Origin: Opitutales bacterium
GTDB lineage: Bacteria > Verrucomicrobiota > Verrucomicrobiia > Opitutales > PNEW01
Direction of reading: 5' to 3'
DNA: 64,000 nucleotides
NCBI GenBank assembly: GCA_965197745.1
Contig: CBDANS010000006.1
Location: forward strand, 480,001 to 544,000
Shown one piece after another: positions 1-64,000 of this stretch. The notes below the pieces were generated by a model. That model searched no databases. It saw only the letters and a program-made list of their open reading frames with translations, and had not been told where the DNA came from. Numbering within the stretch: the first letter of the stretch is position 1; every line of letters begins with the position of its first letter. Made by a program: the position numbers and the translations under genes.

Positions 1-612
1 ACAGTCAGCGCAGAGCTGATCGAGATCGTTCGGGCTGCCGAGAAAATCGGGCTGGATTTCGTCCAGCACTTCCTGCTCGATGGGACGAACATCAATGGCT
101 TTTATGATCATCCCGAATGGTTTAGCCCGTCGCGCCAATTCCTGCGCGCTGGCGCCAAATCCAACCAATGCGAGGGTGCGACCCACAAGGTCATGCCCTT
201 TGATCATCCCGTTCACACTCTCTTTGATATGATCCTGAGCTTCATTATATTTATGGGCCAACATGAGGATAAACATCATTGCCGTCTGAGCAAGCGCTAC
301 GCTGCTGAATATACCCGGACAATTAGACACGGGGATTCCTTTGCTTTTCATGTATTCCAGATCGAAGTGCTCAAACCCGACACTTTGCAGCTGCCAGAAT
401 TTTACTCCGGCCTCACTCGCGGCATCCATCATTTCAGGTGTGCTGCGGTTCAGTTGTACCACCACATCGATTCCTTCAAATTGTGGTTTTACCGGTTTGT
501 CATAATTGAAGTATCGCAATTCATGATGTTTGCTTAATTCTTCAATTACTTCAATTCCCCATATTCCGGCTCTTTCAGGATTATTTAATAGCAGAACGTG
601 AGCTTTATTCAT
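1..612 (-). CDS. D-isomer-specific 2-hydroxyacid dehydrogenase family protein (partial, runs off window)
   Basis: Manual translation of the minus strand from ATG at 612: MNKAHVLL...VGFEHFDL...GIPVSNCPG...GRTLALVGFGASAQELARRAKPFGM (Rossmann motif). Absent from the ORF track because there is no stop in the window. Confidence 0.85.
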   Translation of the reverse strand, partial: MNKAHVLLLNNPERAGIWGIEVIEELSKHHELRYFNYDKPVKPQFEGIDVVVQLNRSTPEMMDAASEAGVKFWQLQSVGFEHFDLEYMKSKGIPVSNCPGIFSSVALAQTAMMFILMLAHKYNEAQDHIKESVNGMIKGHDLVGRTLALVGFGASAQELARRAKPFGMIIKAIDVRPIEQEVLDEIQPDFLGSPNDLDQLCADC

Positions 613-830
613 ATCGATTCCAGTTATGTTTTTTTAAATAATGAATAATTAAGTCTTTCCGCAATAAAGAAAGTCTAATTATCGAATCCTTGCATTTTTT
701 CTATCCTTTGATGACGATTATAACTTTTCTTCTGGATTAGAGTTATCTTTTTCCATGATTTACTTTTAATTCAAAGGATATAACATAATAATGACCCTTT
801 TTTTGCTGATATTTATAATTTTAAATTCCC

Positions 831-1940
831 GTGAGTAAAACATCACAAGACTCTTTCGATTCAGTGGAAGCGGCGATCCAGGATATTGCCGAGGGAAAAC
901 TGGTGATCGTAACCGATGATGAACAGCGTGAGAACGAGGGTGACCTTATAATGGCTGCGTCCAAAGTCACTCCCGAAGCGGTTAATCTGATGATACGTTA
1001 TTGCAGCGGAATAATTTGTGTGCCCACGACAAGTCACCAACTCAAACGTTTGGGCATCAATCAAATGGTCTCGGAGAATCGCGAAATTCAACGGACCGAT
1101 TTTGCAGTTTCTGTCGATGCCGCGGAAGGGATCACCACAGGTATCAGCGCATTTGATCGCGCCACTACGATTAAATTGCTTGCTGATCCTCACAGTCATT
1201 CCGAACACCTTGTCCAACCGGGTCATGTTTTTCCCTTGCGCGCCAAGCCAGGAGGAGTTCTCCAGCGAGCAGGGCACACTGAAGCTGCCGTGGACCTGGC
1301 GGTTCTCGCCGGGTTACACCCGAGTGGAATAATCTGCGAACTCCTCAACGATGATGGTTCCTGCGCGCGACTGCCCGAGTTGATTCAATTTAAAAAGAAG
1401 TTTCATCTCAAACTTATCTCTATTGCCGATCTTATCCAATACCGACATAAACGTGAAAAGCTTGTAGAGAAACTTGCTCAACAACCGTTCTCCTCCTCTT
1501 ATGGAAATTTTGATTTGCATGTTTTTCGCAATATTCTCGACCGCCGTCATCATATAGCGCTCAGCATCGGCGAACTTAATGAAGAGCCGACCCTCGTTCG
1601 GGTCCACAGTGAAAATCTTCTCAGTGATATTTTCCAATCCCGTGAAATGAATAGCCATCAATCACTTGTTTCTTCACTAGAAATGATTGCCAGAGAAGAA
1701 TCAGGCGTCATCCTCTACCTCGAACAGCCGCACAGTGGTTTTAATGTCGAGAATACGGCTCCGGGTAAGAACGGTAAAATCGCTCCGGCGCATATGGATT
1801 TTCGCGACTACGGTATCGGGGCACAGATACTGTCCGAACTCGGCCTGAAAAAGATTCGCCTTCTTTCCAGTACTCATCGCAATGTTATCGCGCTCGATGG
1901 CTACGACTTGGAGATCGTCGAGCACATACCGCTTACTTAA
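831..1940 (+). CDS. ribB: DHBP synthase fused to a degenerate GTP cyclohydrolase II domain (RibBX-like)
   Basis: DDEQRENEGDL, TTGISA and RAGHTEA motifs; C-terminal RVHSE...RDYGIGAQIL lacks the Zn-binding cysteines. Confidence 0.92.
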   Translation: MSKTSQDSFDSVEAAIQDIAEGKLVIVTDDEQRENEGDLIMAASKVTPEAVNLMIRYCSGIICVPTTSHQLKRLGINQMVSENREIQRTDFAVSVDAAEGITTGISAFDRATTIKLLADPHSHSEHLVQPGHVFPLRAKPGGVLQRAGHTEAAVDLAVLAGLHPSGIICELLNDDGSCARLPELIQFKKKFHLKLISIADLIQYRHKREKLVEKLAQQPFSSSYGNFDLHVFRNILDRRHHIALSIGELNEEPTLVRVHSENLLSDIFQSREMNSHQSLVSSLEMIAREESGVILYLEQPHSGFNVENTAPGKNGKIAPAHMDFRDYGIGAQILSELGLKKIRLLSSTHRNVIALDGYDLEIVEHIPLT

Positions 1941-1970
1941 TCAATTCCCTCCAGTAATTTTTTAAACTCG

Positions 1971-2546
1971 ATGAGTCTCGATAATCCAGAATCTATGAAA
2001 GCGGAAGACGCTGGACGGAAATATGCCATTGTCGCCTCCCGCTATAACCAGGACCTCGTCGATCAATTAATCGATAGCGTCTTAAAAACATTCGATGCCG
2101 CTGGAGTAAAAGAGGATGCCCTCGAATTAATCCGGGTGCCGGGTTCCCACGAAATTCCTTATACCCTTAGCATGCTTGCCGAAACCAGGCAGTTTAACTG
2201 TCTCATCGCACTGGGTGTGATTATTGCCGGGGAGACCGATCACCACGAAATAATCGCTCAGAGTACCAGCCTGGCAATCCAGCAAATAGCCATGGAAACG
2301 CAAACGCCTGTTATTAACGGCATTATCACCGCCACCCGTGAACAGGCTGAAGCGCGTTGTGGGGGTGAAATCAACCGGGGTGTGGAGTTTGCCAATGGGG
2401 CCCTCGAGATGGCCCGAGTGGGGGCCCAACTCAATCAGCTGTGGGTGGAACAGGGCTTATTTGAAAATAATGTGTTGCTTGGCCGTGAAGAACCGGAGAG
2501 CTGGGATGACTTTATTGATGAAGATGAAGCAGTGGAGGAGAAATAG
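1971..2546 (+). CDS. ribH: 6,7-dimethyl-8-ribityllumazine synthase
   Basis: AIVASRYN, VPGSHEIP, LGVIIAGETDH motifs; lies between ribB and nusB. Confidence 0.93.
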   Translation: MSLDNPESMKAEDAGRKYAIVASRYNQDLVDQLIDSVLKTFDAAGVKEDALELIRVPGSHEIPYTLSMLAETRQFNCLIALGVIIAGETDHHEIIAQSTSLAIQQIAMETQTPVINGIITATREQAEARCGGEINRGVEFANGALEMARVGAQLNQLWVEQGLFENNVLLGREEPESWDDFIDEDEAVEEK

Positions 2547-2551
2547 ATAGT

Positions 2552-2986
2552 ATGAGCTCTCGACGTGACAATCGCATTGCCGCCTTCCAATTCCTTTACA
2601 TGTGGGATATCAATACCCCCGATGATCTGGATAGCGAACTGAACATTTTTTTTGAATCTCAGCCAGAACCTAGCGACTACTATATATTTGCTGATGAACT
2701 TATCCGCGGAACGATTGAACATTGTCGTGAAATAGACGGCGAGATTAAATCTCATGCCCAAAACTGGTCGTTTCAGCGAATTGCCAAAGTCGACCTGGCC
2801 ATACTTCGCCTCGCCATTTATGAGCTGCTTAAAAGAAATGATATCCCCCCCATTGTTTCCATCAATGAGGCCATAGACTTAAGCAAAATCTTTTCCATTC
2901 CTGATGCCAGGCGTTTTATCAACGGAATACTCGACAAGCTTAAAGCTAAACTTCAACGGCCCTTCAGGGAACCGGCTATTGATTGA
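2552..2986 (+). CDS. nusB: Transcription antitermination factor NusB
   Basis: NWSFQRIAKVDLAILRLAIYEL, INEAIDLSK, FINGILD. Confidence 0.95.
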   Translation: MSSRRDNRIAAFQFLYMWDINTPDDLDSELNIFFESQPEPSDYYIFADELIRGTIEHCREIDGEIKSHAQNWSFQRIAKVDLAILRLAIYELLKRNDIPPIVSINEAIDLSKIFSIPDARRFINGILDKLKAKLQRPFREPAID

Positions 2987-2994
2987 ATATTTCC

Positions 2995-3930
2995 ATGCCT
3001 GGAATTTTTCAAAAATTCAAAGAGGGTCTCAAAAATACAACCCCTACTTTTTACTCTGCTTTCGGTAACCTTGACCGTTTATTATCCGGGAAAAGTCTGG
3101 ATCCCGAAACTATCGACCAAATAGAAGAGACCCTCTACAGCGCAGACATCGGTGTTAGTGGCACGACAAAAATAATAGAGGGAATCAAGAGTGCCTGCCA
3201 GAAGGATAGAGCAATTCGCCAGGAGGAAGTATCTTCAATCATCGCCGCAGTCCTGAAAAAAATACTCGATGGAGCCGAAGGCAGGCTGCAATGGAATGCC
3301 CGCGGGAAACCGGAGGTCGTGTGTCTTGTTGGAATCAATGGTTCGGGTAAAACAACGACCGCGGCAAAACTGGGATTCCATTTAAAACAATGCGGTTTAT
3401 CAATACTTCTCGGTGCTTGTGATACTTTTCGTGCCGCTGCTAATGAACAAATAAAAAGCTGGGCTGATCGACTCGACCTTGAATTGGTGTCCAGTCAACA
3501 GGGTGCAGACGCCGCCGCCGTCGCTTTTGACGCCTACCAGGCAGCCGTAAACCGCAAGCGCGATGTTCTTGTTCTCGATACCGCCGGACGGCTCCATACT
3601 AAAGGCAATCTCATGGAAGAGTTAGTGAAAATCCGTCGCGTTCTCCAAAAAAATGACCCCGCTGCTCCCCACCATAGCTGGCTGGTCATCGATGGTAGCA
3701 TTGGGACCAACTCCATCGAACAGGCGCGGCAATTCAATGAGCAATTCGGCATTACGGGATTAATCATTACCAAGTTAGATGGGACCAGTCGCGGCGGTTC
3801 TATAATTGGTATTTATGAGGAGCTGAAACTGCCCGTTTATTTTATCGGCCTGGGTGAAAAGGAGGAAGACTTACTGCCCTTTACAGTGGACAATTATGTG
3901 GATGCCCTATTGGGTTTGGATAAAGCATGA
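2995..3930 (+). CDS. ftsY: Signal recognition particle receptor FtsY
   Basis: GINGSGKTTT, DTFRAAA, DTAGR, TKLDGT motifs; ATG at 2995 chosen as start. Confidence 0.95.
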   Translation: MPGIFQKFKEGLKNTTPTFYSAFGNLDRLLSGKSLDPETIDQIEETLYSADIGVSGTTKIIEGIKSACQKDRAIRQEEVSSIIAAVLKKILDGAEGRLQWNARGKPEVVCLVGINGSGKTTTAAKLGFHLKQCGLSILLGACDTFRAAANEQIKSWADRLDLELVSSQQGADAAAVAFDAYQAAVNRKRDVLVLDTAGRLHTKGNLMEELVKIRRVLQKNDPAAPHHSWLVIDGSIGTNSIEQARQFNEQFGITGLIITKLDGTSRGGSIIGIYEELKLPVYFIGLGEKEEDLLPFTVDNYVDALLGLDKA

Positions 3931-5033
3931 CGGCCACACTTTCAGTGGAAATGGGTGAGAGAAGTTATGATATTTACTTCACTCATAATGATTGGGAGGC
4001 ATTGAAGAATAATCTGGCCCGGAGCCTCTCTTCAGATCAACACTACGCCGTTGTCACGGATGAGAACATCGAAGATAATTTAAATAATAAGTTCCAGGGA
4101 TTTGATTTTCTTCCCCATCCACCGGCACTTCGTATAACATTAAAGGCTGGTGAGTTGTCTAAATCGGTAAGTGGGCTTGAAAAACTGTATCATGCCCTTG
4201 CCGAGAATCGCATCGACCGCTCCGGGGCAATAGTCGCTATGGGCGGCGGTGTGATTGGAGATTTAGCAGGTTTTGCCGCCGCCTCTTATATGCGCGGAAT
4301 CGATTTATACCAGGTCCCTACTACCCTTCTGGCCATGGTCGATAGTTCCGTGGGTGGGAAAACAGGAATAAACCTGCCCCTTGGTAAAAACCTGGTCGGG
4401 GCTTTCTATCAACCCAGGGCTGTATTCATTCATACTGATTTTTTGCAATCCCTCCCTCAACACCAATTCAACGCGGGTATGGCCGAAGTTATAAAATATG
4501 GTTTACTCGCCAATGCCACCCTCTTCGAACGCCTTCAAAAGATGGGAAATCTTACCCCTGCGCATCCGGAATTGCCGGAGATTATTCGCCAATGTTGCAA
4601 AATAAAAGCGTCCTTTGTTGAGAGTGACGAAAGAGAGTCTGCTTCGATCGGAGGAAGGGCGTTGCTGAATCTTGGCCACACCTTTGCTCACGCCATTGAA
4701 GCGGTTACCGGTTATGACCAGTATCTGCATGGCGAGGCGGTAGCCGTAGGTCTGGTCATGGCCGCCCGGCTCTCACAGCGTTTAGGTCATCTCTCGGATA
4801 ATGAGGTCCAATCCATTCTCAACATTCTCATAAATGTTAATCTTCCCATCAAGTTGCGTGAACCCTTAGCGCCGGCTACTCTGATTAATGCCATGAAGAG
4901 CGATAAAAAGGTAAAACATGGAAAGCTCCACTTTATTGCCTTGGAGCAAATCGGCAAAGCCGTGAACGTTGAAGATGTGCCTGATAGCTGGATAGAAGAA
5001 TTATGGCTTGAAGCCGGAGCTGAGGGGAAATGA
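3927..5033 (+). CDS. aroB: 3-dehydroquinate synthase
   Basis: GGGVIGDLAGF, PTTLLAMVDSSVGGKTG, LNLGHTFAHAIE. Confidence 0.96.
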   Translation: MTATLSVEMGERSYDIYFTHNDWEALKNNLARSLSSDQHYAVVTDENIEDNLNNKFQGFDFLPHPPALRITLKAGELSKSVSGLEKLYHALAENRIDRSGAIVAMGGGVIGDLAGFAAASYMRGIDLYQVPTTLLAMVDSSVGGKTGINLPLGKNLVGAFYQPRAVFIHTDFLQSLPQHQFNAGMAEVIKYGLLANATLFERLQKMGNLTPAHPELPEIIRQCCKIKASFVESDERESASIGGRALLNLGHTFAHAIEAVTGYDQYLHGEAVAVGLVMAARLSQRLGHLSDNEVQSILNILINVNLPIKLREPLAPATLINAMKSDKKVKHGKLHFIALEQIGKAVNVEDVPDSWIEELWLEAGAEGK

Positions 5034-5101
5034 ATTTCTAATTTTCATTCTTCATTCACAATTCCCATCCCAAATTCCTAATTCATAATTCATAATTTCC
5101 C

Positions 5102-5710
5102 ATGGCCGGCTTCGACGAAAACATTGTACGCGAATATTTTGAACTGCACGGGTTTCTCGTCCGTCAGTTGCGTAAATACCAGGTACAATCACGGAGGAAA
5201 ATGGCTGAAGAAGAAATCGATTTAATTGTTTATAATCCCTCTTATGTGAGAAACAGCCGAAACCCGGATTTTTTTCTGTTCTCAAATGAACTGCCCTATA
5301 TCCGTCATGCAGTAGTTGTCGTAAAAGCCTGGCACACTACTTTGCATTTTACCCCCAACATGCTGCGTAGCAGCTCCGATATATTTAATTTTCTTGAAAA
5401 AAATGTCCTCAAAAAAGCGGAGGAATTATTTAAATTTAATGAAGAGGAATATGAGGATAGCTCAAAATTATTAAAAGTTCTTGTCCTTCCTGGATTACCT
5501 ACCGCGGATCCCCATCGTTCAGAAAGCATCAAGCTTTTGCGCGAACACGGTATCGATGGCATAATTTCTTTTCGTTCTATGCTTATAGATATTCTTGCAA
5601 AAGTGCAGACTAACCACAATTACCAGAAATCTGAAATTTTACAAATCATGCGTATCTTGAAAAATTACGATCTCATCAAGGATCCCCAGTTGAACCTGTT
5701 CAATGATTAG
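5102..5710 (+). CDS. Hypothetical protein, possible PD-(D/E)XK-like fold
   Basis: 202-aa ORF in line with aroB and pdxA; E..V.EYF..HGF and EIDL...VVVK pattern. Confidence 0.7.
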   Translation: MAGFDENIVREYFELHGFLVRQLRKYQVQSRRKMAEEEIDLIVYNPSYVRNSRNPDFFLFSNELPYIRHAVVVVKAWHTTLHFTPNMLRSSSDIFNFLEKNVLKKAEELFKFNEEEYEDSSKLLKVLVLPGLPTADPHRSESIKLLREHGIDGIISFRSMLIDILAKVQTNHNYQKSEILQIMRILKNYDLIKDPQLNLFND

Positions 5711-5746
5711 GTTATGGGCCTCTCTCGTCACTGGTGTTAATCTAAC

Positions 5747-6691
5747 ATGCCGATGAGTAAAATCGCAATCACCTGCGGCGATCCCGCGGGAGTAGGACCG
5801 GAGATAATCGAAAGTTGGGTAATAGAAAAAAACCCAATGCTCGATAACATATGTCTCATCGGACCGGCAGCATGGCTTGATAACATTATCGCGGCAAACC
5901 CCGTGACGATACAACCGGTTGGCCCTAAAGATTTTCGCGCAAACCCCGGAGAACCCAGTCTCACCGGCGCAGAAATAGCTTTAGAAGCGCTGGAAGTCGC
6001 TGCTGACGGTTGCCGGGAAAATCATTTTTCAGCTGTAGTCAGCGGTCCTGTGAGCAAAGTCTGGATGAAACGTGTGGGGTTTGATTTTCCCGGACAAACA
6101 GAATTTTTCGCCAAACGCTGGGGAGGTAACCCGACAATGGCATTTGCTGGAGGCCGGATGCGAGTTGTTCTCGTCACCTGGCATCTACCTCTGCGCAAGG
6201 TGGTTAAACATATAAATAAGGAGAATCTGAGTAAGGCCATAGGGCATGCTTACAAATTGGCAAATGCCCTCGGCGCAAAGCACCCGCGTATCGGCGTTTG
6301 TGGTTTGAATCCACACGCGGGAGAAGATGGGTTGTTGGGCGATGAAGAATCCACTTTGATTAATCCAATACTCAAAAAATTAGAAAATAAATTTCCAGGC
6401 CTCTCTCCCTGCCAGGCAGCCGACACCTTATTCTGGCGTCATCTCCAGGGTGAATTCGATATCGTTGTAGCGCTCTACCACGACCAGGGACTGGGACCCC
6501 TTAAAACTGTCGACTTCGACACTTCTGTGAACATCACTTTAGGTCTGCCATGGATCCGCACCAGTCCCGATCATGGAACAGGTTTTAATATCGCGGGAAA
6601 AGGCATTGCCCGTCACACAAGTCTGTCTCACGCTATCGATCTGGCATACAGATTGAACCAAATTGAAGCGTCTGCGCTATCAGCCTCATAG
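5747..6691 (+). CDS. pdxA: 4-hydroxythreonine-4-phosphate dehydrogenase
   Basis: GDPAGVGPE, GLNPHAGE, YHDQGL, RTSPDHGT. Confidence 0.95.
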   Translation: MPMSKIAITCGDPAGVGPEIIESWVIEKNPMLDNICLIGPAAWLDNIIAANPVTIQPVGPKDFRANPGEPSLTGAEIALEALEVAADGCRENHFSAVVSGPVSKVWMKRVGFDFPGQTEFFAKRWGGNPTMAFAGGRMRVVLVTWHLPLRKVVKHINKENLSKAIGHAYKLANALGAKHPRIGVCGLNPHAGEDGLLGDEESTLINPILKKLENKFPGLSPCQAADTLFWRHLQGEFDIVVALYHDQGLGPLKTVDFDTSVNITLGLPWIRTSPDHGTGFNIAGKGIARHTSLSHAIDLAYRLNQIEASALSAS

Positions 6692-6967
6692 AAAACCCTC
6701 GTCAATAGGGTCGGTGACAGCTGAATGGGCTTGAAACTTGATTTTAAGCGGAAATTTTATATTATTACACTCTTATTTTTAGAAACAGGTTTTCAGCTGT
6801 GAATAGAAATACCGCTGGATTGTGTTAAACCCTGGGATAACTATAATTTACAAAATTCTTTAAGTTCACCTGTTCGTGTATGATGGTCCCTCATTTTCAG
6901 ATCTTACTCACGGATATATTTACCCGCTAACAGGGTTTTAATTTAACCTTTCACGGCACCCTAATAT

Positions 6968-7345
6968 ATGTCAGTTCCACCTTCTATCGATCTCCCTGAA
7001 GGCGTCCGCCTGGGTAATGAAAATTTGATTCAACTTTCGGAAGCTGCGGGTTTAAAAATTCTCTCCCTTATCGAACGCGAACAAAAAGGGATATACTTGC
7101 GTATAGCGATTACGGGGGGTGGATGTAATGGGCTTAGTTACAAAATGAAATTTACGGATAGCCCAAAACGAGGTGATATTCTCGTCCAATCTGCAGAAGC
7201 CAGTGTCGTTATGGATAGCAAAAGTGCCCTTTACCTCAAAGGGACGGCTCTTGACTACTCGTCGGATTTAATAGCTGGCGGATTTAAATTTGAAAATCCC
7301 AATGCAAAATCGAGCTGCTCCTGTGGGGAAAGTTTCAGCCTGTAA
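6968..7345 (+). CDS. HesB/IscA family Fe-S cluster assembly protein
   Basis: GGGCNGLSY and NPNAKSSCSCGESF. Confidence 0.93.
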   Translation: MSVPPSIDLPEGVRLGNENLIQLSEAAGLKILSLIEREQKGIYLRIAITGGGCNGLSYKMKFTDSPKRGDILVQSAEASVVMDSKSALYLKGTALDYSSDLIAGGFKFENPNAKSSCSCGESFSL

Positions 7346-7403
7346 TGACAGGCCCCGCGTTTCATCGCGCGCACCTTCCTGATACGGATCCTCAACTTTC
7401 TAA

Positions 7404-8867
7404 ATGTTAGGACGAAAAAAAAGGTTACTGGAAAATATCAGCTTCCTCATGGATGTGATCTCCGGTTTCTTTCTCATGATCGTCGTCTATTATTTTCTCT
7501 TCTATTTGAGAGATTTTTGGGAAGATCTGTTAAATAGTATTACCGGTTATCCATTTAACATTGAGGGTGTCGCTCATCTCAAAGAACAAGGCTGGTTATT
7601 TCTGGTTATCCTTTTAAGCCTTTTCACCTCGCTTAAAATGAACCGGTTTTATCAACTCGATTTGTTCGCTAAATGGCATCAAATCGTTTTTCACTCCGCT
7701 AAATGCATCGCTATCGGCATGGGCATTTCAGCCATATTTTTCTATTTTTTCTCAATCGTTTATGTGAATCGATCGCTCTTTTTCGGATTTGCCGGCCTCT
7801 TTGCCCTCTATCTTATTAGTAAGGAAATCCTCTTTCGCCGCGACCTTGTAAACAAATTCTATCGGAATAACCCGCTTGACGCATTGTTAGTCTGCGATGC
7901 GCATGAAGCACAAATACGATTGACCGATTTTAATACCCGTCACTTTTCCAGTGTCGTCATCAAGGGTATTTTACTGACCCAGGGTGACGAAAGTTCTATG
8001 CCCGAACAGCTCCGTGACAAATTTGTCGGTCGATTGGAATCGCTGGCCTCGATTTTGAGTCAAGGAACTTATGATATTGTCTTCCTTGCTGACGCCCCTG
8101 ATAGAACAGGGGATTCACAGAATGTATTGAGCGCATGCGAAGAGCAGGGTGTGGAAACATGGTACTTTGCCGATTTTCTCTCACCCCTGGTCTCGCGGGC
8201 GGTGATTGATGAATATGGAGGGATACCTGTTGTCGTTTTCAAAATGACAACGCAACATGAAGGGCAATTCATTGTAAAACGTCTCTTCGATTTAGTCTTA
8301 TCACTCTTTCTCATTTTTCTCTTTAGCCCACTCTATATTATCATAGCGCTAGCTGTAAAATTAGGTTCGCGGGGGCCGATTTTCTTTGTGCAATCGCGCT
8401 CTGGATTCAGGGGCAAACCTTTCTCCATGATAAAATTTCGCACCATGGCTATGGATGCGGAAGATAAACTTGATGAGATACGTGAACAGAACGAATTAAA
8501 AGGGCCTGTATTCAAGTCCGAAAAAGATCCCCGTATCACTCCCGTGGGAAAGTTCCTCCGTCGTTACAGCCTCGATGAATTACCGCAAATTTTTAATGTC
8601 CTTAAAGGAGAGATGAGTATGGTCGGACCTCGACCCTTACCGGTTTATGAAACTGAAAACTTTGATGCCTTTAATGCCTACCGACGCTATAGTGTGTTAC
8701 CGGGTATAACCGGACTCTGGCAGGTATCAGGGCGTAATAGTATCGAAGATTTTTCAGAATGGGTGCGTCTCGACCTTGAATATATTGACCATTGGAGCCT
8801 CTGGTTGGATATCACTATATTGCTGCGCACCATTCCAACTGTAATTTCCGGTGATGGTGCCAGCTAG
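7404..8867 (+). CDS. Polyprenyl-phosphate glycosylphosphotransferase (WcaJ-like sugar transferase)
   Basis: N-terminal hydrophobic segments; KRLFD, KFRTM, DPRIT, LDELPQ, PGITGLWQV. Confidence 0.93.
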   Translation: MLGRKKRLLENISFLMDVISGFFLMIVVYYFLFYLRDFWEDLLNSITGYPFNIEGVAHLKEQGWLFLVILLSLFTSLKMNRFYQLDLFAKWHQIVFHSAKCIAIGMGISAIFFYFFSIVYVNRSLFFGFAGLFALYLISKEILFRRDLVNKFYRNNPLDALLVCDAHEAQIRLTDFNTRHFSSVVIKGILLTQGDESSMPEQLRDKFVGRLESLASILSQGTYDIVFLADAPDRTGDSQNVLSACEEQGVETWYFADFLSPLVSRAVIDEYGGIPVVVFKMTTQHEGQFIVKRLFDLVLSLFLIFLFSPLYIIIALAVKLGSRGPIFFVQSRSGFRGKPFSMIKFRTMAMDAEDKLDEIREQNELKGPVFKSEKDPRITPVGKFLRRYSLDELPQIFNVLKGEMSMVGPRPLPVYETENFDAFNAYRRYSVLPGITGLWQVSGRNSIEDFSEWVRLDLEYIDHWSLWLDITILLRTIPTVISGDGAS

Positions 8868-9061
8868 TTTATACTTCCACCCGTAAAGAAAAAGATCAGT
8901 AAAAAAAGTTTGAAAAAAAAATATAAACAGACACTATTTTAAAAGCACTAAAAACATATAGCTCTGATTTATTCAATACATAGTCCTAATAGCCCCACCC
9001 CTCGCTCGCTGCCGGAAAAGTTCACCGCGCGAAGTTTTTATTATTCCGCAAGAAGGATTTA

Positions 9062-9664
9062 ATGACGAGACAATTTAGCTCTTCCGGACATTACCGCGGC
9101 AGAGGCAGGCAGCATGGTAAAGGGTACATTCGCAAAAACGAGCGAATTCGTGCGCGTGAAGTCAGGCTCATCGGTCCCGATTCCAAACAAATTGGAATAT
9201 TACCTACCTCCGAAGCGCTCTCCATGGCCAGGCAACACGGGTTGGATTTAGTTGAGGTCTCATCGAGCACCCGGCCTCCTATTTGCCGTATCCTCGATTT
9301 TGGCAAATACAAGTACGAGCAGTCGAAAAAAAGCAAAGTTTCCAAACAACAATCCTCTAAAATTAAAGAAGTTAAGTTACGTGTTCGTATCGAGCAGCAT
9401 GATTATATAACAAAACTGCGTCATGCCGAAGATTTCCTTTACAAGGGTCATAAATTAAAAATATCCCTTATTTTTAGAGGGCGGGAAAACGAACATAAAG
9501 ATTTGGGCTTCGAGATTGTAAACCGAGCCATCCAAGATCTTACTCAGGTTGGTCACAAAGACAGTGAGCCAAAACTGGCTGGAAGGAATATAATCGTTAC
9601 CCTTTCTCCTCAACCCGCAAATCAGCGTACTCTTAAGTATAATATAGCTCAAGAGGCGGACTAG
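9062..9664 (+). CDS. infC: Translation initiation factor IF-3
   Basis: NERIRAREVRLI, LDLVEV, PPICRILDFGKYKYE, KIKEVKL. Confidence 0.95.
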   Translation: MTRQFSSSGHYRGRGRQHGKGYIRKNERIRAREVRLIGPDSKQIGILPTSEALSMARQHGLDLVEVSSSTRPPICRILDFGKYKYEQSKKSKVSKQQSSKIKEVKLRVRIEQHDYITKLRHAEDFLYKGHKLKISLIFRGRENEHKDLGFEIVNRAIQDLTQVGHKDSEPKLAGRNIIVTLSPQPANQRTLKYNIAQEAD

Positions 9665-9833
9665 GCCTTTTCACCTAAATGGCCATCAGGATAAGCAACC
9701 ATTCTTCGACTGCCTCATCCTCTTCGCCCATCAATTACCTAATAACTATTTTTGTATTAAATTTTGCGAGAGAGACGAAGATTATCTCGAATAACTTTTA
9801 ACCTGACGGCATTCGGCTTTCATCCTAAATAGT

Positions 9834-10862
9834 ATGAGCCCAAATTTACCAGTTCGAAACAGCGTTCGATTATTTAATTCGTCGCTCGCGCTATGCGCCT
9901 TTCTCTGCGCTGTATTATTCTTCAGCCCCGAGACACGGGCGAATGTAAAATTTAATGGGGTACCTTATCTCGGCCTCAAAAACCTGGCGAATAATTTAGG
10001 CATGAAACACGGCTGGGTGAACAGAGGAAAAAGTATAGTCCTTACCAGCCAATGGTCGCGACTTGAATTTGAGGTGCATAAACGGGAAATAAAGATTAAT
10101 GGGATCAGGGTATTTCTCGGCTACCCTGTAGCTCTGAAAGGACAGGATCTTTATATCAGTAATATGGACTATGATAATAATATCTTACCCATCTTAACGC
10201 CTCAAAAGAATACCAAAGTTCCTAAACTGTTCCACATTGTCATCGATCCCGGACATGGTGGCAAAGACCCCGGTGCCGAAAATAAAATTTTGAAAATAAA
10301 TGAAAAGACCATCACCTTTGATGTCGCGATACGACTGAAAAAAATACTCGAATCGAATGGCTACCGTATCACCCTCACGCGCAAAAGTGACAATTTCATT
10401 GATTTGGGAAATCGGACAAAGATTGCTAATAAATTAAAGGCTGACCTTTTTATCAGTGTTCATATCAATTCGCATTCATCAAATAAAGTGCGCGGTCTTG
10501 AAACCTTTGTCTTAACACCCTGCAATCAACCCTCTTCCTCCCGTAAGACTCTACTCTCCACGGATCATACCCTCTATCCCGGCAATCGTTACGATGACTG
10601 GAACACTTTAGCAGGTTATTATGTCCAAAGGGAATTAATCAGAGAACTTCCTTCGCCCGACCGGGGCTTGAAGCGGGCCCGTTTTAAAGTTTTAAGGCAT
10701 TTGGACTGTCCGGGGATCTACGTGGAGGGTGGATTTATTTCCCATGCTATCGAATCGAGAAATCTTGGAGCCGCATCGTATCGTCAGCAAATCGCGAAAG
10801 CGGTTGCCGATGGCGTAATCCGCTATCAGAAAACAATAAATCGTCTTCGAGAAAAAGCATGA
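9834..10862 (+). CDS. N-acetylmuramoyl-L-alanine amidase (Amidase_3)
   Basis: IDPGHGGKDPGA, EK, FISVHINS; signal-peptide-like N-terminus. Confidence 0.92.
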   Translation: MSPNLPVRNSVRLFNSSLALCAFLCAVLFFSPETRANVKFNGVPYLGLKNLANNLGMKHGWVNRGKSIVLTSQWSRLEFEVHKREIKINGIRVFLGYPVALKGQDLYISNMDYDNNILPILTPQKNTKVPKLFHIVIDPGHGGKDPGAENKILKINEKTITFDVAIRLKKILESNGYRITLTRKSDNFIDLGNRTKIANKLKADLFISVHINSHSSNKVRGLETFVLTPCNQPSSSRKTLLSTDHTLYPGNRYDDWNTLAGYYVQRELIRELPSPDRGLKRARFKVLRHLDCPGIYVEGGFISHAIESRNLGAASYRQQIAKAVADGVIRYQKTINRLREKA

Positions 10863-10932
10863 TATTTTTCATCTTCTGAATGAACAGTCGGACAATAACT
10901 GGCTTTATTGGTTAAACAGCTTCTCTCCTCCC

Positions 10933-12108
10933 ATGCGCTTTTTTTTATTACTATTATTTATCGCTCTCGGCACCACACCCTTTTTCGCGGTTGGAGTCAC
11001 CGCTGACAAGGTGGTTGTAGTGGCCAATATTAATCAGTCAGTATCCGTTAAGCTTGCAATACATTACCTCGAGAGTAGAAAAATCCCCGAAAAAAATCTC
11101 ATCCTCCTCGATGCCCCTGCTGAGGAGGAGATTACATGGACTCAATTCATCGAGTTTATTTATAATCCCCTCGTCAACTCGCTTATTGAGCATGGTTGGA
11201 TTGATGCCATGAATTCCGAATTAGTCGATATTCACGGGCGCCGCCGTTATGCCGTGTCGAAACACAATATCGATTACCTCGTCCTCTGCCGGGGCATCCC
11301 CCTGAAGATCTCCAATGATCCAAAGCGCGTGGAAAACGAACCCACTAACCATCTGCGCCCGGCATACGTGAAAAATAAATGTTCCCTCGATGGAGAACTG
11401 TCACTATTAGCGGTACCCCAGCTTCCTATTACCGGATGGGTGCCCAATCCCCTTTATATAAGGGACCGTCCCTCCTTTCTTGAAAACCAGCAAGTGATAA
11501 AAGTGTCACGACTGGACGGCCCCAGTTTGGGTGCTGCGATGGCGCTTGTGGACAACGCCATCCTCGCCGAAGAGCGTGGACTTGTCGGGCGTGCCTATGT
11601 TGACCGGGGTGGGCAACATGACAAAGGTGAAAAATGGCTGATCAAAGTTGCTGATCAAATAGCTTCTTTGGGGTATGATTTAACCGTAGATAAAAATAAG
11701 AAAACCTTTCCCATGAATGCCCCATTTATCGAACCCGCGCTCTACTTTGGGTGGTATACCCAACATGTGAATGGGCCTTTTCTCAAAAAGGACTTTCAGT
11801 TTCCCCCCGGGGCAATTGCGGTACACATTCACAGTTTTTCGGCTAATACTTTACGTAATGCCAATAAAAACTGGTGTGCTCCCTTCATCGCCCGGGGTGT
11901 GACTGCCACCCTGGGTAATGTAAATGAACCCTATCTCGAGTTCACTCACCATCTCGACCACTTTTTTGAAGCCCTCTCCAGAGGCTGGACTTTAGGGGAT
12001 GCTGCTTTCTACGCCTTACCTACCCTCAGTTGGCAGGCTGTATTAATCGGAGATCCTCTTTACCGTCCCTTTAAAGTTGCTTCTGCGGGACAAGACCAGC
12101 CAAATTAA
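10933..12108 (+). CDS. TIGR03790-family exported protein
   Basis: Signal peptide; VVVVAN, SLDGEL, RLDGP, GAIAVHIHSFSA, GNVNEPYL, GDPLYRP. Confidence 0.8.
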   Translation: MRFFLLLLFIALGTTPFFAVGVTADKVVVVANINQSVSVKLAIHYLESRKIPEKNLILLDAPAEEEITWTQFIEFIYNPLVNSLIEHGWIDAMNSELVDIHGRRRYAVSKHNIDYLVLCRGIPLKISNDPKRVENEPTNHLRPAYVKNKCSLDGELSLLAVPQLPITGWVPNPLYIRDRPSFLENQQVIKVSRLDGPSLGAAMALVDNAILAEERGLVGRAYVDRGGQHDKGEKWLIKVADQIASLGYDLTVDKNKKTFPMNAPFIEPALYFGWYTQHVNGPFLKKDFQFPPGAIAVHIHSFSANTLRNANKNWCAPFIARGVTATLGNVNEPYLEFTHHLDHFFEALSRGWTLGDAAFYALPTLSWQAVLIGDPLYRPFKVASAGQDQPN

Positions 12109-12698
12109 ACTTTTTCGACAATTCTGTCCGCGAGCCCGTAGTCAATTGTTTCCTGGGCATTCATATAAAAATCACGGTCGGTATCTCGCTGTATTTTTTC
12201 CAAAGGCTGACCCGAGGCATCGGAAAGAATGCGATTTATTTCCTCGCGGGTTTTCTCCATTTCCTGGGCTTGGATATTAATATCGACTGCCGCTCCCATA
12301 AACCTACCCATGATAAGCGGTTGATGAATCAATACCTGGGCGTGAGGGTAAAGCAGCCGTTGCCCCTTGGTCGCGGCGGAAAGTAGTACGGATCCCATGC
12401 TGGCCGCCATTCCCGTGACAACAATAGTGATTGGAGAGCTGACTAACTTCATCGTATCGTAAACCGCCATGCCCGAGGTTGTCGATCCTCCAGGCGTATT
12501 GAGGTAAATTGTAATTTCTTTGTCAGCATCCATGGCTTCGAGATAAAGCAGGCGCTCGGTCACGTCCTTACACAAATCGTTATTAACCTCTCCCCAAAAA
12601 AATATTTTCCTCTCTTCGAGGAACTTCTTTTGCATCAATTGATTGATGCTCTTAAGATCTTCCCAGTCGGATTTTTCTTCCATTTTATTTTTCACCAC
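12105..12698 (-). CDS. clpP: ATP-dependent Clp protease proteolytic subunit
   Basis: YLNTPGG, GMAASMG, IHQP, DTDRD. Confidence 0.95.
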   Translation of the reverse strand: MVKNKMEEKSDWEDLKSINQLMQKKFLEERKIFFWGEVNNDLCKDVTERLLYLEAMDADKEITIYLNTPGGSTTSGMAVYDTMKLVSSPITIVVTGMAASMGSVLLSAATKGQRLLYPHAQVLIHQPLIMGRFMGAAVDINIQAQEMEKTREEINRILSDASGQPLEKIQRDTDRDFYMNAQETIDYGLADRIVEKV

Positions 12699-13001
12699 TT
12701 GTATTATTGATTTTTATCAAATGACTTAATGGCATATATAGTTAATTTCGGACTGTGACCAAGAAAAATATTTATGCAAATTGTTTAACTTCTTCGACTG
12801 GAAACTGTCTGGCAGGTTCCCTTTGGTTTACTTCTAATCACTTTTAGGCATTTAGTATTGCTCATGGACCCATCCTTTCCTCACCTGAGTGACCAGATGG
12901 TAATTTCAGTAGATAAAGTCTTTTTCAGTTTGATATGTGATTCAATAGCTTTAATTTTAAAATAAAAGTATTTCTGCGACCTGTTATATAATTAAATTAT
13001 T

Positions 13002-13430
13002 ATGGGACTCCGCCCTGAACAGATTCTTGAGACTTGCATTTATGTCGATGATTTGGCCAGGGCTGAACAGTTTTATCATGAAACGCTGGGGTTGGAGCTG
13101 ATTTCTAAAGATGATAACCGTCATCTTTTTTTTCGCCTCGGAAGAAGTGTTTTTCTCGTTTTCAAACCGGACGCCACCATGGTTCCTGGAAAGGAGAACG
13201 CGGCGCCTGTCCATGGCGCCAGGGGATCATGCCATGCTGCTTTTGCCGTAAGGAGCCGTGAAATTGACCCATGGCGTGAAAAGCTTTGCGCAAAAGGGGT
13301 TGAAATTGAAAAAGAGATAAACTGGCCGAAGGGTGGAAGATCACTCTATTTCCGTGATCCGGCGGGGAACAGTATTGAACTCGCCACCACCGCGGGGTGG
13401 AAAATTACGGAAAATGTTGTTTTCGATTGA
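13002..13430 (+). CDS. VOC/glyoxalase family protein
   Basis: ETCIYVDDL...FY...LGL; SLYFRDPAGNSIEL. Confidence 0.9.
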   Translation: MGLRPEQILETCIYVDDLARAEQFYHETLGLELISKDDNRHLFFRLGRSVFLVFKPDATMVPGKENAAPVHGARGSCHAAFAVRSREIDPWREKLCAKGVEIEKEINWPKGGRSLYFRDPAGNSIELATTAGWKITENVVFD

Positions 13431-13473
13431 GCCCTGCCTAAATACTTCAGCCGCGGTATACCTTTATTCAATA

Positions 13474-14247
13474 ATGACAAATAAACAGCGAATTGATCTT
13501 ATTGAGGACTATTTACACGAGCATAATTATGCCGATTTGCATACCTTGGCCAAGGAGTTTGCTATCAGCCTCTCGACGGTGCGACGCGCCCTGAATGAAC
13601 TTGAAGCAAAAGAGGTAGTCCGACGTCACCATGGTGGCGCCAGTTTAATCTACCATGATGTAAATGCCATTGGATATGACTTTATCACCCAGGATGATCG
13701 CCAGGCTGAAGAAAAACATGCCATCGCAAAATATATCGCAGCCCTCGTCGAACCGAGTATGACCGTAATCCTCGATGGGGGGACAACAACCTATACGGTG
13801 GCAAGATTTTTAGTCTCCAAGCGTATTATTGTGATTACCAATTCACTGCCCATCGCCGCGCTCTTTAATGAAATCAGTTCTATGGAAACTATCGTTACCG
13901 GAGGGACTGTTTACCACCGCCTCGGCGTTCTCCTTGGACCGACCTGCGAGTACTCGCTATCGCAAATGCATGCTGATTTAGCGATCCTCAGCGGTGCGGG
14001 GATTACGGAAGAAGGTATTTGGAATAGTAACAGTTTCATTGTTTCGGCTCAGAAAAAAGTGTTGAAAGCCGCTGATAAAAGTATTTTCGCCATCGACAGA
14101 AGTAAATTTGGCAAACGTGCTCTCGAACTCACCACTTCGTTTAATAAATCTTTTATGGTCGTAACCGAAGCCCAACCCAAGCAAAGTCTTTCCCGCGCCA
14201 TGCGTGCAGCCGGGACCGATCTTAAAATCGTTCCCCTCGATAAGTAA
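13474..14247 (+). CDS. DeoR/GlpR family transcriptional regulator
   Basis: HTH SLSTVRRALNEL, HGGA, LDGGTT, ITNS; ATG at 13474 chosen as start. Confidence 0.92.
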   Translation: MTNKQRIDLIEDYLHEHNYADLHTLAKEFAISLSTVRRALNELEAKEVVRRHHGGASLIYHDVNAIGYDFITQDDRQAEEKHAIAKYIAALVEPSMTVILDGGTTTYTVARFLVSKRIIVITNSLPIAALFNEISSMETIVTGGTVYHRLGVLLGPTCEYSLSQMHADLAILSGAGITEEGIWNSNSFIVSAQKKVLKAADKSIFAIDRSKFGKRALELTTSFNKSFMVVTEAQPKQSLSRAMRAAGTDLKIVPLDK

Positions 14248-14257
14248 TAGAATAACG

Positions 14258-14282
14258 CAGCCACGACGGAGCGTTGCCCGCC
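14258..14282 (-). repeat. Single REP-like palindrome (GGAG family)
   Basis: Reverse complement ggcgggcaacgctccgtcgtggctg resembles ggagggccacgctccgtcgtggccg at 27035. Confidence 0.6.
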
Positions 14283-14366
14283 AGCCGTGATCTCACAGCA
14301 TTGAATTCCCGCGTATCCGCATTAACCCGTTTTCGCTTATACCATCTATACGACCCGGTCAGGCGA

Positions 14367-15266
14367 TCAGCCTTCACCACGCTCAAGGACATCAGGTCTT
14401 TGCTCTTCCAAATGATCCATAATCGCGAATTTAATTAAATCCGGGCGTGTCCAGGGAATATAATGATTGAGGTTGGGAACACGCTGCACCGTAAGCTCCG
14501 CGTTGATCAGCATGCGCTCTGCAAAGGCGGCGTTTTCTGGAGAAACCAGACGATCGCGATCACCGTGTATCAGATATACCGGAACATGGATCTGCTTCCA
14601 TAGGGGTATCATTTTTTCAAGTTCTCCTCTTAATGGAAGAATTTCCTGGTTGGCAGTCGTTAGATTCTTGGGGATCACTTGATTAACAATCGGTAATTTA
14701 ACAAGATGCTGATACCAGAATGTCCCTTCGAGTTCAGGATCTATGGTGGGTGATATCATAATGAGTCCATCGATCTGATCGATAAAATCCATCGCCATGC
14801 GCGCGATCACGGGACCCCCAAAAGAATGTCCCACCAGAATTGCTCCCGAACCGGATCGATTGCGTTCAAGAATCGGTTTCAGCATAGCCGCCTGTCGCTT
14901 AAGAGACTTGACTTCACGACCGAGTTCCGAGTCGCCAAAACCGGGGCGGTCAACCGATATCATGCGAACTTTACCTTGGAGATCAGTATCTGCCATGAGA
15001 CCGGCAAAAGCCTTCCATGAACCGGGCGATCCGTGGACAAAGACAACTAAGGGCAAGCTGGCATCGCCGATATCTGCATAATGAATGGCACGACCATCAA
15101 TTTCGTAGGTATGAAATGTCGGCATATAGCCGGAAGCAAATTGCTCACTTACATATAAAGCCCTGTCCGGCATCGATCGGCATCCATAGAGAAAAACCGC
15201 AAGTGCGGACAGCATCAACATACAGATATACTTCATGGGAGTGAGCATCGCTTTATTGTATATCAA
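14367..15266 (-). CDS. Alpha/beta hydrolase, probable lipoprotein
   Basis: HGSPG, DRPGFG, GHSFGG, HGDRD; LYGC lipobox-like. Confidence 0.9.
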   Translation of the reverse strand: MIYNKAMLTPMKYICMLMLSALAVFLYGCRSMPDRALYVSEQFASGYMPTFHTYEIDGRAIHYADIGDASLPLVVFVHGSPGSWKAFAGLMADTDLQGKVRMISVDRPGFGDSELGREVKSLKRQAAMLKPILERNRSGSGAILVGHSFGGPVIARMAMDFIDQIDGLIMISPTIDPELEGTFWYQHLVKLPIVNQVIPKNLTTANQEILPLRGELEKMIPLWKQIHVPVYLIHGDRDRLVSPENAAFAERMLINAELTVQRVPNLNHYIPWTRPDLIKFAIMDHLEEQRPDVLERGEG

Positions 15267-15515
15267 GAACTTGAATCAGTCCTTTAATATATAACGCGAT
15301 GTCGTATCCGACGCAAATAAAATACCTATTTCGGTGTTGTATGACGCCTAATTACGCCGGTTTTCTCTCTACCTTGAGAAGGAACCTTCCCGAGGGCAAT
15401 CAACCCGGTCATAAAACGCAGGTTTTTTTTCGAAAGGTCGTGGGAGAGGATTAATCGATGACGCGCAATCTCAAAACGGTGAGCCTCGAAAATGGGAATA
15501 AACATTATCGCTTCA

Positions 15516-16228
15516 TTACCGATTCATCTCGTTGGCAACAGCACTACGGAGGGCGGCAACAGCTTTCGCGTGTATTTGACAGATGCGTGCTTCGGTCACG
15601 CAGAATACTTGAGCGATCTCCGATAATCGCATGTCTTCATAATAGTACATGGCATGGCCAATATTTTTTTCTGACGGTCAGGCAATTTTTTTATGCATTT
15701 TACCATAATCTCTCTCATTTCCTCTCTTTGTATCATCTCCCAGCACGGCTTTTGTTGCTCATCGGCGAATGCTTCATGTAAGTCCGGCTCACTGTTCTCA
15801 TCGATTCGAAATGATCGATCGAGTGATATAATATTTACCGGTATGACCTGTTTCATCATGCGTTTGAATTCTTTATCATTCAGACCCATCTCTTCTTTGA
15901 TCTCATCATCCTCCGGGGCGCGCCCTAAACGCTGTTCTAACATTTCCACCACCTTCTGAAGCTGTCTGACTTTGGCACGGGCGGTGCGGGGCATATTATC
16001 AAGACGCCTTAATTCATCCAGTATGGCACCACGTACACGCATTGCCGCATAAGCTTCAAAGGTGTGCCCCTGGGCGTGATTATATTTTTGTGAGGCCGCA
16101 ATTAATCCTAGTATTCCTACGCTGTGCAGATCATCGGTATCGATATGAGAGGGCAGGTTTTTTGCTATGCTGTTTACTACTCTTTTTACCAGGGGTAGAT
16201 TACGTTCAACGATACTAATACTGCTCAA
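15516..16228 (-). pseudogene. fliA: FliA/WhiG-family sigma factor frameshifted before region 4
   Basis: DDLHSVGILGL, YAAMRVRGAILDELR; 5-bp duplication CATGG-CATGG at 15648-15657; other frame continues YYYEDMRLSEIAQVFCVTEARICQIH to a stop at 15516. Confidence 0.85.
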
Positions 16229-16441
16229 CGCTTCCCCCTGCTTAATAAATTTTTTTGATAATTAACTGTCCCTGTCATCTGTTTTTATGATCGCCGATTT
16301 AATGGGTTTGATACTCACTTATGCTCAGTGTCGGAGCGGTGTCGTATGGAATCTCCTCATCCTGAAATCGCTTTTACCTTAATCTGAGATCCGTGGATTT
16401 CAGTAAGAGCGCAGGATGATTTTTCCATGCTTATGACTAAA

Positions 16442-16457
16442 AGCACCCACCGTGCCA
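16442..16457 (-). promoter_or_regulatory. Putative sigma-54 (-24/-12) promoter upstream of the fliA-like gene
   Basis: Minus strand TGGCACGGTGGGTGCT (GG-N10-GC) with an AT-rich region upstream. Confidence 0.45.
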
Positions 16458-16836
16458 GCTCGCGGTCATAATCATCTATGCTGTTAATTATCATCAGGAT
16501 ATATTAAATACAGGGGGGCCATTCCCATAAATATAACCATTGGGGGTAAATTATTCCTAGTTGGTATATAACTAGTTTAATTACAACTATTTATATTTTA
16601 AATATTGCAATTAAGCATGTGGTGATGACGGAGCACCTCAATAACACAGGGGTAGGAATAAATTACCCGGCAAAAGTTGAAATCTTCTTGCTGGGAATAT
16701 TATTCCTATCGTTTAAATAGAGGTTAAGGTTATCAAGCACCCCTCCAGCTATGGCTGTTCTTCTTTGTCGTGGGTGAGCGAGAACCATTATGGAGAAGTG
16801 CCTTGCAATCCCCTTACACGGACATCCCTAATCCCC

Positions 16837-17334
16837 TCATTCCTGGATACGCTTTTCCTGATGTTTGTCTACCGACCTGGCCCCAATTGAAAATGCCTCT
16901 AAACCTGATTGCGTTAAAAACAAACCGGCAAAAGTTATAGCGTAAGTCAAAATGATTGCCGCCAGAGTTTTTCCCCAGCTGACATCGAGAAATATTTTGC
17001 CGAGTTGAACACCGATAAGCAGTAAAAGTCCTATTCCGGAAGCTAATTTTACAACTATTTGCAGCGTTTCATTCTCCAAGTGATGGACAATATAAATATC
17101 GGCCGTGGTCAAACCAAGGACCAGAAAAACCGTGGGGACCAGCATACCTATAAATACAAGCATGATGTTTTGTTTGCTATCCACTAAAGCGGAAGCAATC
17201 AATTTACCAAAGATGATCAGACAACCTGCGGCCACTCCAGAGAGGATATAAAAATCTACCCCAACCAGTTCGGTCATTAAAATAATGCCAAGGTTTGCCT
17301 TGAGGGTATCAAGCCAGATTTGCATGCGTTCCAT
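16837..17334 (-). CDS. Hypothetical membrane protein
   Basis: 165-aa ORF with about 4 hydrophobic segments. Confidence 0.75.
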   Translation of the reverse strand: MERMQIWLDTLKANLGIILMTELVGVDFYILSGVAAGCLIIFGKLIASALVDSKQNIMLVFIGMLVPTVFLVLGLTTADIYIVHHLENETLQIVVKLASGIGLLLLIGVQLGKIFLDVSWGKTLAAIILTYAITFAGLFLTQSGLEAFSIGARSVDKHQEKRIQE

Positions 17335-17628
17335 GATTAGGATTTATTCTCATAAAATCAATTTTAAAGCGGTAAGCGGAGATTCAACACGTTCCGCGGA
17401 CGCGACGGAGCGCCCGTTGAATAGTTCACCGATCACTGGCAACGGGGCTCTCCCCCATTTTGACCTTTTGACCTATTGACTTTTTGACATCTACCCTTCC
17501 ACGCTTTCCCGCATTTTCGCTTTTACGCGTACACGCGTTTTCCCTTCCACGCTTCTTAAATTTCTATCGACAATCGGTAATCGGTAATCGACAATCTCCC
17601 ATCATCCTCTCGAGCTCCCGGTAAATAT

Positions 17629-19056
17629 ATGAGTGAACCCCTGCGTTACCCTTCTCTCTCAGAAAGTCTGCAGTCACGGAACTTTATAAATTTACTCCGT
17701 TTCTTTGGACCCGGGGCGATCATTGCCTCGGTGACCATAGGCAGTGGTGAAACCGTATTTGCCTCACGCGGTGGAGCACTTTTTGGGTATACCTTGCTCT
17801 GGTGTTTTGTCGGAGGGGGTCTAATGAAATTTGTCCAGGTATACACCGCTTCACGGTACATTACATTAACCGGTGAGCATCCCATCGAACGCTGGAAATA
17901 TTTACCGGGTCCGCACGGTTGGGCTGTCTGGGTCCTATCGATAATAAGCATTATCTGCTTCCCCTTATGGTTGTCCGGACTTCCTAAAATGCTGGGCTCA
18001 CTGATGGTGTGGATTTTCGAGATGGAAGGAAATACAGTCTGGGGGGACCCAAGGGTATGGGGCAGTATGATTGTCCTTGTCGCGGTTTCTCTGACCATGA
18101 TTCAGAGTTACAAAGCTCTGGAAATAACGCAGACCTTTGTTGTCGCGTTGCTTCTGGCCTGTATTTTAGTCGCCGTCTTTGCCATTGAGCCTGACTGGCT
18201 TGCCGCCTTTTTCGGAATGATAATACCAAGCAAGCCGAATTACGAAGCCTGGGTTCATGCCAGCTATCCAGCGATCAGCGCAAGGTCAGCGTGGATCGAA
18301 TTAGGCACTTATTTAGGCGCGATAGGGGGAGGCACTCAGGACTATTTTGGATACATCGGTATGCTGCGTGAAAAAAAATGGGGCCTTCTCGATCGTGATA
18401 ATGAAGTAGGTCCTGAAGGGGTGAACCTGGCCGCCGATAGCGATAATATTAAAGCGGGTCGAAAGTGGCTGATCGCTCCGTTAACCGATGCGGTCGTTTC
18501 CTTTTCGTGTGTTGTCCTCTTTACCATTGCATTTATGGTCCTTGGAGCAGCCATCCTTCATCCTAAACATATCGTTCCCAACGGTCTACAATTGCTCTCT
18601 GTCCAGGCTGAATTTCTGACCCTGCTTCATCCAAAATTAATTTACCTTTATCAAATCGGTGTCTTCATGGCCTTCTTTGGGACCATATTTACTGCCTATG
18701 AGCTCTATACCAGAACAACCTATGAATGCCTTCGCCCCATCGTCCCGCGCATCAGAAAAATGTCTATCACTAAGCTCAGACCTTGGGTCGTCGCTTATTG
18801 TGCACTGGGGGGTTTGGCAATAATGTGGTTGGGTGGCAATCCTGTGGCAATTGTTACCCCGGCAGCCATCTTTGGCGGTGTCTTAACCTGTGGTTTATGG
18901 TGTTTTCTCATGATCTGGACCGACCGTAAATACCTTCCTCAACCCCTGCAGATGGGAAAGACCCTTCTTATTCTCAATCTCATCAGCGGCCTCTTTCTCA
19001 CCGTTTGGGGAATTCGGGGCATTTATGATTATATCGGTAATCTTTTCACAGGCTGA
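17629..19056 (+). CDS. Nramp/MntH-related membrane transporter
   Basis: FGPGAIIASVTIGSGE, GALFGYTLLW, multiple hydrophobic helices. Confidence 0.8.
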   Translation: MSEPLRYPSLSESLQSRNFINLLRFFGPGAIIASVTIGSGETVFASRGGALFGYTLLWCFVGGGLMKFVQVYTASRYITLTGEHPIERWKYLPGPHGWAVWVLSIISIICFPLWLSGLPKMLGSLMVWIFEMEGNTVWGDPRVWGSMIVLVAVSLTMIQSYKALEITQTFVVALLLACILVAVFAIEPDWLAAFFGMIIPSKPNYEAWVHASYPAISARSAWIELGTYLGAIGGGTQDYFGYIGMLREKKWGLLDRDNEVGPEGVNLAADSDNIKAGRKWLIAPLTDAVVSFSCVVLFTIAFMVLGAAILHPKHIVPNGLQLLSVQAEFLTLLHPKLIYLYQIGVFMAFFGTIFTAYELYTRTTYECLRPIVPRIRKMSITKLRPWVVAYCALGGLAIMWLGGNPVAIVTPAAIFGGVLTCGLWCFLMIWTDRKYLPQPLQMGKTLLILNLISGLFLTVWGIRGIYDYIGNLFTG

Positions 19057-19058
19057 CC

Positions 19059-19508
19059 GTGTCTGAGCATAAAGTAAGTGTAATCTGGCGTCGCAAAACC
19101 GACGATTTTCAATATAAAACCTACAGTCGGGACCACAGCTGGAAATTCGAAAACGGAACAGAAGTCAAGGCCTCTGCCGCGCCTGACTATCTTGGCAACG
19201 CCAACCGCGTTAATCCCGAAGAGGCCTATGTTGCATCCTTATCCAGCTGCCATATGCTTACCTTTTTAGCCATAGCATCCTACCAGGGATTTACAATCGA
19301 CAGCTATACCGATGAAGCAGTGGGGCTTCTAGAGAAAAACAGCTCGGGTAAAATGGCCGTGACCCAGGTAACCCTATCGCCGGAAATAAATTTCAGTGGT
19401 GAAAAAATACCCTCGGCCGAGGTCCTGAATGCCCTGCACGATAAAGCCCATCGCGAATGCTTTATCGCTAACTCGGTTACCACCAAAGTGATTGTGAATA
19501 TGCGGTAG
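19059..19508 (+). CDS. OsmC family protein
   Basis: NPEEAYVASLSSCHML and AHRECFIANSV. Confidence 0.92.
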   Translation: MSEHKVSVIWRRKTDDFQYKTYSRDHSWKFENGTEVKASAAPDYLGNANRVNPEEAYVASLSSCHMLTFLAIASYQGFTIDSYTDEAVGLLEKNSSGKMAVTQVTLSPEINFSGEKIPSAEVLNALHDKAHRECFIANSVTTKVIVNMR

Positions 19509-19625
19509 CGCGTTACCGCGATTATGCGTAGAAGCGTGTAAGGGTAGAAGCGAGAATGTGGAAATGCGTTTAAGGGTTTAAGAGTAAATGTGGGAGAAAC
19601 CTGTGTCAAGTGATTGGTGATAAAT

Positions 19626-20854
19626 TGTACTAGTTACGACTTGATCTTACAGGTTACCCTGTCTGGAAGTATAAAGTGTCAGCTAGCTAATGGTTGTTCA
19701 TTCTCCTGGTTAAGTTCATCTACTTTTTGGCTCCAAAGATCCTTGTCCTCAAGGAAGGTCTGCATCGGGGTACGCCCGCAGCACATCTTGCCCTGATGAG
19801 TGCGTTCATGGTTATAGTGATACAACCACGCGTCGAGATCTTTTTGCAACTGTTCTAAACTGCTGTAGATTTTTTTGCGGAAGGCTACCTGATAAAACTC
19901 TTGGAGCACGGTTTTATGAAAGCGCTCACAGATACCGTTAGTCTGTGGGTGCTTGGTTTTGGTTTTCGAGTGATCAATATTATTGATCGCTAGATAAAGC
20001 TCGTAAGCGTGACTGTCGTGGCGGCCGCAATACTCGGTCCCACGATCAGTCAGCACCCGCAACAGTCCCATCGCGTGCTCTTCGAAGAAGGGCAGGACCT
20101 GATCATTGAGCAAATCCGCGGCGGTGAGCGGGGTCTTCATTGTATACAACTTAGTAAAAGACACCTTCGCATAAGTGTCGATGAAGGTTTGCTGATAAAT
20201 ACGTCCCACCCCTTTAAGAGTGCCCACATAGAAGGTGTCCTGGGCTCCCAGATAACCGGGATGGGCGGTCTCTATTTCCCCGTGCAACTGATCGCGCTCT
20301 TACTTCTTTTCCAAAGCCGCCAATTGCCTCTCGGTTAAGACCAGGCCCTCTTCGGCCACTTTCTTCTCTAAGGCCCTTAACCGCAGCGGGAAGGTTTGCA
20401 ATTGATGCCTTATCCACACACATCGCACCCCTGCCGGCGAGATTGCCAACCCCTCTTTCCTCAGCTCGTTGGCCACCCGCTGCTGGCCCATCGCAGGGTT
20501 TTCCTCCGCTAGCGTGACCACCCGTTTTTCGATCCTCTCATCCACTCGGTTTTTGAAGTTCGGCTGACTGCGACTTTTATCGAGCAGATTCTCGATTCCT
20601 CCCTCCTCTACGGCCGCTTTATACCGGTAAAAGGTGTCGCGGCTGAAGCCCATCACCTGACAGGCTTTTGATACATTACCCAGCTCTTCAGCCAGATTTA
20701 ATAATCCTACTTTATTTCTTATGATTTTTTCGTTTATTCTCATTTGGGTTACTCCTGTTTGGGTCAGCCTCCTAGGAGGCTGTTGTTATCGTTTAACTTC
20801 CCACACAGAGTAACCCTTCTCTTGCTTCTGTCAGATCTTATCGTAACTAGTACA
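19626..20854 (-). mobile_element. IS481-family insertion sequence
   Basis: TGT...ACA ends; IRs TGTACTAGTTACGActtGATCTtACA / TGTACTAGTTACGAtaaGATCTgACA; 7-bp duplication GATAAAT (19619-19625, 20855-20861). Confidence 0.93.
19679..20743 (-). pseudogene. IS481 transposase with one in-frame TAA (20300-20302)
   Basis: GLLNLAEELGNVSKAC...LEKK*ERDQLHGEIETAHPGYLGAQDTFYVG...TDRGTEY...NGICERFH in a single frame. Confidence 0.9.
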
Positions 20855-20997
20855 GATAAATACACCTCTTACCCGCTTTTACGTTTACACGCGTCTTCGC
20901 TTTCCTCTTACACCTTTCTACCCTTTTAACCTTTTACGCGTTTCCACATTCACGCTTTAACGCATTCACGCATCCACGCATTCACGCATTCACGCAT

Positions 20998-22632
20998 TCA
21001 CCCTTTTAAACTTTTGACCTTTTGACTTTTTGACTTCTTCACCCTCGTGTTTTTTGGCTCTGCGCTTTTCTCCGGGTAATCCAAAGTATAATGGAGTCCG
21101 CGACTCTCTTTACGCTGAAGCGCGCACTCAACAATAAGTTCCGCAACCTGGATAAGATTACGCAACTCCAGGAGTCGCGTTTCTACCTTAAAATTCCAGT
21201 AATAATCGTCAATTTCTTTGGCCAGATTTTGAATGCGTGCGCGTGCTCTTTCCAGTCGTTTTGTGGTGCGAACAATAGCCACGTAGTCCCACATAGTTCG
21301 CTTTAATTCTTCCCAATTATGGGAAAGAACCACGCGTTCATCACTGTCCTGCACATCCCCATCTATCCAGTCCGGAAGCTCAATCGTCTCTTTATTGTCA
21401 TGCTTTAAAAAGTCCAATACGCTCAGGATTCCATTGTGCGCAAGGACAACGGCCTCGAGCAGAGAATTGCTCGCCAACCGGTTAGCTCCATGTAATCCCG
21501 TGCACGCCACTTCACCGCAAGCGTATAATCCGTCCAGGCTTGTCTCAGCAGACTGGTTCGTCATGATGCCCCCGCACAGGTAGTGGGCCGCTGGCACGAC
21601 CGGGATATATTCTTTTGCCATATTAATCCCATTACGCGCGCAGGTATTAAAAATATTGGGAAACCGTTCTTCGAGGATTTCTTCAGGGTGTCCGGTAATA
21701 TCCAGCCATAGATGCTTAGCCCCCGATTGCTTCATTTCACTGTCGATTGCTCGAGCGACAATATCGCGTGGCGCAAGATCCGCCTGGGGATGATAATTCT
21801 TCATAAACGGCTTCTTGTCCATATTGCGCAGGATAGCGCCCTCTCCTCTTACCGCCTCACTGATGAGAAACCGGTCCTCAGAATTGGTGTAGAGCGCGGT
21901 AGGATGAAATTGAATGAATTCCATATTCTCAATTTCAACCCCGGCACGATAGGCCATGGCAATGCCATCACCCGTGGCAATATCGGGATTAGTTGTATAT
22001 TGATAAGCCTTACCTGCGCCTCCCGTGGCCAGGAGCACCACCGGCGCCCGGAAAGTTTCCACTACCCCCGAACGGACATTAAGCGCATAAAGACCGACTA
22101 CTTTATCTCCATCGTTGCTATCCGAAATTCCCCCATTGCCCAGACTTTTATAGGTAATTAAATCAATCGCCAGGAAATGTTCCAGGGTTGTAATGTTAGA
22201 TTTTTGGGCGACGGCGCGTAATAAGGCTGACTCGATTGCTTTGCCCGTAATGTCTTTGACATGCAAAATACGCCTTTTTGAATGGCCTCCTTCTTTTCCT
22301 AAAGAGGGACGCCCGTCATCAAGTTGCGTAAAACGCACGCCTAGTTCAATTAATCCCCGAATGCCAGCAGGAGCTTCAGTGATTATCTGGCGCACCACCG
22401 CTTCATTGCAGAGCCCATCACCCGCTTCCAGAGTATCGCGCACGTGATACTCTAATTCGTCTCCTTCCGAAGTGACACAGGCGATGCCGCCCTGAGCATA
22501 ATTGGTATTGGATTCAGCGCGGTTTTTTTTCGTAATAATGGCCACTGAGTAGCCTTTCTCCGCTACGCTGTGCGCGAAACTAAGACCGGCTATTCCACTG
22601 CCAACTACTATGATATCGTAAAAGTGCGACAT
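20998..22632 (-). CDS. nadB: L-aspartate oxidase
   Basis: GSGIAGL, YAQGGIA, EGGHS, QFHPT, HGANRLASNSLLE, ESRGLHY. Confidence 0.96.
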   Translation of the reverse strand: MSHFYDIIVVGSGIAGLSFAHSVAEKGYSVAIITKKNRAESNTNYAQGGIACVTSEGDELEYHVRDTLEAGDGLCNEAVVRQIITEAPAGIRGLIELGVRFTQLDDGRPSLGKEGGHSKRRILHVKDITGKAIESALLRAVAQKSNITTLEHFLAIDLITYKSLGNGGISDSNDGDKVVGLYALNVRSGVVETFRAPVVLLATGGAGKAYQYTTNPDIATGDGIAMAYRAGVEIENMEFIQFHPTALYTNSEDRFLISEAVRGEGAILRNMDKKPFMKNYHPQADLAPRDIVARAIDSEMKQSGAKHLWLDITGHPEEILEERFPNIFNTCARNGINMAKEYIPVVPAAHYLCGGIMTNQSAETSLDGLYACGEVACTGLHGANRLASNSLLEAVVLAHNGILSVLDFLKHDNKETIELPDWIDGDVQDSDERVVLSHNWEELKRTMWDYVAIVRTTKRLERARARIQNLAKEIDDYYWNFKVETRLLELRNLIQVAELIVECALQRKESRGLHYTLDYPEKSAEPKNTRVKKSKSQKVKSLKG

Positions 22633-22734
22633 AGACTGAATCAGTGAGTGATAAAACTTACCATATTATCCTGTTTATGCACGACTAACCACTGTGTTTA
22701 CTAAACGCATGGGATAATAATTAAATGATCATTG

Positions 22735-23577
22735 CTAAACAAGAACGTTATCAATGAGTCGAATAGTATCACACCAGGCGGCGATGGCGATCAATGTGTG
22801 TCCTCGCTTGATTTCTTTAAGGGGCTCCATTGTATCGCGTTCCACAATGGAAACGTAAAGTACACTCAACCGCGGATTTTCAGATAATAAATAATTAATT
22901 TCAGCCGAAATGCGGTCCGCGTTTAAAATCCCATCCGTGATCATTTTTTCGGCCTTTTGGAGCGACTTATAAATAGCACATGCATCTTTGCGTTGTGCTG
23001 CATTAAGATAGGCGTTTCGTGAACTCAGCGCCAGACCATCCTTGTCGCGAACGGTCGGGCAGACGATAATATCAATGGGTATTCGCAAATCGCGCACCAT
23101 TCTTTTTATTATCGCGCATTGCTGCGCATCCTTCTGCCCGAACACCGCGAAGTCCGGTCGCACAATATTAAAAAGTATTGCCACCACGGTGGCTACACCC
23201 CGGAAAAATAAGGGGCGGGAAATTCCGCAGAGTCCCTCACTTAACTTTTCCTCAGCCACGTAAGTTGAATAATCGTCGGGGTATATTGCTTCCGAGTCAG
23301 GGATAAAAACAATATCAGCTCCGCGCTCCTTGCACATTTTTAAATCATTTTTACGCGTGCGCGGATAACTTTTATAATCCTCATTGGGACCAAATTGTGC
23401 GGGATTTAAAAATAGTGAAACGATTAATACATCGGCTTTTTTTTTCGCGTAGTCGACAAGGCTGAGATGGCCCTCGTGTAAATTGCCCAGGGTGGGGACT
23501 AATCCGATGTGTTTTCCTTCACAACGCAGGCCAAGCGCTAATGATTGCATCTCATTTATGGATTCAATGGTTTGCAT
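22735..23577 (-). CDS. panC: Pantoate--beta-alanine ligase
   Basis: PTLGNLHEGHLSL, NPAQF, FGQKDAQQ, LALSSRN, RLIDN. Confidence 0.96.
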   Translation of the reverse strand: MQTIESINEMQSLALGLRCEGKHIGLVPTLGNLHEGHLSLVDYAKKKADVLIVSLFLNPAQFGPNEDYKSYPRTRKNDLKMCKERGADIVFIPDSEAIYPDDYSTYVAEEKLSEGLCGISRPLFFRGVATVVAILFNIVRPDFAVFGQKDAQQCAIIKRMVRDLRIPIDIIVCPTVRDKDGLALSSRNAYLNAAQRKDACAIYKSLQKAEKMITDGILNADRISAEINYLLSENPRLSVLYVSIVERDTMEPLKEIKRGHTLIAIAAWCDTIRLIDNVLV

Positions 23578-23667
23578 TTGCCTGATTCCTTCTTACATTC
23601 TTTGCCTCAAAAATAAGAAGAGATCAAAAATTTAGCAAAACGACAAGATTAACAGACTGAGAGAACC

Positions 23668-24891
23668 ATGATAAGAATCAACGAACACTTTCTTAAACTG
23701 AAGGCATCGTACCTTTTCCTGGAAATTGCCGATCACGTGTCCGCCTATCAGAAAAAAAATCCGGATCGGGAAATTATAAAAATGGGCATTGGTGATGTTA
23801 CTGAACCGCTGCCACAAGTCTGCAGAGACGCTTTTCATGCGGCAGTAGATGAAATGGGTCACCGGGATACCTTTCGCGGTTATGGACCTGAACAGGGTTA
23901 TGACTTTTTAAGAGAGGCTATCGCTCAATTTGATTACCAGTCTCGCGGTGCCGACATTTCAGATGAAGAAATTTTTATCAGTGACGGATCAAAGTGCGAC
24001 TCCGCTAATATTCAGGAAATATTTGCCACTGATATAAAAATCGCCATCACCGATCCCGTCTATCCGGTTTATCTGGATACTAATGTCATGGCGGGGCGGA
24101 CCGGAACTGATCATAATGGACGCTTTGAAAATGTCGTCTATCTTAATTCCACTCCGGACAATCACTATATCCCGGAAATTCCCAATGAAACGATTGATTT
24201 AATTTATCTCTGTTTCCCCAATAACCCTACGGGGGCGACAGTGACTAGAGATCAGTTAAAAGTGTGGGTTGATTACGCGAGGGTAAATAAAGCGCTCATC
24301 CTTTATGATGCCGCTTACGTCAGTTATATACGTGATGAATCACTACCGCAGTCCATCTATGAAATCGAGGGGGCCAAAGAGGTAGCCATCGAATTCCGCA
24401 GCTTTTCTAAATCGGCCGGATTCACCGGCGTTCGTTGCGCCTATACGGTTATTCCCAAAATTTTAAAGGCTAATGATAGTAAGGGGGGCGAACAATCCAT
24501 TCACCCTCTATGGAATCGCCGTCAAAGTACAAAAATGAACGGTGTGTCCTATCCCGTTCAGCGTGCCGCCGAATCAGTCTATACCCCCGAGGGGCAAAAA
24601 CAGACGAGGGCGCTTACCGATTATTACCTCGGGAATGCCCGAGTTATCCGCGAGGCCATCACCAGCTTGGGCTATAACTGCGTCGGAGGTGATAACTCAC
24701 CTTATATCTGGATGTATACCGGGAAAGATTCGTGGGAATCATTTGATTTACTCCTGGAAAAAGCAGGTGTCGTCACTACCCCCGGCTCCGGCTTCGGTTC
24801 CTGCGGCGAAGGGCATATCCGGCTCAGCGCCTTTAATAATCGTGAAAACGTGACTGCCGCCATGGAACGGATCAGCGAAGTTCTGCGGTAA
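23668..24891 (+). CDS. dapL: LL-diaminopimelate aminotransferase
   Basis: [36 protein letters not shown]. Confidence 0.95.
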
Positions 24892-24918
24892 CGCGTTACC
24901 GCGATCTCGCGTTTCCCC

Positions 24919-25028
24919 GGAGGGCCACGCAATGCCTGTCGGTCATAGTCCCGCTACCGCGGGACGACGACTGATCGTAGCCGTGTTATTCTATATAATC
25001 CTACGGACGTGACAACGCGCGTCCCTCC
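24919..25028. repeat. Inverted REP pair (REPIN-like, GGAG family), left REP carrying an insertion
   Basis: ggagggccacgc[...]tcgtagccg, AT-rich spacer, cggacgtgacaacgcgcgtccctcc. Confidence 0.75.
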
Positions 25029-25171
25029 ATTTATTTCATTCACACATCCACGCATACACGCTTATTCGCTTCCCAACCTCCGCATACACGCTTCTACGCA
25101 CATCTCCATCTACGCGTAAATGCGGGGAAATTAAAAGGTCACCCCCCCTTTTTGACCTTTTGACTTTTTGA

Positions 25172-25429
25172 CTAACTACCTTCCGAACCGGATGCCAGCT
25201 TGTTATAGAGCCAGGCGAAAATGAGTCCTCCGATAAACGCATCGCAAAAGCCCCATGCGAGTCCAATAAGACTTCCAAGTGCACTGATATGATAGCCCCG
25301 ATAGACGCGCTCTAATAAACCGGCGGTACCCTCTGGATCTAACCAGATCAGCCCCCAAGTCATGAAAAATATACCGGCTCCCCAGATTATTCCTGAGGTG
25401 AGACCGAATGCTTTAACATTAAGTTTCAT
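25172..25429 (-). CDS. Small membrane protein (85 aa)
   Basis: MKLNVKAFGLTSGIIWG...GSLIGLAWGFCDAFIGGLIFAWLYN; ATG at 25429. Confidence 0.75.
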   Translation of the reverse strand: MKLNVKAFGLTSGIIWGAGIFFMTWGLIWLDPEGTAGLLERVYRGYHISALGSLIGLAWGFCDAFIGGLIFAWLYNKLASGSEGS

Positions 25430-25510
25430 AAGATTAACTCCTTGATTTGGGTTGCAGTCCCATCGATATACCGTTCCTTGTACTTTGTAAAACACTAAAT
25501 CGAATTACCC

Positions 25511-26866
25511 ATGAGTGCTACTATATCCTCACAACAGAGAACCTTAACGCGATCGCGTCAATATTTTGAACGGGCAAAAAAAGTTGTTCCATCAACGACC
25601 AATACGCTTAGCCGCGGACCCCAAAACTGGATTCAAGGCGTCACTCCTAATTTCATCCAGCGCGGTGAAGGAGCTTATGTTTATGATGTCGACGGCAACA
25701 GGTATATTGATTACGCTTCGGGTTTGGGCCCTTATATCCTCGGTTATGGTCATCCCGTGGTTATCGATGCCGTGAAGAAGCAACTGGAAGACGGCAATGT
25801 CTTTGGTCTCTGTCACCCGCTTGAGGTGGAACTCAGTGAATTGCTCTGTGAGTTAATCCCCTGTGCCGAGATGGTGCGTTTGGGGCGCAATGGCAGCGAC
25901 GTAACGAGCATTGCGGTGCGCCTCTCGCGGGCCCATACCGGTCGTGATGTCGCTATCTCTTGTGGTTATCATGGATTTCAGGACTGGTACATCGGGTCGA
26001 CCGAACGCAATGCCGGGATTCCTCAAGCCGTGCGCGATCTGACCAAAACCTTTTCCTATAATGATCTCGATGCTCTGCGTAAATTGCTCGCTAAAAATGA
26101 AGGCAATGTCGCCTGCGTGATTATGGAACCTGTCTATCTTGAAGAACCCAATCCGGGTTATCTGGAAACGGTAAAAGAGCTGGTCCACGAAGCGGGTGCG
26201 GTACTCGTCTTCGATGAAATTATTACCGGATTTCGCTGGTCAATGGGTGGGGCGCAGGAATATTTCGGCGTAACGCCAGATCTCGCCTGTGTTGGCAAAG
26301 CCATGGCGAACGGCAGTCCGATCTCAGCACTCGTCGGAAAACGCGAGGTGATGAAAGATTTTGATGATAAGAATGTATTTTTTTCATGTACTTTCAGCGG
26401 AGAGACAACCGGGATGGCCGCCTCCATGGCTTGTATCAATTACATGCGTGATAATGATGTGATCGGAAAAATCTGGGAAAATGGAAAGCAATTACAGGAT
26501 AGATTCAATGAACTGACCCGGAAGCTGGGTATCGATTACATTTCGATAGAAGGTTACCCGTGCAAAACGACGGTAACCTTTAATGCTGCGGGTAAATATG
26601 ATTATAGTGAAATAAAAAGCCTATTTCAGCAGGAATGTATCCGGCATGGCTTGCTCTTCATCGGTTATCATTTTATAAACCTGGCGCACACCCAGGAGAT
26701 TATTGATGACACCATGGTGGTCTATGAAAGCGTGTTGCAATTTGTTGATAAAGCGGTCGAGGAAGATAATGTCGTCGATCTATTGGAAGGGCCCGCTTTA
26801 AAATCTATTTTCGCCAACGTCGGCGACCGCAGCAGCGGCCCCAGTGTGGTTGACGATGACTCGTGA
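25511..26866 (+). CDS. Class III aminotransferase (glutamate-1-semialdehyde aminomutase-like)
   Basis: DVDGNRYIDY, FDEIITGFR, PDLACVGKAMANG. Confidence 0.88.
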   Translation: MSATISSQQRTLTRSRQYFERAKKVVPSTTNTLSRGPQNWIQGVTPNFIQRGEGAYVYDVDGNRYIDYASGLGPYILGYGHPVVIDAVKKQLEDGNVFGLCHPLEVELSELLCELIPCAEMVRLGRNGSDVTSIAVRLSRAHTGRDVAISCGYHGFQDWYIGSTERNAGIPQAVRDLTKTFSYNDLDALRKLLAKNEGNVACVIMEPVYLEEPNPGYLETVKELVHEAGAVLVFDEIITGFRWSMGGAQEYFGVTPDLACVGKAMANGSPISALVGKREVMKDFDDKNVFFSCTFSGETTGMAASMACINYMRDNDVIGKIWENGKQLQDRFNELTRKLGIDYISIEGYPCKTTVTFNAAGKYDYSEIKSLFQQECIRHGLLFIGYHFINLAHTQEIIDDTMVVYESVLQFVDKAVEEDNVVDLLEGPALKSIFANVGDRSSGPSVVDDDS

Positions 26867-26867
26867 A

Positions 26868-27018
26868 AGCGGAGACGCGTGGATGCGTATAAGGGTATAA
26901 GAGGAAATGCGGAAGAGACCCTTTGGCAAGTGATCGGTGATAAATACACCTCTTATCCGCTTATACCCATATACGCTTACACGCATACACCCTTACACCC
27001 GTACACGTTTCCACTTTT
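26868..27018. repeat. Uninterrupted 8-mer-arm element
   Basis: gcggagac gcgtggat gcgtataa gggtataa gaggaaat; core caagtgatcggtgataaatacacctctt; then cgcttata cccatata cgcttaca cgcataca cccttaca. Confidence 0.75.
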
Positions 27019-27034
27019 ACTACCGTATTCCCAT

Positions 27035-27111
27035 GGAGGGCCACGCTCCGTCGTGGCCGTGTTGTTCTAAAAATGATAAAATACAACGGACGCGACAACG
27101 CGCGTCCCTCC
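27035..27111. repeat. Inverted REP pair (REPIN-like, GGAG family)
   Basis: ggagggccacgctccgtcgtggccg ... cggacgcgacaacgcgcgtccctcc. Confidence 0.8.
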
Positions 27112-27176
27112 ATATGGTTAATTTCCGCTTATCCGCATTCACTCATTTCCACATTATCGCTTAAACGCATCCACGC

Positions 27177-27566
27177 TTACACGCCTTCGACTTTCGACCT
27201 TAGACTTTCGACTTCGATTATCTCCGCGTCCTTCCATAGCGACTCGAGACGATAAAAGTCGCGTTGTTCAGGGAGGAAGAGATGCACCATAAAATCGTAA
27301 GCATCAACGACCAGCCATCCACTACCCGGCTCAGCGTCGATTTGGACCGGCTTGATATTGTTTTCCTTGAACGTTAGCTCCAGGGCAAGACTGAGCGCTT
27401 TGAGGTGCGGACCGGACATGCCTGAAGCAATAACGTAATAATCCGTAATCGATGATTTTTCGCCCAGGAAGAGGACCATGATGTTCTCCGCTTTTTTATC
27501 GTCCAGCGCTTGATAACAGGTTTCAACATGTTGCAGGGTATCGGACTTCTGATCCTCTTCAGTCAT
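27177..27566 (-). CDS. rsfS: Ribosome silencing factor RsfS (Iojap)
   Basis: ALDDKKAE, ITDYYVIASG, WLVVD, VHLF, RDFYRLESLW. Confidence 0.93.
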   Translation of the reverse strand: MTEEDQKSDTLQHVETCYQALDDKKAENIMVLFLGEKSSITDYYVIASGMSGPHLKALSLALELTFKENNIKPVQIDAEPGSGWLVVDAYDFMVHLFLPEQRDFYRLESLWKDAEIIEVESLRSKVEGV

Positions 27567-27629
27567 ATTATCAGGTGATATATAAATGCACTAAGTAAAA
27601 TATATTCACAATATTCTTCGTTTTCGACT

Positions 27630-27850
27630 TGTCATTGCGAGGAGTGAAGCGACGAAGCTACCGAGCGCAGCGACATCTTCCATTCCAGGCGGATGTCTGT
27701 TGCGTAATCACAGTCCCTGGACGCAGGTTTCAGACAATTGAAGATACGAATCCTCATTTGGAAAGATCTTAGCGGAGACTGATACCCGTAAGCACAATGA
27801 TTATTCGCCTGGATTGCCGCGGTCGGCTGATAGCCTCCCTCGCAATGACA
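27630..27850. repeat. Palindromic intergenic element with TGTCATTGCGAGG...CCTCGCAATGACA termini
   Basis: 13-bp terminal inverted repeat; left arm GAGGAGTGAAGCGACGAAGC, right arm GATTGCCGCGG. Confidence 0.8.
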
Positions 27851-27909
27851 ATAAAGACGAAGAGGGAGACGAAGCTTTATTATAAATATTAGTGCCATTG
27901 CGTGATCCA

Positions 27910-28503
27910 TTACTTATACAGTTTTTTAGTTTGTATGTAGTTAAACACTTTCGGCGGTAAAAATAATTCAACATTATTTCCCATTTTCACACGTTCACGA
28001 ATCTCACTTGAACTGATTTCAATGGGGTGCCCTTCTATAAATCGAAGATTCAAACCGGGTATCTCGGGTGAAGGTACCGCATTATAGCCGGGCCTTGCTA
28101 CACAGATGAATTCAACAATCTCGGCCAGCTCATTGATGCGGTGCCATCGAGACAGCTCACTCACATTGTCGGATCCGATGATCCATAAAACAGGTTGTTC
28201 GCTGTTTTGTTTATAGAGCTGTTGGGCGGTATCGATGGTATAGCTTATCCCACCACTATCCAGTTCAAGATCTAAACGTTTGAAACGCGGGTCCCCCTCC
28301 AGTGCAAAGGCCAACATTTTCAGGCGGTCTCCATTCGAACTTGACGGGGGATCGTCTTTCAATGGGTTTTGCGTCGCTGGAACAAAATATACACAGTCCA
28401 GACTTAACTGCTCGCATACATCCTGGGCTATGATAAGGTGACCCAAGTGTATAGGATCAAATGTTCCGCCCAGATATCCTGTTTTGATACCCTCTTTATT
28501 CAC
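27910..28503 (-). CDS. nadD: Nicotinate-nucleotide adenylyltransferase
   Basis: GGTFDPIHLGHL, SYTIDT, IIGSD, ISSSEIR; adjacent to rsfS. Confidence 0.95.
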   Translation of the reverse strand: MNKEGIKTGYLGGTFDPIHLGHLIIAQDVCEQLSLDCVYFVPATQNPLKDDPPSSSNGDRLKMLAFALEGDPRFKRLDLELDSGGISYTIDTAQQLYKQNSEQPVLWIIGSDNVSELSRWHRINELAEIVEFICVARPGYNAVPSPEIPGLNLRFIEGHPIEISSSEIRERVKMGNNVELFLPPKVFNYIQTKKLYK

Positions 28504-28667
28504 GAGGTCTCGGGTTAATGGTAGAAGAATATATAAGCAATTATTCGGGCGAATATAAATGTTACATTAAGTTACACCAGTATTACATCTAATTACATCT
28601 GAGCAAATAAAAAATTGATTTCTCCTCACGCTCATAGAGATTAGTTAAACAATAATCCCTTAAACTG

Positions 28668-29309
28668 ATGTCATCACCTGTATCCATGGATCGCGAAAGC
28701 CTTTCACACTGCTTCAATCGTCTTCTCAGCACCGAAGATAACGCCGATGGGCTAACCCTGGGCGACGTTTTTTCGCAGGTTGGCGACAAAGGGTTCGGAC
28801 TCCTTCTCGTCGTCTTAGCCTTACCCAGCGCCCTACCCGTTCCGGCCGCCGGCTACAGCACGCCTTTCGGAATTTTGATTGCCATACTCGGCTTGCAGAT
28901 GATTTTCGGACGAAGCAGCCCCTGGCTGCCGTCCCGGGCTAAAAGGATGAAAATTAAACCCGCTTTTTTTAAAAAAATGTTCCATGCCGCCAATCAGTTT
29001 TTTTCGCGGTTCGAACACTTGATCAAACCTCGCATGCGTTGGATAGGAAGCAGACTGGGCCTCTCCTTTATGGGTGTCCTTGTTCTTATTATGGCCTGTC
29101 TCATGATTATGCCCATCCCCCTGACCAACACCGCACCAGCCATGGTGGTGTTTATCGTCGGGGTAGGTTTAAGCGAAGACGACGGTCTCTTTGCCGGAGC
29201 AGCCTGTGTCCTCGGTGTCCTTGCTGTCTTCCTTTATATCTATGTCATCTATCTCTTAATCACGGTTGGGGCGGAAGGTCTTAATAGAGCGTTAGGAACG
29301 GGGTCTTAG
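28668..29309 (+). CDS. ExoD-family membrane protein
   Basis: GFGLLLVVLALP.ALP.P, PWLP, PIPLTNTAPA, EDDGL. Confidence 0.85.
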   Translation: MSSPVSMDRESLSHCFNRLLSTEDNADGLTLGDVFSQVGDKGFGLLLVVLALPSALPVPAAGYSTPFGILIAILGLQMIFGRSSPWLPSRAKRMKIKPAFFKKMFHAANQFFSRFEHLIKPRMRWIGSRLGLSFMGVLVLIMACLMIMPIPLTNTAPAMVVFIVGVGLSEDDGLFAGAACVLGVLAVFLYIYVIYLLITVGAEGLNRALGTGS

Positions 29310-29406
29310 GTTTAGGTGTCACCTCTCAGGTATGAGTGATTAAGCAAAAGGGAATATGCGAGAAAGCGGAAATGCGAATATGTGAAAAAAATCAATTTTA
29401 TCTTCC

Positions 29407-29486
29407 GGAGGAACGCGCATTATCGTGTCCGTTAGATTTTATAATTTATATTGGAATAACACGGCCACAACAACGCGTGTCCCTCC
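29407..29486. repeat. Degenerate inverted REP pair (GGAG family)
   Basis: ggaggaacgcgcattatcgtgtccg ... cggccacaacaacgcgtgtccctcc. Confidence 0.65.
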
Positions 29487-29504
29487 AGAACAACTGACAG
29501 ACCA

Positions 29505-32162
29505 GTGACCGCGCATAATTCAAAACTTAACACTATTTATCAGTTCTGGGCGAAACTCGTTGCGCGCGGCGCATGGGCGATTGTCTTCTTCGCATTCGTT
29601 TTAGCGTGGTTCTCATTTTCCTACACCAGGAACAACCTCGGGATTAATACCGACACTGTGGCGATGATTTCACCGGAACTTCCCTTCCGTAAAACCTTCG
29701 CCAACTATGAACAGGCTTTCCCAAATCACGCCGATAATATAGTAATTGTCGTTGACGCGGATACTCCGGAATTCGCGGACCAGGCCGCACGCGATCTGGT
29801 GGAACTCCTCAAAGGCGAACCGGATATTTTTGAAGACGCCTACCTCCCTGCCGGTGGGCCATTCATCGAACAAAACGGTCTGCTCTTTCTCGATTACGAG
29901 GCCCTCGAGGATCTCACGGATGATCTCTCCAAAGCGCAACCATTCCTCGCGTCACTGTTTCAGGATCAGAGCCTGAGAGGATTATTCGAGTTGCTCGATA
30001 TCGCTGTGCGCGAATTGGAAAACGATGAGGAGCTCAATCTCGATACGTTTTTTCTAAAAATCGACACACCCTTCCGCAAGACCCTCGATAACGAACCCTA
30101 TTACCTCTCCTGGCAGGACATCTTGAGCGACAAGGATTCCAAGATCAGTGATAGAAAACGATTCATAATGGCCAAACTGAAGTTCGACTATAACAAGATT
30201 CTCCCCGCTGAACGCGCCCTTGATGCTATCCACACCTGGGGTGAGGATCTTGCCGGCGATGGAACACGGGGAATTCGCGTAAGAGTTACCGGAGCGCCGG
30301 CTCTTGGGCATGAAGAGATGGTAAGCCTGATGGAGGGATCAAACGCCGCCGGCATCGCTTCACTCATTCTTGTATTCTTTTCTTTATTGTTCGGCTTTCG
30401 TTCACTCCCCATGGTTTTCGCCACAATCATTTCTCTTGTCGTGGGGATCCTCTACACCGCGGCTTTCGCAACCTGGGCTATTGGTCACCTCAATTTGATT
30501 TCAATCGCTTTCGCCATCCTTTATATCGGACTGGGGGTCGATTACGGCATTCACTTTTGTCTCCGCTATCGCGAGTGCTCCACCCATTCTAACAACCGCC
30601 TGGAAGCCCTTCACCATACCATCAGTTACATGGCGCCGGCGCTTGGCCTCTGTTCAATTTCAACGGCTATCGGGTTTTACGCTTTTGTTCCCACTGCGTA
30701 TCTCGGTGTTTCTGAACTGGGCCTTATTTCGGGCACCGGCATGTTCATCAGTTTTATTATCAGCATGACCCTTTTGCCGGCAATTCTTCATCTCTTTCCG
30801 AAAGTTCAGAGGCGGGCAAATGCGACGGATCCTGAAAAGGTGGAACCCAATTACCTGCAGCGATTGCCCATTCATCACAGCCGTTCTGTTTGCATTGTCG
30901 CCGGCATCATAATCGCGGGTTCTATCATTCTGCTCACCCGGGCGCAGTTCGATTACGATCCCATTAAACTTCGTGATCCCAGCACCGAATCTGTTCAAAC
31001 CGTAATGGACATGATCGCAGACACAGGTAAGCATCCTTCGACCATAATCACCCTGTCCTCAAGCGTGGAGGAGACCAGACGACTGAGCGAACAATTGGAA
31101 GTTCTTCCCGAAGTTGATCGTGTTATTTCCATTCTCTCTTACATTCCGGATGAGCAGGAGGATAAACTTATTCTCATCGAGGAGATCGATCTCATCCTTG
31201 GTCTTCAGTTACTCGACACCTCTCTTGTCTCTGCGCCCACGGCTAATGAACAGATTGAAAAACTAAGCGACTTTCTTGCTACCGTGCAGGACAGCCCATT
31301 AAAAGAGCAAAGCGCCTCGCTTCGCGAACTGGAATCGACCCTGATCGAATTTGAGCAGAAGGTGAATGCAACTACACCTGAAACGGCTGAATCGATTCTT
31401 AGCGACGCCGAATCAAGCCTCCTTGCCACCCTCCCTATTGCCGTGAACCGATTGCGCACGGCCCTTTCATCCGCTGAATCATTCACCTTAAATGACATTC
31501 CCGACTCGCTTAAAGACCTTTGGGTCAGCCGGGACAAACAGTATCGTATCCAGGTTTTTCCCGCCACCGATATCAGCGATAATTTCGAACTCAAACAGTT
31601 TGTCACCGCCGTCAGGACGGTCATTCCGAATGCCACTGCCGGACCTGTTTTTATCTACGAGTCGGGACGTGCTATTGTTGCCTCATTCAAACAGGCATTT
31701 ACCAGCGCCGTGGTGCTGATCTCAATCCTTTTATTCCTCATTTTCCGTAATGTGATTGATCCCGTCCTTGTCCTCGTGCCCTTGATCATAGCAGGAATTA
31801 TTACGGGAGCGTCCACCGTAGTTTTTAACATCCCTTTTAACTTTGCCAATATTATCGCGATTCCCCTCTTGCTCGGACTCGGCGTCGATAATGGAGTCCA
31901 TTTAGTCCACAGGCTTCACGATCCACAAATCGATAAGTCACACATCCTGGCTACCAGTACAGCCCGGGGTATTTTTTTCAGCGCCTTGACTACCATTTTC
32001 AGTTTCGGAACCCTCGCCTTCCTCACTCACCGTGGCACTTCAAGTATGGGCCAGTTGCTTACGATCGGCGTTTTTCTTACCATGGCGGTCACCCTCATCG
32101 TCTTACCGGCATTCCATTTTCTACCACGCCGGTTGAATATAGAGGATAAGAATTCCTCTTAA
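29505..32162 (+). CDS. hpnN: MMPL/RND transporter, hopanoid-associated HpnN-like
   Basis: INTDT..MISPELPFR, two GLGVD motifs, FNFANIIAIPLLLGLGVD, HRGTSSMG. Confidence 0.82.
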   Translation: MTAHNSKLNTIYQFWAKLVARGAWAIVFFAFVLAWFSFSYTRNNLGINTDTVAMISPELPFRKTFANYEQAFPNHADNIVIVVDADTPEFADQAARDLVELLKGEPDIFEDAYLPAGGPFIEQNGLLFLDYEALEDLTDDLSKAQPFLASLFQDQSLRGLFELLDIAVRELENDEELNLDTFFLKIDTPFRKTLDNEPYYLSWQDILSDKDSKISDRKRFIMAKLKFDYNKILPAERALDAIHTWGEDLAGDGTRGIRVRVTGAPALGHEEMVSLMEGSNAAGIASLILVFFSLLFGFRSLPMVFATIISLVVGILYTAAFATWAIGHLNLISIAFAILYIGLGVDYGIHFCLRYRECSTHSNNRLEALHHTISYMAPALGLCSISTAIGFYAFVPTAYLGVSELGLISGTGMFISFIISMTLLPAILHLFPKVQRRANATDPEKVEPNYLQRLPIHHSRSVCIVAGIIIAGSIILLTRAQFDYDPIKLRDPSTESVQTVMDMIADTGKHPSTIITLSSSVEETRRLSEQLEVLPEVDRVISILSYIPDEQEDKLILIEEIDLILGLQLLDTSLVSAPTANEQIEKLSDFLATVQDSPLKEQSASLRELESTLIEFEQKVNATTPETAESILSDAESSLLATLPIAVNRLRTALSSAESFTLNDIPDSLKDLWVSRDKQYRIQVFPATDISDNFELKQFVTAVRTVIPNATAGPVFIYESGRAIVASFKQAFTSAVVLISILLFLIFRNVIDPVLVLVPLIIAGIITGASTVVFNIPFNFANIIAIPLLLGLGVDNGVHLVHRLHDPQIDKSHILATSTARGIFFSALTTIFSFGTLAFLTHRGTSSMGQLLTIGVFLTMAVTLIVLPAFHFLPRRLNIEDKNSS

Positions 32163-33175
32163 CTTTCCGGGTTTTCGGTGTCCGCGCTTGCTTTCACTCC
32201 CCGGTTAATCCAGGCGATGAGACGCCGGCTCTCGATCAGTTGCCAGTAAATTAATGCGGGGATGCCGATGACAATGCTTCGGGCGCGGATAAGAAGTGAA
32301 AGCGCCAGGGCAATATCGGGTCCGATACCGACGATCATCCCCACGAGAACGAGTCCGCCTTCCTGGACTCCAATCGCTGCCGGTACCATGAAAGCCGCGT
32401 TGCGAATCGCGTGCACCATGCTTTCAAGGATGAGCGCTTCGAACACACCGACGTTGTAGCCAAGAAAATGTAACCCGATGATTATTTGACCGGTTCCGAC
32501 TACCACTCCGAAGATACGCCATAAGGCTGCGATTACTATATCGGTGCGGCGGCGGTAGATGGATTGTATCGCCTCGTCCAGGATCCGCGCACCTTCCGTA
32601 ATAGTGCTCCAGTCACCGACCTTAACCGTCTTTTCCAGTAATTGCGTCAGTTTCAAAAACAGGCCCGCCCGTTGGGCGATATAGAATACTGTAATTAATA
32701 TTCCGAGAATGATGATACCGATTCCCGCGGCGATGGCGGTGTCGTTTAATTTATCGTACTGAGTCAATAAAAGGATTCCTCCGCCCGCATAAAATAATTG
32801 AGCGCCCACCGCGAAGGTGATGTCAACGATGACACTCGCGCCCGATAGGGCGTTGGACACGCCCCTGAGCGTCAGGAGTCTTGCGCGCACGAAATCTCCT
32901 CCCACCTGGGCTACGGGCAGAAGCGAGTTCACTGAACCGCCCACCCATTGCAGCACGAACACTGTCCAAAATGATGGACGGTTCATCGCCGGTATGAGGC
33001 GGCCCCAGCAGTTAGCCGCCGCTACCATGGGAATGAGATGAAAAAGACAAAGGGCGAAAAGTCCCCATCCCGAGGAAACCAGGGCCGCTATTACGCGCTC
33101 AAGTCCGTAGAATGTAATCAGGCCGATGAGTAAGCTGAAGCCGACAACCAGAAAGATACTTACCGCCGTTTTCAT
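32159..33175 (-). CDS. Lysylphosphatidylglycerol synthase TM-domain (HpnL-like) membrane protein
   Basis: VNSLLPVAQVGGD..RARLL, AFMVPAAIGVQEGG; next to hpnN-like gene. Confidence 0.75.
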   Translation of the reverse strand: MKTAVSIFLVVGFSLLIGLITFYGLERVIAALVSSGWGLFALCLFHLIPMVAAANCWGRLIPAMNRPSFWTVFVLQWVGGSVNSLLPVAQVGGDFVRARLLTLRGVSNALSGASVIVDITFAVGAQLFYAGGGILLLTQYDKLNDTAIAAGIGIIILGILITVFYIAQRAGLFLKLTQLLEKTVKVGDWSTITEGARILDEAIQSIYRRRTDIVIAALWRIFGVVVGTGQIIIGLHFLGYNVGVFEALILESMVHAIRNAAFMVPAAIGVQEGGLVLVGMIVGIGPDIALALSLLIRARSIVIGIPALIYWQLIESRRLIAWINRGVKASADTENPES

Positions 33176-33207
33176 CTTTTTTATCCAGAAGTAATTAATT
33201 GATTTGT

Positions 33208-34374
33208 CTACTTTATAGCACTGTCCATCGCCTCATCGTAAACCTCAAGGGTCTTGCGGGCACACGCTTCCCAGGTGAAAGTTTGTGCGCGCTGCTGACC
33301 TCGGTGAATTAGTTCGTTGCGCAGCGTTTCATCCTCATTTAATTTAATGAGCGCATCAGCGATCTCTGCCGTCAAAAAGGGATTGACCTGCAGGGCTGCA
33401 TCGCTGCTAACCTCGGGCAGCGCACTCACATTTGAGGTGACCACAGGGGTGCCACAGGCCATCGCCTCCAGGACCGGGATCCCGAATCCTTCGTAGAGCG
33501 AGGGAAAGAGGAAAACACGCGCGCGGTTGTAGAGTCCCCTGAGTTGAGCATCCGTTACACTGGGGAGAATAATCACCTTTTTTTTACCATCGGGACGTTT
33601 AAGGATACGCTTCATTTCCCAATCACCCCAACGGGAGAATCGTCGCACCAGGACAAACTGGAAATCGGAATGTTCGGCAAAGGCCTGCAAAAATGCCTCA
33701 GCTGCGCGTCCCTGGTTTTTATAGGGTGATCCCTGTCCGACGGAAAGAATGAAGCGGGTTTCCGGGGAAATGAGCTCGGCTGTATCGCGCTCCGCCTCTT
33801 CCTCTGAAATGGGTTTGAAGTAGGGTTCAAGGCCGTTATGGGTGACCCGCGTGCGCTGGCCGGCTTCCGGGTTGTATTCGGCAATGGCTTCACGCGAGGC
33901 GTGGGAAACGGTCAATAACAACGTGGCGTGATTGAGGGCATGGTTGATGCCGAAGCGATAGAAATTACCGGCAGCGAACCGGAGAAGAAAAGAAGATGCG
34001 CAGTACTCGGGTCGACACAGCCACATGACATCGTGGATGGTCGCTATCGATCTGCAGGGTATTCCGCGCGGTAGGACGTTGAACGGACTGTGATAGATAT
34101 CCATTTCCTCAAGATTGATACTGCGCATTAGCCCCAGGAGGGTGCGCATGGAATGAGCGGGCGCGTTTAAAGTTACTTCCCGCACCCGGTTCCCATTCGG
34201 TCCATCAACAATGGGACGTTTATTGCCCGATGGGACAATCAGCGTCAGTTCCAACTCGGAATCGAGCTCAATGAAATGCTTAATGAGATGGTGGGTGTAA
34301 CGACCGACCCCTCCAGAAGGAAATACCTCCGTCTCAGTCGTTCGGATGTAACGGGCATCGAGTGCTACTTTCAC
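33208..34374 (-). CDS. Glycosyltransferase family 4
   Basis: [26 protein letters not shown]. Confidence 0.93.
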
Positions 34375-34742
34375 TTTTCGTTTAATTTAAATAAATGGGT
34401 TTGAAATACCGTAATTAAAGGACGAAGCACTCCTCTTTCCCGGAAGAGCCCAATCGTTTCAAGCATACCCGAAGCCAAGAAAACCCAATCCTCTTTCACT
34501 GACAATGCCTAAAATGCTATGGCATTCCCATAAAGTGCGGAAATGCAATAATAGGTGTAAGCGATTATGCGTGTACGCGATAATGGGGATGTATTCCTTC
34601 GCACCCCCGAATAAGTCGATATTGGTGGAGCGGGCTGTCTCAGCACGCTTTAGTATAAGTTATGATTAGTGGCTATTCTTCTCTTAAATTCTTTCTTGGA
34701 TTCTTGTCCCTCTTATGGCTATATTCTCAATTCCATGCTTAA

Positions 34743-34828
34743 GCCCGGGTGGCGGAATGGTAGACGCTGCGGACTTAAAATCCGTTGTCCGTGAGGACGT
34801 GAGGGTTCGAGTCCCTCCCCGGGCACCA
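34743..34828 (+). tRNA. tRNA-Leu(TAA)
   Basis: GCCCGGG acceptor stem, GGAATGGTAGAC D-loop, anticodon loop CTTAAAA, long variable arm, GGTTCGAGTCC T-loop, encoded CCA. Confidence 0.96.
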
Positions 34829-35110
34829 TAGAAATACTATGTCTACTAAGTACTTAAATATTTTTTATGTTCGTAATTGAGAAAACCTGAAACGAACACA
34901 ATCGAACAAAAATATCCATATTCGCCCGAAAAAATAGCAACAAATAGCAACGGTTTTATGTCTATTTATTTAAAAATCTCTGATTAACAATAAATCAACG
35001 ACTAATAATACAAGTAAGAGAGGATCACTGAGAAAATGTTGAGTTAGATGTATAATCTCTGGGCGCTGACCCAGAGGCTTTACACTCGAGCCGTTTTGTT
35101 TCTTTATGAA

Positions 35111-35677
35111 ATGGACTATTTAACCCACTATTATAAGAAGGGCGACCAGCCATTTAGAAGTCTATCATTCTTGCCCGACTCTGAGGCGATTCGGGTTGCT
35201 CAAGGATTCCAGGGTGAAACTGCAGTTGTTTACCGACGATTTAAAGAGCCCGAAAAATACTGGTCTTCAAGAAGGAGAACTGAGCGTTGGGTTCGAGAAG
35301 CGTTCATTCACAAAGGCGGAGTTCCCACGGTAGACCATCCTCAATACATGGTTCTTGGATCGTCTTTTTTCATCAGCGAGGGATATAATCTTAATTGCGA
35401 TGAAATTCGAATCCCGTTGTCTGACTTCGACGAAAGTGAAATTAGCTTCACCTACCCTGACAGCATGGTATCTTTGATGTTGCTGGAGGAGCGGCAGGAA
35501 GAGCAGTACTTTCACCCGGAATATCACGGCAAGGTGTTCACGTTGCTAGAAATTGTGGGTGTTGTAGAAGAGTTTGGACTACCGGTTCGTGAGTGGGAGA
35601 AAGATCCCAAGCGAAAATACGACTTTTTCGTCGAGGCACAAGTCTGGACGGATAGGATATTTGACGAACATAAGTAA
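35111..35677 (+). CDS. Hypothetical cassette-like protein
   Basis: MDYLTHYY...PFRSLS...ISFTYPDSM...FVEAQVW; followed directly by an attC-like site; ORF track starts at 35048. Confidence 0.75.
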   Translation: MDYLTHYYKKGDQPFRSLSFLPDSEAIRVAQGFQGETAVVYRRFKEPEKYWSSRRRTERWVREAFIHKGGVPTVDHPQYMVLGSSFFISEGYNLNCDEIRIPLSDFDESEISFTYPDSMVSLMLLEERQEEQYFHPEYHGKVFTLLEIVGVVEEFGLPVREWEKDPKRKYDFFVEAQVWTDRIFDEHK

Positions 35678-35680
35678 GAA

Positions 35681-35748
35681 ACATAACAAGCGGATCAAGC
35701 GTGTCGATTTGCCAAACGGCAAATCGTAGCTTATCCCAGAAATTATGT
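35681..35748 (+). other. Degenerate integron attC-like site
   Basis: ACATAAC (R'') ... GGATCAAGC / GCTTATCC (L''/L') ... ATTATGT (R' with G to A change); 9-bp inner stem CGATTTGCC/GGCAAATCG. Confidence 0.65.
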
Positions 35749-35780
35749 CGCTATGGGATGGAAGAAATAGGGTCAGACCC

Positions 35781-37351
35781 GAATGGCGTTAAGATAAGGG
35801 TGGTTTAGGATGATAAAAGCCTTTGTTTTTTCGTGAAGCAGAGACGGTCATCATGGCTCGTGGATGAGTCAATCGTTGGAAAGGTATAGGTCTACGTTTG
35901 AGGACTCTTGGTTCGTATCGGAAGGGACGTAGGGGGACCGATTCGAGGGCAATGAGGTGTATCATCTCGTCAATGACAGATCGTTGGGCTCTGGGATTAA
36001 ACCGGGTGGCCGCGAGCGCACTTTGATATTGGCGGAGGGTGTCAACAGCCCCCTTGAAGCTTAGCCAGGAGAGGTCGCGGTGGAAGGCACTGGCAGCTTG
36101 CTGCAAAAGAGCGCGGATGAGATTGTAGGCGATGGCAAACATCGCAATCTCTTTGCGCACGAGAGCGACCGAGCGAGAGCGCAGGATCTCCATCCCCATG
36201 GTGGTTTTGATGTGGCGAAAGTAAAGCTCCACTGCCCAGCGCCGATAGTATAATTCTCCGAGATCGTGGTGGGAGTATTGGTGAGGATCGCTCAAGGTAG
36301 TCACGAGGTCTACGCTATGGGCGCGGAAACCTTTGATGAAAATGAAAATCTTCACCAGCCGTACGGGGATCTCATCAGGGATTTGCCGCCACTGCTCGCG
36401 ACTGAAGCCGAAGACATTTTGCGGCTTCTTCCACATGATCAGCCGGTCATACCTACCCAAGGACCTGCCCTGACGAAAGTCGCTTCTTCGTTGCTGATGC
36501 AAACGCATGACCGCTTCAGCACCGCGGCCTTTAAGCAGGGCAATATTGAGGTAAGAGCAAAATCCCCGGTCGGCAAGGACCACATCACCCTTTTGAAAAA
36601 ATCCGATCATGCCCCGCAACAGCACACTGTCATGATGCCTTAGTGAGGACTCCATCCAGTGTAAAAGCGCCCCACTGGCTAAAGAAAAACAGCCCACCAG
36701 CTTCACCACCGGAAAGCCGCAGCCGCTTCGTTGCTGCGAAGGCTGTGGGTAACACCTCTGCAAGCACGGCGTATCGGCGGTGGCGATACCCGTGCCGTCG
36801 ACCACTTTTACCTCGTGACCTTTCCACCGTTGATCGTCGGTCACTCTCCCGGCCACCTCTTCACTGATCGCTTCATGGATCCCGTGCAGGTCTTGCACCA
36901 ACAGCCGTTGCCTCGCCTGACAGTAGGCCGAGGCCGTTCCTTTAGCCAACTTCAGCCCCTTCATGCTGCAATAGCTCTGGAGCTTGCGCACCACTTCCCG
37001 GCAGGCAGTCCGTGGTGAGAGCACTTGGAACAAAAATGCCCAGAAGGTCACGTTTTGGCTGAACAATCTCCGCCGGCTGTTAGCCCCTCGAGGCTTCCGG
37101 TGTAAATACTTTTGCGGCACCCACTGCCCGAAGATATCCGATAGCTCGGAAAGACTTGACCGCCGTATTTCTACCAGCTTACCCTCCATCTGTGCAAGGG
37201 CTGTTCGGGGAGCACGACCGAACAGGACCTGATTAAATCCTGGAAAATAACGAGTTAAGTTTTGTTTTTGCATGCTCGTTAGGGTAGCTCTCCAACGGTC
37301 CCTGTACAAGCATCTATTGCACTCATTCTATCCCTTATCTTAACGCCATTC
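35781..37351 (-). mobile_element. IS4-family insertion sequence, copy 1
   Basis: 20-bp IR GAATGGCGTTAAGATAAGGG; near-identical inverted copy at 38582-40154. Confidence 0.92.
35789..37309 (-). CDS. IS4-family DDE transposase (intact)
   Basis: VDGT, ADRGF, YYRRWAVELYFRHIK (YREK signature). Confidence 0.93.
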   Translation of the reverse strand: MYRDRWRATLTSMQKQNLTRYFPGFNQVLFGRAPRTALAQMEGKLVEIRRSSLSELSDIFGQWVPQKYLHRKPRGANSRRRLFSQNVTFWAFLFQVLSPRTACREVVRKLQSYCSMKGLKLAKGTASAYCQARQRLLVQDLHGIHEAISEEVAGRVTDDQRWKGHEVKVVDGTGIATADTPCLQRCYPQPSQQRSGCGFPVVKLVGCFSLASGALLHWMESSLRHHDSVLLRGMIGFFQKGDVVLADRGFCSYLNIALLKGRGAEAVMRLHQQRRSDFRQGRSLGRYDRLIMWKKPQNVFGFSREQWRQIPDEIPVRLVKIFIFIKGFRAHSVDLVTTLSDPHQYSHHDLGELYYRRWAVELYFRHIKTTMGMEILRSRSVALVRKEIAMFAIAYNLIRALLQQAASAFHRDLSWLSFKGAVDTLRQYQSALAATRFNPRAQRSVIDEMIHLIALESVPLRPFRYEPRVLKRRPIPFQRLTHPRAMMTVSASRKNKGFYHPKPPLS

Positions 37352-37538
37352 GGGTCAGACTGCGAATTCTTTGATTGATAAGAAACTATGGGAGAACTGG
37401 AATTGCGAGAGAATGGCTCGAAAGCCAAGGATTGAAAGTAACGATGGGCTCTATGTTAGTATCTTTCGGCGTGAGCAGAAGAACAGAAGTAAAGCCTACA
37501 GAACTTTGAATAAAATCAAAGAATTCGCAGTCTGACCC
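37352..37538 (+). mobile_element. 187-bp non-autonomous element M1 (REP-ended, RAYT-deletion-like)
   Basis: Perfect 25-bp terminal IR GGGTCAGACTGCGAATTCTTTGATT; internal mini-ORF MARKPRIE...KEFAV (37413-37535). Confidence 0.88.
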
Positions 37539-37705
37539 TTTACGTTTTCCTTGGCGATATTTTGTTATCGCTATGATCGAATTTGGCATAACCCAATACA
37601 ATAAGTAGGCATAGAATAGAAACTGTGTAGATTAACTTCATTTGTCTTTAATGCTAAAATCTGAAGTGCGACATTACCGCAATTTTGCTAGGCAAGATGA
37701 GAGCA

Positions 37706-38482
37706 TCATTGCATTCCATCATATACAAAAGGTTGAGTATCCGTAATAGGGTTAAAGTCTCTCTTGCGTAGGATTGGTTCAGAAGTTGGTAACGCATCAA
37801 CAGATGCATATAATACTTTTCTTATTAATGCCTCCTTCAATCTTACTGCTACGATACTCGTGTACAAACCTAGATTTCTAAATTTCTCTCTAGTTTGCCC
37901 ACCATACAAGCCACAGAACTTACTATCTGAATGAAAATAAGCACGTCCACAGGATGCAGGTTCTTCATTCACGTAAGCGACATATATACTCATGTTACTA
38001 GGAGATTTTTCTATCATATATGTATAATGGTTAAATTGATCATCGAAACTTTCGTTATGCACTTCTTCAAATATTACTCTTACATCATTTATTCCTTTTC
38101 TATCATTGATTTTACGTATTTCACATGATGATTTTTTGAAATCGTTTAATGATTCAATGCTTAAGGATAACACCATAAATTTCTCTATTGATTGACCCTT
38201 AAATCCTGCAGACAAAAGTTTTTCTCTCAAACATGATGGAGAATCGTGGCCATATACTTTCCATTCAAGATTACACTTATTCTTTCGTGCATATGAAATC
38301 TGTCTTTTTATCGCTTCATCAATATCTTTTTCAGAATGGTTTGAATATATAATTTCACAGATTTTTCCGTCGTTATGAAAATCTTTTACCACATTCTCTT
38401 CAAATACTCTCTGTGAATCAGGATATTCAATACTTTGCCTTTCCTCATCCAATAATCTCAGAATTTCAATTTTGTTTATCAC
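37706..38482 (-). CDS. GNAT-family acetyltransferase-like protein
   Basis: EWKVYGHD; LYGGQT...FRNLGLY acetyl-CoA motif; visibly AT-rich. Confidence 0.8.
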   Translation of the reverse strand: MINKIEILRLLDEERQSIEYPDSQRVFEENVVKDFHNDGKICEIIYSNHSEKDIDEAIKRQISYARKNKCNLEWKVYGHDSPSCLREKLLSAGFKGQSIEKFMVLSLSIESLNDFKKSSCEIRKINDRKGINDVRVIFEEVHNESFDDQFNHYTYMIEKSPSNMSIYVAYVNEEPASCGRAYFHSDSKFCGLYGGQTREKFRNLGLYTSIVAVRLKEALIRKVLYASVDALPTSEPILRKRDFNPITDTQPFVYDGMQ

Positions 38483-38581
38483 GATATTATCAATGGTTTC
38501 GCTCCATCCTTTATAAAATTATACCCAATATGCAAAATAGAAACAGCTAAATACAATCATGGAAGAAATAGGGTCAGAGTG

Positions 38582-40154
38582 GAATGGCGTTAAGATAAGG
38601 GATAGAATGAGTGCAATAGATGCTTGTACAGGGACCGTTGGAGAGCTACCCTAACGAGCATGCAAAAACAAAACTTAACTCGTTATTTTCCAGGATTTAA
38701 TCAGGTCCTGTTCGGTCGTGCTCCCCGAACAGCCCTTGCACAGATGGAGGGTAAGCTGGTAGAAATACGGCGGTCAAGTCTTTCCGAGCTATCGGATATC
38801 TTCGGGCAGTGGGTGCCGCAAAAGTATTTACACCGGAAGCCTCGAGGGGCTAACAGCCGGCGGAGATTGTTCAGCCAAAACGTGACCTTCTGGGCATTTT
38901 TGTTCCAAGTGCTCTCACCACGGACTGCCTGCCGGGAAGTGGTGCGCAAGCTCCAGAGCTATTGCAGCATGAAGGGGCTGAAGTTGGCCAAAGGAACGGC
39001 CTCGGTCTACTGTCAGGCGAGGCAACGGCTGTTGGTGCAAGACCTGCACGGGATCCATGAAGCGATCAGTGAAGAGGTGGCCGGGAGAGTGACCGACGAT
39101 CAACGGTGGAAAGGTCACGAGGTAAAAGTGGTCGACGGCACGGGTATCGCCACCGCCGATACGCCGTGCTTGCAGAGGTGTTACCCACAGCCTTCGCAGC
39201 AACGAAGCGGCTGCGGCTTTCCGGTGATGAAGCTGGTGGGCTGTTTTTCTTTAGCCAGTGGGGCGCTTTTACACTGGATGGAGTCCTCACTAAGGCATCA
39301 TGACAGTGTGCTGTTGCGGGGCATGATCGGATTTTTTCAAAAGGGTGATGTGGTCCTTGCCGACCGGGGATTTTGCTCTTACCTCAATATTGCCCTGCTT
39401 AAAGGCCGCGGTGCTGAAGCGGTCATGCGTTTGCATCAGCAACGAAGAAGCGACTTTCGTCAGGGCAGGTCCTTGGGTAGGTATGACCGGCTGATCATGT
39501 GGAAGAAGCCGCAAAATGTCTTCGGCTTCAGTCGCGAGCAGTGGCGGCAAATCCCTGATGAGATCCCCGTACGGCTGGTGAAGATTTTCATTTTCATCAA
39601 AGGTTTCCGCGCCCATAGCGTAGACCTCGTGACTACCTTGAGCGATCCTCACCAATACTCCCACCACGATCTCGGAGAATTATACTATCGGCGCTGGGCA
39701 GTGGAGCTTTACTTTCGCCACATCAAAACCACCATGGGGATGGAGATCCTGCGCTCTCGCTCGGTCGCTCTCGTGCGCAAAGAGATTGCGATGTTTGCCA
39801 TCGCCTACAATCTCTCATCCGCGCTCTTTTGCAGCAAGCTGCCAGTGCCTTCCACCGCGACCTCTCCCGGCTAAGCTTCAAGGGGGCTGTTGACACCCTC
39901 CGCCAATATCAAAGTGCGCTCGCGGCCACCCGGTTTAATCCCAGAGCCCAACGATCTGTCATTGACGAGATGATACACCTCATTGCCCTCGAATCGGTCC
40001 CCCTACGTCCCTTCCGATACGAACCAAGAGTCCTCAAACGTAGACCTATACCTTTCCAACGATTGACTCATCCACGAGCCATGATGACCGTCTCTGCTTC
40101 ACGAAAAAACAAAGGCTTTTATCATCCTAAACCACCCTTATCTTAACGCCATTC
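38582..40154 (+). mobile_element. IS4-family insertion sequence, copy 2
   Basis: Same 20-bp IRs as copy 1, opposite orientation. Confidence 0.92.
38624..40146 (+). pseudogene. IS4 transposase frameshifted by a 2-bp (CT) duplication near 39811-39816
   Basis: aatctctcatcc versus aatctcatcc in copy 1. Confidence 0.88.
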
Positions 40155-40341
40155 GGGTCTGACTGCGAATTCTTTGATTGATAAGAAACTATGGGAGAAC
40201 TGGAAATGCGAGAGAATGGCTCGAATGCCAAGGATTGAAAGTAAAGATGGTCTCTATGTTAGTTTCTTTCAGCGTGAGCAGAAGAACAGAAGTAAAGCCT
40301 ACAGAACTTTGAATAAAATCAAAGAATTCGCAGTCTGACCC
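40155..40341 (+). mobile_element. 187-bp element M2
   Basis: Near-identical to 37352-37538, same flanking tail TTTACGTTTTCC. Confidence 0.88.
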
Positions 40342-40495
40342 TTTACGTTTTCCATTCTAACTTGACTACCCTATCAACAAAGGACGAACTTTAAGCGGAG
40401 GTTAAGTATAATTATCAATCGAATCTCGAATATCTGAGATCATTGATAAATTGATTTAAAATACACCAGAAAGTTGCATCTACGGATTACAATAT

Positions 40496-42073
40496 ATGAA
40501 ACTGAAATTATTTTTTATTATTTTTTTATCATTGGCAATATATACCATAGAGTATGGAGCTGGTTTTCTGGAGGCATACTCATTAGCCCAAGGGCAAATG
40601 GCTGGTGAAGTTTCGGATCACAGTGTTATTCTTCAGACACGAATAACTTCATCGAATCCTCTCTTCGATAAATCGTGGTCGGGGATTCCTGGTTTAACCG
40701 GATGGGCTTGTTTTGAAATTTCGACCACTCCAGACTTTAAAGAATCTTTCCGAACGCCATGGATAAAAGCAGTCCCAGATTACGATTATATTGTTAAGAC
40801 AAAAATAACTGACTTGGATCCGGGTAGGCGTTACTACTACCGTGTTATCTACGGTCCGGATACCATAAACACAGGAAAGGGAATGACTTCTAATTTTAAG
40901 ACCCATGGGGGGGGTAAATCCCATGATGAAATTAGTTTTGCCGTCGTTACTGGAATGCACTACTCAAGGTTTCACCACACAGGTCGGGAAAAACAAAGAT
41001 TCCCCCCAGCAGCGGTGAAAAGAAAGATTCCCCCAAGCAGCGGTGAAGATAAACTGCTGGGATATCCAGCTCTCGTCTCTATTTTAAGGCTCAAACCTGA
41101 TTACTTTGTGGGAACGGGCGATAATGTTTATTATGATGGTCCCTTTGTAGGGCGCGCCGAGACGCAGCAGCAGATAAGGAGAAAATATCAGGAACAGTTC
41201 TCACAGCCGAGATTTGTTGATCTCTTTCAGCAAGTGGCAACTTACTGGATGAAAGACGACCACGATTTTCGTTTCAACGATTCCGATCCCATAAACCCCT
41301 ACCTTGTGGAGCGCAATTATAACTTAGACTATTACCCTAAAACCAACATTTATGAACATGTATCCGGTTCTGGATCACTCCCCTCAGCGAAGCTGGGAAT
41401 AAGAATGTTTCAAGAACAACTCCCGGTGGTTGATCCCGAAGAAAGTAATCCAGTAACTTATAGAACATTCAGGGTTAATGATTGGCTTCAGATCTGGTAT
41501 GTCGAAGGTAGAGATTATCGCGATGCTAACGACAGGCCGGATGGCCCAAATAAAAGCATTTGGGGATTAAAACAAATGAATTGGCTTAAAGAAACACTGT
41601 TACAAAGCGATACAGTATTTAAATTCCTCCTCTCTGCCACGCCAATGATCGGTCCCGGTGCCGGCGATGAGAAACGCGATAGCCATGTTAATCCCGGTGG
41701 ATTTCGCTATGAGGGAGAAGCTTTTTTTCGATGGCTTACCGAGAACGGCTTTCGCGATAAAAACTTTTACCTTATCTGTGGAGATCGGCACTGGCAATAT
41801 CACGCCATCCATCCTTCAGGGTTTGAAGAATTCTCCTGTGGCGCATTGGTTGGCGCCAATGCGACCATGGGTTATCTCCCTGGCGATCCAAATTCCTCCG
41901 ATCCCGAAGGTAAAATCAAACAACCCTATCACAATGAAGAACCCACGGGTGGTTTCTTAATCTTAACGGTGAAATCGGGAAAAGGGAAGAAACAGCCCTT
42001 AGCGCGTATCACTTTTTACGATGAAAAGGGAATAGTTTTATATAAAACAGAAAAGGTCGCTGCAAACAACTGA
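40496..42073 (+). CDS. PhoD-family alkaline phosphatase/metallophosphoesterase
   Basis: Signal peptide; GEVSDHSVILQTR, GDNVYYD, DDHD, GDRHWQY. Confidence 0.85.
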   Translation: MKLKLFFIIFLSLAIYTIEYGAGFLEAYSLAQGQMAGEVSDHSVILQTRITSSNPLFDKSWSGIPGLTGWACFEISTTPDFKESFRTPWIKAVPDYDYIVKTKITDLDPGRRYYYRVIYGPDTINTGKGMTSNFKTHGGGKSHDEISFAVVTGMHYSRFHHTGREKQRFPPAAVKRKIPPSSGEDKLLGYPALVSILRLKPDYFVGTGDNVYYDGPFVGRAETQQQIRRKYQEQFSQPRFVDLFQQVATYWMKDDHDFRFNDSDPINPYLVERNYNLDYYPKTNIYEHVSGSGSLPSAKLGIRMFQEQLPVVDPEESNPVTYRTFRVNDWLQIWYVEGRDYRDANDRPDGPNKSIWGLKQMNWLKETLLQSDTVFKFLLSATPMIGPGAGDEKRDSHVNPGGFRYEGEAFFRWLTENGFRDKNFYLICGDRHWQYHAIHPSGFEEFSCGALVGANATMGYLPGDPNSSDPEGKIKQPYHNEEPTGGFLILTVKSGKGKKQPLARITFYDEKGIVLYKTEKVAANN

Positions 42074-42161
42074 AGAGCGAAAATTAAATGGCTTCACCTA
42101 ACGTATTATTGATTTGTGTAGATCATTGGCCTGGTCAATTGCTCGGGATAAGAGGACATCA

Positions 42162-42338
42162 GCGAATTCTTTGATTGATAAGAAACTATGGGAGAACTGG
42201 AATTGTGAGAGAATGGCTCGAAAGCCGGGGATTGAAAGTAACGATGGGCTCTATGTTATTATCTTTCGGTGTGAGCAGAAGAACAGAAGTAAAGCCTACA
42301 GAACTTTGAATAAAATCAAAGAATTCGCAGTCTGACTC
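42162..42338 (+). mobile_element. Element M3 (left end eroded), followed by an extra CTGACCCC at 42353-42360
   Basis: Matches M1 from GCGAATTCTTTGATT to GCAGTCTGAC. Confidence 0.85.
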
Positions 42339-42392
42339 TTTATACGTTTTTACTGACCCCTTTCGACTTTGCGTATTGATTTGAGAAAATCA

Positions 42393-43144
42393 CTAAGTGC
42401 TTTCAGCTAATTCATTTCGTCGCTGTAGAGCTGATTGTTTATCCAGTAATGGCCTTTCTCGACCCATAAGGTGTATCAACCATAACTTTGAACGTTCCAT
42501 CACATGCATCACAGCCCACACGATAGGTAAAAGTGAAGTCGGAGCGGAGATATAACCATATTCACTCATAAGCGGACCTAAAGTACGTTCAACCGACCAA
42601 GCTTCACGAAGAGATAAATTGTTTCGATAAATACCAATGCGTGAAGTTGTCAGTGGCTGTTGAGTTAAACTTTTCCACTCATGTTCAACTCTTAGATAGC
42701 CAGGTTCTGTCCTATTTGTGAATTCCAACATCGTGGGTTCGTAAATCTCATCGAGAAATTCGCAAATACGCTTCAATTCTTCTTCAGGGTGTTTTAACAA
42801 TTTCTCATATTGGACAGTGTGTAAGCGTTGACTTCCTAGCTCTTCCGAAAGATCTGAAAGTTTTTGCAGTGCTTGCTGGCAAAATTCTGCGGCCCTTATA
42901 GCCGATTTAGCGGTCCACCAATATTGACTGCGTAACGAAGCTACCACATCGCGAGGATCTCGATAAATATGAATGAATTTTGCATCAGGAAATAGTTCTA
43001 AAATGCGGTGAGCACATGTACCATAATAAGGTGTATTGTCACCAAACCTTATATTATCACCGCTTTTTGGAGATATCTGTTGTAGTATGTGAAGATAGAT
43101 GTCTCGTGTGGATCGTAATCCGGATCGCACCGCAGTATCAAATC
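42393..43144 (-). pseudogene. Sulfotransferase, 5'-truncated by IS3
   Basis: GDNTP, FPDAKFIHIYRDPRDVVAS, YEKL; N-terminal PAPS-binding motif absent and the frame abuts the IS3 left end. Confidence 0.8.
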
Positions 43145-43904
43145 TGGAGTGACCCCCAAAAATGGTATCATTAACAGAGAGAGGTTATCGGGATAAACAG
43201 ATAACCTCATGAAAAGAAAAAGATACACAACAGAACAGATCATCGCAATACTGCGGCAAGCCGATACCGGAAAAACGGTAGAGGAAATCTGCCGAGGCAA
43301 CAACGTGAGTGAACAGACCTTCTATCGCTGGGGTAAAAAGTATGGCAATTTGGAACTAGCCGATGCGAAGCGATTTAAAGAGCTGGAAAAAGAAAACACC
43401 GAGTTGAAGAAGATGCTCGCTGATCAAATGCTTAAGAATCAGGTAATGGAGGAAACGCTGTCAAAAAAGTGGTGAGCCCCAAGCAGAAGAAGCGAGTAGT
43501 AAAAGATGCGGCTGAGAGAGGGCTGTGCTCGTTGCGAAGGGCTTGTTCCTACCTCAGCCTCAGTTGGTCAACTTTCAGCTACCAGCCCAAGCAGGCCAGT
43601 AAGAAAGCTCAGCGGTTGGCCGAGCGGATTATAACCCTGTCCTGGGAACATCCCTGCTACGGTTACCGGCGCATCCGTGCCTTGCTCGTAAAGGAAGGCT
43701 GGACAACAAACAGGAAGTTTGTTCAGGCGGTACGACGTTCAGAAGGGTTGCAGGTAAAGCCACCTAAAAAGCGTAGACACCGTCAAGGGGTCTCTACGGG
43801 GTCGCCTACTAAAGCAACCGGTCGCAATCACCTTTGGTCCTGGGACTTTGTCCATGATCGCACAGACCATGGCGGTCCATTAAAGATGATGACTCTGATC
43901 GATG

Positions 43905-43947
43905 TACCGAGGAGCTGAAAGCGACGACACTCAAGCGAAGCGAAGCC
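43905..43947 (+). repeat. 43-bp micro-insertion in the IS3 IDEYTRE motif
   Basis: TACCGAGGAGCTGAAAGCGACGACACTCAAGCGAAGCGAAGCC; also at 52672-52714. Confidence 0.85.
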
Positions 43948-44075
43948 ATATACGCGTGAATGTCTGGATATCCGGGTAGCTCGTCAACTCCCCTCATCGG
44001 ATGTCCTCTCTGTGCTTAGCGAGGCCATTGAAAAGGAGGGAGCTCCCAGCTATATCCGTAGTGACAACGGCAGTG

Positions 44076-44107
44076 TTCCGAGGAGCGAAGCGACGACATG
44101 CGAAGCC
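44076..44107 (+). repeat. 32-bp micro-insertion in the IS3 DNGSEF motif
   Basis: TTCCGAGGAGCGAAGCGACGACATGCGAAGCC; also at 52843-52874 and 59719-59750. Confidence 0.88.
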
Positions 44108-44494
44108 ATTCATTGCTCATCAAGTGCAGCAGTCGTTGTCCGACAAAAAGATCAAGGCGATATATATCGATCCGGGCAGTCCCTGGCAAAACGGTTTCAT
44201 CGAGTCGTTTCACAACCGCTTACGCGATGAGTGTTTGAACCGTGAAGTGTTGCTCAGCGTGGCTGAAGCACAAGTTGTAATCGAACAATGGCGCCAGACC
44301 TATAACCATGATCATCCCCACAGTCGATTAGGCTTTAAAAGCCCACAAGAGTTTGTCACATTCCTTTCAGATCCTGGCCGCGTTCGGGCTACGCCCTCAC
44401 TTCGCCAAGATCTCTCATATACATCAATCCTAAAACCATTAATACCCGGGAACTCTCTCACTTAATAATTGGTACGAAAAACGGGGTCCAATCA

Positions 44495-44607
44495 CAAGGA
44501 TTGAAAGTAACGATGGGCTCTATGTTAGTTTCTTTCGGCGTGAGCAGAAGAACAGAAGTAAAGCCTACAGAACTTTGAATAAAATCAAAGAATTCGCAGT
44601 CTGATTC
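44495..44607 (+). mobile_element. Element M4, right part only (left part replaced by IS3)
   Basis: CAAGGATTGAAAGTAACG...GAATTCGCAGTCTGA matches M1. Confidence 0.85.
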
Positions 44608-44665
44608 TTTACGTTTGACCCTAACCCGTGCGCGCACAAACTATATTGTGTGGGAAAGACAAAAT

Positions 44666-45766
44666 TTAGTCTCCCAAGTCAAAAGATGTTTTTAGCTTTT
44701 GCTCTCGTTCAAATCTCTCAATAGCTAGCTGAATAAGTCGATCGATAAGTTCGGTGTAGGATATACCGCTTTCTTGCCACAGGCGCGGATACATACTGAT
44801 TTTTGTGAACCCAGGGATCGTATTTATCTCACTCACAACAAGGTCGCCACTTTCCTTCAAGAAGAAGTCTACTCGACCCAATCCTTCACACTCCAATACC
44901 TGAAAAGTCTTAATTCCCAATTCTTGAATCTTTTTCTTCACTTCCCCCGAGACTTCTGCGGGTATTATTAAAGCCGCTCCATTTTCGTCGATATATTTTG
45001 CTTCGTATGAATAAAATTCATGACTGGTTAGGATCTCGCCAGGAATTGAGGCAATTGGATTTTCATTACCAAGCACGGAGCACTCTATCTCTCGACCGAC
45101 AATAGCTTCTTCTACAAGAATTTTTAAATCGTATTGGAAAGCATCAAAAATAGCTTTTTCAAATTCCTCCTTATCCTTCACTTTGCTCACCCCTACTGAA
45201 GAACCGAGGTTTGCGGGTTTGATAAACACAGGCATGCCGAGTTCCTCACTTACTTTCTCAAAGCTAACGTCGTCGTTTTTCTTAAAAACAAGAAACTTCG
45301 CTACCGGAATTCCAGCACCTCTTAAAAGACGCTTCATTATGTCCTTATCCATGCCGATCGCAGAACCCAACACGCTGGCTCCTACAAAAGGAATATTGGC
45401 AAGCTTGAGAAGTCCTTGCACTGTTCCGTCTTCGCCAAATGGTCCGTGGAGAATCGGAAAAATCACATCTATCAATGTATCTGCTCGGTGCGTAGTGAGA
45501 TTTGAAATCTGACCATCGCTTTGCGGAGTAAGTGCAACATTGTCATATGACTTGTTGAGTTTAATAAGTTTGGGGTTATCACTATTTAGTAAAGGATTTT
45601 GGGTCACGCCGAGGAGCCATCTGCCATTCTTGTTTATGCCAATTGGTACAACCTCATACTTTTCCTTATCAATCGCATCAATGACATTTTTTGCTGACTG
45701 CAAAGACACTTCGTGTTCTGCGGATTTGCCGCCAATAAGTATTCCAACTCGAATTTTCGTTTTCAT
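44666..45766 (-). CDS. ddl: D-alanine--D-alanine ligase
   Basis: GGKSAEHEVSL, LHGPFGEDG, KPANLGSSVG, FYSYEAKY, EINTIPGFT; ATG at 45766 chosen as start. Confidence 0.94.
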   Translation of the reverse strand: MKTKIRVGILIGGKSAEHEVSLQSAKNVIDAIDKEKYEVVPIGINKNGRWLLGVTQNPLLNSDNPKLIKLNKSYDNVALTPQSDGQISNLTTHRADTLIDVIFPILHGPFGEDGTVQGLLKLANIPFVGASVLGSAIGMDKDIMKRLLRGAGIPVAKFLVFKKNDDVSFEKVSEELGMPVFIKPANLGSSVGVSKVKDKEEFEKAIFDAFQYDLKILVEEAIVGREIECSVLGNENPIASIPGEILTSHEFYSYEAKYIDENGAALIIPAEVSGEVKKKIQELGIKTFQVLECEGLGRVDFFLKESGDLVVSEINTIPGFTKISMYPRLWQESGISYTELIDRLIQLAIERFEREQKLKTSFDLGD

Positions 45767-45901
45767 AAGTACTTGGTATTCAAAACTCAAATTTTAACAA
45801 AAGTTATAAAGCTGATAGAGCAATACCTCTACCTGCATAATACTTGAGAAATTTTAAAGTCGATAACTTGTGGTTTTCTTGGGTGTTCAGTTAGTTGATA
45901 A

Positions 45902-45992
45902 GGGGTCAGGCTCGGCATGTGAACTGTCGTCCCGCAGTTTCGGGACTCGGTACTGGCATTTTACTATTTTACCGGAATGCAGGGCCTGACCC
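45902..45992. repeat. REPIN-like element with GGGTCAGGC...GCCTGACCC termini
   Basis: ggggtcaggctcggcat ... atgcagggcctgaccc. Confidence 0.75.
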
Positions 45993-45999
45993 ATTTTAC

Positions 46000-46539
46000 T
46001 TATTTGTAATCTTCGCGCAATATAGAATACACAGCTAGATCTTCATATATTCCATCTTTAATTACCTGTTGTCTTAGCGTTCCCTCATACTTCATGCCAG
46101 ACTTAGACATAACACGACCAGATGCTGGATTTCTTGTGAAATGATGTGCGTGTATTTTGTTCAACTTAATTTTTTCAAATCCATATTGTATCAATGCAAT
46201 CGAAGCTTCAGTCCAATATCCTTTGTTCCAATATTTTCTGCCAATCCAATAACCCAATTCGGCCCGTCTGTGAGAATTATTTATACCTAAACTAATGCAA
46301 CCAATTAAACCGTCGTCTTTATTAGTTATAGCAAATGCAACGCCCTTACCGTTTGCACATTCTGTTTCCAGCATTCCGATCCATTGCTCAGCTATGCCAT
46401 CTTCATAAGGATGAGGAACAGTCAGTGTTGTTGACGCTATCTCTTTGTCTCCAGCTAATTCCTGCACTCGGTTAGCGTCGCTCAAAAGAAATGGTCGAAG
46501 AATCAACCTCGTTGTCTTCAGAATTGGTAAATTACTCAT
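46000..46539 (-). CDS. GNAT acetyltransferase, RimJ/RimL type
   Basis: LKTTRLILRP, AELGYWIG..YWNKGY.TEA, NPASGRV. Confidence 0.92.
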   Translation of the reverse strand: MSNLPILKTTRLILRPFLLSDANRVQELAGDKEIASTTLTVPHPYEDGIAEQWIGMLETECANGKGVAFAITNKDDGLIGCISLGINNSHRRAELGYWIGRKYWNKGYWTEASIALIQYGFEKIKLNKIHAHHFTRNPASGRVMSKSGMKYEGTLRQQVIKDGIYEDLAVYSILREDYK

Positions 46540-46592
46540 GAATTAAGTAACCTAAACTAACATACTGGCAGTTTAAGTATTTTTATTTGGAA

Positions 46593-46650
46593 GGGCTCAG
46601 GCTTCGCAACTCAACATTTTTATTTTTTGCTGAAATGCGAAGCCTGACTT
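46593..46650. repeat. REPIN-like element A1
   Basis: gggctcaggcttcgca ... tgcgaagcctgac; second copy at 50908-50964. Confidence 0.78.
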
Positions 46651-46674
46651 CTTTTGTCTTATTTAAAGTACTTT

Positions 46675-47286
46675 CTATAATGAAGAGCCTGGCCACTGCA
46701 CTCGCCAACACTCACCACTGACTGTGAGTACGAACGGCTTTGCGTGGGGAAGTGGCTTTCCCCACAATGCCGGGCCATTGTGGCAGAGGGTGCTAACGCC
46801 GACTGTCAGACTAGCTACATGACCGACTACGATAGCAAGACTATCGTGGCATCTCGCGCCGATCTCATTGAACACATTCTTCATGCGCAAAGTGACTTCA
46901 TGGCCGGTTTCCCCATCCGTGAGCCGAGCGCTCAGATTCCCATAAACTATCCATTGTCGAAGTATGTCAACTGCCAAGCCCGGTTTTCTCAGCTCGCGAT
47001 CGCTTCCCCCCATTAAGGCCTCGGCTAGGGCCGGGACAACTTCGATCTGCACCCCTAAATACGAAGCGATTATCGCTCCAGTCTGGCTTGAGCGAAGAGC
47101 CTCGCTGACAAAGACCTTCAGTGGCTTCTTCCTCAGCAACCGGTGAGCGGCTTCATTGGCCTGCCGGTGTCCTCGTTGAGTCAACGGAGGATCCAGTAGC
47201 ACGCTACCGCCTACGGTGCCGCGCGATGAATCCCGGATAGGAGGCTCGGACTCTGCGTGTCGGAGGCAAATCAGTTGGGCGTTCAC
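46675..47286 (-). CDS. Histidine phosphatase family protein
   Basis: LRHAES, LTQRGHRQA, S...RS.QT, GE, VVGH. Confidence 0.85.
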   Translation of the reverse strand: MNAQLICLRHAESEPPIRDSSRGTVGGSVLLDPPLTQRGHRQANEAAHRLLRKKPLKVFVSEALRSSQTGAIIASYLGVQIEVVPALAEALMGGSDRELRKPGLAVDILRQWIVYGNLSARLTDGETGHEVTLRMKNVFNEIGARCHDSLAIVVGHVASLTVGVSTLCHNGPALWGKPLPHAKPFVLTVSGECWRVQWPGSSL

Positions 47287-47433
47287 GCAATAGATCCCTT
47301 ACTCACGGAGCCGCTGTTACCGAGAACCTGAGATCGGCGGCTCGTGCTCCGAGATGTCAATGACCGCGGGGGTGTTGCCGGTGGCCTGTATTCCCTCGGC
47401 GGCGCGCTTGTCACGTTGGCCACGTCAACCTCG

Positions 47434-49002
47434 TTAGACTTCGTCTTTGCCCATTTGTTCAACAATGTACTCGGCTTGCCGGATAGCAAGAGTCACAATC
47501 GTTAACGTAGGGTTTTCTCCCCCTCCCGTAGTAAATTGGCTGCCATCCGAGATGAACAAATTAGCAATGTCGTGTGCCTGCCCCCATTTGTTCACCACAC
47601 CGTCGCTAGGCTTCTCGCTCATGCGATTAGTTCCCAGGTTATGGGTTGAGGGATAGGGTGGTGTCTCAATGGTGCGTATGGCGCCTACTGCTTCGTACAG
47701 CGCACAGCCCTGTTTATACGCATGGTTTCGCATAGCCAGGTCGTTGGCGTGATCGTCATAGTGGACGTTGGGGATAGGTAAACCAAACTGGTCTTTCTCG
47801 CTGGGGTGAAGCGTTATCCGATTGTTTTCCCGCGGCATATCCTCGCCGATTAACCATATCCCCGCCATGTGATCATACTGATCTATGAGCTCGGTGAACT
47901 CACGGCCCCATGCCCCAGGGTTAAGGAAAGCAGCCAAGAAGGGTAGACCCAGGGAGATGGTTTCGATGTGATACCCGCCCACAAAACCACGGGACGGATC
48001 ATTGCGGGATTCGTCCTCGACAATGCCGGCCATGGTTGTGCCGCGGTACATGTTGACCTCTTTGTCAAAGATGGCATAGACCGATCCGGTCATATGGCGC
48101 ATATAATTCCGCCCTACCTGTCCAGACGAGTTAGCTAGGCCATCCGGGAACTTATTCGAGGCAGAGTTGAGAAGCAGGCGAGGGCTTTCAATCGAGTTGC
48201 CAGCAACGCAAACCACACGGGCCTTCTGCTCAACCTGGTTACCGTCTTTGTCCGCATAGAGCACGCCAGAGACCTTACCCTGGTCGTTGTGAAGAATTTG
48301 CAGCGCTTGGCTCTGGGGCCGTAAATCGAGCTTGCCGGTGGATTCAGCCTTGGGAATTTCCGTATACAGGGTTGACCACTTGGCGCCCATCTTGCAGCCC
48401 TGGAAGCAGAAACCCAACTGCATACACGAGCTGCGTCCGTCACGCGGTTGAGAGTTAATGGCCATATTGCCGGTATGAACCTTTTTGTAACCCAGACGCT
48501 TGGCGCCAGCGGCCAATACCTTATAATTGTTACTGCCGGGTAAGCGGGGGATGCCATGGGTTCCGGTAACGCCCAGCTTATTCTCGGCTCGGTCATAATA
48601 GGGTTCCAGGTCAGCCAGACTGATGGGCCAGTCAAGCAAGGTTGCACCCGCGACGTTGCTATAAGCGGTCCGGGCTTTGAACTCATGTTCTTTAAAACGT
48701 AAGGAAGCGCCCGCCCAGTGAACCGTGGTTCCCCCAACGGCTTTGACAATCCAGGCTGGCAGGTTAGGAAAATCCTTGGCCACACGCCAGGAGCCCGAGG
48801 TTGTTCGCTTGTCAAGCCAGGCGGTCTTGTTAAACATCTGCCACTCGTCATTGTCAAAATCCTTTATTTCAATGCGCTTGCCCGCCTCAAGAAGAACTAC
48901 GTTGACCCCCTTCTGGCATAGCTCATTGGCTAGGGTCCCACCGCCAGCACCAGAGCCAATAATGACAACAACGCTGTCATCCTTAAGATCATATTGGGCC
49001 AT
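47434..49002 (-). CDS. GMC-family FAD oxidoreductase
   Basis: IIGSGAGGG, VGGTTVHW, HNLGTNRM, NPTLTI. Confidence 0.93.
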   Translation of the reverse strand: MAQYDLKDDSVVVIIGSGAGGGTLANELCQKGVNVVLLEAGKRIEIKDFDNDEWQMFNKTAWLDKRTTSGSWRVAKDFPNLPAWIVKAVGGTTVHWAGASLRFKEHEFKARTAYSNVAGATLLDWPISLADLEPYYDRAENKLGVTGTHGIPRLPGSNNYKVLAAGAKRLGYKKVHTGNMAINSQPRDGRSSCMQLGFCFQGCKMGAKWSTLYTEIPKAESTGKLDLRPQSQALQILHNDQGKVSGVLYADKDGNQVEQKARVVCVAGNSIESPRLLLNSASNKFPDGLANSSGQVGRNYMRHMTGSVYAIFDKEVNMYRGTTMAGIVEDESRNDPSRGFVGGYHIETISLGLPFLAAFLNPGAWGREFTELIDQYDHMAGIWLIGEDMPRENNRITLHPSEKDQFGLPIPNVHYDDHANDLAMRNHAYKQGCALYEAVGAIRTIETPPYPSTHNLGTNRMSEKPSDGVVNKWGQAHDIANLFISDGSQFTTGGGENPTLTIVTLAIRQAEYIVEQMGKDEV

Positions 49003-49016
49003 GGCTCACTCCCCTC

Positions 49017-49544
49017 CTATTCTTCTGGTAACCACCCTATATCGTTAAAACCGCGGTTAAAGTATCCGCCAAACTTCCACGAAGGACCCTCATAGCCAAA
49101 GTGCCGCCACACCAACGGTTGATTGTAGAGCCCGGTAATAATGGACCCCCGCACGGTCTGGAAAAACGGCGTGGTATCCATGCTTTGTAAAGCCTTGAGT
49201 TTGTAACCACCACTTATGTCCAACCACTTCACCTGGTATACGGAGTCCAGTGAGGCTACGCCGTTCTTCAGTAACTTGGCTAAATCAGGGTCGGCTTTTG
49301 CCTTCTCATCAAACCCCTCGACAATTTTGGCGTAGTAGGCGTCGCCAATTTCGTCGTGCGGGTAGAGGTAACGGCATACTGTTATCAGAGTGGCTGCGGT
49401 ATGCTTGTCCAGGGTTGTTGAGGGTATGGCCCAAGCCTTGCTGGGATCCAATAGCACCCCCGTACTGCCAGCAACAGCCGCGCCGGTGACAGCAAGACTA
49501 CTTGTCTGCAAAAATTGACGGCGATTCATGCCCTTCTTACTCAT
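49017..49544 (-). CDS. Tat-exported partner subunit (gluconate 2-dehydrogenase subunit 3-like)
   Basis: NRRQFL Tat motif; C-terminal VWRHFGYEG...GF.DI.WL; adjacent to the GMC gene. Confidence 0.82.
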   Translation of the reverse strand: MSKKGMNRRQFLQTSSLAVTGAAVAGSTGVLLDPSKAWAIPSTTLDKHTAATLITVCRYLYPHDEIGDAYYAKIVEGFDEKAKADPDLAKLLKNGVASLDSVYQVKWLDISGGYKLKALQSMDTTPFFQTVRGSIITGLYNQPLVWRHFGYEGPSWKFGGYFNRGFNDIGWLPEE

Positions 49545-49553
49545 TGATGAACC

Positions 49554-49666
49554 TGGTCGGACCTCGTTATTCGTACCAATTATTAAGTGAGAGAGTTACC
49601 GGGTGTTAATGGTTTTAGGATTGATGTATATGAGAGATATTGGCGAAGTGAAGGTGTAGCCCGAAC
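49554..49666 (-). mobile_element. Isolated right-end fragment of the IS3 element
   Basis: Reverse complement matches the last ~113 bp of 43145-44494. Confidence 0.85.
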
Positions 49667-49868
49667 TGTTGTAGAATTGCTCAATGTCTGAAATGTCGTC
49701 GCTCATGGATGTATTCAAATGCCAAGATATACCAACAGGCTTTTAAGATTGCCTACGCTACTTAGATATAAAGTCAAAAGGTTAAAATCGCAAATGCCCC
49801 TACAGCTTAGCATTGTCGAGCGTCAGATCGCGATGAGAGCGTTTTGATGGGTTGGGGCAGGAGTGACC

Positions 49869-50639
49869 TTAGAAATAGGTGTTAGTATCAAGTCCCATAT
49901 CACGATGCTGCTTCTTAGCGGCTTCAGCTTGTCGTCTCTTCGCTTCCTCGTCAACTCTACAACTCACGCCTTCGAAATTCATGGCAAAAGCTCGACGATG
50001 TCGGGTTGCTGAACGGTTCGGATCTGCACGGTGAATGATTTCTCCATGATGGACGACGGCATCACCCGGTTGCATTTGTACAACCACCTCCATCCCTTCA
50101 TCTTTAAGGCCGTAATCAGTGATGCCCTGAGAAAAACCAAGGATCGATGTCACTGCATGCGGTCGAATACCGAGAAGGTGAGAGCCGGGGATGTAGCGTA
50201 AACACCCATTCTCTTCTTCAACAGGGTCAATGGCCATCCAGACCGAAGCAACATTAGGGGGATTAAGCTTAAAATAATAGTTATCCTGATGAGGTGGTGT
50301 GCGATGATCTGTTTTTGGCGGTTTGTTAAACCACAAGGGTCCCTCCGTATGGGCTTCCTCACCAATCAAGGTACTGGCAAGTTTATTCCACTTGGAATGG
50401 CTCCGGTACTCCTCGAAGTACGGTTCAAATTTTGCCATGTGCTCCATTTGCTTCAGGGTCTCGGGCTGTGACTTGTCCTGGTAAAAGGCGACTGTGTCTG
50501 GAACTGATGGTACCACCTCGCGGATAAAGCGCTCGACAATCTCGAACAGCGGCTCGTATTCATCTGGCGAAAGAAAGTTTCGCACTACAGCAAATCCATC
50601 ACGATCGTAGTTCTCTTTATATTGCGTATAATCGTCCAT
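49869..50639 (-). CDS. Phytanoyl-CoA dioxygenase (PhyH) family protein
   Basis: TPPHQD, ENGCLRYIPGSH, HHGEIIHR...NRS...R. Confidence 0.92.
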   Translation of the reverse strand: MDDYTQYKENYDRDGFAVVRNFLSPDEYEPLFEIVERFIREVVPSVPDTVAFYQDKSQPETLKQMEHMAKFEPYFEEYRSHSKWNKLASTLIGEEAHTEGPLWFNKPPKTDHRTPPHQDNYYFKLNPPNVASVWMAIDPVEEENGCLRYIPGSHLLGIRPHAVTSILGFSQGITDYGLKDEGMEVVVQMQPGDAVVHHGEIIHRADPNRSATRHRRAFAMNFEGVSCRVDEEAKRRQAEAAKKQHRDMGLDTNTYF

Positions 50640-50818
50640 TTCTAGTCCTGCTTATTTTTATCAATCTTTAACTGCCAATAAGAAAGCCGGTATCCAGAGG
50701 TGGATCTCATAGCGCACAAAAATTAGAGTCAATAGTATTACCTCTACGCAGTGGAGGAGATTTTTCTCCGAGGGGAATCAGTATCAGTAATAGTCCTGGC
50801 AGAGGACAGTAATCTCGA

Positions 50819-50897
50819 GTGCCGCGCGATGAATCCCAGATAGGAGGCTCGGACTCTGCGTGTCGGAGGCAAATCAGTTGGGCGTTCACGCAATAGA
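50819..50897 (-). repeat. 79-bp duplicate of the 5' end of the histidine phosphatase gene (47216-47294)
   Basis: One mismatch in 79 bp by direct comparison. Confidence 0.9.
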
Positions 50898-50907
50898 GGA
50901 GTCTAAA

Positions 50908-50964
50908 GGGGTCAGGCTTCGCAACTCAACATTTTTATTTTTTGCTAAAATGCGTCCCCTGACC
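50908..50964. repeat. REPIN-like element A2
   Basis: ggggtcaggcttcgcaactcaacatttttatt...cctgacc. Confidence 0.78.
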
Positions 50965-50986
50965 GCTTAGATTATGACGGGTGAAC

Positions 50987-51910
50987 CTATCCAATGTTTT
51001 CATGTAAGAATTTTAGAACACGGTTCCAGGCATCAATACCAGCTTTAGATACATCCTTTGGGATACCTCCGAACTGGACTGACTCCTTACTAACAGGATG
51101 AATAACTTCCAGAACTGTTGTTGGAAAGAGTCCTACCGGAATGCTATGTCCAACGTTTTCGTAAGCTATATGTTTAAAGTAAAAAGGATGATCGTGTTCA
51201 TTTAACCGGAATATGGATACGTCTGAAAAAAACCTGGAAGACCAGATTCGGTCATCTTTCCCCGAGAAAAGTAGTATTGGTCCATTGATATTTTCCACGG
51301 GAATTATAGAAGCGCCCAAATCAGGATGTTCTTTCATAAAGGACGTATAGCCAGGCACACCACCGTCATTCCCGCTTATAACTAGTCCATCTTTGTATTT
51401 TTCTTGTAGTTCTTGTGAGTAATAAGGAATCGCTTCCCCTTTATATGTCCAAGCAGGTCTTACTTCTGGCGAGGATCCAAAGCCTCCAAATGTGATGCCA
51501 CTTGGAACATAACTAACAACTGCTTTAATGCTTGGATATCGGCTTCCCAGAATAAGCGCCAGTTCACCACCTCGGGATTTACCCACTACGCCGATTCTTT
51601 CACCATCAACAGGTTTCTGTTTTTTTAGCCAATCAATAGCATTTTCGAAATACTCCAAAGGAATATCATAGAGCTCATCTGGCAGGTTTTTTTCTTTAAA
51701 ATACGCTAGTGACAGAGCGGCAATTCCACGAGATGCTATGAGTTCAGATGGGAAATCATTATGCCCACCACCGGACCTTTCTAGAAATATTATAGCACCA
51801 AACGGGCCTTGCCCTTCAGGAATAAAGAGTGTCCCAACGAGACCGCTTTCTTTTACCGGTATTCTTGTAACTTCCGGACTTATTCTCAATCGTGAGATAG
51901 TTTTCGAAAT
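50987..51910 (-). pseudogene. Acyl-CoA thioesterase/BAAT-type hydrolase, 5'-truncated by IS3
   Basis: ALSLAYF, PLEYFENAI.WL, GKSRGGELAL, SGKDD.IW, GH; the ORF-track N-terminus is IS-derived. Confidence 0.82.
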
Positions 51911-53261
51911 TGGAGTGACCCCCAAAAATGGTATCATTAACAGAGAGAGGTTATCGGGATAAACAGATAACCTCAATGAAAAGAAAAAGATATACAACAG
52001 AACAGATCATAGCAATACTGCGGCAGCCCGATACGGGCAAAACCGTGCAGGAAGTCTGCCACGGCAACAACCTAAGTGAACAGACCTTCTATCGCTGGGG
52101 CAAAAAGTATGGCAACTTGGAGCTGGCTGATGCGAAGCGATTTAAAGAGCTGGAAAAGGAGAATACGGAGCTGAAGAAGATGCTCGCTGATCAAATGCTC
52201 AAGCTTCGGGTGTTGGAGGAAACGCTCTCAAAAAAATGGTGAGCCCAAAGCAGAAGAAGCGAGCAGTAAAAGATGCGGCTGAGAAGGGGCTGTGCTCGTT
52301 TTAGAGGGCTTGTGCTTATCTCAGCCTCAGTTGGTCAACGTACAGCTACCGACCCAAGCAGGCCAGTAAGAAGGCTCAGCAATTGGCCGAGCGGATTTTG
52401 ACCTTGTCCTGGGAACATCCCCGTTACGGTTACCGGCGCATTCGTGCCTTGCTGGTGAAAGAAGGTTGGGCGGCAAGCAGGAAATTTGTACAGGCAGTGC
52501 GACGTTCTTCGGGCTTACAGGTAAAGCCCCCGAAAAAGCGTAGACACCGTCAGGGGATCTCTACTGGGCTCCCTACTAAAGCAACCGGTCGCAATCACGT
52601 CTGGTCCTGGGACTTTGTCCATGATCGTACAGACAATGGCGGTATGCTAAAGATGATGACCTTGATCGATGTACCGAGGAGCTGAAAGCGACGACACTCA
52701 AGCGAAGCGAAGACATATACGCGTAAATGTTTACGCATCCGGGTAGCTCGACAGCTCACCTCAACCGATGTTCTCTCGGTACTCAGCGAAACCATCGATG
52801 AAGAGGGAGTTCCTAGCTATATCCGCAGTGACAACGGCAGTGTTCCGAGGAGCGAAGCGACGACATGCGAAGCCATTCATTGCTCATCAGGTGCAGCAGT
52901 GGTTGTCCGACAAAAAGATCAAGGCGATATATATCGATCCGGGCAGTCCCTGGCAAAACGGTTTCATCGAGTCGTTTCACAACCGCTTACGCGATGAGTG
53001 TTTGAACCGTGAAGTGTTGCTCAGCGTGGCTGAAGCACAAGTTGTAATAGAACAATGGCGTCAGACCTATAACAATGAACATCCCCACAGTCGATTAGGC
53101 TTTAAAAGCCCACAAGAGTTTGTCACATTCCTTTCCGCTCTTGGCCGCGTTCGGGCTACGCCCTCACTGCGCCAAGATCTCTCATATACATCAATCCTAA
53201 AACCATTAACACCCGGTAGTTCTCTCACTTAAAATTTGATACGAAATACGGGGTCCGATCA
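51911..53261 (+). mobile_element. IS3-family element copy 2 (both micro-insertions plus an early TAG in orfB)
   Basis: Same left end as copy 1; inserts at 52672-52714 and 52843-52874. Confidence 0.92.
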
Positions 53262-53348
53262 CTGGGTATTTCTCCGTTTAATGACTTATATCATTTTATA
53301 TTTATCAAGCAATATTCACGTAGCAAGTGAAAGCAGTTAGATCGAATT

Positions 53349-53768
53349 TTATAATACTTGGTCTTGTTTGTTAAAATCAAATGCCTTGATGATTCCAGGA
53401 TATAAATAATCCACAATATTCGGAAGATTTTCTCTTGAGAACCAGCAAGGGGTATGTTGTCCGAAATCATTATTTTCAGTTTTTAAAGTTCCAGACACTA
53501 TTCGGGCCAGATACATAAATGTTATACTGTGCCATGGTTCTTCGGGTCTAATGTTCTGGGCCACTTCAATTAATTTAAGCAATTCAATATCAAATCCAGT
53601 TTCTTCCCGAAATTCCCGGAAAGTTGCTTCTTCAATTGATTCCAGAAACTCTATTCCCCCACCGGGCAGATACCAATTAGTTAATTCCCCATTTTTATAA
53701 TGCGGAACTAACAATACCCTTTCATTTCGAAATACAACTGCACCTGTTCTCGTGTAAATTGTCTTCAC
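53349..53768 (-). CDS. NUDIX hydrolase
   Basis: PGGGIEFLESIEEATFREFREETG Nudix box. Confidence 0.92.
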   Translation of the reverse strand: MKTIYTRTGAVVFRNERVLLVPHYKNGELTNWYLPGGGIEFLESIEEATFREFREETGFDIELLKLIEVAQNIRPEEPWHSITFMYLARIVSGTLKTENNDFGQHTPCWFSRENLPNIVDYLYPGIIKAFDFNKQDQVL

Positions 53769-54190
53769 TGTTTATTTTCTGAAACGAACCATTCATAATT
53801 AGCAGTTGCTACTACAATTTTCTCTACATTCAATATTTCAATCTGAAATGCGATCAGTGCCCTCTTTTTCTTGAAATAGGTTTCATGAAACTTATCCCAA
53901 TCTTCTTTTTCGTAGACACCCTTTGCGTAGACTTGTCCCGTTGCTGGCTTCCGATACTTAATATCTGCCCGGCGTAGAATAGGTAATACCTTTTCTATAT
54001 CTACCTCCAGATTTCGAGAAAGGAATTCTCCACTGGAAGCTTCACCCAAACTATAAATGGCACTGGCATGGATTGTATCGACATGATTTAAATATTTTGG
54101 ATCTGCTGATAGCTGAAATATTCCATCAGTATTTTCTTCACACTTTTGTATTCCTATAATTCTGTTAAATGGCAATTGGGTGATGTCCAT
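53765..54190 (-). CDS. Hotdog-fold thioesterase-like protein
   Basis: NHVDTIHASAIYSLGEASSG, IKYRKPA. Confidence 0.8.
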   Translation of the reverse strand: MDITQLPFNRIIGIQKCEENTDGIFQLSADPKYLNHVDTIHASAIYSLGEASSGEFLSRNLEVDIEKVLPILRRADIKYRKPATGQVYAKGVYEKEDWDKFHETYFKKKRALIAFQIEILNVEKIVVATANYEWFVSENKQ

Positions 54191-54317
54191 TTTATTTCTC
54201 TATTATGGCTATCATTGAATCTCAGCAACTATTCTTGTATCTTTGATCTAAGCCTTACGAATGCCCATCGATTTAATATGCACTAAATTTTTATACCAGC
54301 AGTAAAGCTTCTCGAAA

Positions 54318-54998
54318 TTAAGAAAAGTATGCTGCCAATTCTCCTAAGTTGCCTACTTCCAGTGTTACTTTATCAGCATCTGTGCAGCTTATTACTCTAC
54401 CCTTTCGATTTATCCATATGCCGTCAATTCCGGCATTATAGGCGCCCAGTACGTCACTGGAAAAGGAATCTCCAATGTGTACTACCTCTTCTGCATCTAC
54501 GCCCATTAAGTCGAGCGCTTTTTCAAATATCTCTTTTCGCGGCTTGTAAGATCTGCAGTCTTCGCTCGTAACTACTGAATCGAAAGATAGACCCAGATTT
54601 CCCATCGCTGATAAAATGTCGTTTCGATCGATATTCGAAACGATGCATACAGGAATTGAAAGTGATTCCAGAAAATTCAACGTATCGCTAAATATTCTTG
54701 GATTTTCCCAGTAAGCGTACAATTCCGACGATAGCTGTTCAGCATCGAGGCTGACTTCGAACTTTTCCAGGAGATGCTCCAGGCTTTCACTCTCAAGCCT
54801 TCTTTGTGTTTTAAAGTTTTCGTTAGAAAATCGCTTACAAATTTCGGAAAAATTCCAATTTCTTCCTATTGCTTCCGTATCATTCGATAGGGGTGAAACG
54901 CTCGCAATACTTCGCACAATTCGATCGATGATCTCATCGTCCTCTTCCACAAGCGTTCCATAAAAATCCAGGAATATACATTGATAATTCTTAAGCAT
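54318..54998 (-). CDS. HAD-family hydrolase
   Basis: LDFYGTL, SN, YKP, IGDS..SDV.GA. Confidence 0.92.
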   Translation of the reverse strand: MLKNYQCIFLDFYGTLVEEDDEIIDRIVRSIASVSPLSNDTEAIGRNWNFSEICKRFSNENFKTQRRLESESLEHLLEKFEVSLDAEQLSSELYAYWENPRIFSDTLNFLESLSIPVCIVSNIDRNDILSAMGNLGLSFDSVVTSEDCRSYKPRKEIFEKALDLMGVDAEEVVHIGDSFSSDVLGAYNAGIDGIWINRKGRVISCTDADKVTLEVGNLGELAAYFS

Positions 54999-55734
54999 GC
55001 TCCCAAAGCCTTTTGTAGTGAATTGAACCTGCCCTTCTGTAATCCCTTATTAATTAACTCTATATACTAATATGTAGGCACTTATGAATCAATTTATCGC
55101 TTATGTCCAGAGAAACTAAATAGTAGTATATAGCGTGCAATAGCGAAAAGTGGGGAGCATTAGGGGAGCGGATGTCGCTCAATCTCAATATGTGTTATTA
55201 ACTGTAACAATCGGTAACTTCTGGATGTTAGTCCTAAATACAATGAAGATTCAATTTCAAGTTTAATTCACCGGTGCCCGAGCTCAAGAATTTGCATATA
55301 TAACTCTTAGTCTGAATTCTCAGTAGATAGCATTCTTATTTTATTTGTTTGTGACGGCTATCATCGCGGCCCGCTCTGTAATCTTATGGTGCGCATCACG
55401 TTTAGCACCGGCATTGTTCGCCTGCCTTGCGATCGGGGTAAAGCCCGTTTACCTGTACAACGAGTCTCGGCCGAACAGACTCCTAGACATGCTCTACTTA
55501 ATTCATCACATAAGACGAGGCAAATTAGTAAAACCCCAGCTTATCGGATCCCGTGTCCTGATTGGGCTAAAATCATCAAACCTCATCCAGAATATCTTCT
55601 CAAGTGACTCAGTTCCCGGGGTCACGACCAAACTAATAGCTAGCTGACACTTTATACTTCCCCAACGGATTATCTGTATGATCAAGTCGTAGTTATTACA
55701 TTTAAATTCTACGATTTACTTCTTCCTATAGTGG

Positions 55735-57432
55735 CTACTTCTTTTGATGCTTAGCCAGCCAGGTCTCAGCCCTGTGTTCCGCTTCAGTGATTTGCTCTTC
55801 AGTCATAGCTTTTTTGAGTATGTCTAAATGATTTTGGCTTGTGGGTTCACCTGCGATTGTGGCGAGGCTAATCCACGTATAAGCCCACACATAATCCTGC
55901 GATACCCCATCACCGTTAAAATACATCACACCAAGGTTCAACTGGGCAAGCGCATCTCCCTGCTCAGTTGCTTTGTGCGTCCACTCGAATGCCTTTGCGT
56001 AATCCTGCTCTACACTTTGGCTATAATACATTGCACCTAGATTGACTTGGGCGTGCGCGTGCCCCTGCTCAGCTGCTTTCTCATACCATTTTTGCGCCTT
56101 CTTTATATCCTGTTTGATCACTGAGCTCTGTTTATATACATGGCTTGAAGTATCTATATTACTCCGACTATATCCATAAAGATACCTGTATGGATCTCTG
56201 AAAGCCAACGAGTAGGGGGGATAGTTGTCATATCCCGTTAGCTTTCTTGGTCTCCCGGGAAAAGTTGATTGGTTATAAAGGTGATAAGATTTTATTTTTG
56301 CGCCTCTATCATATATCCTCCCAAGAGTATATTGGGCCTCAACGAATCCCTGTTCAGCTGCTTTTTTATACCAATGGAAAGCTTTCTTTACGTTTTGTCT
56401 GACTCCACGCCCATATTCTAACATCAATCCCAGCTGATATTGAGCATCAGCTAATCCTTGTTCGGCTTCCTTATGAATCCATTTTAATGCGCCCGTATGA
56501 CCCTGTTCGGCCGCTCTGGAATACCACTTTATTGCTCCGACACGATCCTTCATTACACCCTGTCCACGTTCATACATCCACCCAAGAGCAAATTGAGCTT
56601 CCAGGTAATCTAGCCCAGCAGCTTGGTTAATCCATTTGAATGCCACGGTGGAATCTTGCTCTACTCCTCGGCCCTCAGAGTATAATGCCCCAAGGTAGTA
56701 TTGAGCTCCTATGTGCCCCTGTTCAGCCGCCTTGCGATACCACTTTAATGCTTCAGAATTATTCTGTTTTACCCCCTCCCCCTTATTATACAGCATAGCA
56801 AGTCTGTATTGCGCTTTTGTGTGTTCTCGATCAGCAGCCTTACGAAACCAATCGAAAGCCTGTATAGTATCTTTTTCGGTTCCCTGCCCATTGTAATACA
56901 TCAACCCAAGATTGTATTGGGCACTGACCTCTCCTCTTCCAGCTGCTTTACGATATAAATTGAGCGTTTCGGTCTGTGCTTGTTCAGCTGCCTTGTTAAC
57001 AGACTTTAATACCCCGGTATCATGCTGCACCTCCTTTTCTCTATGATATATCGTCATACTAAGCTGGCGAAGGTGGATTCTTGCTTGGCGGTGACCTTTT
57101 GAAGCTGCCCTTTGATACCACTTGCGCGCCTCAGTCACATCCTGCTTAACCCCTCTACCTCTTTCATGCATGAAACCCATGTTGTATAGGGCTTGGGTAT
57201 GTCCCTGTTCGGCTGCTTTTTGATACCACTTGTGTGCCTTGGCATAGTCCCGCACTTGACCTCCCCTTTCATAAACCAGTCCTAGATCAAATTGCGCTTC
57301 AGCATCTCCATTTTCAGCCCGCGCTTTTAATTCTGATAGCTGGCCATCCTCTGTCCCCCATGCAAAGCTGACTAAGAATAAGAAAACGATCAACGATCCC
57401 CAAGACTTCATTCCAAAAATTAAATTAACCAT
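55735..57432 (-). CDS. Sel1-like repeat exported protein
   Basis: Repeated AQY.LG.MY..G.GV..D...A..WY.KAAEQG units; signal peptide. Confidence 0.93.
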   Translation of the reverse strand: MVNLIFGMKSWGSLIVFLFLVSFAWGTEDGQLSELKARAENGDAEAQFDLGLVYERGGQVRDYAKAHKWYQKAAEQGHTQALYNMGFMHERGRGVKQDVTEARKWYQRAASKGHRQARIHLRQLSMTIYHREKEVQHDTGVLKSVNKAAEQAQTETLNLYRKAAGRGEVSAQYNLGLMYYNGQGTEKDTIQAFDWFRKAADREHTKAQYRLAMLYNKGEGVKQNNSEALKWYRKAAEQGHIGAQYYLGALYSEGRGVEQDSTVAFKWINQAAGLDYLEAQFALGWMYERGQGVMKDRVGAIKWYSRAAEQGHTGALKWIHKEAEQGLADAQYQLGLMLEYGRGVRQNVKKAFHWYKKAAEQGFVEAQYTLGRIYDRGAKIKSYHLYNQSTFPGRPRKLTGYDNYPPYSLAFRDPYRYLYGYSRSNIDTSSHVYKQSSVIKQDIKKAQKWYEKAAEQGHAHAQVNLGAMYYSQSVEQDYAKAFEWTHKATEQGDALAQLNLGVMYFNGDGVSQDYVWAYTWISLATIAGEPTSQNHLDILKKAMTEEQITEAEHRAETWLAKHQKK

Positions 57433-57496
57433 CTAACTAAGGCAATCGCCAGGGGAGTAATTATTAAGAGAATTATATATAAAAGTAGTTATGGGT

Positions 57497-58055
57497 GTGC
57501 CCTGATCCCGTAAAACCGGGGTCAAAGATTCAGTCTGACAGGGGTGGGTAACCTAATAAAGAATAGTCGAAAGAAAACCCCATGAACAGCAAGACATAAC
57601 GGTATAAGAAAGAACCCATGATCTATGCTTTAAGGCCGGTTTAAAGCGGACGAAGGATTGCCGAAGCTTGCCGGGTAAAGGCGAGTCTCACTATCGGTGA
57701 TGCAGCACCCCTGAAGCGCTGGTCGACACCTCCATCGGTGGGAGCAAAGTTGCCACCGCACTTGGGGCCTCTGAAGGAATCGGTCTTGCCCAAAACATGA
57801 CCGTAGAAAATAGCTATATTGAGGGTTTCAATGGACGCTTATGTGATGAACTTTCTAACACCGAGATATTTTAACGCTGACTGAAGTGAAAGTAAACTTG
57901 AAGGTCTGGCGGCTTGATTATAATTCTCAAAGACCCCACATATCTCTGAGCTATCGGTCTGCAGCCGAATACGCCCAGAGAGCCGTTTCTAAGCAAATCA
58001 ACACTTACCACCCTGCGCCGGATCTAACACTGGCGTAATCGGTTACAGGGCACGT
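57497..58055 (+). mobile_element. Highly degenerate IS3-family remnant
   Basis: GTGCCCTG...CAGGGCAC ends; ENSYIEGFNGRLCDE and WRLDYNSQRPH.SL fragments with stops and frameshifts. Confidence 0.65.
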
Positions 58056-58238
58056 GTTATTTGGAAAGAGGAATGGGTATCTGATAATGCAATGTTGACT
58101 ATCATGCTTAATCAATTCTTACCTCGAGCTTCCACGAACTGACATTTTCAAAAGGGGTTTTGAAGGGGTGCTCTAAAGCGACAACCATGGGCTCGAATAT
58201 GGCGATGGTTGCCTCATCCGTTCATTCTTTAATTTATT

Positions 58239-58778
58239 TCATTTTATTTGTTCGAGGTCAGGCGAGATCAACCGCTTATTTTGCTTTATCCAATTGTGCA
58301 AAGTTGCTCTGGAGACACCTAAGTTTTTTGCCAGTTTGATGACAGGCAAACCGCGATTGAGTTCTTCTTTTATGTAAGCAACTTCTATATCCAGCTTGCT
58401 TCTACCGCGGGGTCTACCACGACGTTCTGGTTTGCCCTTATGGAATGCAGAAAATTTCTCGAACAGGTCACCAAGATACGGTGAGTCTACGTCCCGATTC
58501 AGCACGATTGAATCGTCTACAGATTGCAACGGAATCCTATTTTCCCAGAGCAGGTACAGCGTATTTGTGATTTCTGATAAGGTTTCACCCAACACTGTGA
58601 TACGTGAGACCACGATTCCCTCGATCATGTCTAGTTTAATCTTGCTCTTTAATTCGTGGACAGACATAAAAGAGTCTATATCAAAATCACTCTTGTTGAT
58701 TGTTCTTGCTTGGCTAGATTCCTGATCATTAGTGGTTTTTTGAATTAACCCGTAAATCTTTTTTCTTTGTCGTTCCAT
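58239..58778 (-). CDS. Degenerate serine-resolvase-like protein with C-terminal HTH
   Basis: IYGLIQKTTNDQ, IVVSRITVLG, GRPRG, LAKNLGVSRATLHNW. Confidence 0.65.
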   Translation of the reverse strand: MERQRKKIYGLIQKTTNDQESSQARTINKSDFDIDSFMSVHELKSKIKLDMIEGIVVSRITVLGETLSEITNTLYLLWENRIPLQSVDDSIVLNRDVDSPYLGDLFEKFSAFHKGKPERRGRPRGRSKLDIEVAYIKEELNRGLPVIKLAKNLGVSRATLHNWIKQNKRLISPDLEQIK

Positions 58779-59085
58779 TTTTAATTAGTCTTTAATGATT
58801 AAAATATAACAAAACTCTTTTAAAATAAACATAACTGTCAATTATAAAAAAATATATTAAAATAGACAACAGTCCCGCTACTAACCCTTACCTGTACACC
58901 CCATCAAGAGAGAGGGCGTATGCGCTTCTGCGCATTGCAACAGCAAGACGCTCGCAGGCGGCAACGAACATACAGGAGGGTCGAGGTTGCTTTATTCTGG
59001 GATTTACAACTTTCAGCTATTTCTTTGTAGATTACATCTGGTTTCCACGAAGTTTTGATTAGTGGAAATGCTGTGACCGTCAGTG

Positions 59086-60143
59086 CGGTTAAAGCGGATG
59101 CTGGCGGACAAGCTGCTGGGGATAGAGATTCTGCAGGAGACCCTCGAAAAAAAACGGTAAGCCCTGGGCACAAGCGGCAAGTGGCAGAGAGACTTGTGGC
59201 CCGGGGCCAGTGTTCGATGCGTGGAGCGTGCCGATACTTTCACCTGCACCGCTCCACCTATGCGTATCGGGCGAAGTATCCGGATGCCTGGCTAACGAAA
59301 CTGAAGGCGGCAGTAAGGCGGTTATCACGGCAATACGCGAGGTGGGGCTATCCGAAGATCACGAAGCTGTTGAAAGACGAAGGCTGGGAGGTGGGTAAAC
59401 GTCTCGTGCAACGTCTACGACGCGAACTGGCCCTGGCGATCCCCCCACGCAAGCCAAGACGTCGGCGCAGGGGTGTTTCCACCGGGCTGCCGACCAAGGC
59501 CGAACATCCCGACCCTGTTTGGACCTGGGATTTTATCCACGACAAAACGGTCCGCGGTGGCAGTTTAAAAATGTTGACCATGCTCGATGAGTACACCCGC
59601 GAGTATCGAGTGATCCATGTTGATCGCCATATCAATGCGGAAACGGTGCGCGGTATCATGCAAAAACTGCTCGACCCTCATGGGCCGCCACAATATATTC
59701 GCAGCGACAACGGTTCCGTTCCGAGGAGCGAAGCGACGACATGCAAAGCCATTCATTGAAAAGGAATTGAGAGCCTGGCTAACTGCGATGAAAATCAAAA
59801 CCCTCTATATCGAACCAGGAAGCCCTTGGCAGAACGGATACATCGAATCGTTGCATGCCCGTTTTCGCGAGGAGTGTTTAAACCGTGAACAGCTATGGAC
59901 TTTGACCGAAGCCCGCGTGGTGATCGAGGACTGGCGCTGGCTTTACAATAATGTCCGACCCCACCGCAGCCTCGGCAATATCACCCCACGGTGCTTCGCT
60001 GAAGACATTAATACCGAAGGCTTGGGCTCCATTCGGGCTACGCCCTCATTGCGCCCAAGCCTTGACTTCCTCTACCAACTTAACTTCAACATTAACCTCT
60101 CCAGACTAACTCTCTCGGTGGACCAGTTTACGTAACCCGATCA
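59086..60143 (+). mobile_element. Divergent IS3-family element, 5'-truncated, with the 32-bp micro-insertion at 59719-59750
   Basis: orfA tail RLKRMLADKLL...LEKKR, A-run slippery site, WTWDF, LDEYTRE, SDNG, PWQNGYIES; ends ...CCCGATCA. Confidence 0.88.
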
Positions 60144-60208
60144 GGTATAATCGTGTAATTTTATAATTAATACTTGCTAATTACTATATATGTGGTAAAT
60201 TCCACTAC

Positions 60209-60601
60209 ATGCGTGGTAAAAAGAAGGTAAAGTTGAGCCGTTTAGAATTGGAAGTAATGGAACCGCTATGGAAACTCAAAGAGGCTTCTATTAGACAGAT
60301 CCAGGAGAGCATACCCAAAGACAGGCGCCCAGAATACACGACTGCTCAGACAATTATTAATCGATTGGAAGCAAAGGGGGCGGTTGCTCGTATTAAAAAG
60401 ATAAGTAACGCCCATATCTATGGGCCACTTATCGATAAGAAATCTGCAATCGGGAATTTAGTTGAAGATTTCATCGATACCCTCGGGGGTTCAGTCCAAC
60501 CGATGATGTCTCATCTGGTCGAAACAAGGAAGATCTCATTGAAGGAGTTAAAGGGAATTGAGGCTCTTTTGAAAAGCACTTCAAGAAAAAGGGAAAAATA
60601 A
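60209..60601 (+). CDS. BlaI/MecI/CopY family repressor
   Basis: ELEVMEPLW, YTTAQTIINRLEAKG, GGS. Confidence 0.9.
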   Translation: MRGKKKVKLSRLELEVMEPLWKLKEASIRQIQESIPKDRRPEYTTAQTIINRLEAKGAVARIKKISNAHIYGPLIDKKSAIGNLVEDFIDTLGGSVQPMMSHLVETRKISLKELKGIEALLKSTSRKREK

Positions 60602-60615
60602 AAATCTCTACTTTC

Positions 60616-62292
60616 ATGATAAATCCTTCTATATCTTTCTGGATAGACTTGGGAAATCATTTATGGCAGGTCACATTGTTTGGTCTCTTCATTATTGGGC
60701 TGATATATTCATTAAAAAGATTACCTGCACGTATTCGATTTTATATTGGATGGATTGGTTTGATAAAATTTATCCTTCCGTCAGCTCTTTTTCTTTTAGT
60801 GCTAGGCGATGTAGTTCGATCCGCTTTTACTTCAAATACAGTATTAACAGAGTCGATCTTGCCATTTAGCGCTAAAATTTCTGAGCCATTATATCTTTTT
60901 AAAAGTTCCGATTTCGTAACGATCGAAACCCATTTTCCTTATGAAATCATTCTTATTTTATTAGGATCTATATGGGTATCAATTTCATTGGCTCTGTTCA
61001 TCTTTTGGCAATTCAAGGTCCATCAATTGTATAGTCATATAAAAGAAAATGCAGTACCTGTTTCAAATTCCATTTCCATTAAAGTAGACAACCTCAAAGA
61101 CTTTTTAGGACTTAAATGTCATGTAAGCTCTCTAATTGCAGACAAGAAGATTGAAACGGGAGTATTTGGTATATTTCGACCAAAGCTGGTTTTAACACGA
61201 GAGCTATTAATGGAGTTCACAGATGAGGAGTTAGATACGATTCTCATCCATGAGTTAATTCACATAAAGCATTGGGATAATCTCTGGGCTCATTTACAGG
61301 TGATTATATTATGTTTATTCTGGTTTCATCCTCTTGTGTGGTGGTTGAACCGACGTATAACTATCGAGTGCGAAAAAGCCTGCGACGAAGCAGTAATCAA
61401 ATATTCCGGGGGAAAGAAAGCGTACGCGTCAGCCATTTATAAAGTTTTTCAGCTCCACTTCGGCTTGAACGTCTACGGATATTCAGGAATTACACAAACA
61501 GGACTAAAAAATCGAATTCAATCTATCTTGAACTTGGAAGCATCTGAAATCTCAATGGCAAAATACCGGTCAGTTATTGTCTTTGTATTAATACTAATAC
61601 TATTGGGGATCAGTATTATTGCGGGGGGGATGTCACCCTTTATCAAAGAATCTCCATCAAAAACAATGACAAACCAATTACCCCATGAGATAGTGGAAGA
61701 AATTGCGACCGAAAATTTAATTACAGAGAGTGAAAGCGCAAATGAGACTGTTTATATAAACCAAATTTTAAATAAGAAGCCCAGGGAAACTATTCCTCAT
61801 ACTTTCTACGTGGAATTAGAAAATTATCTCAGAGTTTTAGATTTTGAGAGAGATAGGATTAACAGGGCGATAAATGATTTAAGAGACTTAAATCATGTAA
61901 ATCCTTCCTATGAAACTATTAACGTCGAGCGGTCACAAATTGGCATGATCGTTGATGTATTAGTACGATTCGACGACTACAGTAATTATCCGCGGGTTAG
62001 AAAAAGTTTTGAACGCGTACAATTCGCGGTGGTTGAAGGGAAATCTGGAAAGTACAAGGATCTAGAACAGATAAGTTTTCCCTATAACATTGAATCGAAT
62101 ATTAAACCACAGGTTAGGAAAAGTTATTTGGGAGAAAATATCTGGATTGGATCATCGATCGCCGTATTTAAAAATAAAACTGCAAAACGAAAAATAAAAT
62201 CTCTAATCATGGCTCTTAATGAAATTGATATAAAAGAAAGAGAAAAATTTCAGGAATTAAGAGATCTAAAAGAGTCGTCCACTAAAAGTTGA
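60616..62292 (+). CDS. BlaR1-like M56 metallopeptidase
   Basis: NHLWQ, GIFRPKL, HELIHIKHWD, FWFHPLVW, EKACD. Confidence 0.9.
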   Translation: MINPSISFWIDLGNHLWQVTLFGLFIIGLIYSLKRLPARIRFYIGWIGLIKFILPSALFLLVLGDVVRSAFTSNTVLTESILPFSAKISEPLYLFKSSDFVTIETHFPYEIILILLGSIWVSISLALFIFWQFKVHQLYSHIKENAVPVSNSISIKVDNLKDFLGLKCHVSSLIADKKIETGVFGIFRPKLVLTRELLMEFTDEELDTILIHELIHIKHWDNLWAHLQVIILCLFWFHPLVWWLNRRITIECEKACDEAVIKYSGGKKAYASAIYKVFQLHFGLNVYGYSGITQTGLKNRIQSILNLEASEISMAKYRSVIVFVLILILLGISIIAGGMSPFIKESPSKTMTNQLPHEIVEEIATENLITESESANETVYINQILNKKPRETIPHTFYVELENYLRVLDFERDRINRAINDLRDLNHVNPSYETINVERSQIGMIVDVLVRFDDYSNYPRVRKSFERVQFAVVEGKSGKYKDLEQISFPYNIESNIKPQVRKSYLGENIWIGSSIAVFKNKTAKRKIKSLIMALNEIDIKEREKFQELRDLKESSTKS

Positions 62293-62336
62293 TAAAAAAT
62301 TCTCCAAAATCTAACACCACATTACACTTAAACAAT

Positions 62337-62978
62337 ATGAAATACCTGAATGTCATTATCGCGCTTACAATTATTGCTTGTATTAATTCTGTATTCAGCT
62401 CTGAAGGGGGAGAGATAAACAAAAAAGAAGCTATCATAGAAAAGCTTACTATAGATAATAAACATGGATGTGGTCCTAGTATTAGCGATGGAGAGAGAAT
62501 AGTAATCGAAAAAATAAAGCAGTTAGTTGAAGCAAAAGAATATATTCAAGCGCTTCAAATTCTTGAAAAAGCGATAACGGATGAATCAAGTCCGGCATTA
62601 TTTATTGTTAAAGGAAATGTATACATTAAAGATGGCGAGTTCGAAAAAGCCGCTATTGAATTAGAAAAAACTTTAGATATATATCCGAACTACTTACTCG
62701 TTCAAAAAACTTTAGGGTTTCTTTATACAAGGATGGAGAAATTTGATAAAGCACGTAAGCATTTGTTAAGGGCAATCGAACTCGGAGGTGAAGACGGCCG
62801 TTTGTATGGATTAGTTGGTTATACTTACCAATTAGATGAGGAATGGTTTATAGCAGAAATGTTTTTCCGTGAAGCTTATAAAAGGGATTCTGTGGAACCA
62901 GAATGGAAGGATTCCCTGAACAGGGTAATAGAAGAACAAAATAAGGTAAGAAGTGTAAGGCAAAATATGTCAGGTTAA
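62337..62978 (+). CDS. Tetratricopeptide repeat exported protein
   Basis: Signal peptide from ATG at 62337; TPR-like helical repeats. Confidence 0.78.
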   Translation: MKYLNVIIALTIIACINSVFSSEGGEINKKEAIIEKLTIDNKHGCGPSISDGERIVIEKIKQLVEAKEYIQALQILEKAITDESSPALFIVKGNVYIKDGEFEKAAIELEKTLDIYPNYLLVQKTLGFLYTRMEKFDKARKHLLRAIELGGEDGRLYGLVGYTYQLDEEWFIAEMFFREAYKRDSVEPEWKDSLNRVIEEQNKVRSVRQNMSG

Positions 62979-63212
62979 AATGAAGATTAATAAATTTGAT
63001 CTAATAATATGTCTAACCAGCTGCACTACGTTAATCCTGTCCGTCGATTTTACATATCAAAAGCGTGATATTTAATGAGATTCAAAACGACCGGCAGATC
63101 TTCTTCTTTAACCTCAATTAATTCAACGTTCCTCGATTAGTGCACAGCATGGGATAAATACGATCAGATTTAAGTTTATTAATGGCTTTAAGTAATCAAT
63201 ACTCATCATAAC

Positions 63213-63892
63213 ATGAATAATAATTCTCTTATACAGTTAGATAATATATCCAAAGTTTTTTTTACAGACGAACTGGAAACACATGCCCTCTCGGGCATTG
63301 ATCTAAACATTATCACCGGTGAGTTTGTCTCTATCAATGGTCCCTCGGGTTGTGGAAAGTCTACGTTCTTGTCCATTCTTGGACTACTAGATTCACCCAC
63401 TGAGGGTAATTATACCCTGTCTGACAAAGCAGTTGCTAACCTCACCGAGGATGAACGAGCCCGTATTCGAAATCGCGAAATCGGTTTTATATTTCAAAGT
63501 TTTAATCTTATTGGAGACCTCAGTGTATACGAAAATGTGGAACTTCCTCTGACTTACCGCGGGATGAGATCATCTGATCGAAAAGCGTGCGTTAATGAAG
63601 CCCTGGATAAAGTAGACATGTTCCGAGTCAGCTATCCGGTGGCCAACAACAGAGGGTAGCCGTTGCCCGTGCGCTAGCAGGTGAACCAAGAATCCTCCTA
63701 GCCGACGAACCGACCGGAAATCTCGATTCAAGTAATGGTAAAACGGTCATGGAATTGCTTAAAAGATTAAACGATGAAGGTGCTACAATATGCATGGTAA
63801 CACACAACGAAGATTACATCTCTTATGCATCTAAAGTTGTCCATCTTTTTGATGGTAAAATTGTAGACGGAGCTGCTAAACAGACGGTCTAA
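63213..63892 (+). pseudogene. ABC transporter ATP-binding protein (LolD/MacB type), frameshifted
   Basis: GPSGCGKST; after VDM the frame shifts to [18 protein letters not shown]...ADEPTGNLD...VTHN, stop at 63892. Confidence 0.88.
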
Positions 63893-63910
63893 CAGGAACC
63901 ACTACCCCAA

Positions 63911-64000
63911 ATGATGCGAAACATCCTTCAGGATATAGTTTTCGGACTACGCATGTTGAAACAGAATATAGGTGTTTCAGTCATAGCTGTGCTTGCGTTA
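63911..64000 (+). CDS. ABC transporter permease (MacB-like), partial
   Basis: MMRNILQDIVFGLRMLKQNIGVSVIAVLAL; follows the ABC ATPase. Confidence 0.75.
   Translation, partial: MMRNILQDIVFGLRMLKQNIGVSVIAVLAL

What the first reader, a model, noticed from the sequence alone, without database searches (positions are those of the whole stretch)
43905..59750. Mini-hairpin micro-insertions at homologous conserved-motif codons of three IS3 transposases, across two lineages
Seen: a 32-bp insert (TTCCGAGGAGCGAAGCGACGACATGCGAAGCC) splits the codon after D-N-G-S in IS3 copy 1 (44076-44107), copy 2 (52843-52874) and a clearly divergent IS3 (59719-59750, one substitution). A related 43-bp insert splits the codon after I-D in copies 1 and 2 (43905-43947, 52672-52714); that site is empty (GAT GAG TAC) in the third element. 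The junction is always G[insert]AT, so either one A of a Glu GAA codon was replaced or 31/42 bp were cleanly inserted into GCA/GTA. The 128 nt between the inserts differ at about 24 positions between copies 1 and 2 (manual count), roughly half synonymous, while the inserts differ at 1/43 and 0/32. Known: DNG contains the second catalytic Asp of the DDE triad, and d(GCGAAGC) is an exceptionally stable ssDNA mini-hairpin, a motif that recurs in these inserts. Inference: either a tiny site-specific mobile element that repeatedly hits and inactivates IS3 transposases, or a conserved intervening sequence removed or bypassed during expression. The long insert is in frame, with AGC-TGA...AGC resembling take-off and landing codons.
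Basis: partly seen in the sequence, partly recalled or inferred. Interest (0 to 1): 0.87.

Follow-up and report, generated by a model that had tools for sequence, protein, structure and literature searches.

The report
Tiny hairpin inserts splitting transposase genes
Short DNA modules of 31 to 44 bases, related to the hairpin pieces found with small GIY-YIG nuclease cassettes at tRNA genes, have been inserted repeatedly at the same few codons of IS3 transposase genes in this marine bacterium and break those genes; they are DNA insertions, not introns.

Summary

They are DNA-level insertions that are present in some copies and absent in others:
- Of 79 IS3 copies in the genome, four codon sites are occupied or empty in many combinations.
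- Four empty copies are otherwise identical to nine occupied ones.
- A sister genome carries the same IS uninterrupted.
- RNA-library contigs keep the inserts. The only insert-free form reads GAG, which no single cut-and-join could produce.

Splicing or ribosome bypass is therefore not supported. The "tiny site-specific mobile element" reading is supported.

The module also interrupts the T-loop or D-loop (TCG^AAT) of disabled tRNA copies beside real tRNA genes, in Opitutales and other phyla. In a sister genome that tRNA copy closes a cassette whose only gene is a 93-aa GIY-YIG nuclease.

The closest published system is Ssn nucleases with NTS/SRM hairpin repeats. This scan has already noted such double-hairpin/GIY-YIG/tRNA cassettes on other DNA. 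What is new here is the repeated hitting of conserved IS3 transposase codons.

The enzyme and the mechanism of spread (nuclease-driven homing versus plain gene conversion) remain inferred.

The parts
43145..44494 (+). IS3-family element, copy 1 ('c1' lineage, 1350 bp, ends TG..CA), orfA plus orfB split by two inserts
   Evidence: Boundaries from blastn against the genome and from loose ends of contigs at 43145 and 44495. Reading frames. Ten copies are at least 98.7% identical.
43905..43947 (+). Long insert (type B, 43 nt as drawn; net +42) at site 1, after L-I-D; in frame but with TGA
   Evidence: Empty c-like copies read GAT GAA TAT here (7 of 7 rows). A contig of DNA run X1 also shows the empty form.
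44076..44107 (+). Short insert (type A, 32 nt as drawn; net +31, frameshift) at site 2, after S-D-N-G-S
   Evidence: Empty c-like copies read AGT GAG TTC.
44181..44194 (+). Site 3 (S-P-W|Q|N-G), empty in this copy; carries a 43-nt open in-frame insert in 10 of 37 c-family copies
44223..44234 (+). Site 5 (R-D|E|C-L-N, GAG), empty in this copy; carries a 37-nt replacement (net +35) in 9 of 37 c-family copies
   Evidence: An RNA-library contig of X20 and a loose end of X1 show the occupied form at this place.
51911..53261 (+). IS3-family element, copy 2 ('c2' lineage, 1351 bp), both inserts plus an in-frame stop in the orfB N-terminal part
   Evidence: Fifteen copies are at least 97% identical.
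52672..52714 (+). Long insert (type B) at site 1 of copy 2
   Evidence: It differs from copy 1 at 1 of 43 positions.
52843..52874 (+). Short insert (type A) at site 2 of copy 2
   Evidence: It differs from copy 1 at 0 of 32 positions.
59085..60143 (+). 5'-truncated copy of a second IS3 family ('e3'; full length 1318-1320 bp with insert, 1289 bp without)
   Evidence: The N-terminal part of its transposase is 44% identical to that of copy 1.
59586..59594 (+). Site 1 of e3, empty (GAT GAG TAC)
   Evidence: In the e3 family 38 copies are empty, 1 is occupied and 3 are unclear, of 42.
59719..59750 (+). Short insert (type A, G-to-A variant) at site 2 of e3
   Evidence: In the e3 family 37 of 42 copies are occupied and 5 are empty.
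49559..49666 (-). 108-nt fragment of the right end of a c1-type IS (solo end)
   Evidence: C6:529559-529666, 93.5% identical. DNA contigs join IS ends to about 49550-49576. This is not part of the inserts.

Best explanation
The inserts are copies of a tiny gene-less DNA module of 31-44 nt. It has a GA-rich first hairpin, CCGAGGAGC-loop-GCGACGAC, followed by GCGAAGC. It belongs to the hairpin-repeat families that accompany small stand-alone GIY-YIG nuclease genes. Its usual place is a loop (TCG^AAT) of a disabled tRNA copy lying next to an intact tRNA gene, at the end of a GIY-YIG cassette. In this genome and its close relatives the module has entered IS3 transposase genes at a few N-G|A-R|T sites, mostly Glu codons of conserved motifs. 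It replaces the two bases A-R by T(T/A)CC...CA and breaks the reading frame or adds a stop. It stays in the DNA and in the transcript, so an occupied copy encodes no full-length transposase. Shown: DNA-level presence and absence among near-identical IS copies, independent occupancy of four sites, the link to tRNA look-alikes, and adjacency to a GIY-YIG gene in two genomes. Inferred: empty sites are cut by a trans-acting nuclease of this kind and repaired from an occupied paralogue (homing with a very short conversion tract), which would explain near-complete sweeps through 19-24 copies per lineage. Also inferred: the two replaced bases reflect the 2-nt staggered cut known for GIY-YIG homing endonucleases (recalled, not tested). 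Once present, the 32-nt identity acts as a recombination point between otherwise divergent IS families.
For: Presence and absence. In 79 IS3 copies of at least 1000 nt, the c family (37 copies) has site 1 at 29 O/6 E/2 unclear (O = occupied, E = empty), site 2 at 34 O/3 E, site 3 at 10 O/25 E/2 unclear and site 5 at 9 O/26 E/2 unclear. The e3 family (42 copies) has 1/38/3, 37/5, 1/41 and 0/40/2. The patterns OOEE, OOOO, EEOO, EOEO, EOOE and EEEE all occur.

Recent events. Four empty e3 copies sit at zero branch length among nine occupied ones. The 13 copies differ only by polymorphisms shared by both states, the insert, and G-AG-TTT against G-[31]-CA-TTC.

Sister genomes. G060 has at least 10 e3 copies with open frames of 385-492 aa and GAG TTT at site 2. 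It also has c-like copies with type B but an empty site 2.

Not ancestral. c1 and e3 are 44% identical in protein, and 57/120 and 81/120 identical in the flanking DNA, but 31/32 in the insert. c1 against c2 gives dN/dS 0.17, and the long insert differs at 1/43 inside flanks that differ at 6-10 per 50 nt.

RNA. Contigs of RNA libraries X20 and X21 span both c1 inserts without a gap. The e3 joint carries 'AG', which is an empty GAG allele.

Family link. Of 117 relaxed core matches in the genome, 114 lie in IS3 genes and 3 in tRNA-Asn/Gln 3'-end look-alikes, GGTTCG[..]ATCC. At the tRNA-Asn locus G083 is empty, G000 and G032 hold mini copies, and G060 holds two cassettes of a 93-aa GIY-YIG gene (PF01541, E 4e-16) plus a tRNA look-alike with the module in its T-loop. 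L013 shows the module in the D-loop of tRNA-Ser pseudo-copies with a GIY-YIG gene downstream. Of 13 such loci, 11 hold a real tRNA gene. The site-3 insert and the core resemble the repeats that form the inverted ends of GIY-YIG elements in this genome. The module pattern and small GIY-YIG genes are found together in G000, G032 and G060, and neither was found in G083, G094 or G136.

Chimeras. IS chimeras joined exactly at the insert occur in both directions.
Against: No test here links any nuclease to the module. Only 1 of 51 loci from other genomes has a GIY-YIG ORF within 600 nt, and the tRNA-Asn/Gln look-alikes of this genome have none. The co-occurrence table has six related genomes only. 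Each site carries its own sequence variant (types A, B, site 3, site 5). That fits single insertions followed by copying among homologous sites at least as well as a freely transposing element. The TTT-to-TTC change next to the insert and the c1/c2 breakpoint at the short insert are marks of ordinary recombination. How 19 or more near-identical occupied copies arose is open: a sweep after amplification, or mobilisation of broken copies in trans. No insert-free c-family copy exists in the genome (0 of 37). Nearest-neighbour folding does not support hairpins (z +1.1 to +2.0). One compensatory change (GAGC..GC to GAAC..GT in the site-5 type) is the only pairing evidence. The RNA evidence is assembled contigs from another study with a small share of the words (0.13 and 0.08); DNA may be present in such libraries.
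Confidence: 0.6

Rival explanations
1. There is no dedicated mobility. Each insert type arose once by some rare accident. It then spread among IS3 paralogues only by ordinary ectopic gene conversion and recombination, and by transposition of the IS copies that carry it.
For: Each site has its own variant. A flanking base change travels with the insert. Recombination breakpoints and chimeras lie at the insert. High copy numbers are explained by IS amplification.
Against: Type A is identical in two IS families with 44% protein identity and 48-68% identity in flanking DNA, and lineage-specific bases abut the insert on both sides. Unbiased conversion should remove inserts as often as it adds them, yet 34 of 37 and 37 of 42 site-2 positions are filled. 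The same module has entered at least five IS3 sites, tRNA loops, and IS elements of other genera (L024, L043), so de novo insertion recurs.
Confidence: 0.2
2. The inserts are intervening sequences that are removed from the mRNA or hopped over by the ribosome, so occupied copies still make transposase.
For: All copies of three abundant lineages carry them, the frames are otherwise open, and dN/dS between c1 and c2 is 0.17.
Against: RNA-library contigs retain both c1 inserts. The insert-free e3 form has GAG and cannot come from one excision. Net lengths of +31, +35 and +42 follow no rule. Empty alleles exist in the DNA. c2 has a further stop. Old copies pile up to four inserts and decay. No Rfam family matches.
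Confidence: 0.04
3. The module is moved by the genome's single IS200-like Y1 (RAYT-type) transposase, as REP/REPIN elements are thought to be, not by a GIY-YIG nuclease.
For: There is one PF01797 gene in the genome, with homologues in G032, G060 and G136. REP-like small hairpins and single-strand chemistry would suit a module without inverted ends or target duplication.
Against: No module copies are seen in the 1.4 kb around the gene. G136 has the gene but no module matches. The module's conserved neighbours are tRNA pieces and GIY-YIG genes.
Confidence: 0.08
4. The host uses the module and its nuclease as a defence that disables IS3 transposase genes, so the system is domesticated rather than selfish.
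For: 114 of 117 matches lie in IS3 genes, at conserved motif codons. No c-family copy is left intact.
Against: The module's wider home is tRNA look-alikes in several phyla. Broken IS copies are still very numerous. The restriction to IS genes may only reflect that hits elsewhere are lost by selection.
Confidence: 0.08

Closest known systems
Ssn single-domain GIY-YIG ssDNA nucleases with NTS/SRM hairpin repeats (Chenal et al. 2025, PMC11893778; I read Results parts 1-2 and passages of the Discussion)
   Same: Both have short oriented hairpin repeats in many copies and a roughly 94-aa stand-alone GIY-YIG gene flanked by the repeats, an arrangement the authors call IS-like. In this genome, GIY-YIG genes of 97 aa lie between inverted ends, TTGTCATTGCGAGGAG.. 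and ..CTCCTCGCAATGACAA, whose layout resembles the printed NTS consensus. The core of the IS3 inserts matches the inner part of these repeats.
   Different: The IS3 inserts lack the outer GTCATT...AATC arms of NTS/SRM. The paper describes intergenic repeats that modulate transformation. The terms tRNA, MITE and selfish do not occur in its main text, and its uses of 'insertion' that I saw concern IS elements. I did not read its supplements.
tRNA-linked mini GIY-YIG cassettes with a double hairpin in a loop of a disabled tRNA copy
   Same: In both, the module sits in a T-loop or D-loop of a partial tRNA copy beside an intact tRNA, with a small GIY-YIG gene in the cassette. Solo modules occur inside protein genes.
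   Different: Here the solo modules sit in IS3 transposase genes, mostly out of frame, at four or five recurrent codons. Occupied and empty states occur among identical copies. The module sequence is a GA-rich non-palindromic type, not a GC-rich perfect palindrome.
REP/REPIN elements with RAYT (PMC3116915, passages read) and very small dispersed repeats of cyanobacteria (Elhai et al. 2008; recalled, paper not held)
   Same: Both are very small gene-less repeats that spread within a genome and depend on a trans-acting enzyme or an unknown mechanism.
   Different: REPs are extragenic and tied to a Y1 transposase. No such tie is seen here.
Homing of group I introns and inteins into conserved codons, and programmed bypass (T4 gene 60, yeast mitochondrial byp elements; recalled)
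   Same: Conserved active-site-proximal codons are targeted. Spread to homologous empty sites comes with short co-conversion. Inserts of 30-50 nt interrupt a frame.
   Different: There is no ribozyme, no encoded protein, and no evidence of removal from RNA or of bypass.

Membership tests
Ssn / NTS-SRM hairpin repeat system | Repeat with the conserved outer arms of the NTS/SRM consensus (..GTCATT-stem-loop-stem-AATC..) as printed in PMC11893778 | tested here: not met
   The IS3 inserts start T(T/A)CCGAGGAGC and end GCGAAGC(N)CCA, with no such arms. The genome's intergenic repeats and the ends of its GIY-YIG elements do have them.
Ssn / NTS-SRM hairpin repeat system | A small single-domain GIY-YIG gene flanked by the repeats, in a genome rich in them | tested here: inconclusive
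   This is met for the related intergenic repeat family (PF01541 domain shown for the G060 protein; a PDB relative of the G000 protein is the UPF0213 protein 1zg2). For the IS3-type module itself a GIY-YIG gene is adjacent only in G060 and L013, and in 1 of 51 other loci.
Ssn / NTS-SRM hairpin repeat system | Sequence-specific binding and cutting of single-stranded DNA next to the repeat | not testable with these tools
   This needs a biochemical assay.
tRNA-linked GIY-YIG cassette with loop double hairpin (class noted by this scan) | Module inside a loop of a partial tRNA copy lying next to an intact tRNA gene | tested here: met
   tRNA-Asn and tRNA-Gln loci of G000; tRNA-Asn loci of G032 and G060; L013 D-loop; 11 of 13 loci hold a tRNA gene.
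tRNA-linked GIY-YIG cassette with loop double hairpin (class noted by this scan) | Two hairpins formed by the module | tested here: inconclusive
   Canonical folding is weak (-0.2 to -3.2 kcal/mol, z +1.1 to +2.0). The stems would need sheared G.A pairs (recalled chemistry). One compensatory G-C to A-T change is seen.
MITE (miniature inverted-repeat transposable element) | Terminal inverted repeats and a target-site duplication | tested here: not met
   Junctions are G[T..CA]T with two target bases lost and no duplication. The ends are not inverted repeats.
REP/REPIN with RAYT | Repeats flank a single-copy Y1 transposase gene and co-occur with it | tested here: not met
   The Y1 gene is present, but there are no modules in its flanks. 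G136 has the gene and 0 module matches.
Self-splicing intron or known structured RNA | Match to a curated RNA family or ribozyme core | tested here: not met
   Rfam 15 at E up to 1 gave nothing in window 43000-60500. In the tRNA look-alike loci it gave only tRNAs, a sub-threshold RtT match (23.7 against 45 bits) and one other sub-threshold match.
Programmed translational bypass | Insert kept in the mRNA but skipped, giving a full-length protein | not testable with these tools
   Retention in RNA-library contigs is compatible. No protein data are available, and the lengths and extra stops argue against it.

The most novel reading that the evidence does not exclude
A gene-less micro-element of about 32 nt homes into conserved catalytic-motif codons of IS3 transposase genes, because a trans-acting tRNA-loop-specific mini GIY-YIG nuclease also cuts loop-like sequences there (GGTTCCG|AG|TTC against GGTTCG|AA|TCC). 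It would be a parasite of a parasite that silences whole IS families, and the smallest homing element known.
Probability: 0.2. Interest if true: 0.85.

Novelty: new variant of a known kind. Interest (0 to 1): 0.62.

Why it matters
If the nuclease link holds, this would show that mobile DNA can shrink to about 30 bases and still reach specific sites, using an enzyme encoded elsewhere. It would also show that such modules can knock out entire families of insertion sequences and stitch unrelated IS lineages together through a shared 32-nt patch. That bears on how genomes of symbionts crowded with IS elements are kept in check. It also bears on annotation, because most IS3 'pseudogenes' here are broken by the same module. 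Finally, it bears on the biology of the recently described Ssn nucleases, whose natural role outside Neisseria is unknown. It offers a defined test: a short target, a short module and candidate enzymes of about 90 residues.

Tried and rejected
- **Rfam.** Scans of the region and of the tRNA look-alike loci found no family for the module.
- **Folding.** Standard DNA folding of four inserts and two reverse strands gave weak structures, no better than shuffles. The hairpins are therefore not demonstrated.
- **A GAA-only target (G^AAT).** I dropped this idea. Empty site-2 codons read GAG in 15 rows from 12 other genomes, with one GGG, and in G060 c-like copies. Site-1 empties do read GAA (7 of 7).
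- **Splicing.** No single contiguous removal from the occupied e3 sequence gives the GAG seen in RNA-library contigs.
- **RNA runs.** X20 and X21 hold only 0.13 and 0.08 of the sampled words. Stretches without cover tell nothing.
- **RAYT link.** No module copies lie around the Y1 gene.
- **GIY-YIG proximity.** Only 1 of 51 loci from the genome-contig scan has a GIY-YIG ORF in its 600-nt flanks.
- **NCBIfam.** It gave only sub-threshold hits for two of the three small nucleases and none for the third.
- **Earlier findings.** Look-ups by sequence found nothing.
- **Literature.** No paper holds the 15-nt core string or its complement, and nothing relevant turned up for GCGAAGC plus transposase, for GIY-YIG plus palindromic/tRNA/repeat terms, or for GIY-YIG plus T-loop terms. 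Elhai et al. 2008 is not held.

Full report
**1.

The 32-nt string occurs at 44076-44107 and 52843-52874 (identical) and at 59719-59750 (one change); none was expected by chance. The 43-nt inserts lie at 43905-43947 and 52672-52714, and the third element reads GAT GAG TAC at that site. Between the inserts, copies 1 and 2 differ at 24 of 128 positions. The inserts themselves differ at 1 of 43 and 0 of 32.

The three hosts are IS3-family elements:
- c1 (43145-44494) and c2 (51911-53261) are about 90% identical to each other.
- e3 (59085-60143) is a 5'-truncated copy of a second family whose full length is 1318-1320 bp.
- The transposase N-terminal parts of c1 and e3 are 44% identical.

One caution concerns the c1/c2 comparison. 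They are almost identical from the short insert onward (0-3 differences per 50 nt, against 5-13 upstream), so a recombination boundary lies at or just before that insert.

**2. The inserts are DNA insertions, present in some copies and absent in others**

The window lies in a 4.45-Mb assembly of 7 contigs. Earlier notes of this scan call it an uncultured Opitutales bacterium, and the record titles of its closest matches agree.

A strict core pattern matches 103 times. A relaxed one matches 117 times, 114 of them inside IS3 transposase genes and 3 in tRNA look-alikes.

I found two further recurrent sites:
- After S-P-W there is a 43-nt insert that is open and in frame.
- At the Glu of R-D-E-C-L-N there is a 37-nt replacement, net +35.

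Among 79 IS3 copies of at least 1000 nt, occupancy is as follows:

| Family | Site 1 | Site 2 | Site 3 | Site 5 |
|---|---|---|---|---|
| c (37 copies) | 29 occupied, 6 empty, 2 unclear | 34 occupied, 3 empty | 10 occupied, 25 empty, 2 unclear | 9 occupied, 26 empty, 2 unclear |
| e3 (42 copies) | 1 occupied, 38 empty, 3 unclear | 37 occupied, 5 empty | 1 occupied, 41 empty | 0 occupied, 40 empty, 2 unclear |

The sites vary independently: the patterns OOEE, OOOO, EEOO, EOEO, EOOE and EEEE all occur. No c-family copy is free of inserts.

In a tree of 48 e3-family copies with the insert masked, the four empty copies of this genome sit at zero distance among nine occupied ones. Those 13 copies differ only by a few polymorphisms found in both states, the insert itself, and G-AG-TTT against G-[31 nt]-CA-TTC. 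Gain or loss is therefore very recent. Because both haplotypes occur in both states, it happened more than once or was followed by recombination.

**3. Related genomes show that the empty state is the older one**

The e3-type protein was found in 18 of 151 sampled Opitutales genomes, counting this one. In sister genome G060, at least ten near-identical e3 copies have open frames of 385-492 aa and read GGT TCC GAG TTT at site 2. One other G060 lineage is occupied.

Every uninterrupted site of this kind that I saw in 12 other genomes reads GAG (15 rows, two of them the same place); one reads GGG. G060 also has c-like copies with the long insert but an empty site 2, AGT GAG TTC. Its pattern counts (about 45 long-type and about 12 short-type cores among 60 matches, my tally of the rows) show that the two sites fill independently.

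The e3 copies of G000 and G060 are far closer to each other than either is to the c family. Yet the G000 e3 insert is identical to the c insert. The insert therefore cannot be an inherited part of the IS3 ancestor. Beside the insert, c1 and e3 share 57 of 120 bases upstream and 81 of 120 downstream, against 31 of 32 within it. c1 and c2 diverged under purifying selection (dN/dS 0.17, dS 0.34), which also fits inserts younger than that divergence.

**4. No sign of removal from RNA**

One run search gave 22 runs, two of them RNA libraries with small shares. I laid these two and two DNA runs on 43000-60200; all four are assembled contigs.
- RNA-library contigs span the short insert of c1 (44003-44187) and the long one (43825-44058) without a gap.
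- At e3, one contig in each RNA library joins 59718 to 59752 with the letters AG between. This reads GGT TCC GAG TTC. No single contiguous deletion of the occupied sequence can give it, so it is an empty allele of a relative, not a spliced product.
- The DNA runs show no such joint at 95% likeness. One X1 contig shows the empty site 1 (GAT GAA TAT) of a c2-like copy.
- Contigs cannot show absence, and DNA can be present in RNA libraries, so this is evidence against splicing but not proof.

Other points against expression through the inserts: net lengths of +31, +35 and +42 follow no frame rule, c2 has another stop in orfB, and old copies collect up to four inserts.

**5. What the module is**

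Its core is T(T/A)CCGAGGAGC, a variable loop of 2-7 nt, GCGACGACA, a short variable stretch, GCGAAGC and a few bases ending CA. It has no inverted ends and makes no target duplication. Two target bases (A-R after a G and before a T) are replaced.

The three copies outside IS3 genes interrupt the T-loop of partial tRNA 3' ends just downstream of tRNA-Asn and tRNA-Gln, as GGTTCG[..]ATCC followed by the acceptor strand and CCA.

- Puniceicoccaceae, Coraliomargarita, Pelagicoccus, Cerasicoccus and Ruficoccus;
- Woeseiaceae, Gemmatimonadales, Thermoanaerobaculia and Myxococcales records, though two or three of these may be chance matches inside genes.

Many of these copies lie in TCG^AAT of T-loop-like sequences, in either orientation. 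Two lie in IS3-type genes of other genera (L043 at D-N-G-P|E|F, L024 after E-D-W-R-W). Of 13 such loci, 11 hold a real tRNA gene.

**6. The link to small GIY-YIG nucleases**

The tRNA-Asn locus differs among relatives:
- It is empty in G083.
- It holds one or two mini look-alikes in G032 and G000.
- In G060 it holds two tandem cassettes. Each is a 93-aa GIY-YIG gene (PF01541, E 4e-16) followed by a tRNA-Asn look-alike with the module in its T-loop.

In L013 the module sits in the D-loop (GGTCG[..]ATGG) of 5' pseudo-copies of tRNA-Ser, and a GIY-YIG gene follows the tRNA.

G000 itself has eight small GIY-YIG ORF pieces:
- Two identical intact genes lie between inverted ends, TTGTCATTGCGAGGAG... 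and ...CTCCTCGCAATGACAA.
- One broken gene lies in a cassette that duplicates the 5' half of a tRNA with anticodon CAT.

Those ends belong to an intergenic repeat family with 73 blastn rows for one 200-nt member. Its inner part (GCGAGGAGC-AAC-GCGACGC, then TACCGAGCGAAGCGACA) resembles the core and the site-3 insert.

With one query each, the module and the small GIY-YIG genes were found in G000, G032 and G060, and not in G083, G094 or G136. These are six related genomes, so this is weak support.

**7. Comparison with what is known**

The closest published system is the Ssn family: 94-aa single-domain GIY-YIG nucleases that bind an oriented hairpin repeat (NTS/SRM) in single-stranded DNA and cut a few bases upstream. 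Their genes are often flanked by the repeats, an architecture the authors liken to an insertion sequence (PMC11893778; Results parts 1-2 and Discussion passages read).

The G000 elements fit that picture. The IS3 inserts are only an inner piece of such repeats and fail the repeat's defining arms.

Notes of this scan on other genomes describe the same wider class: double-hairpin modules in loops of disabled tRNA copies beside mini GIY-YIG genes, and solo modules inside protein genes. Those notes are unchecked leads. Two of the ones I drew on are marked as partly fallen. I reached the G060 cassette independently before reading them.

My searches found no paper on the tRNA-linked form or on modules inside transposase genes.

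**8. How it most likely works, and what is open**

Shown:
- a DNA-level module that comes and goes at fixed sites;
- its tie to tRNA loops;
- adjacency to GIY-YIG genes in two genomes;
- recombination at the module, seen as chimeras of e3 and c halves joined at the insert in both directions.

Inferred: a trans-acting nuclease cuts empty sites, which are then repaired from an occupied paralogue. The conversion tract in the 13-copy group is at most about 58 nt. It takes in TTT to TTC at +5 but not the differences at -14 and +13.

The e3 site GGTTCCG|AG|TTC resembles the T-loop GGTTCG|AA|TCC. That suggests how a tRNA-loop enzyme could have reached a transposase gene.

Plain gene conversion without any drive remains a serious rival. 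I could not decide how the occupied lineages reached 19-24 copies. The c and e3 inverted ends differ, and the only insert-free e3 copies carry an orfA-orfB fusion by frameshift.

Noticed in passing
window 52300-52310 (copy 2): The c2 copy in the window has an in-frame stop in the N-terminal part of orfB that c1 lacks, yet the lineage has 15 near-identical copies. It may be a non-autonomous lineage.
   Followed up: partly
G000 C7:1541750-1542450 and C7:1545450-1546150: Two identical mini elements: a 97-aa GIY-YIG gene between inverted ends, TTGTCATTGCGAGGAG.. and ..CTCCTCGCAATGACAA. Gene-less relatives of the ends are scattered through the genome (73 blastn rows for one member).
   Followed up: partly
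G000 C7:1845950-1846650 (minus strand): A broken GIY-YIG gene lies between a duplicated 5' half of a tRNA with anticodon CAT, which ends in the anticodon loop, and the intact tRNA.
   Followed up: no
G000 C7:1901266-1902552 and three sister copies: The insert-free e3 copies read as one 415-aa frame, because a small frameshift fuses the start of orfA to the orfB frame and skips the leucine-zipper part.
   Followed up: no
G000 C6:163380-163706 (L054): A single-copy IS200-like Y1 (PF01797) gene of 198 aa, with homologues in G032, G060 and G136. No module repeats were seen in its flanks.
   Followed up: partly
window 44494-51911 and 49550-49576: DNA contigs of runs X1 and X3 join the right end of c1 to the left end of c2, or to a solo IS end at about 49560. 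This points to IS-mediated rearrangements among strains in those samples.
   Followed up: no
L095 (G060:C1:398457-401544): The tRNA-Asn look-alike of the G060 cassette also has its anticodon stem replaced by an AT-looped hairpin (TCCCGAC..GTCGGGA), a second interruption besides the T-loop module.
   Followed up: no
L003, L015, L016, L018, L039, L041, L044, L053 (one Opitutales MAG): Intergenic elements made of three module-like units in a row, ending ..ACATAACA. These are a compound form of the same building block.
   Followed up: no
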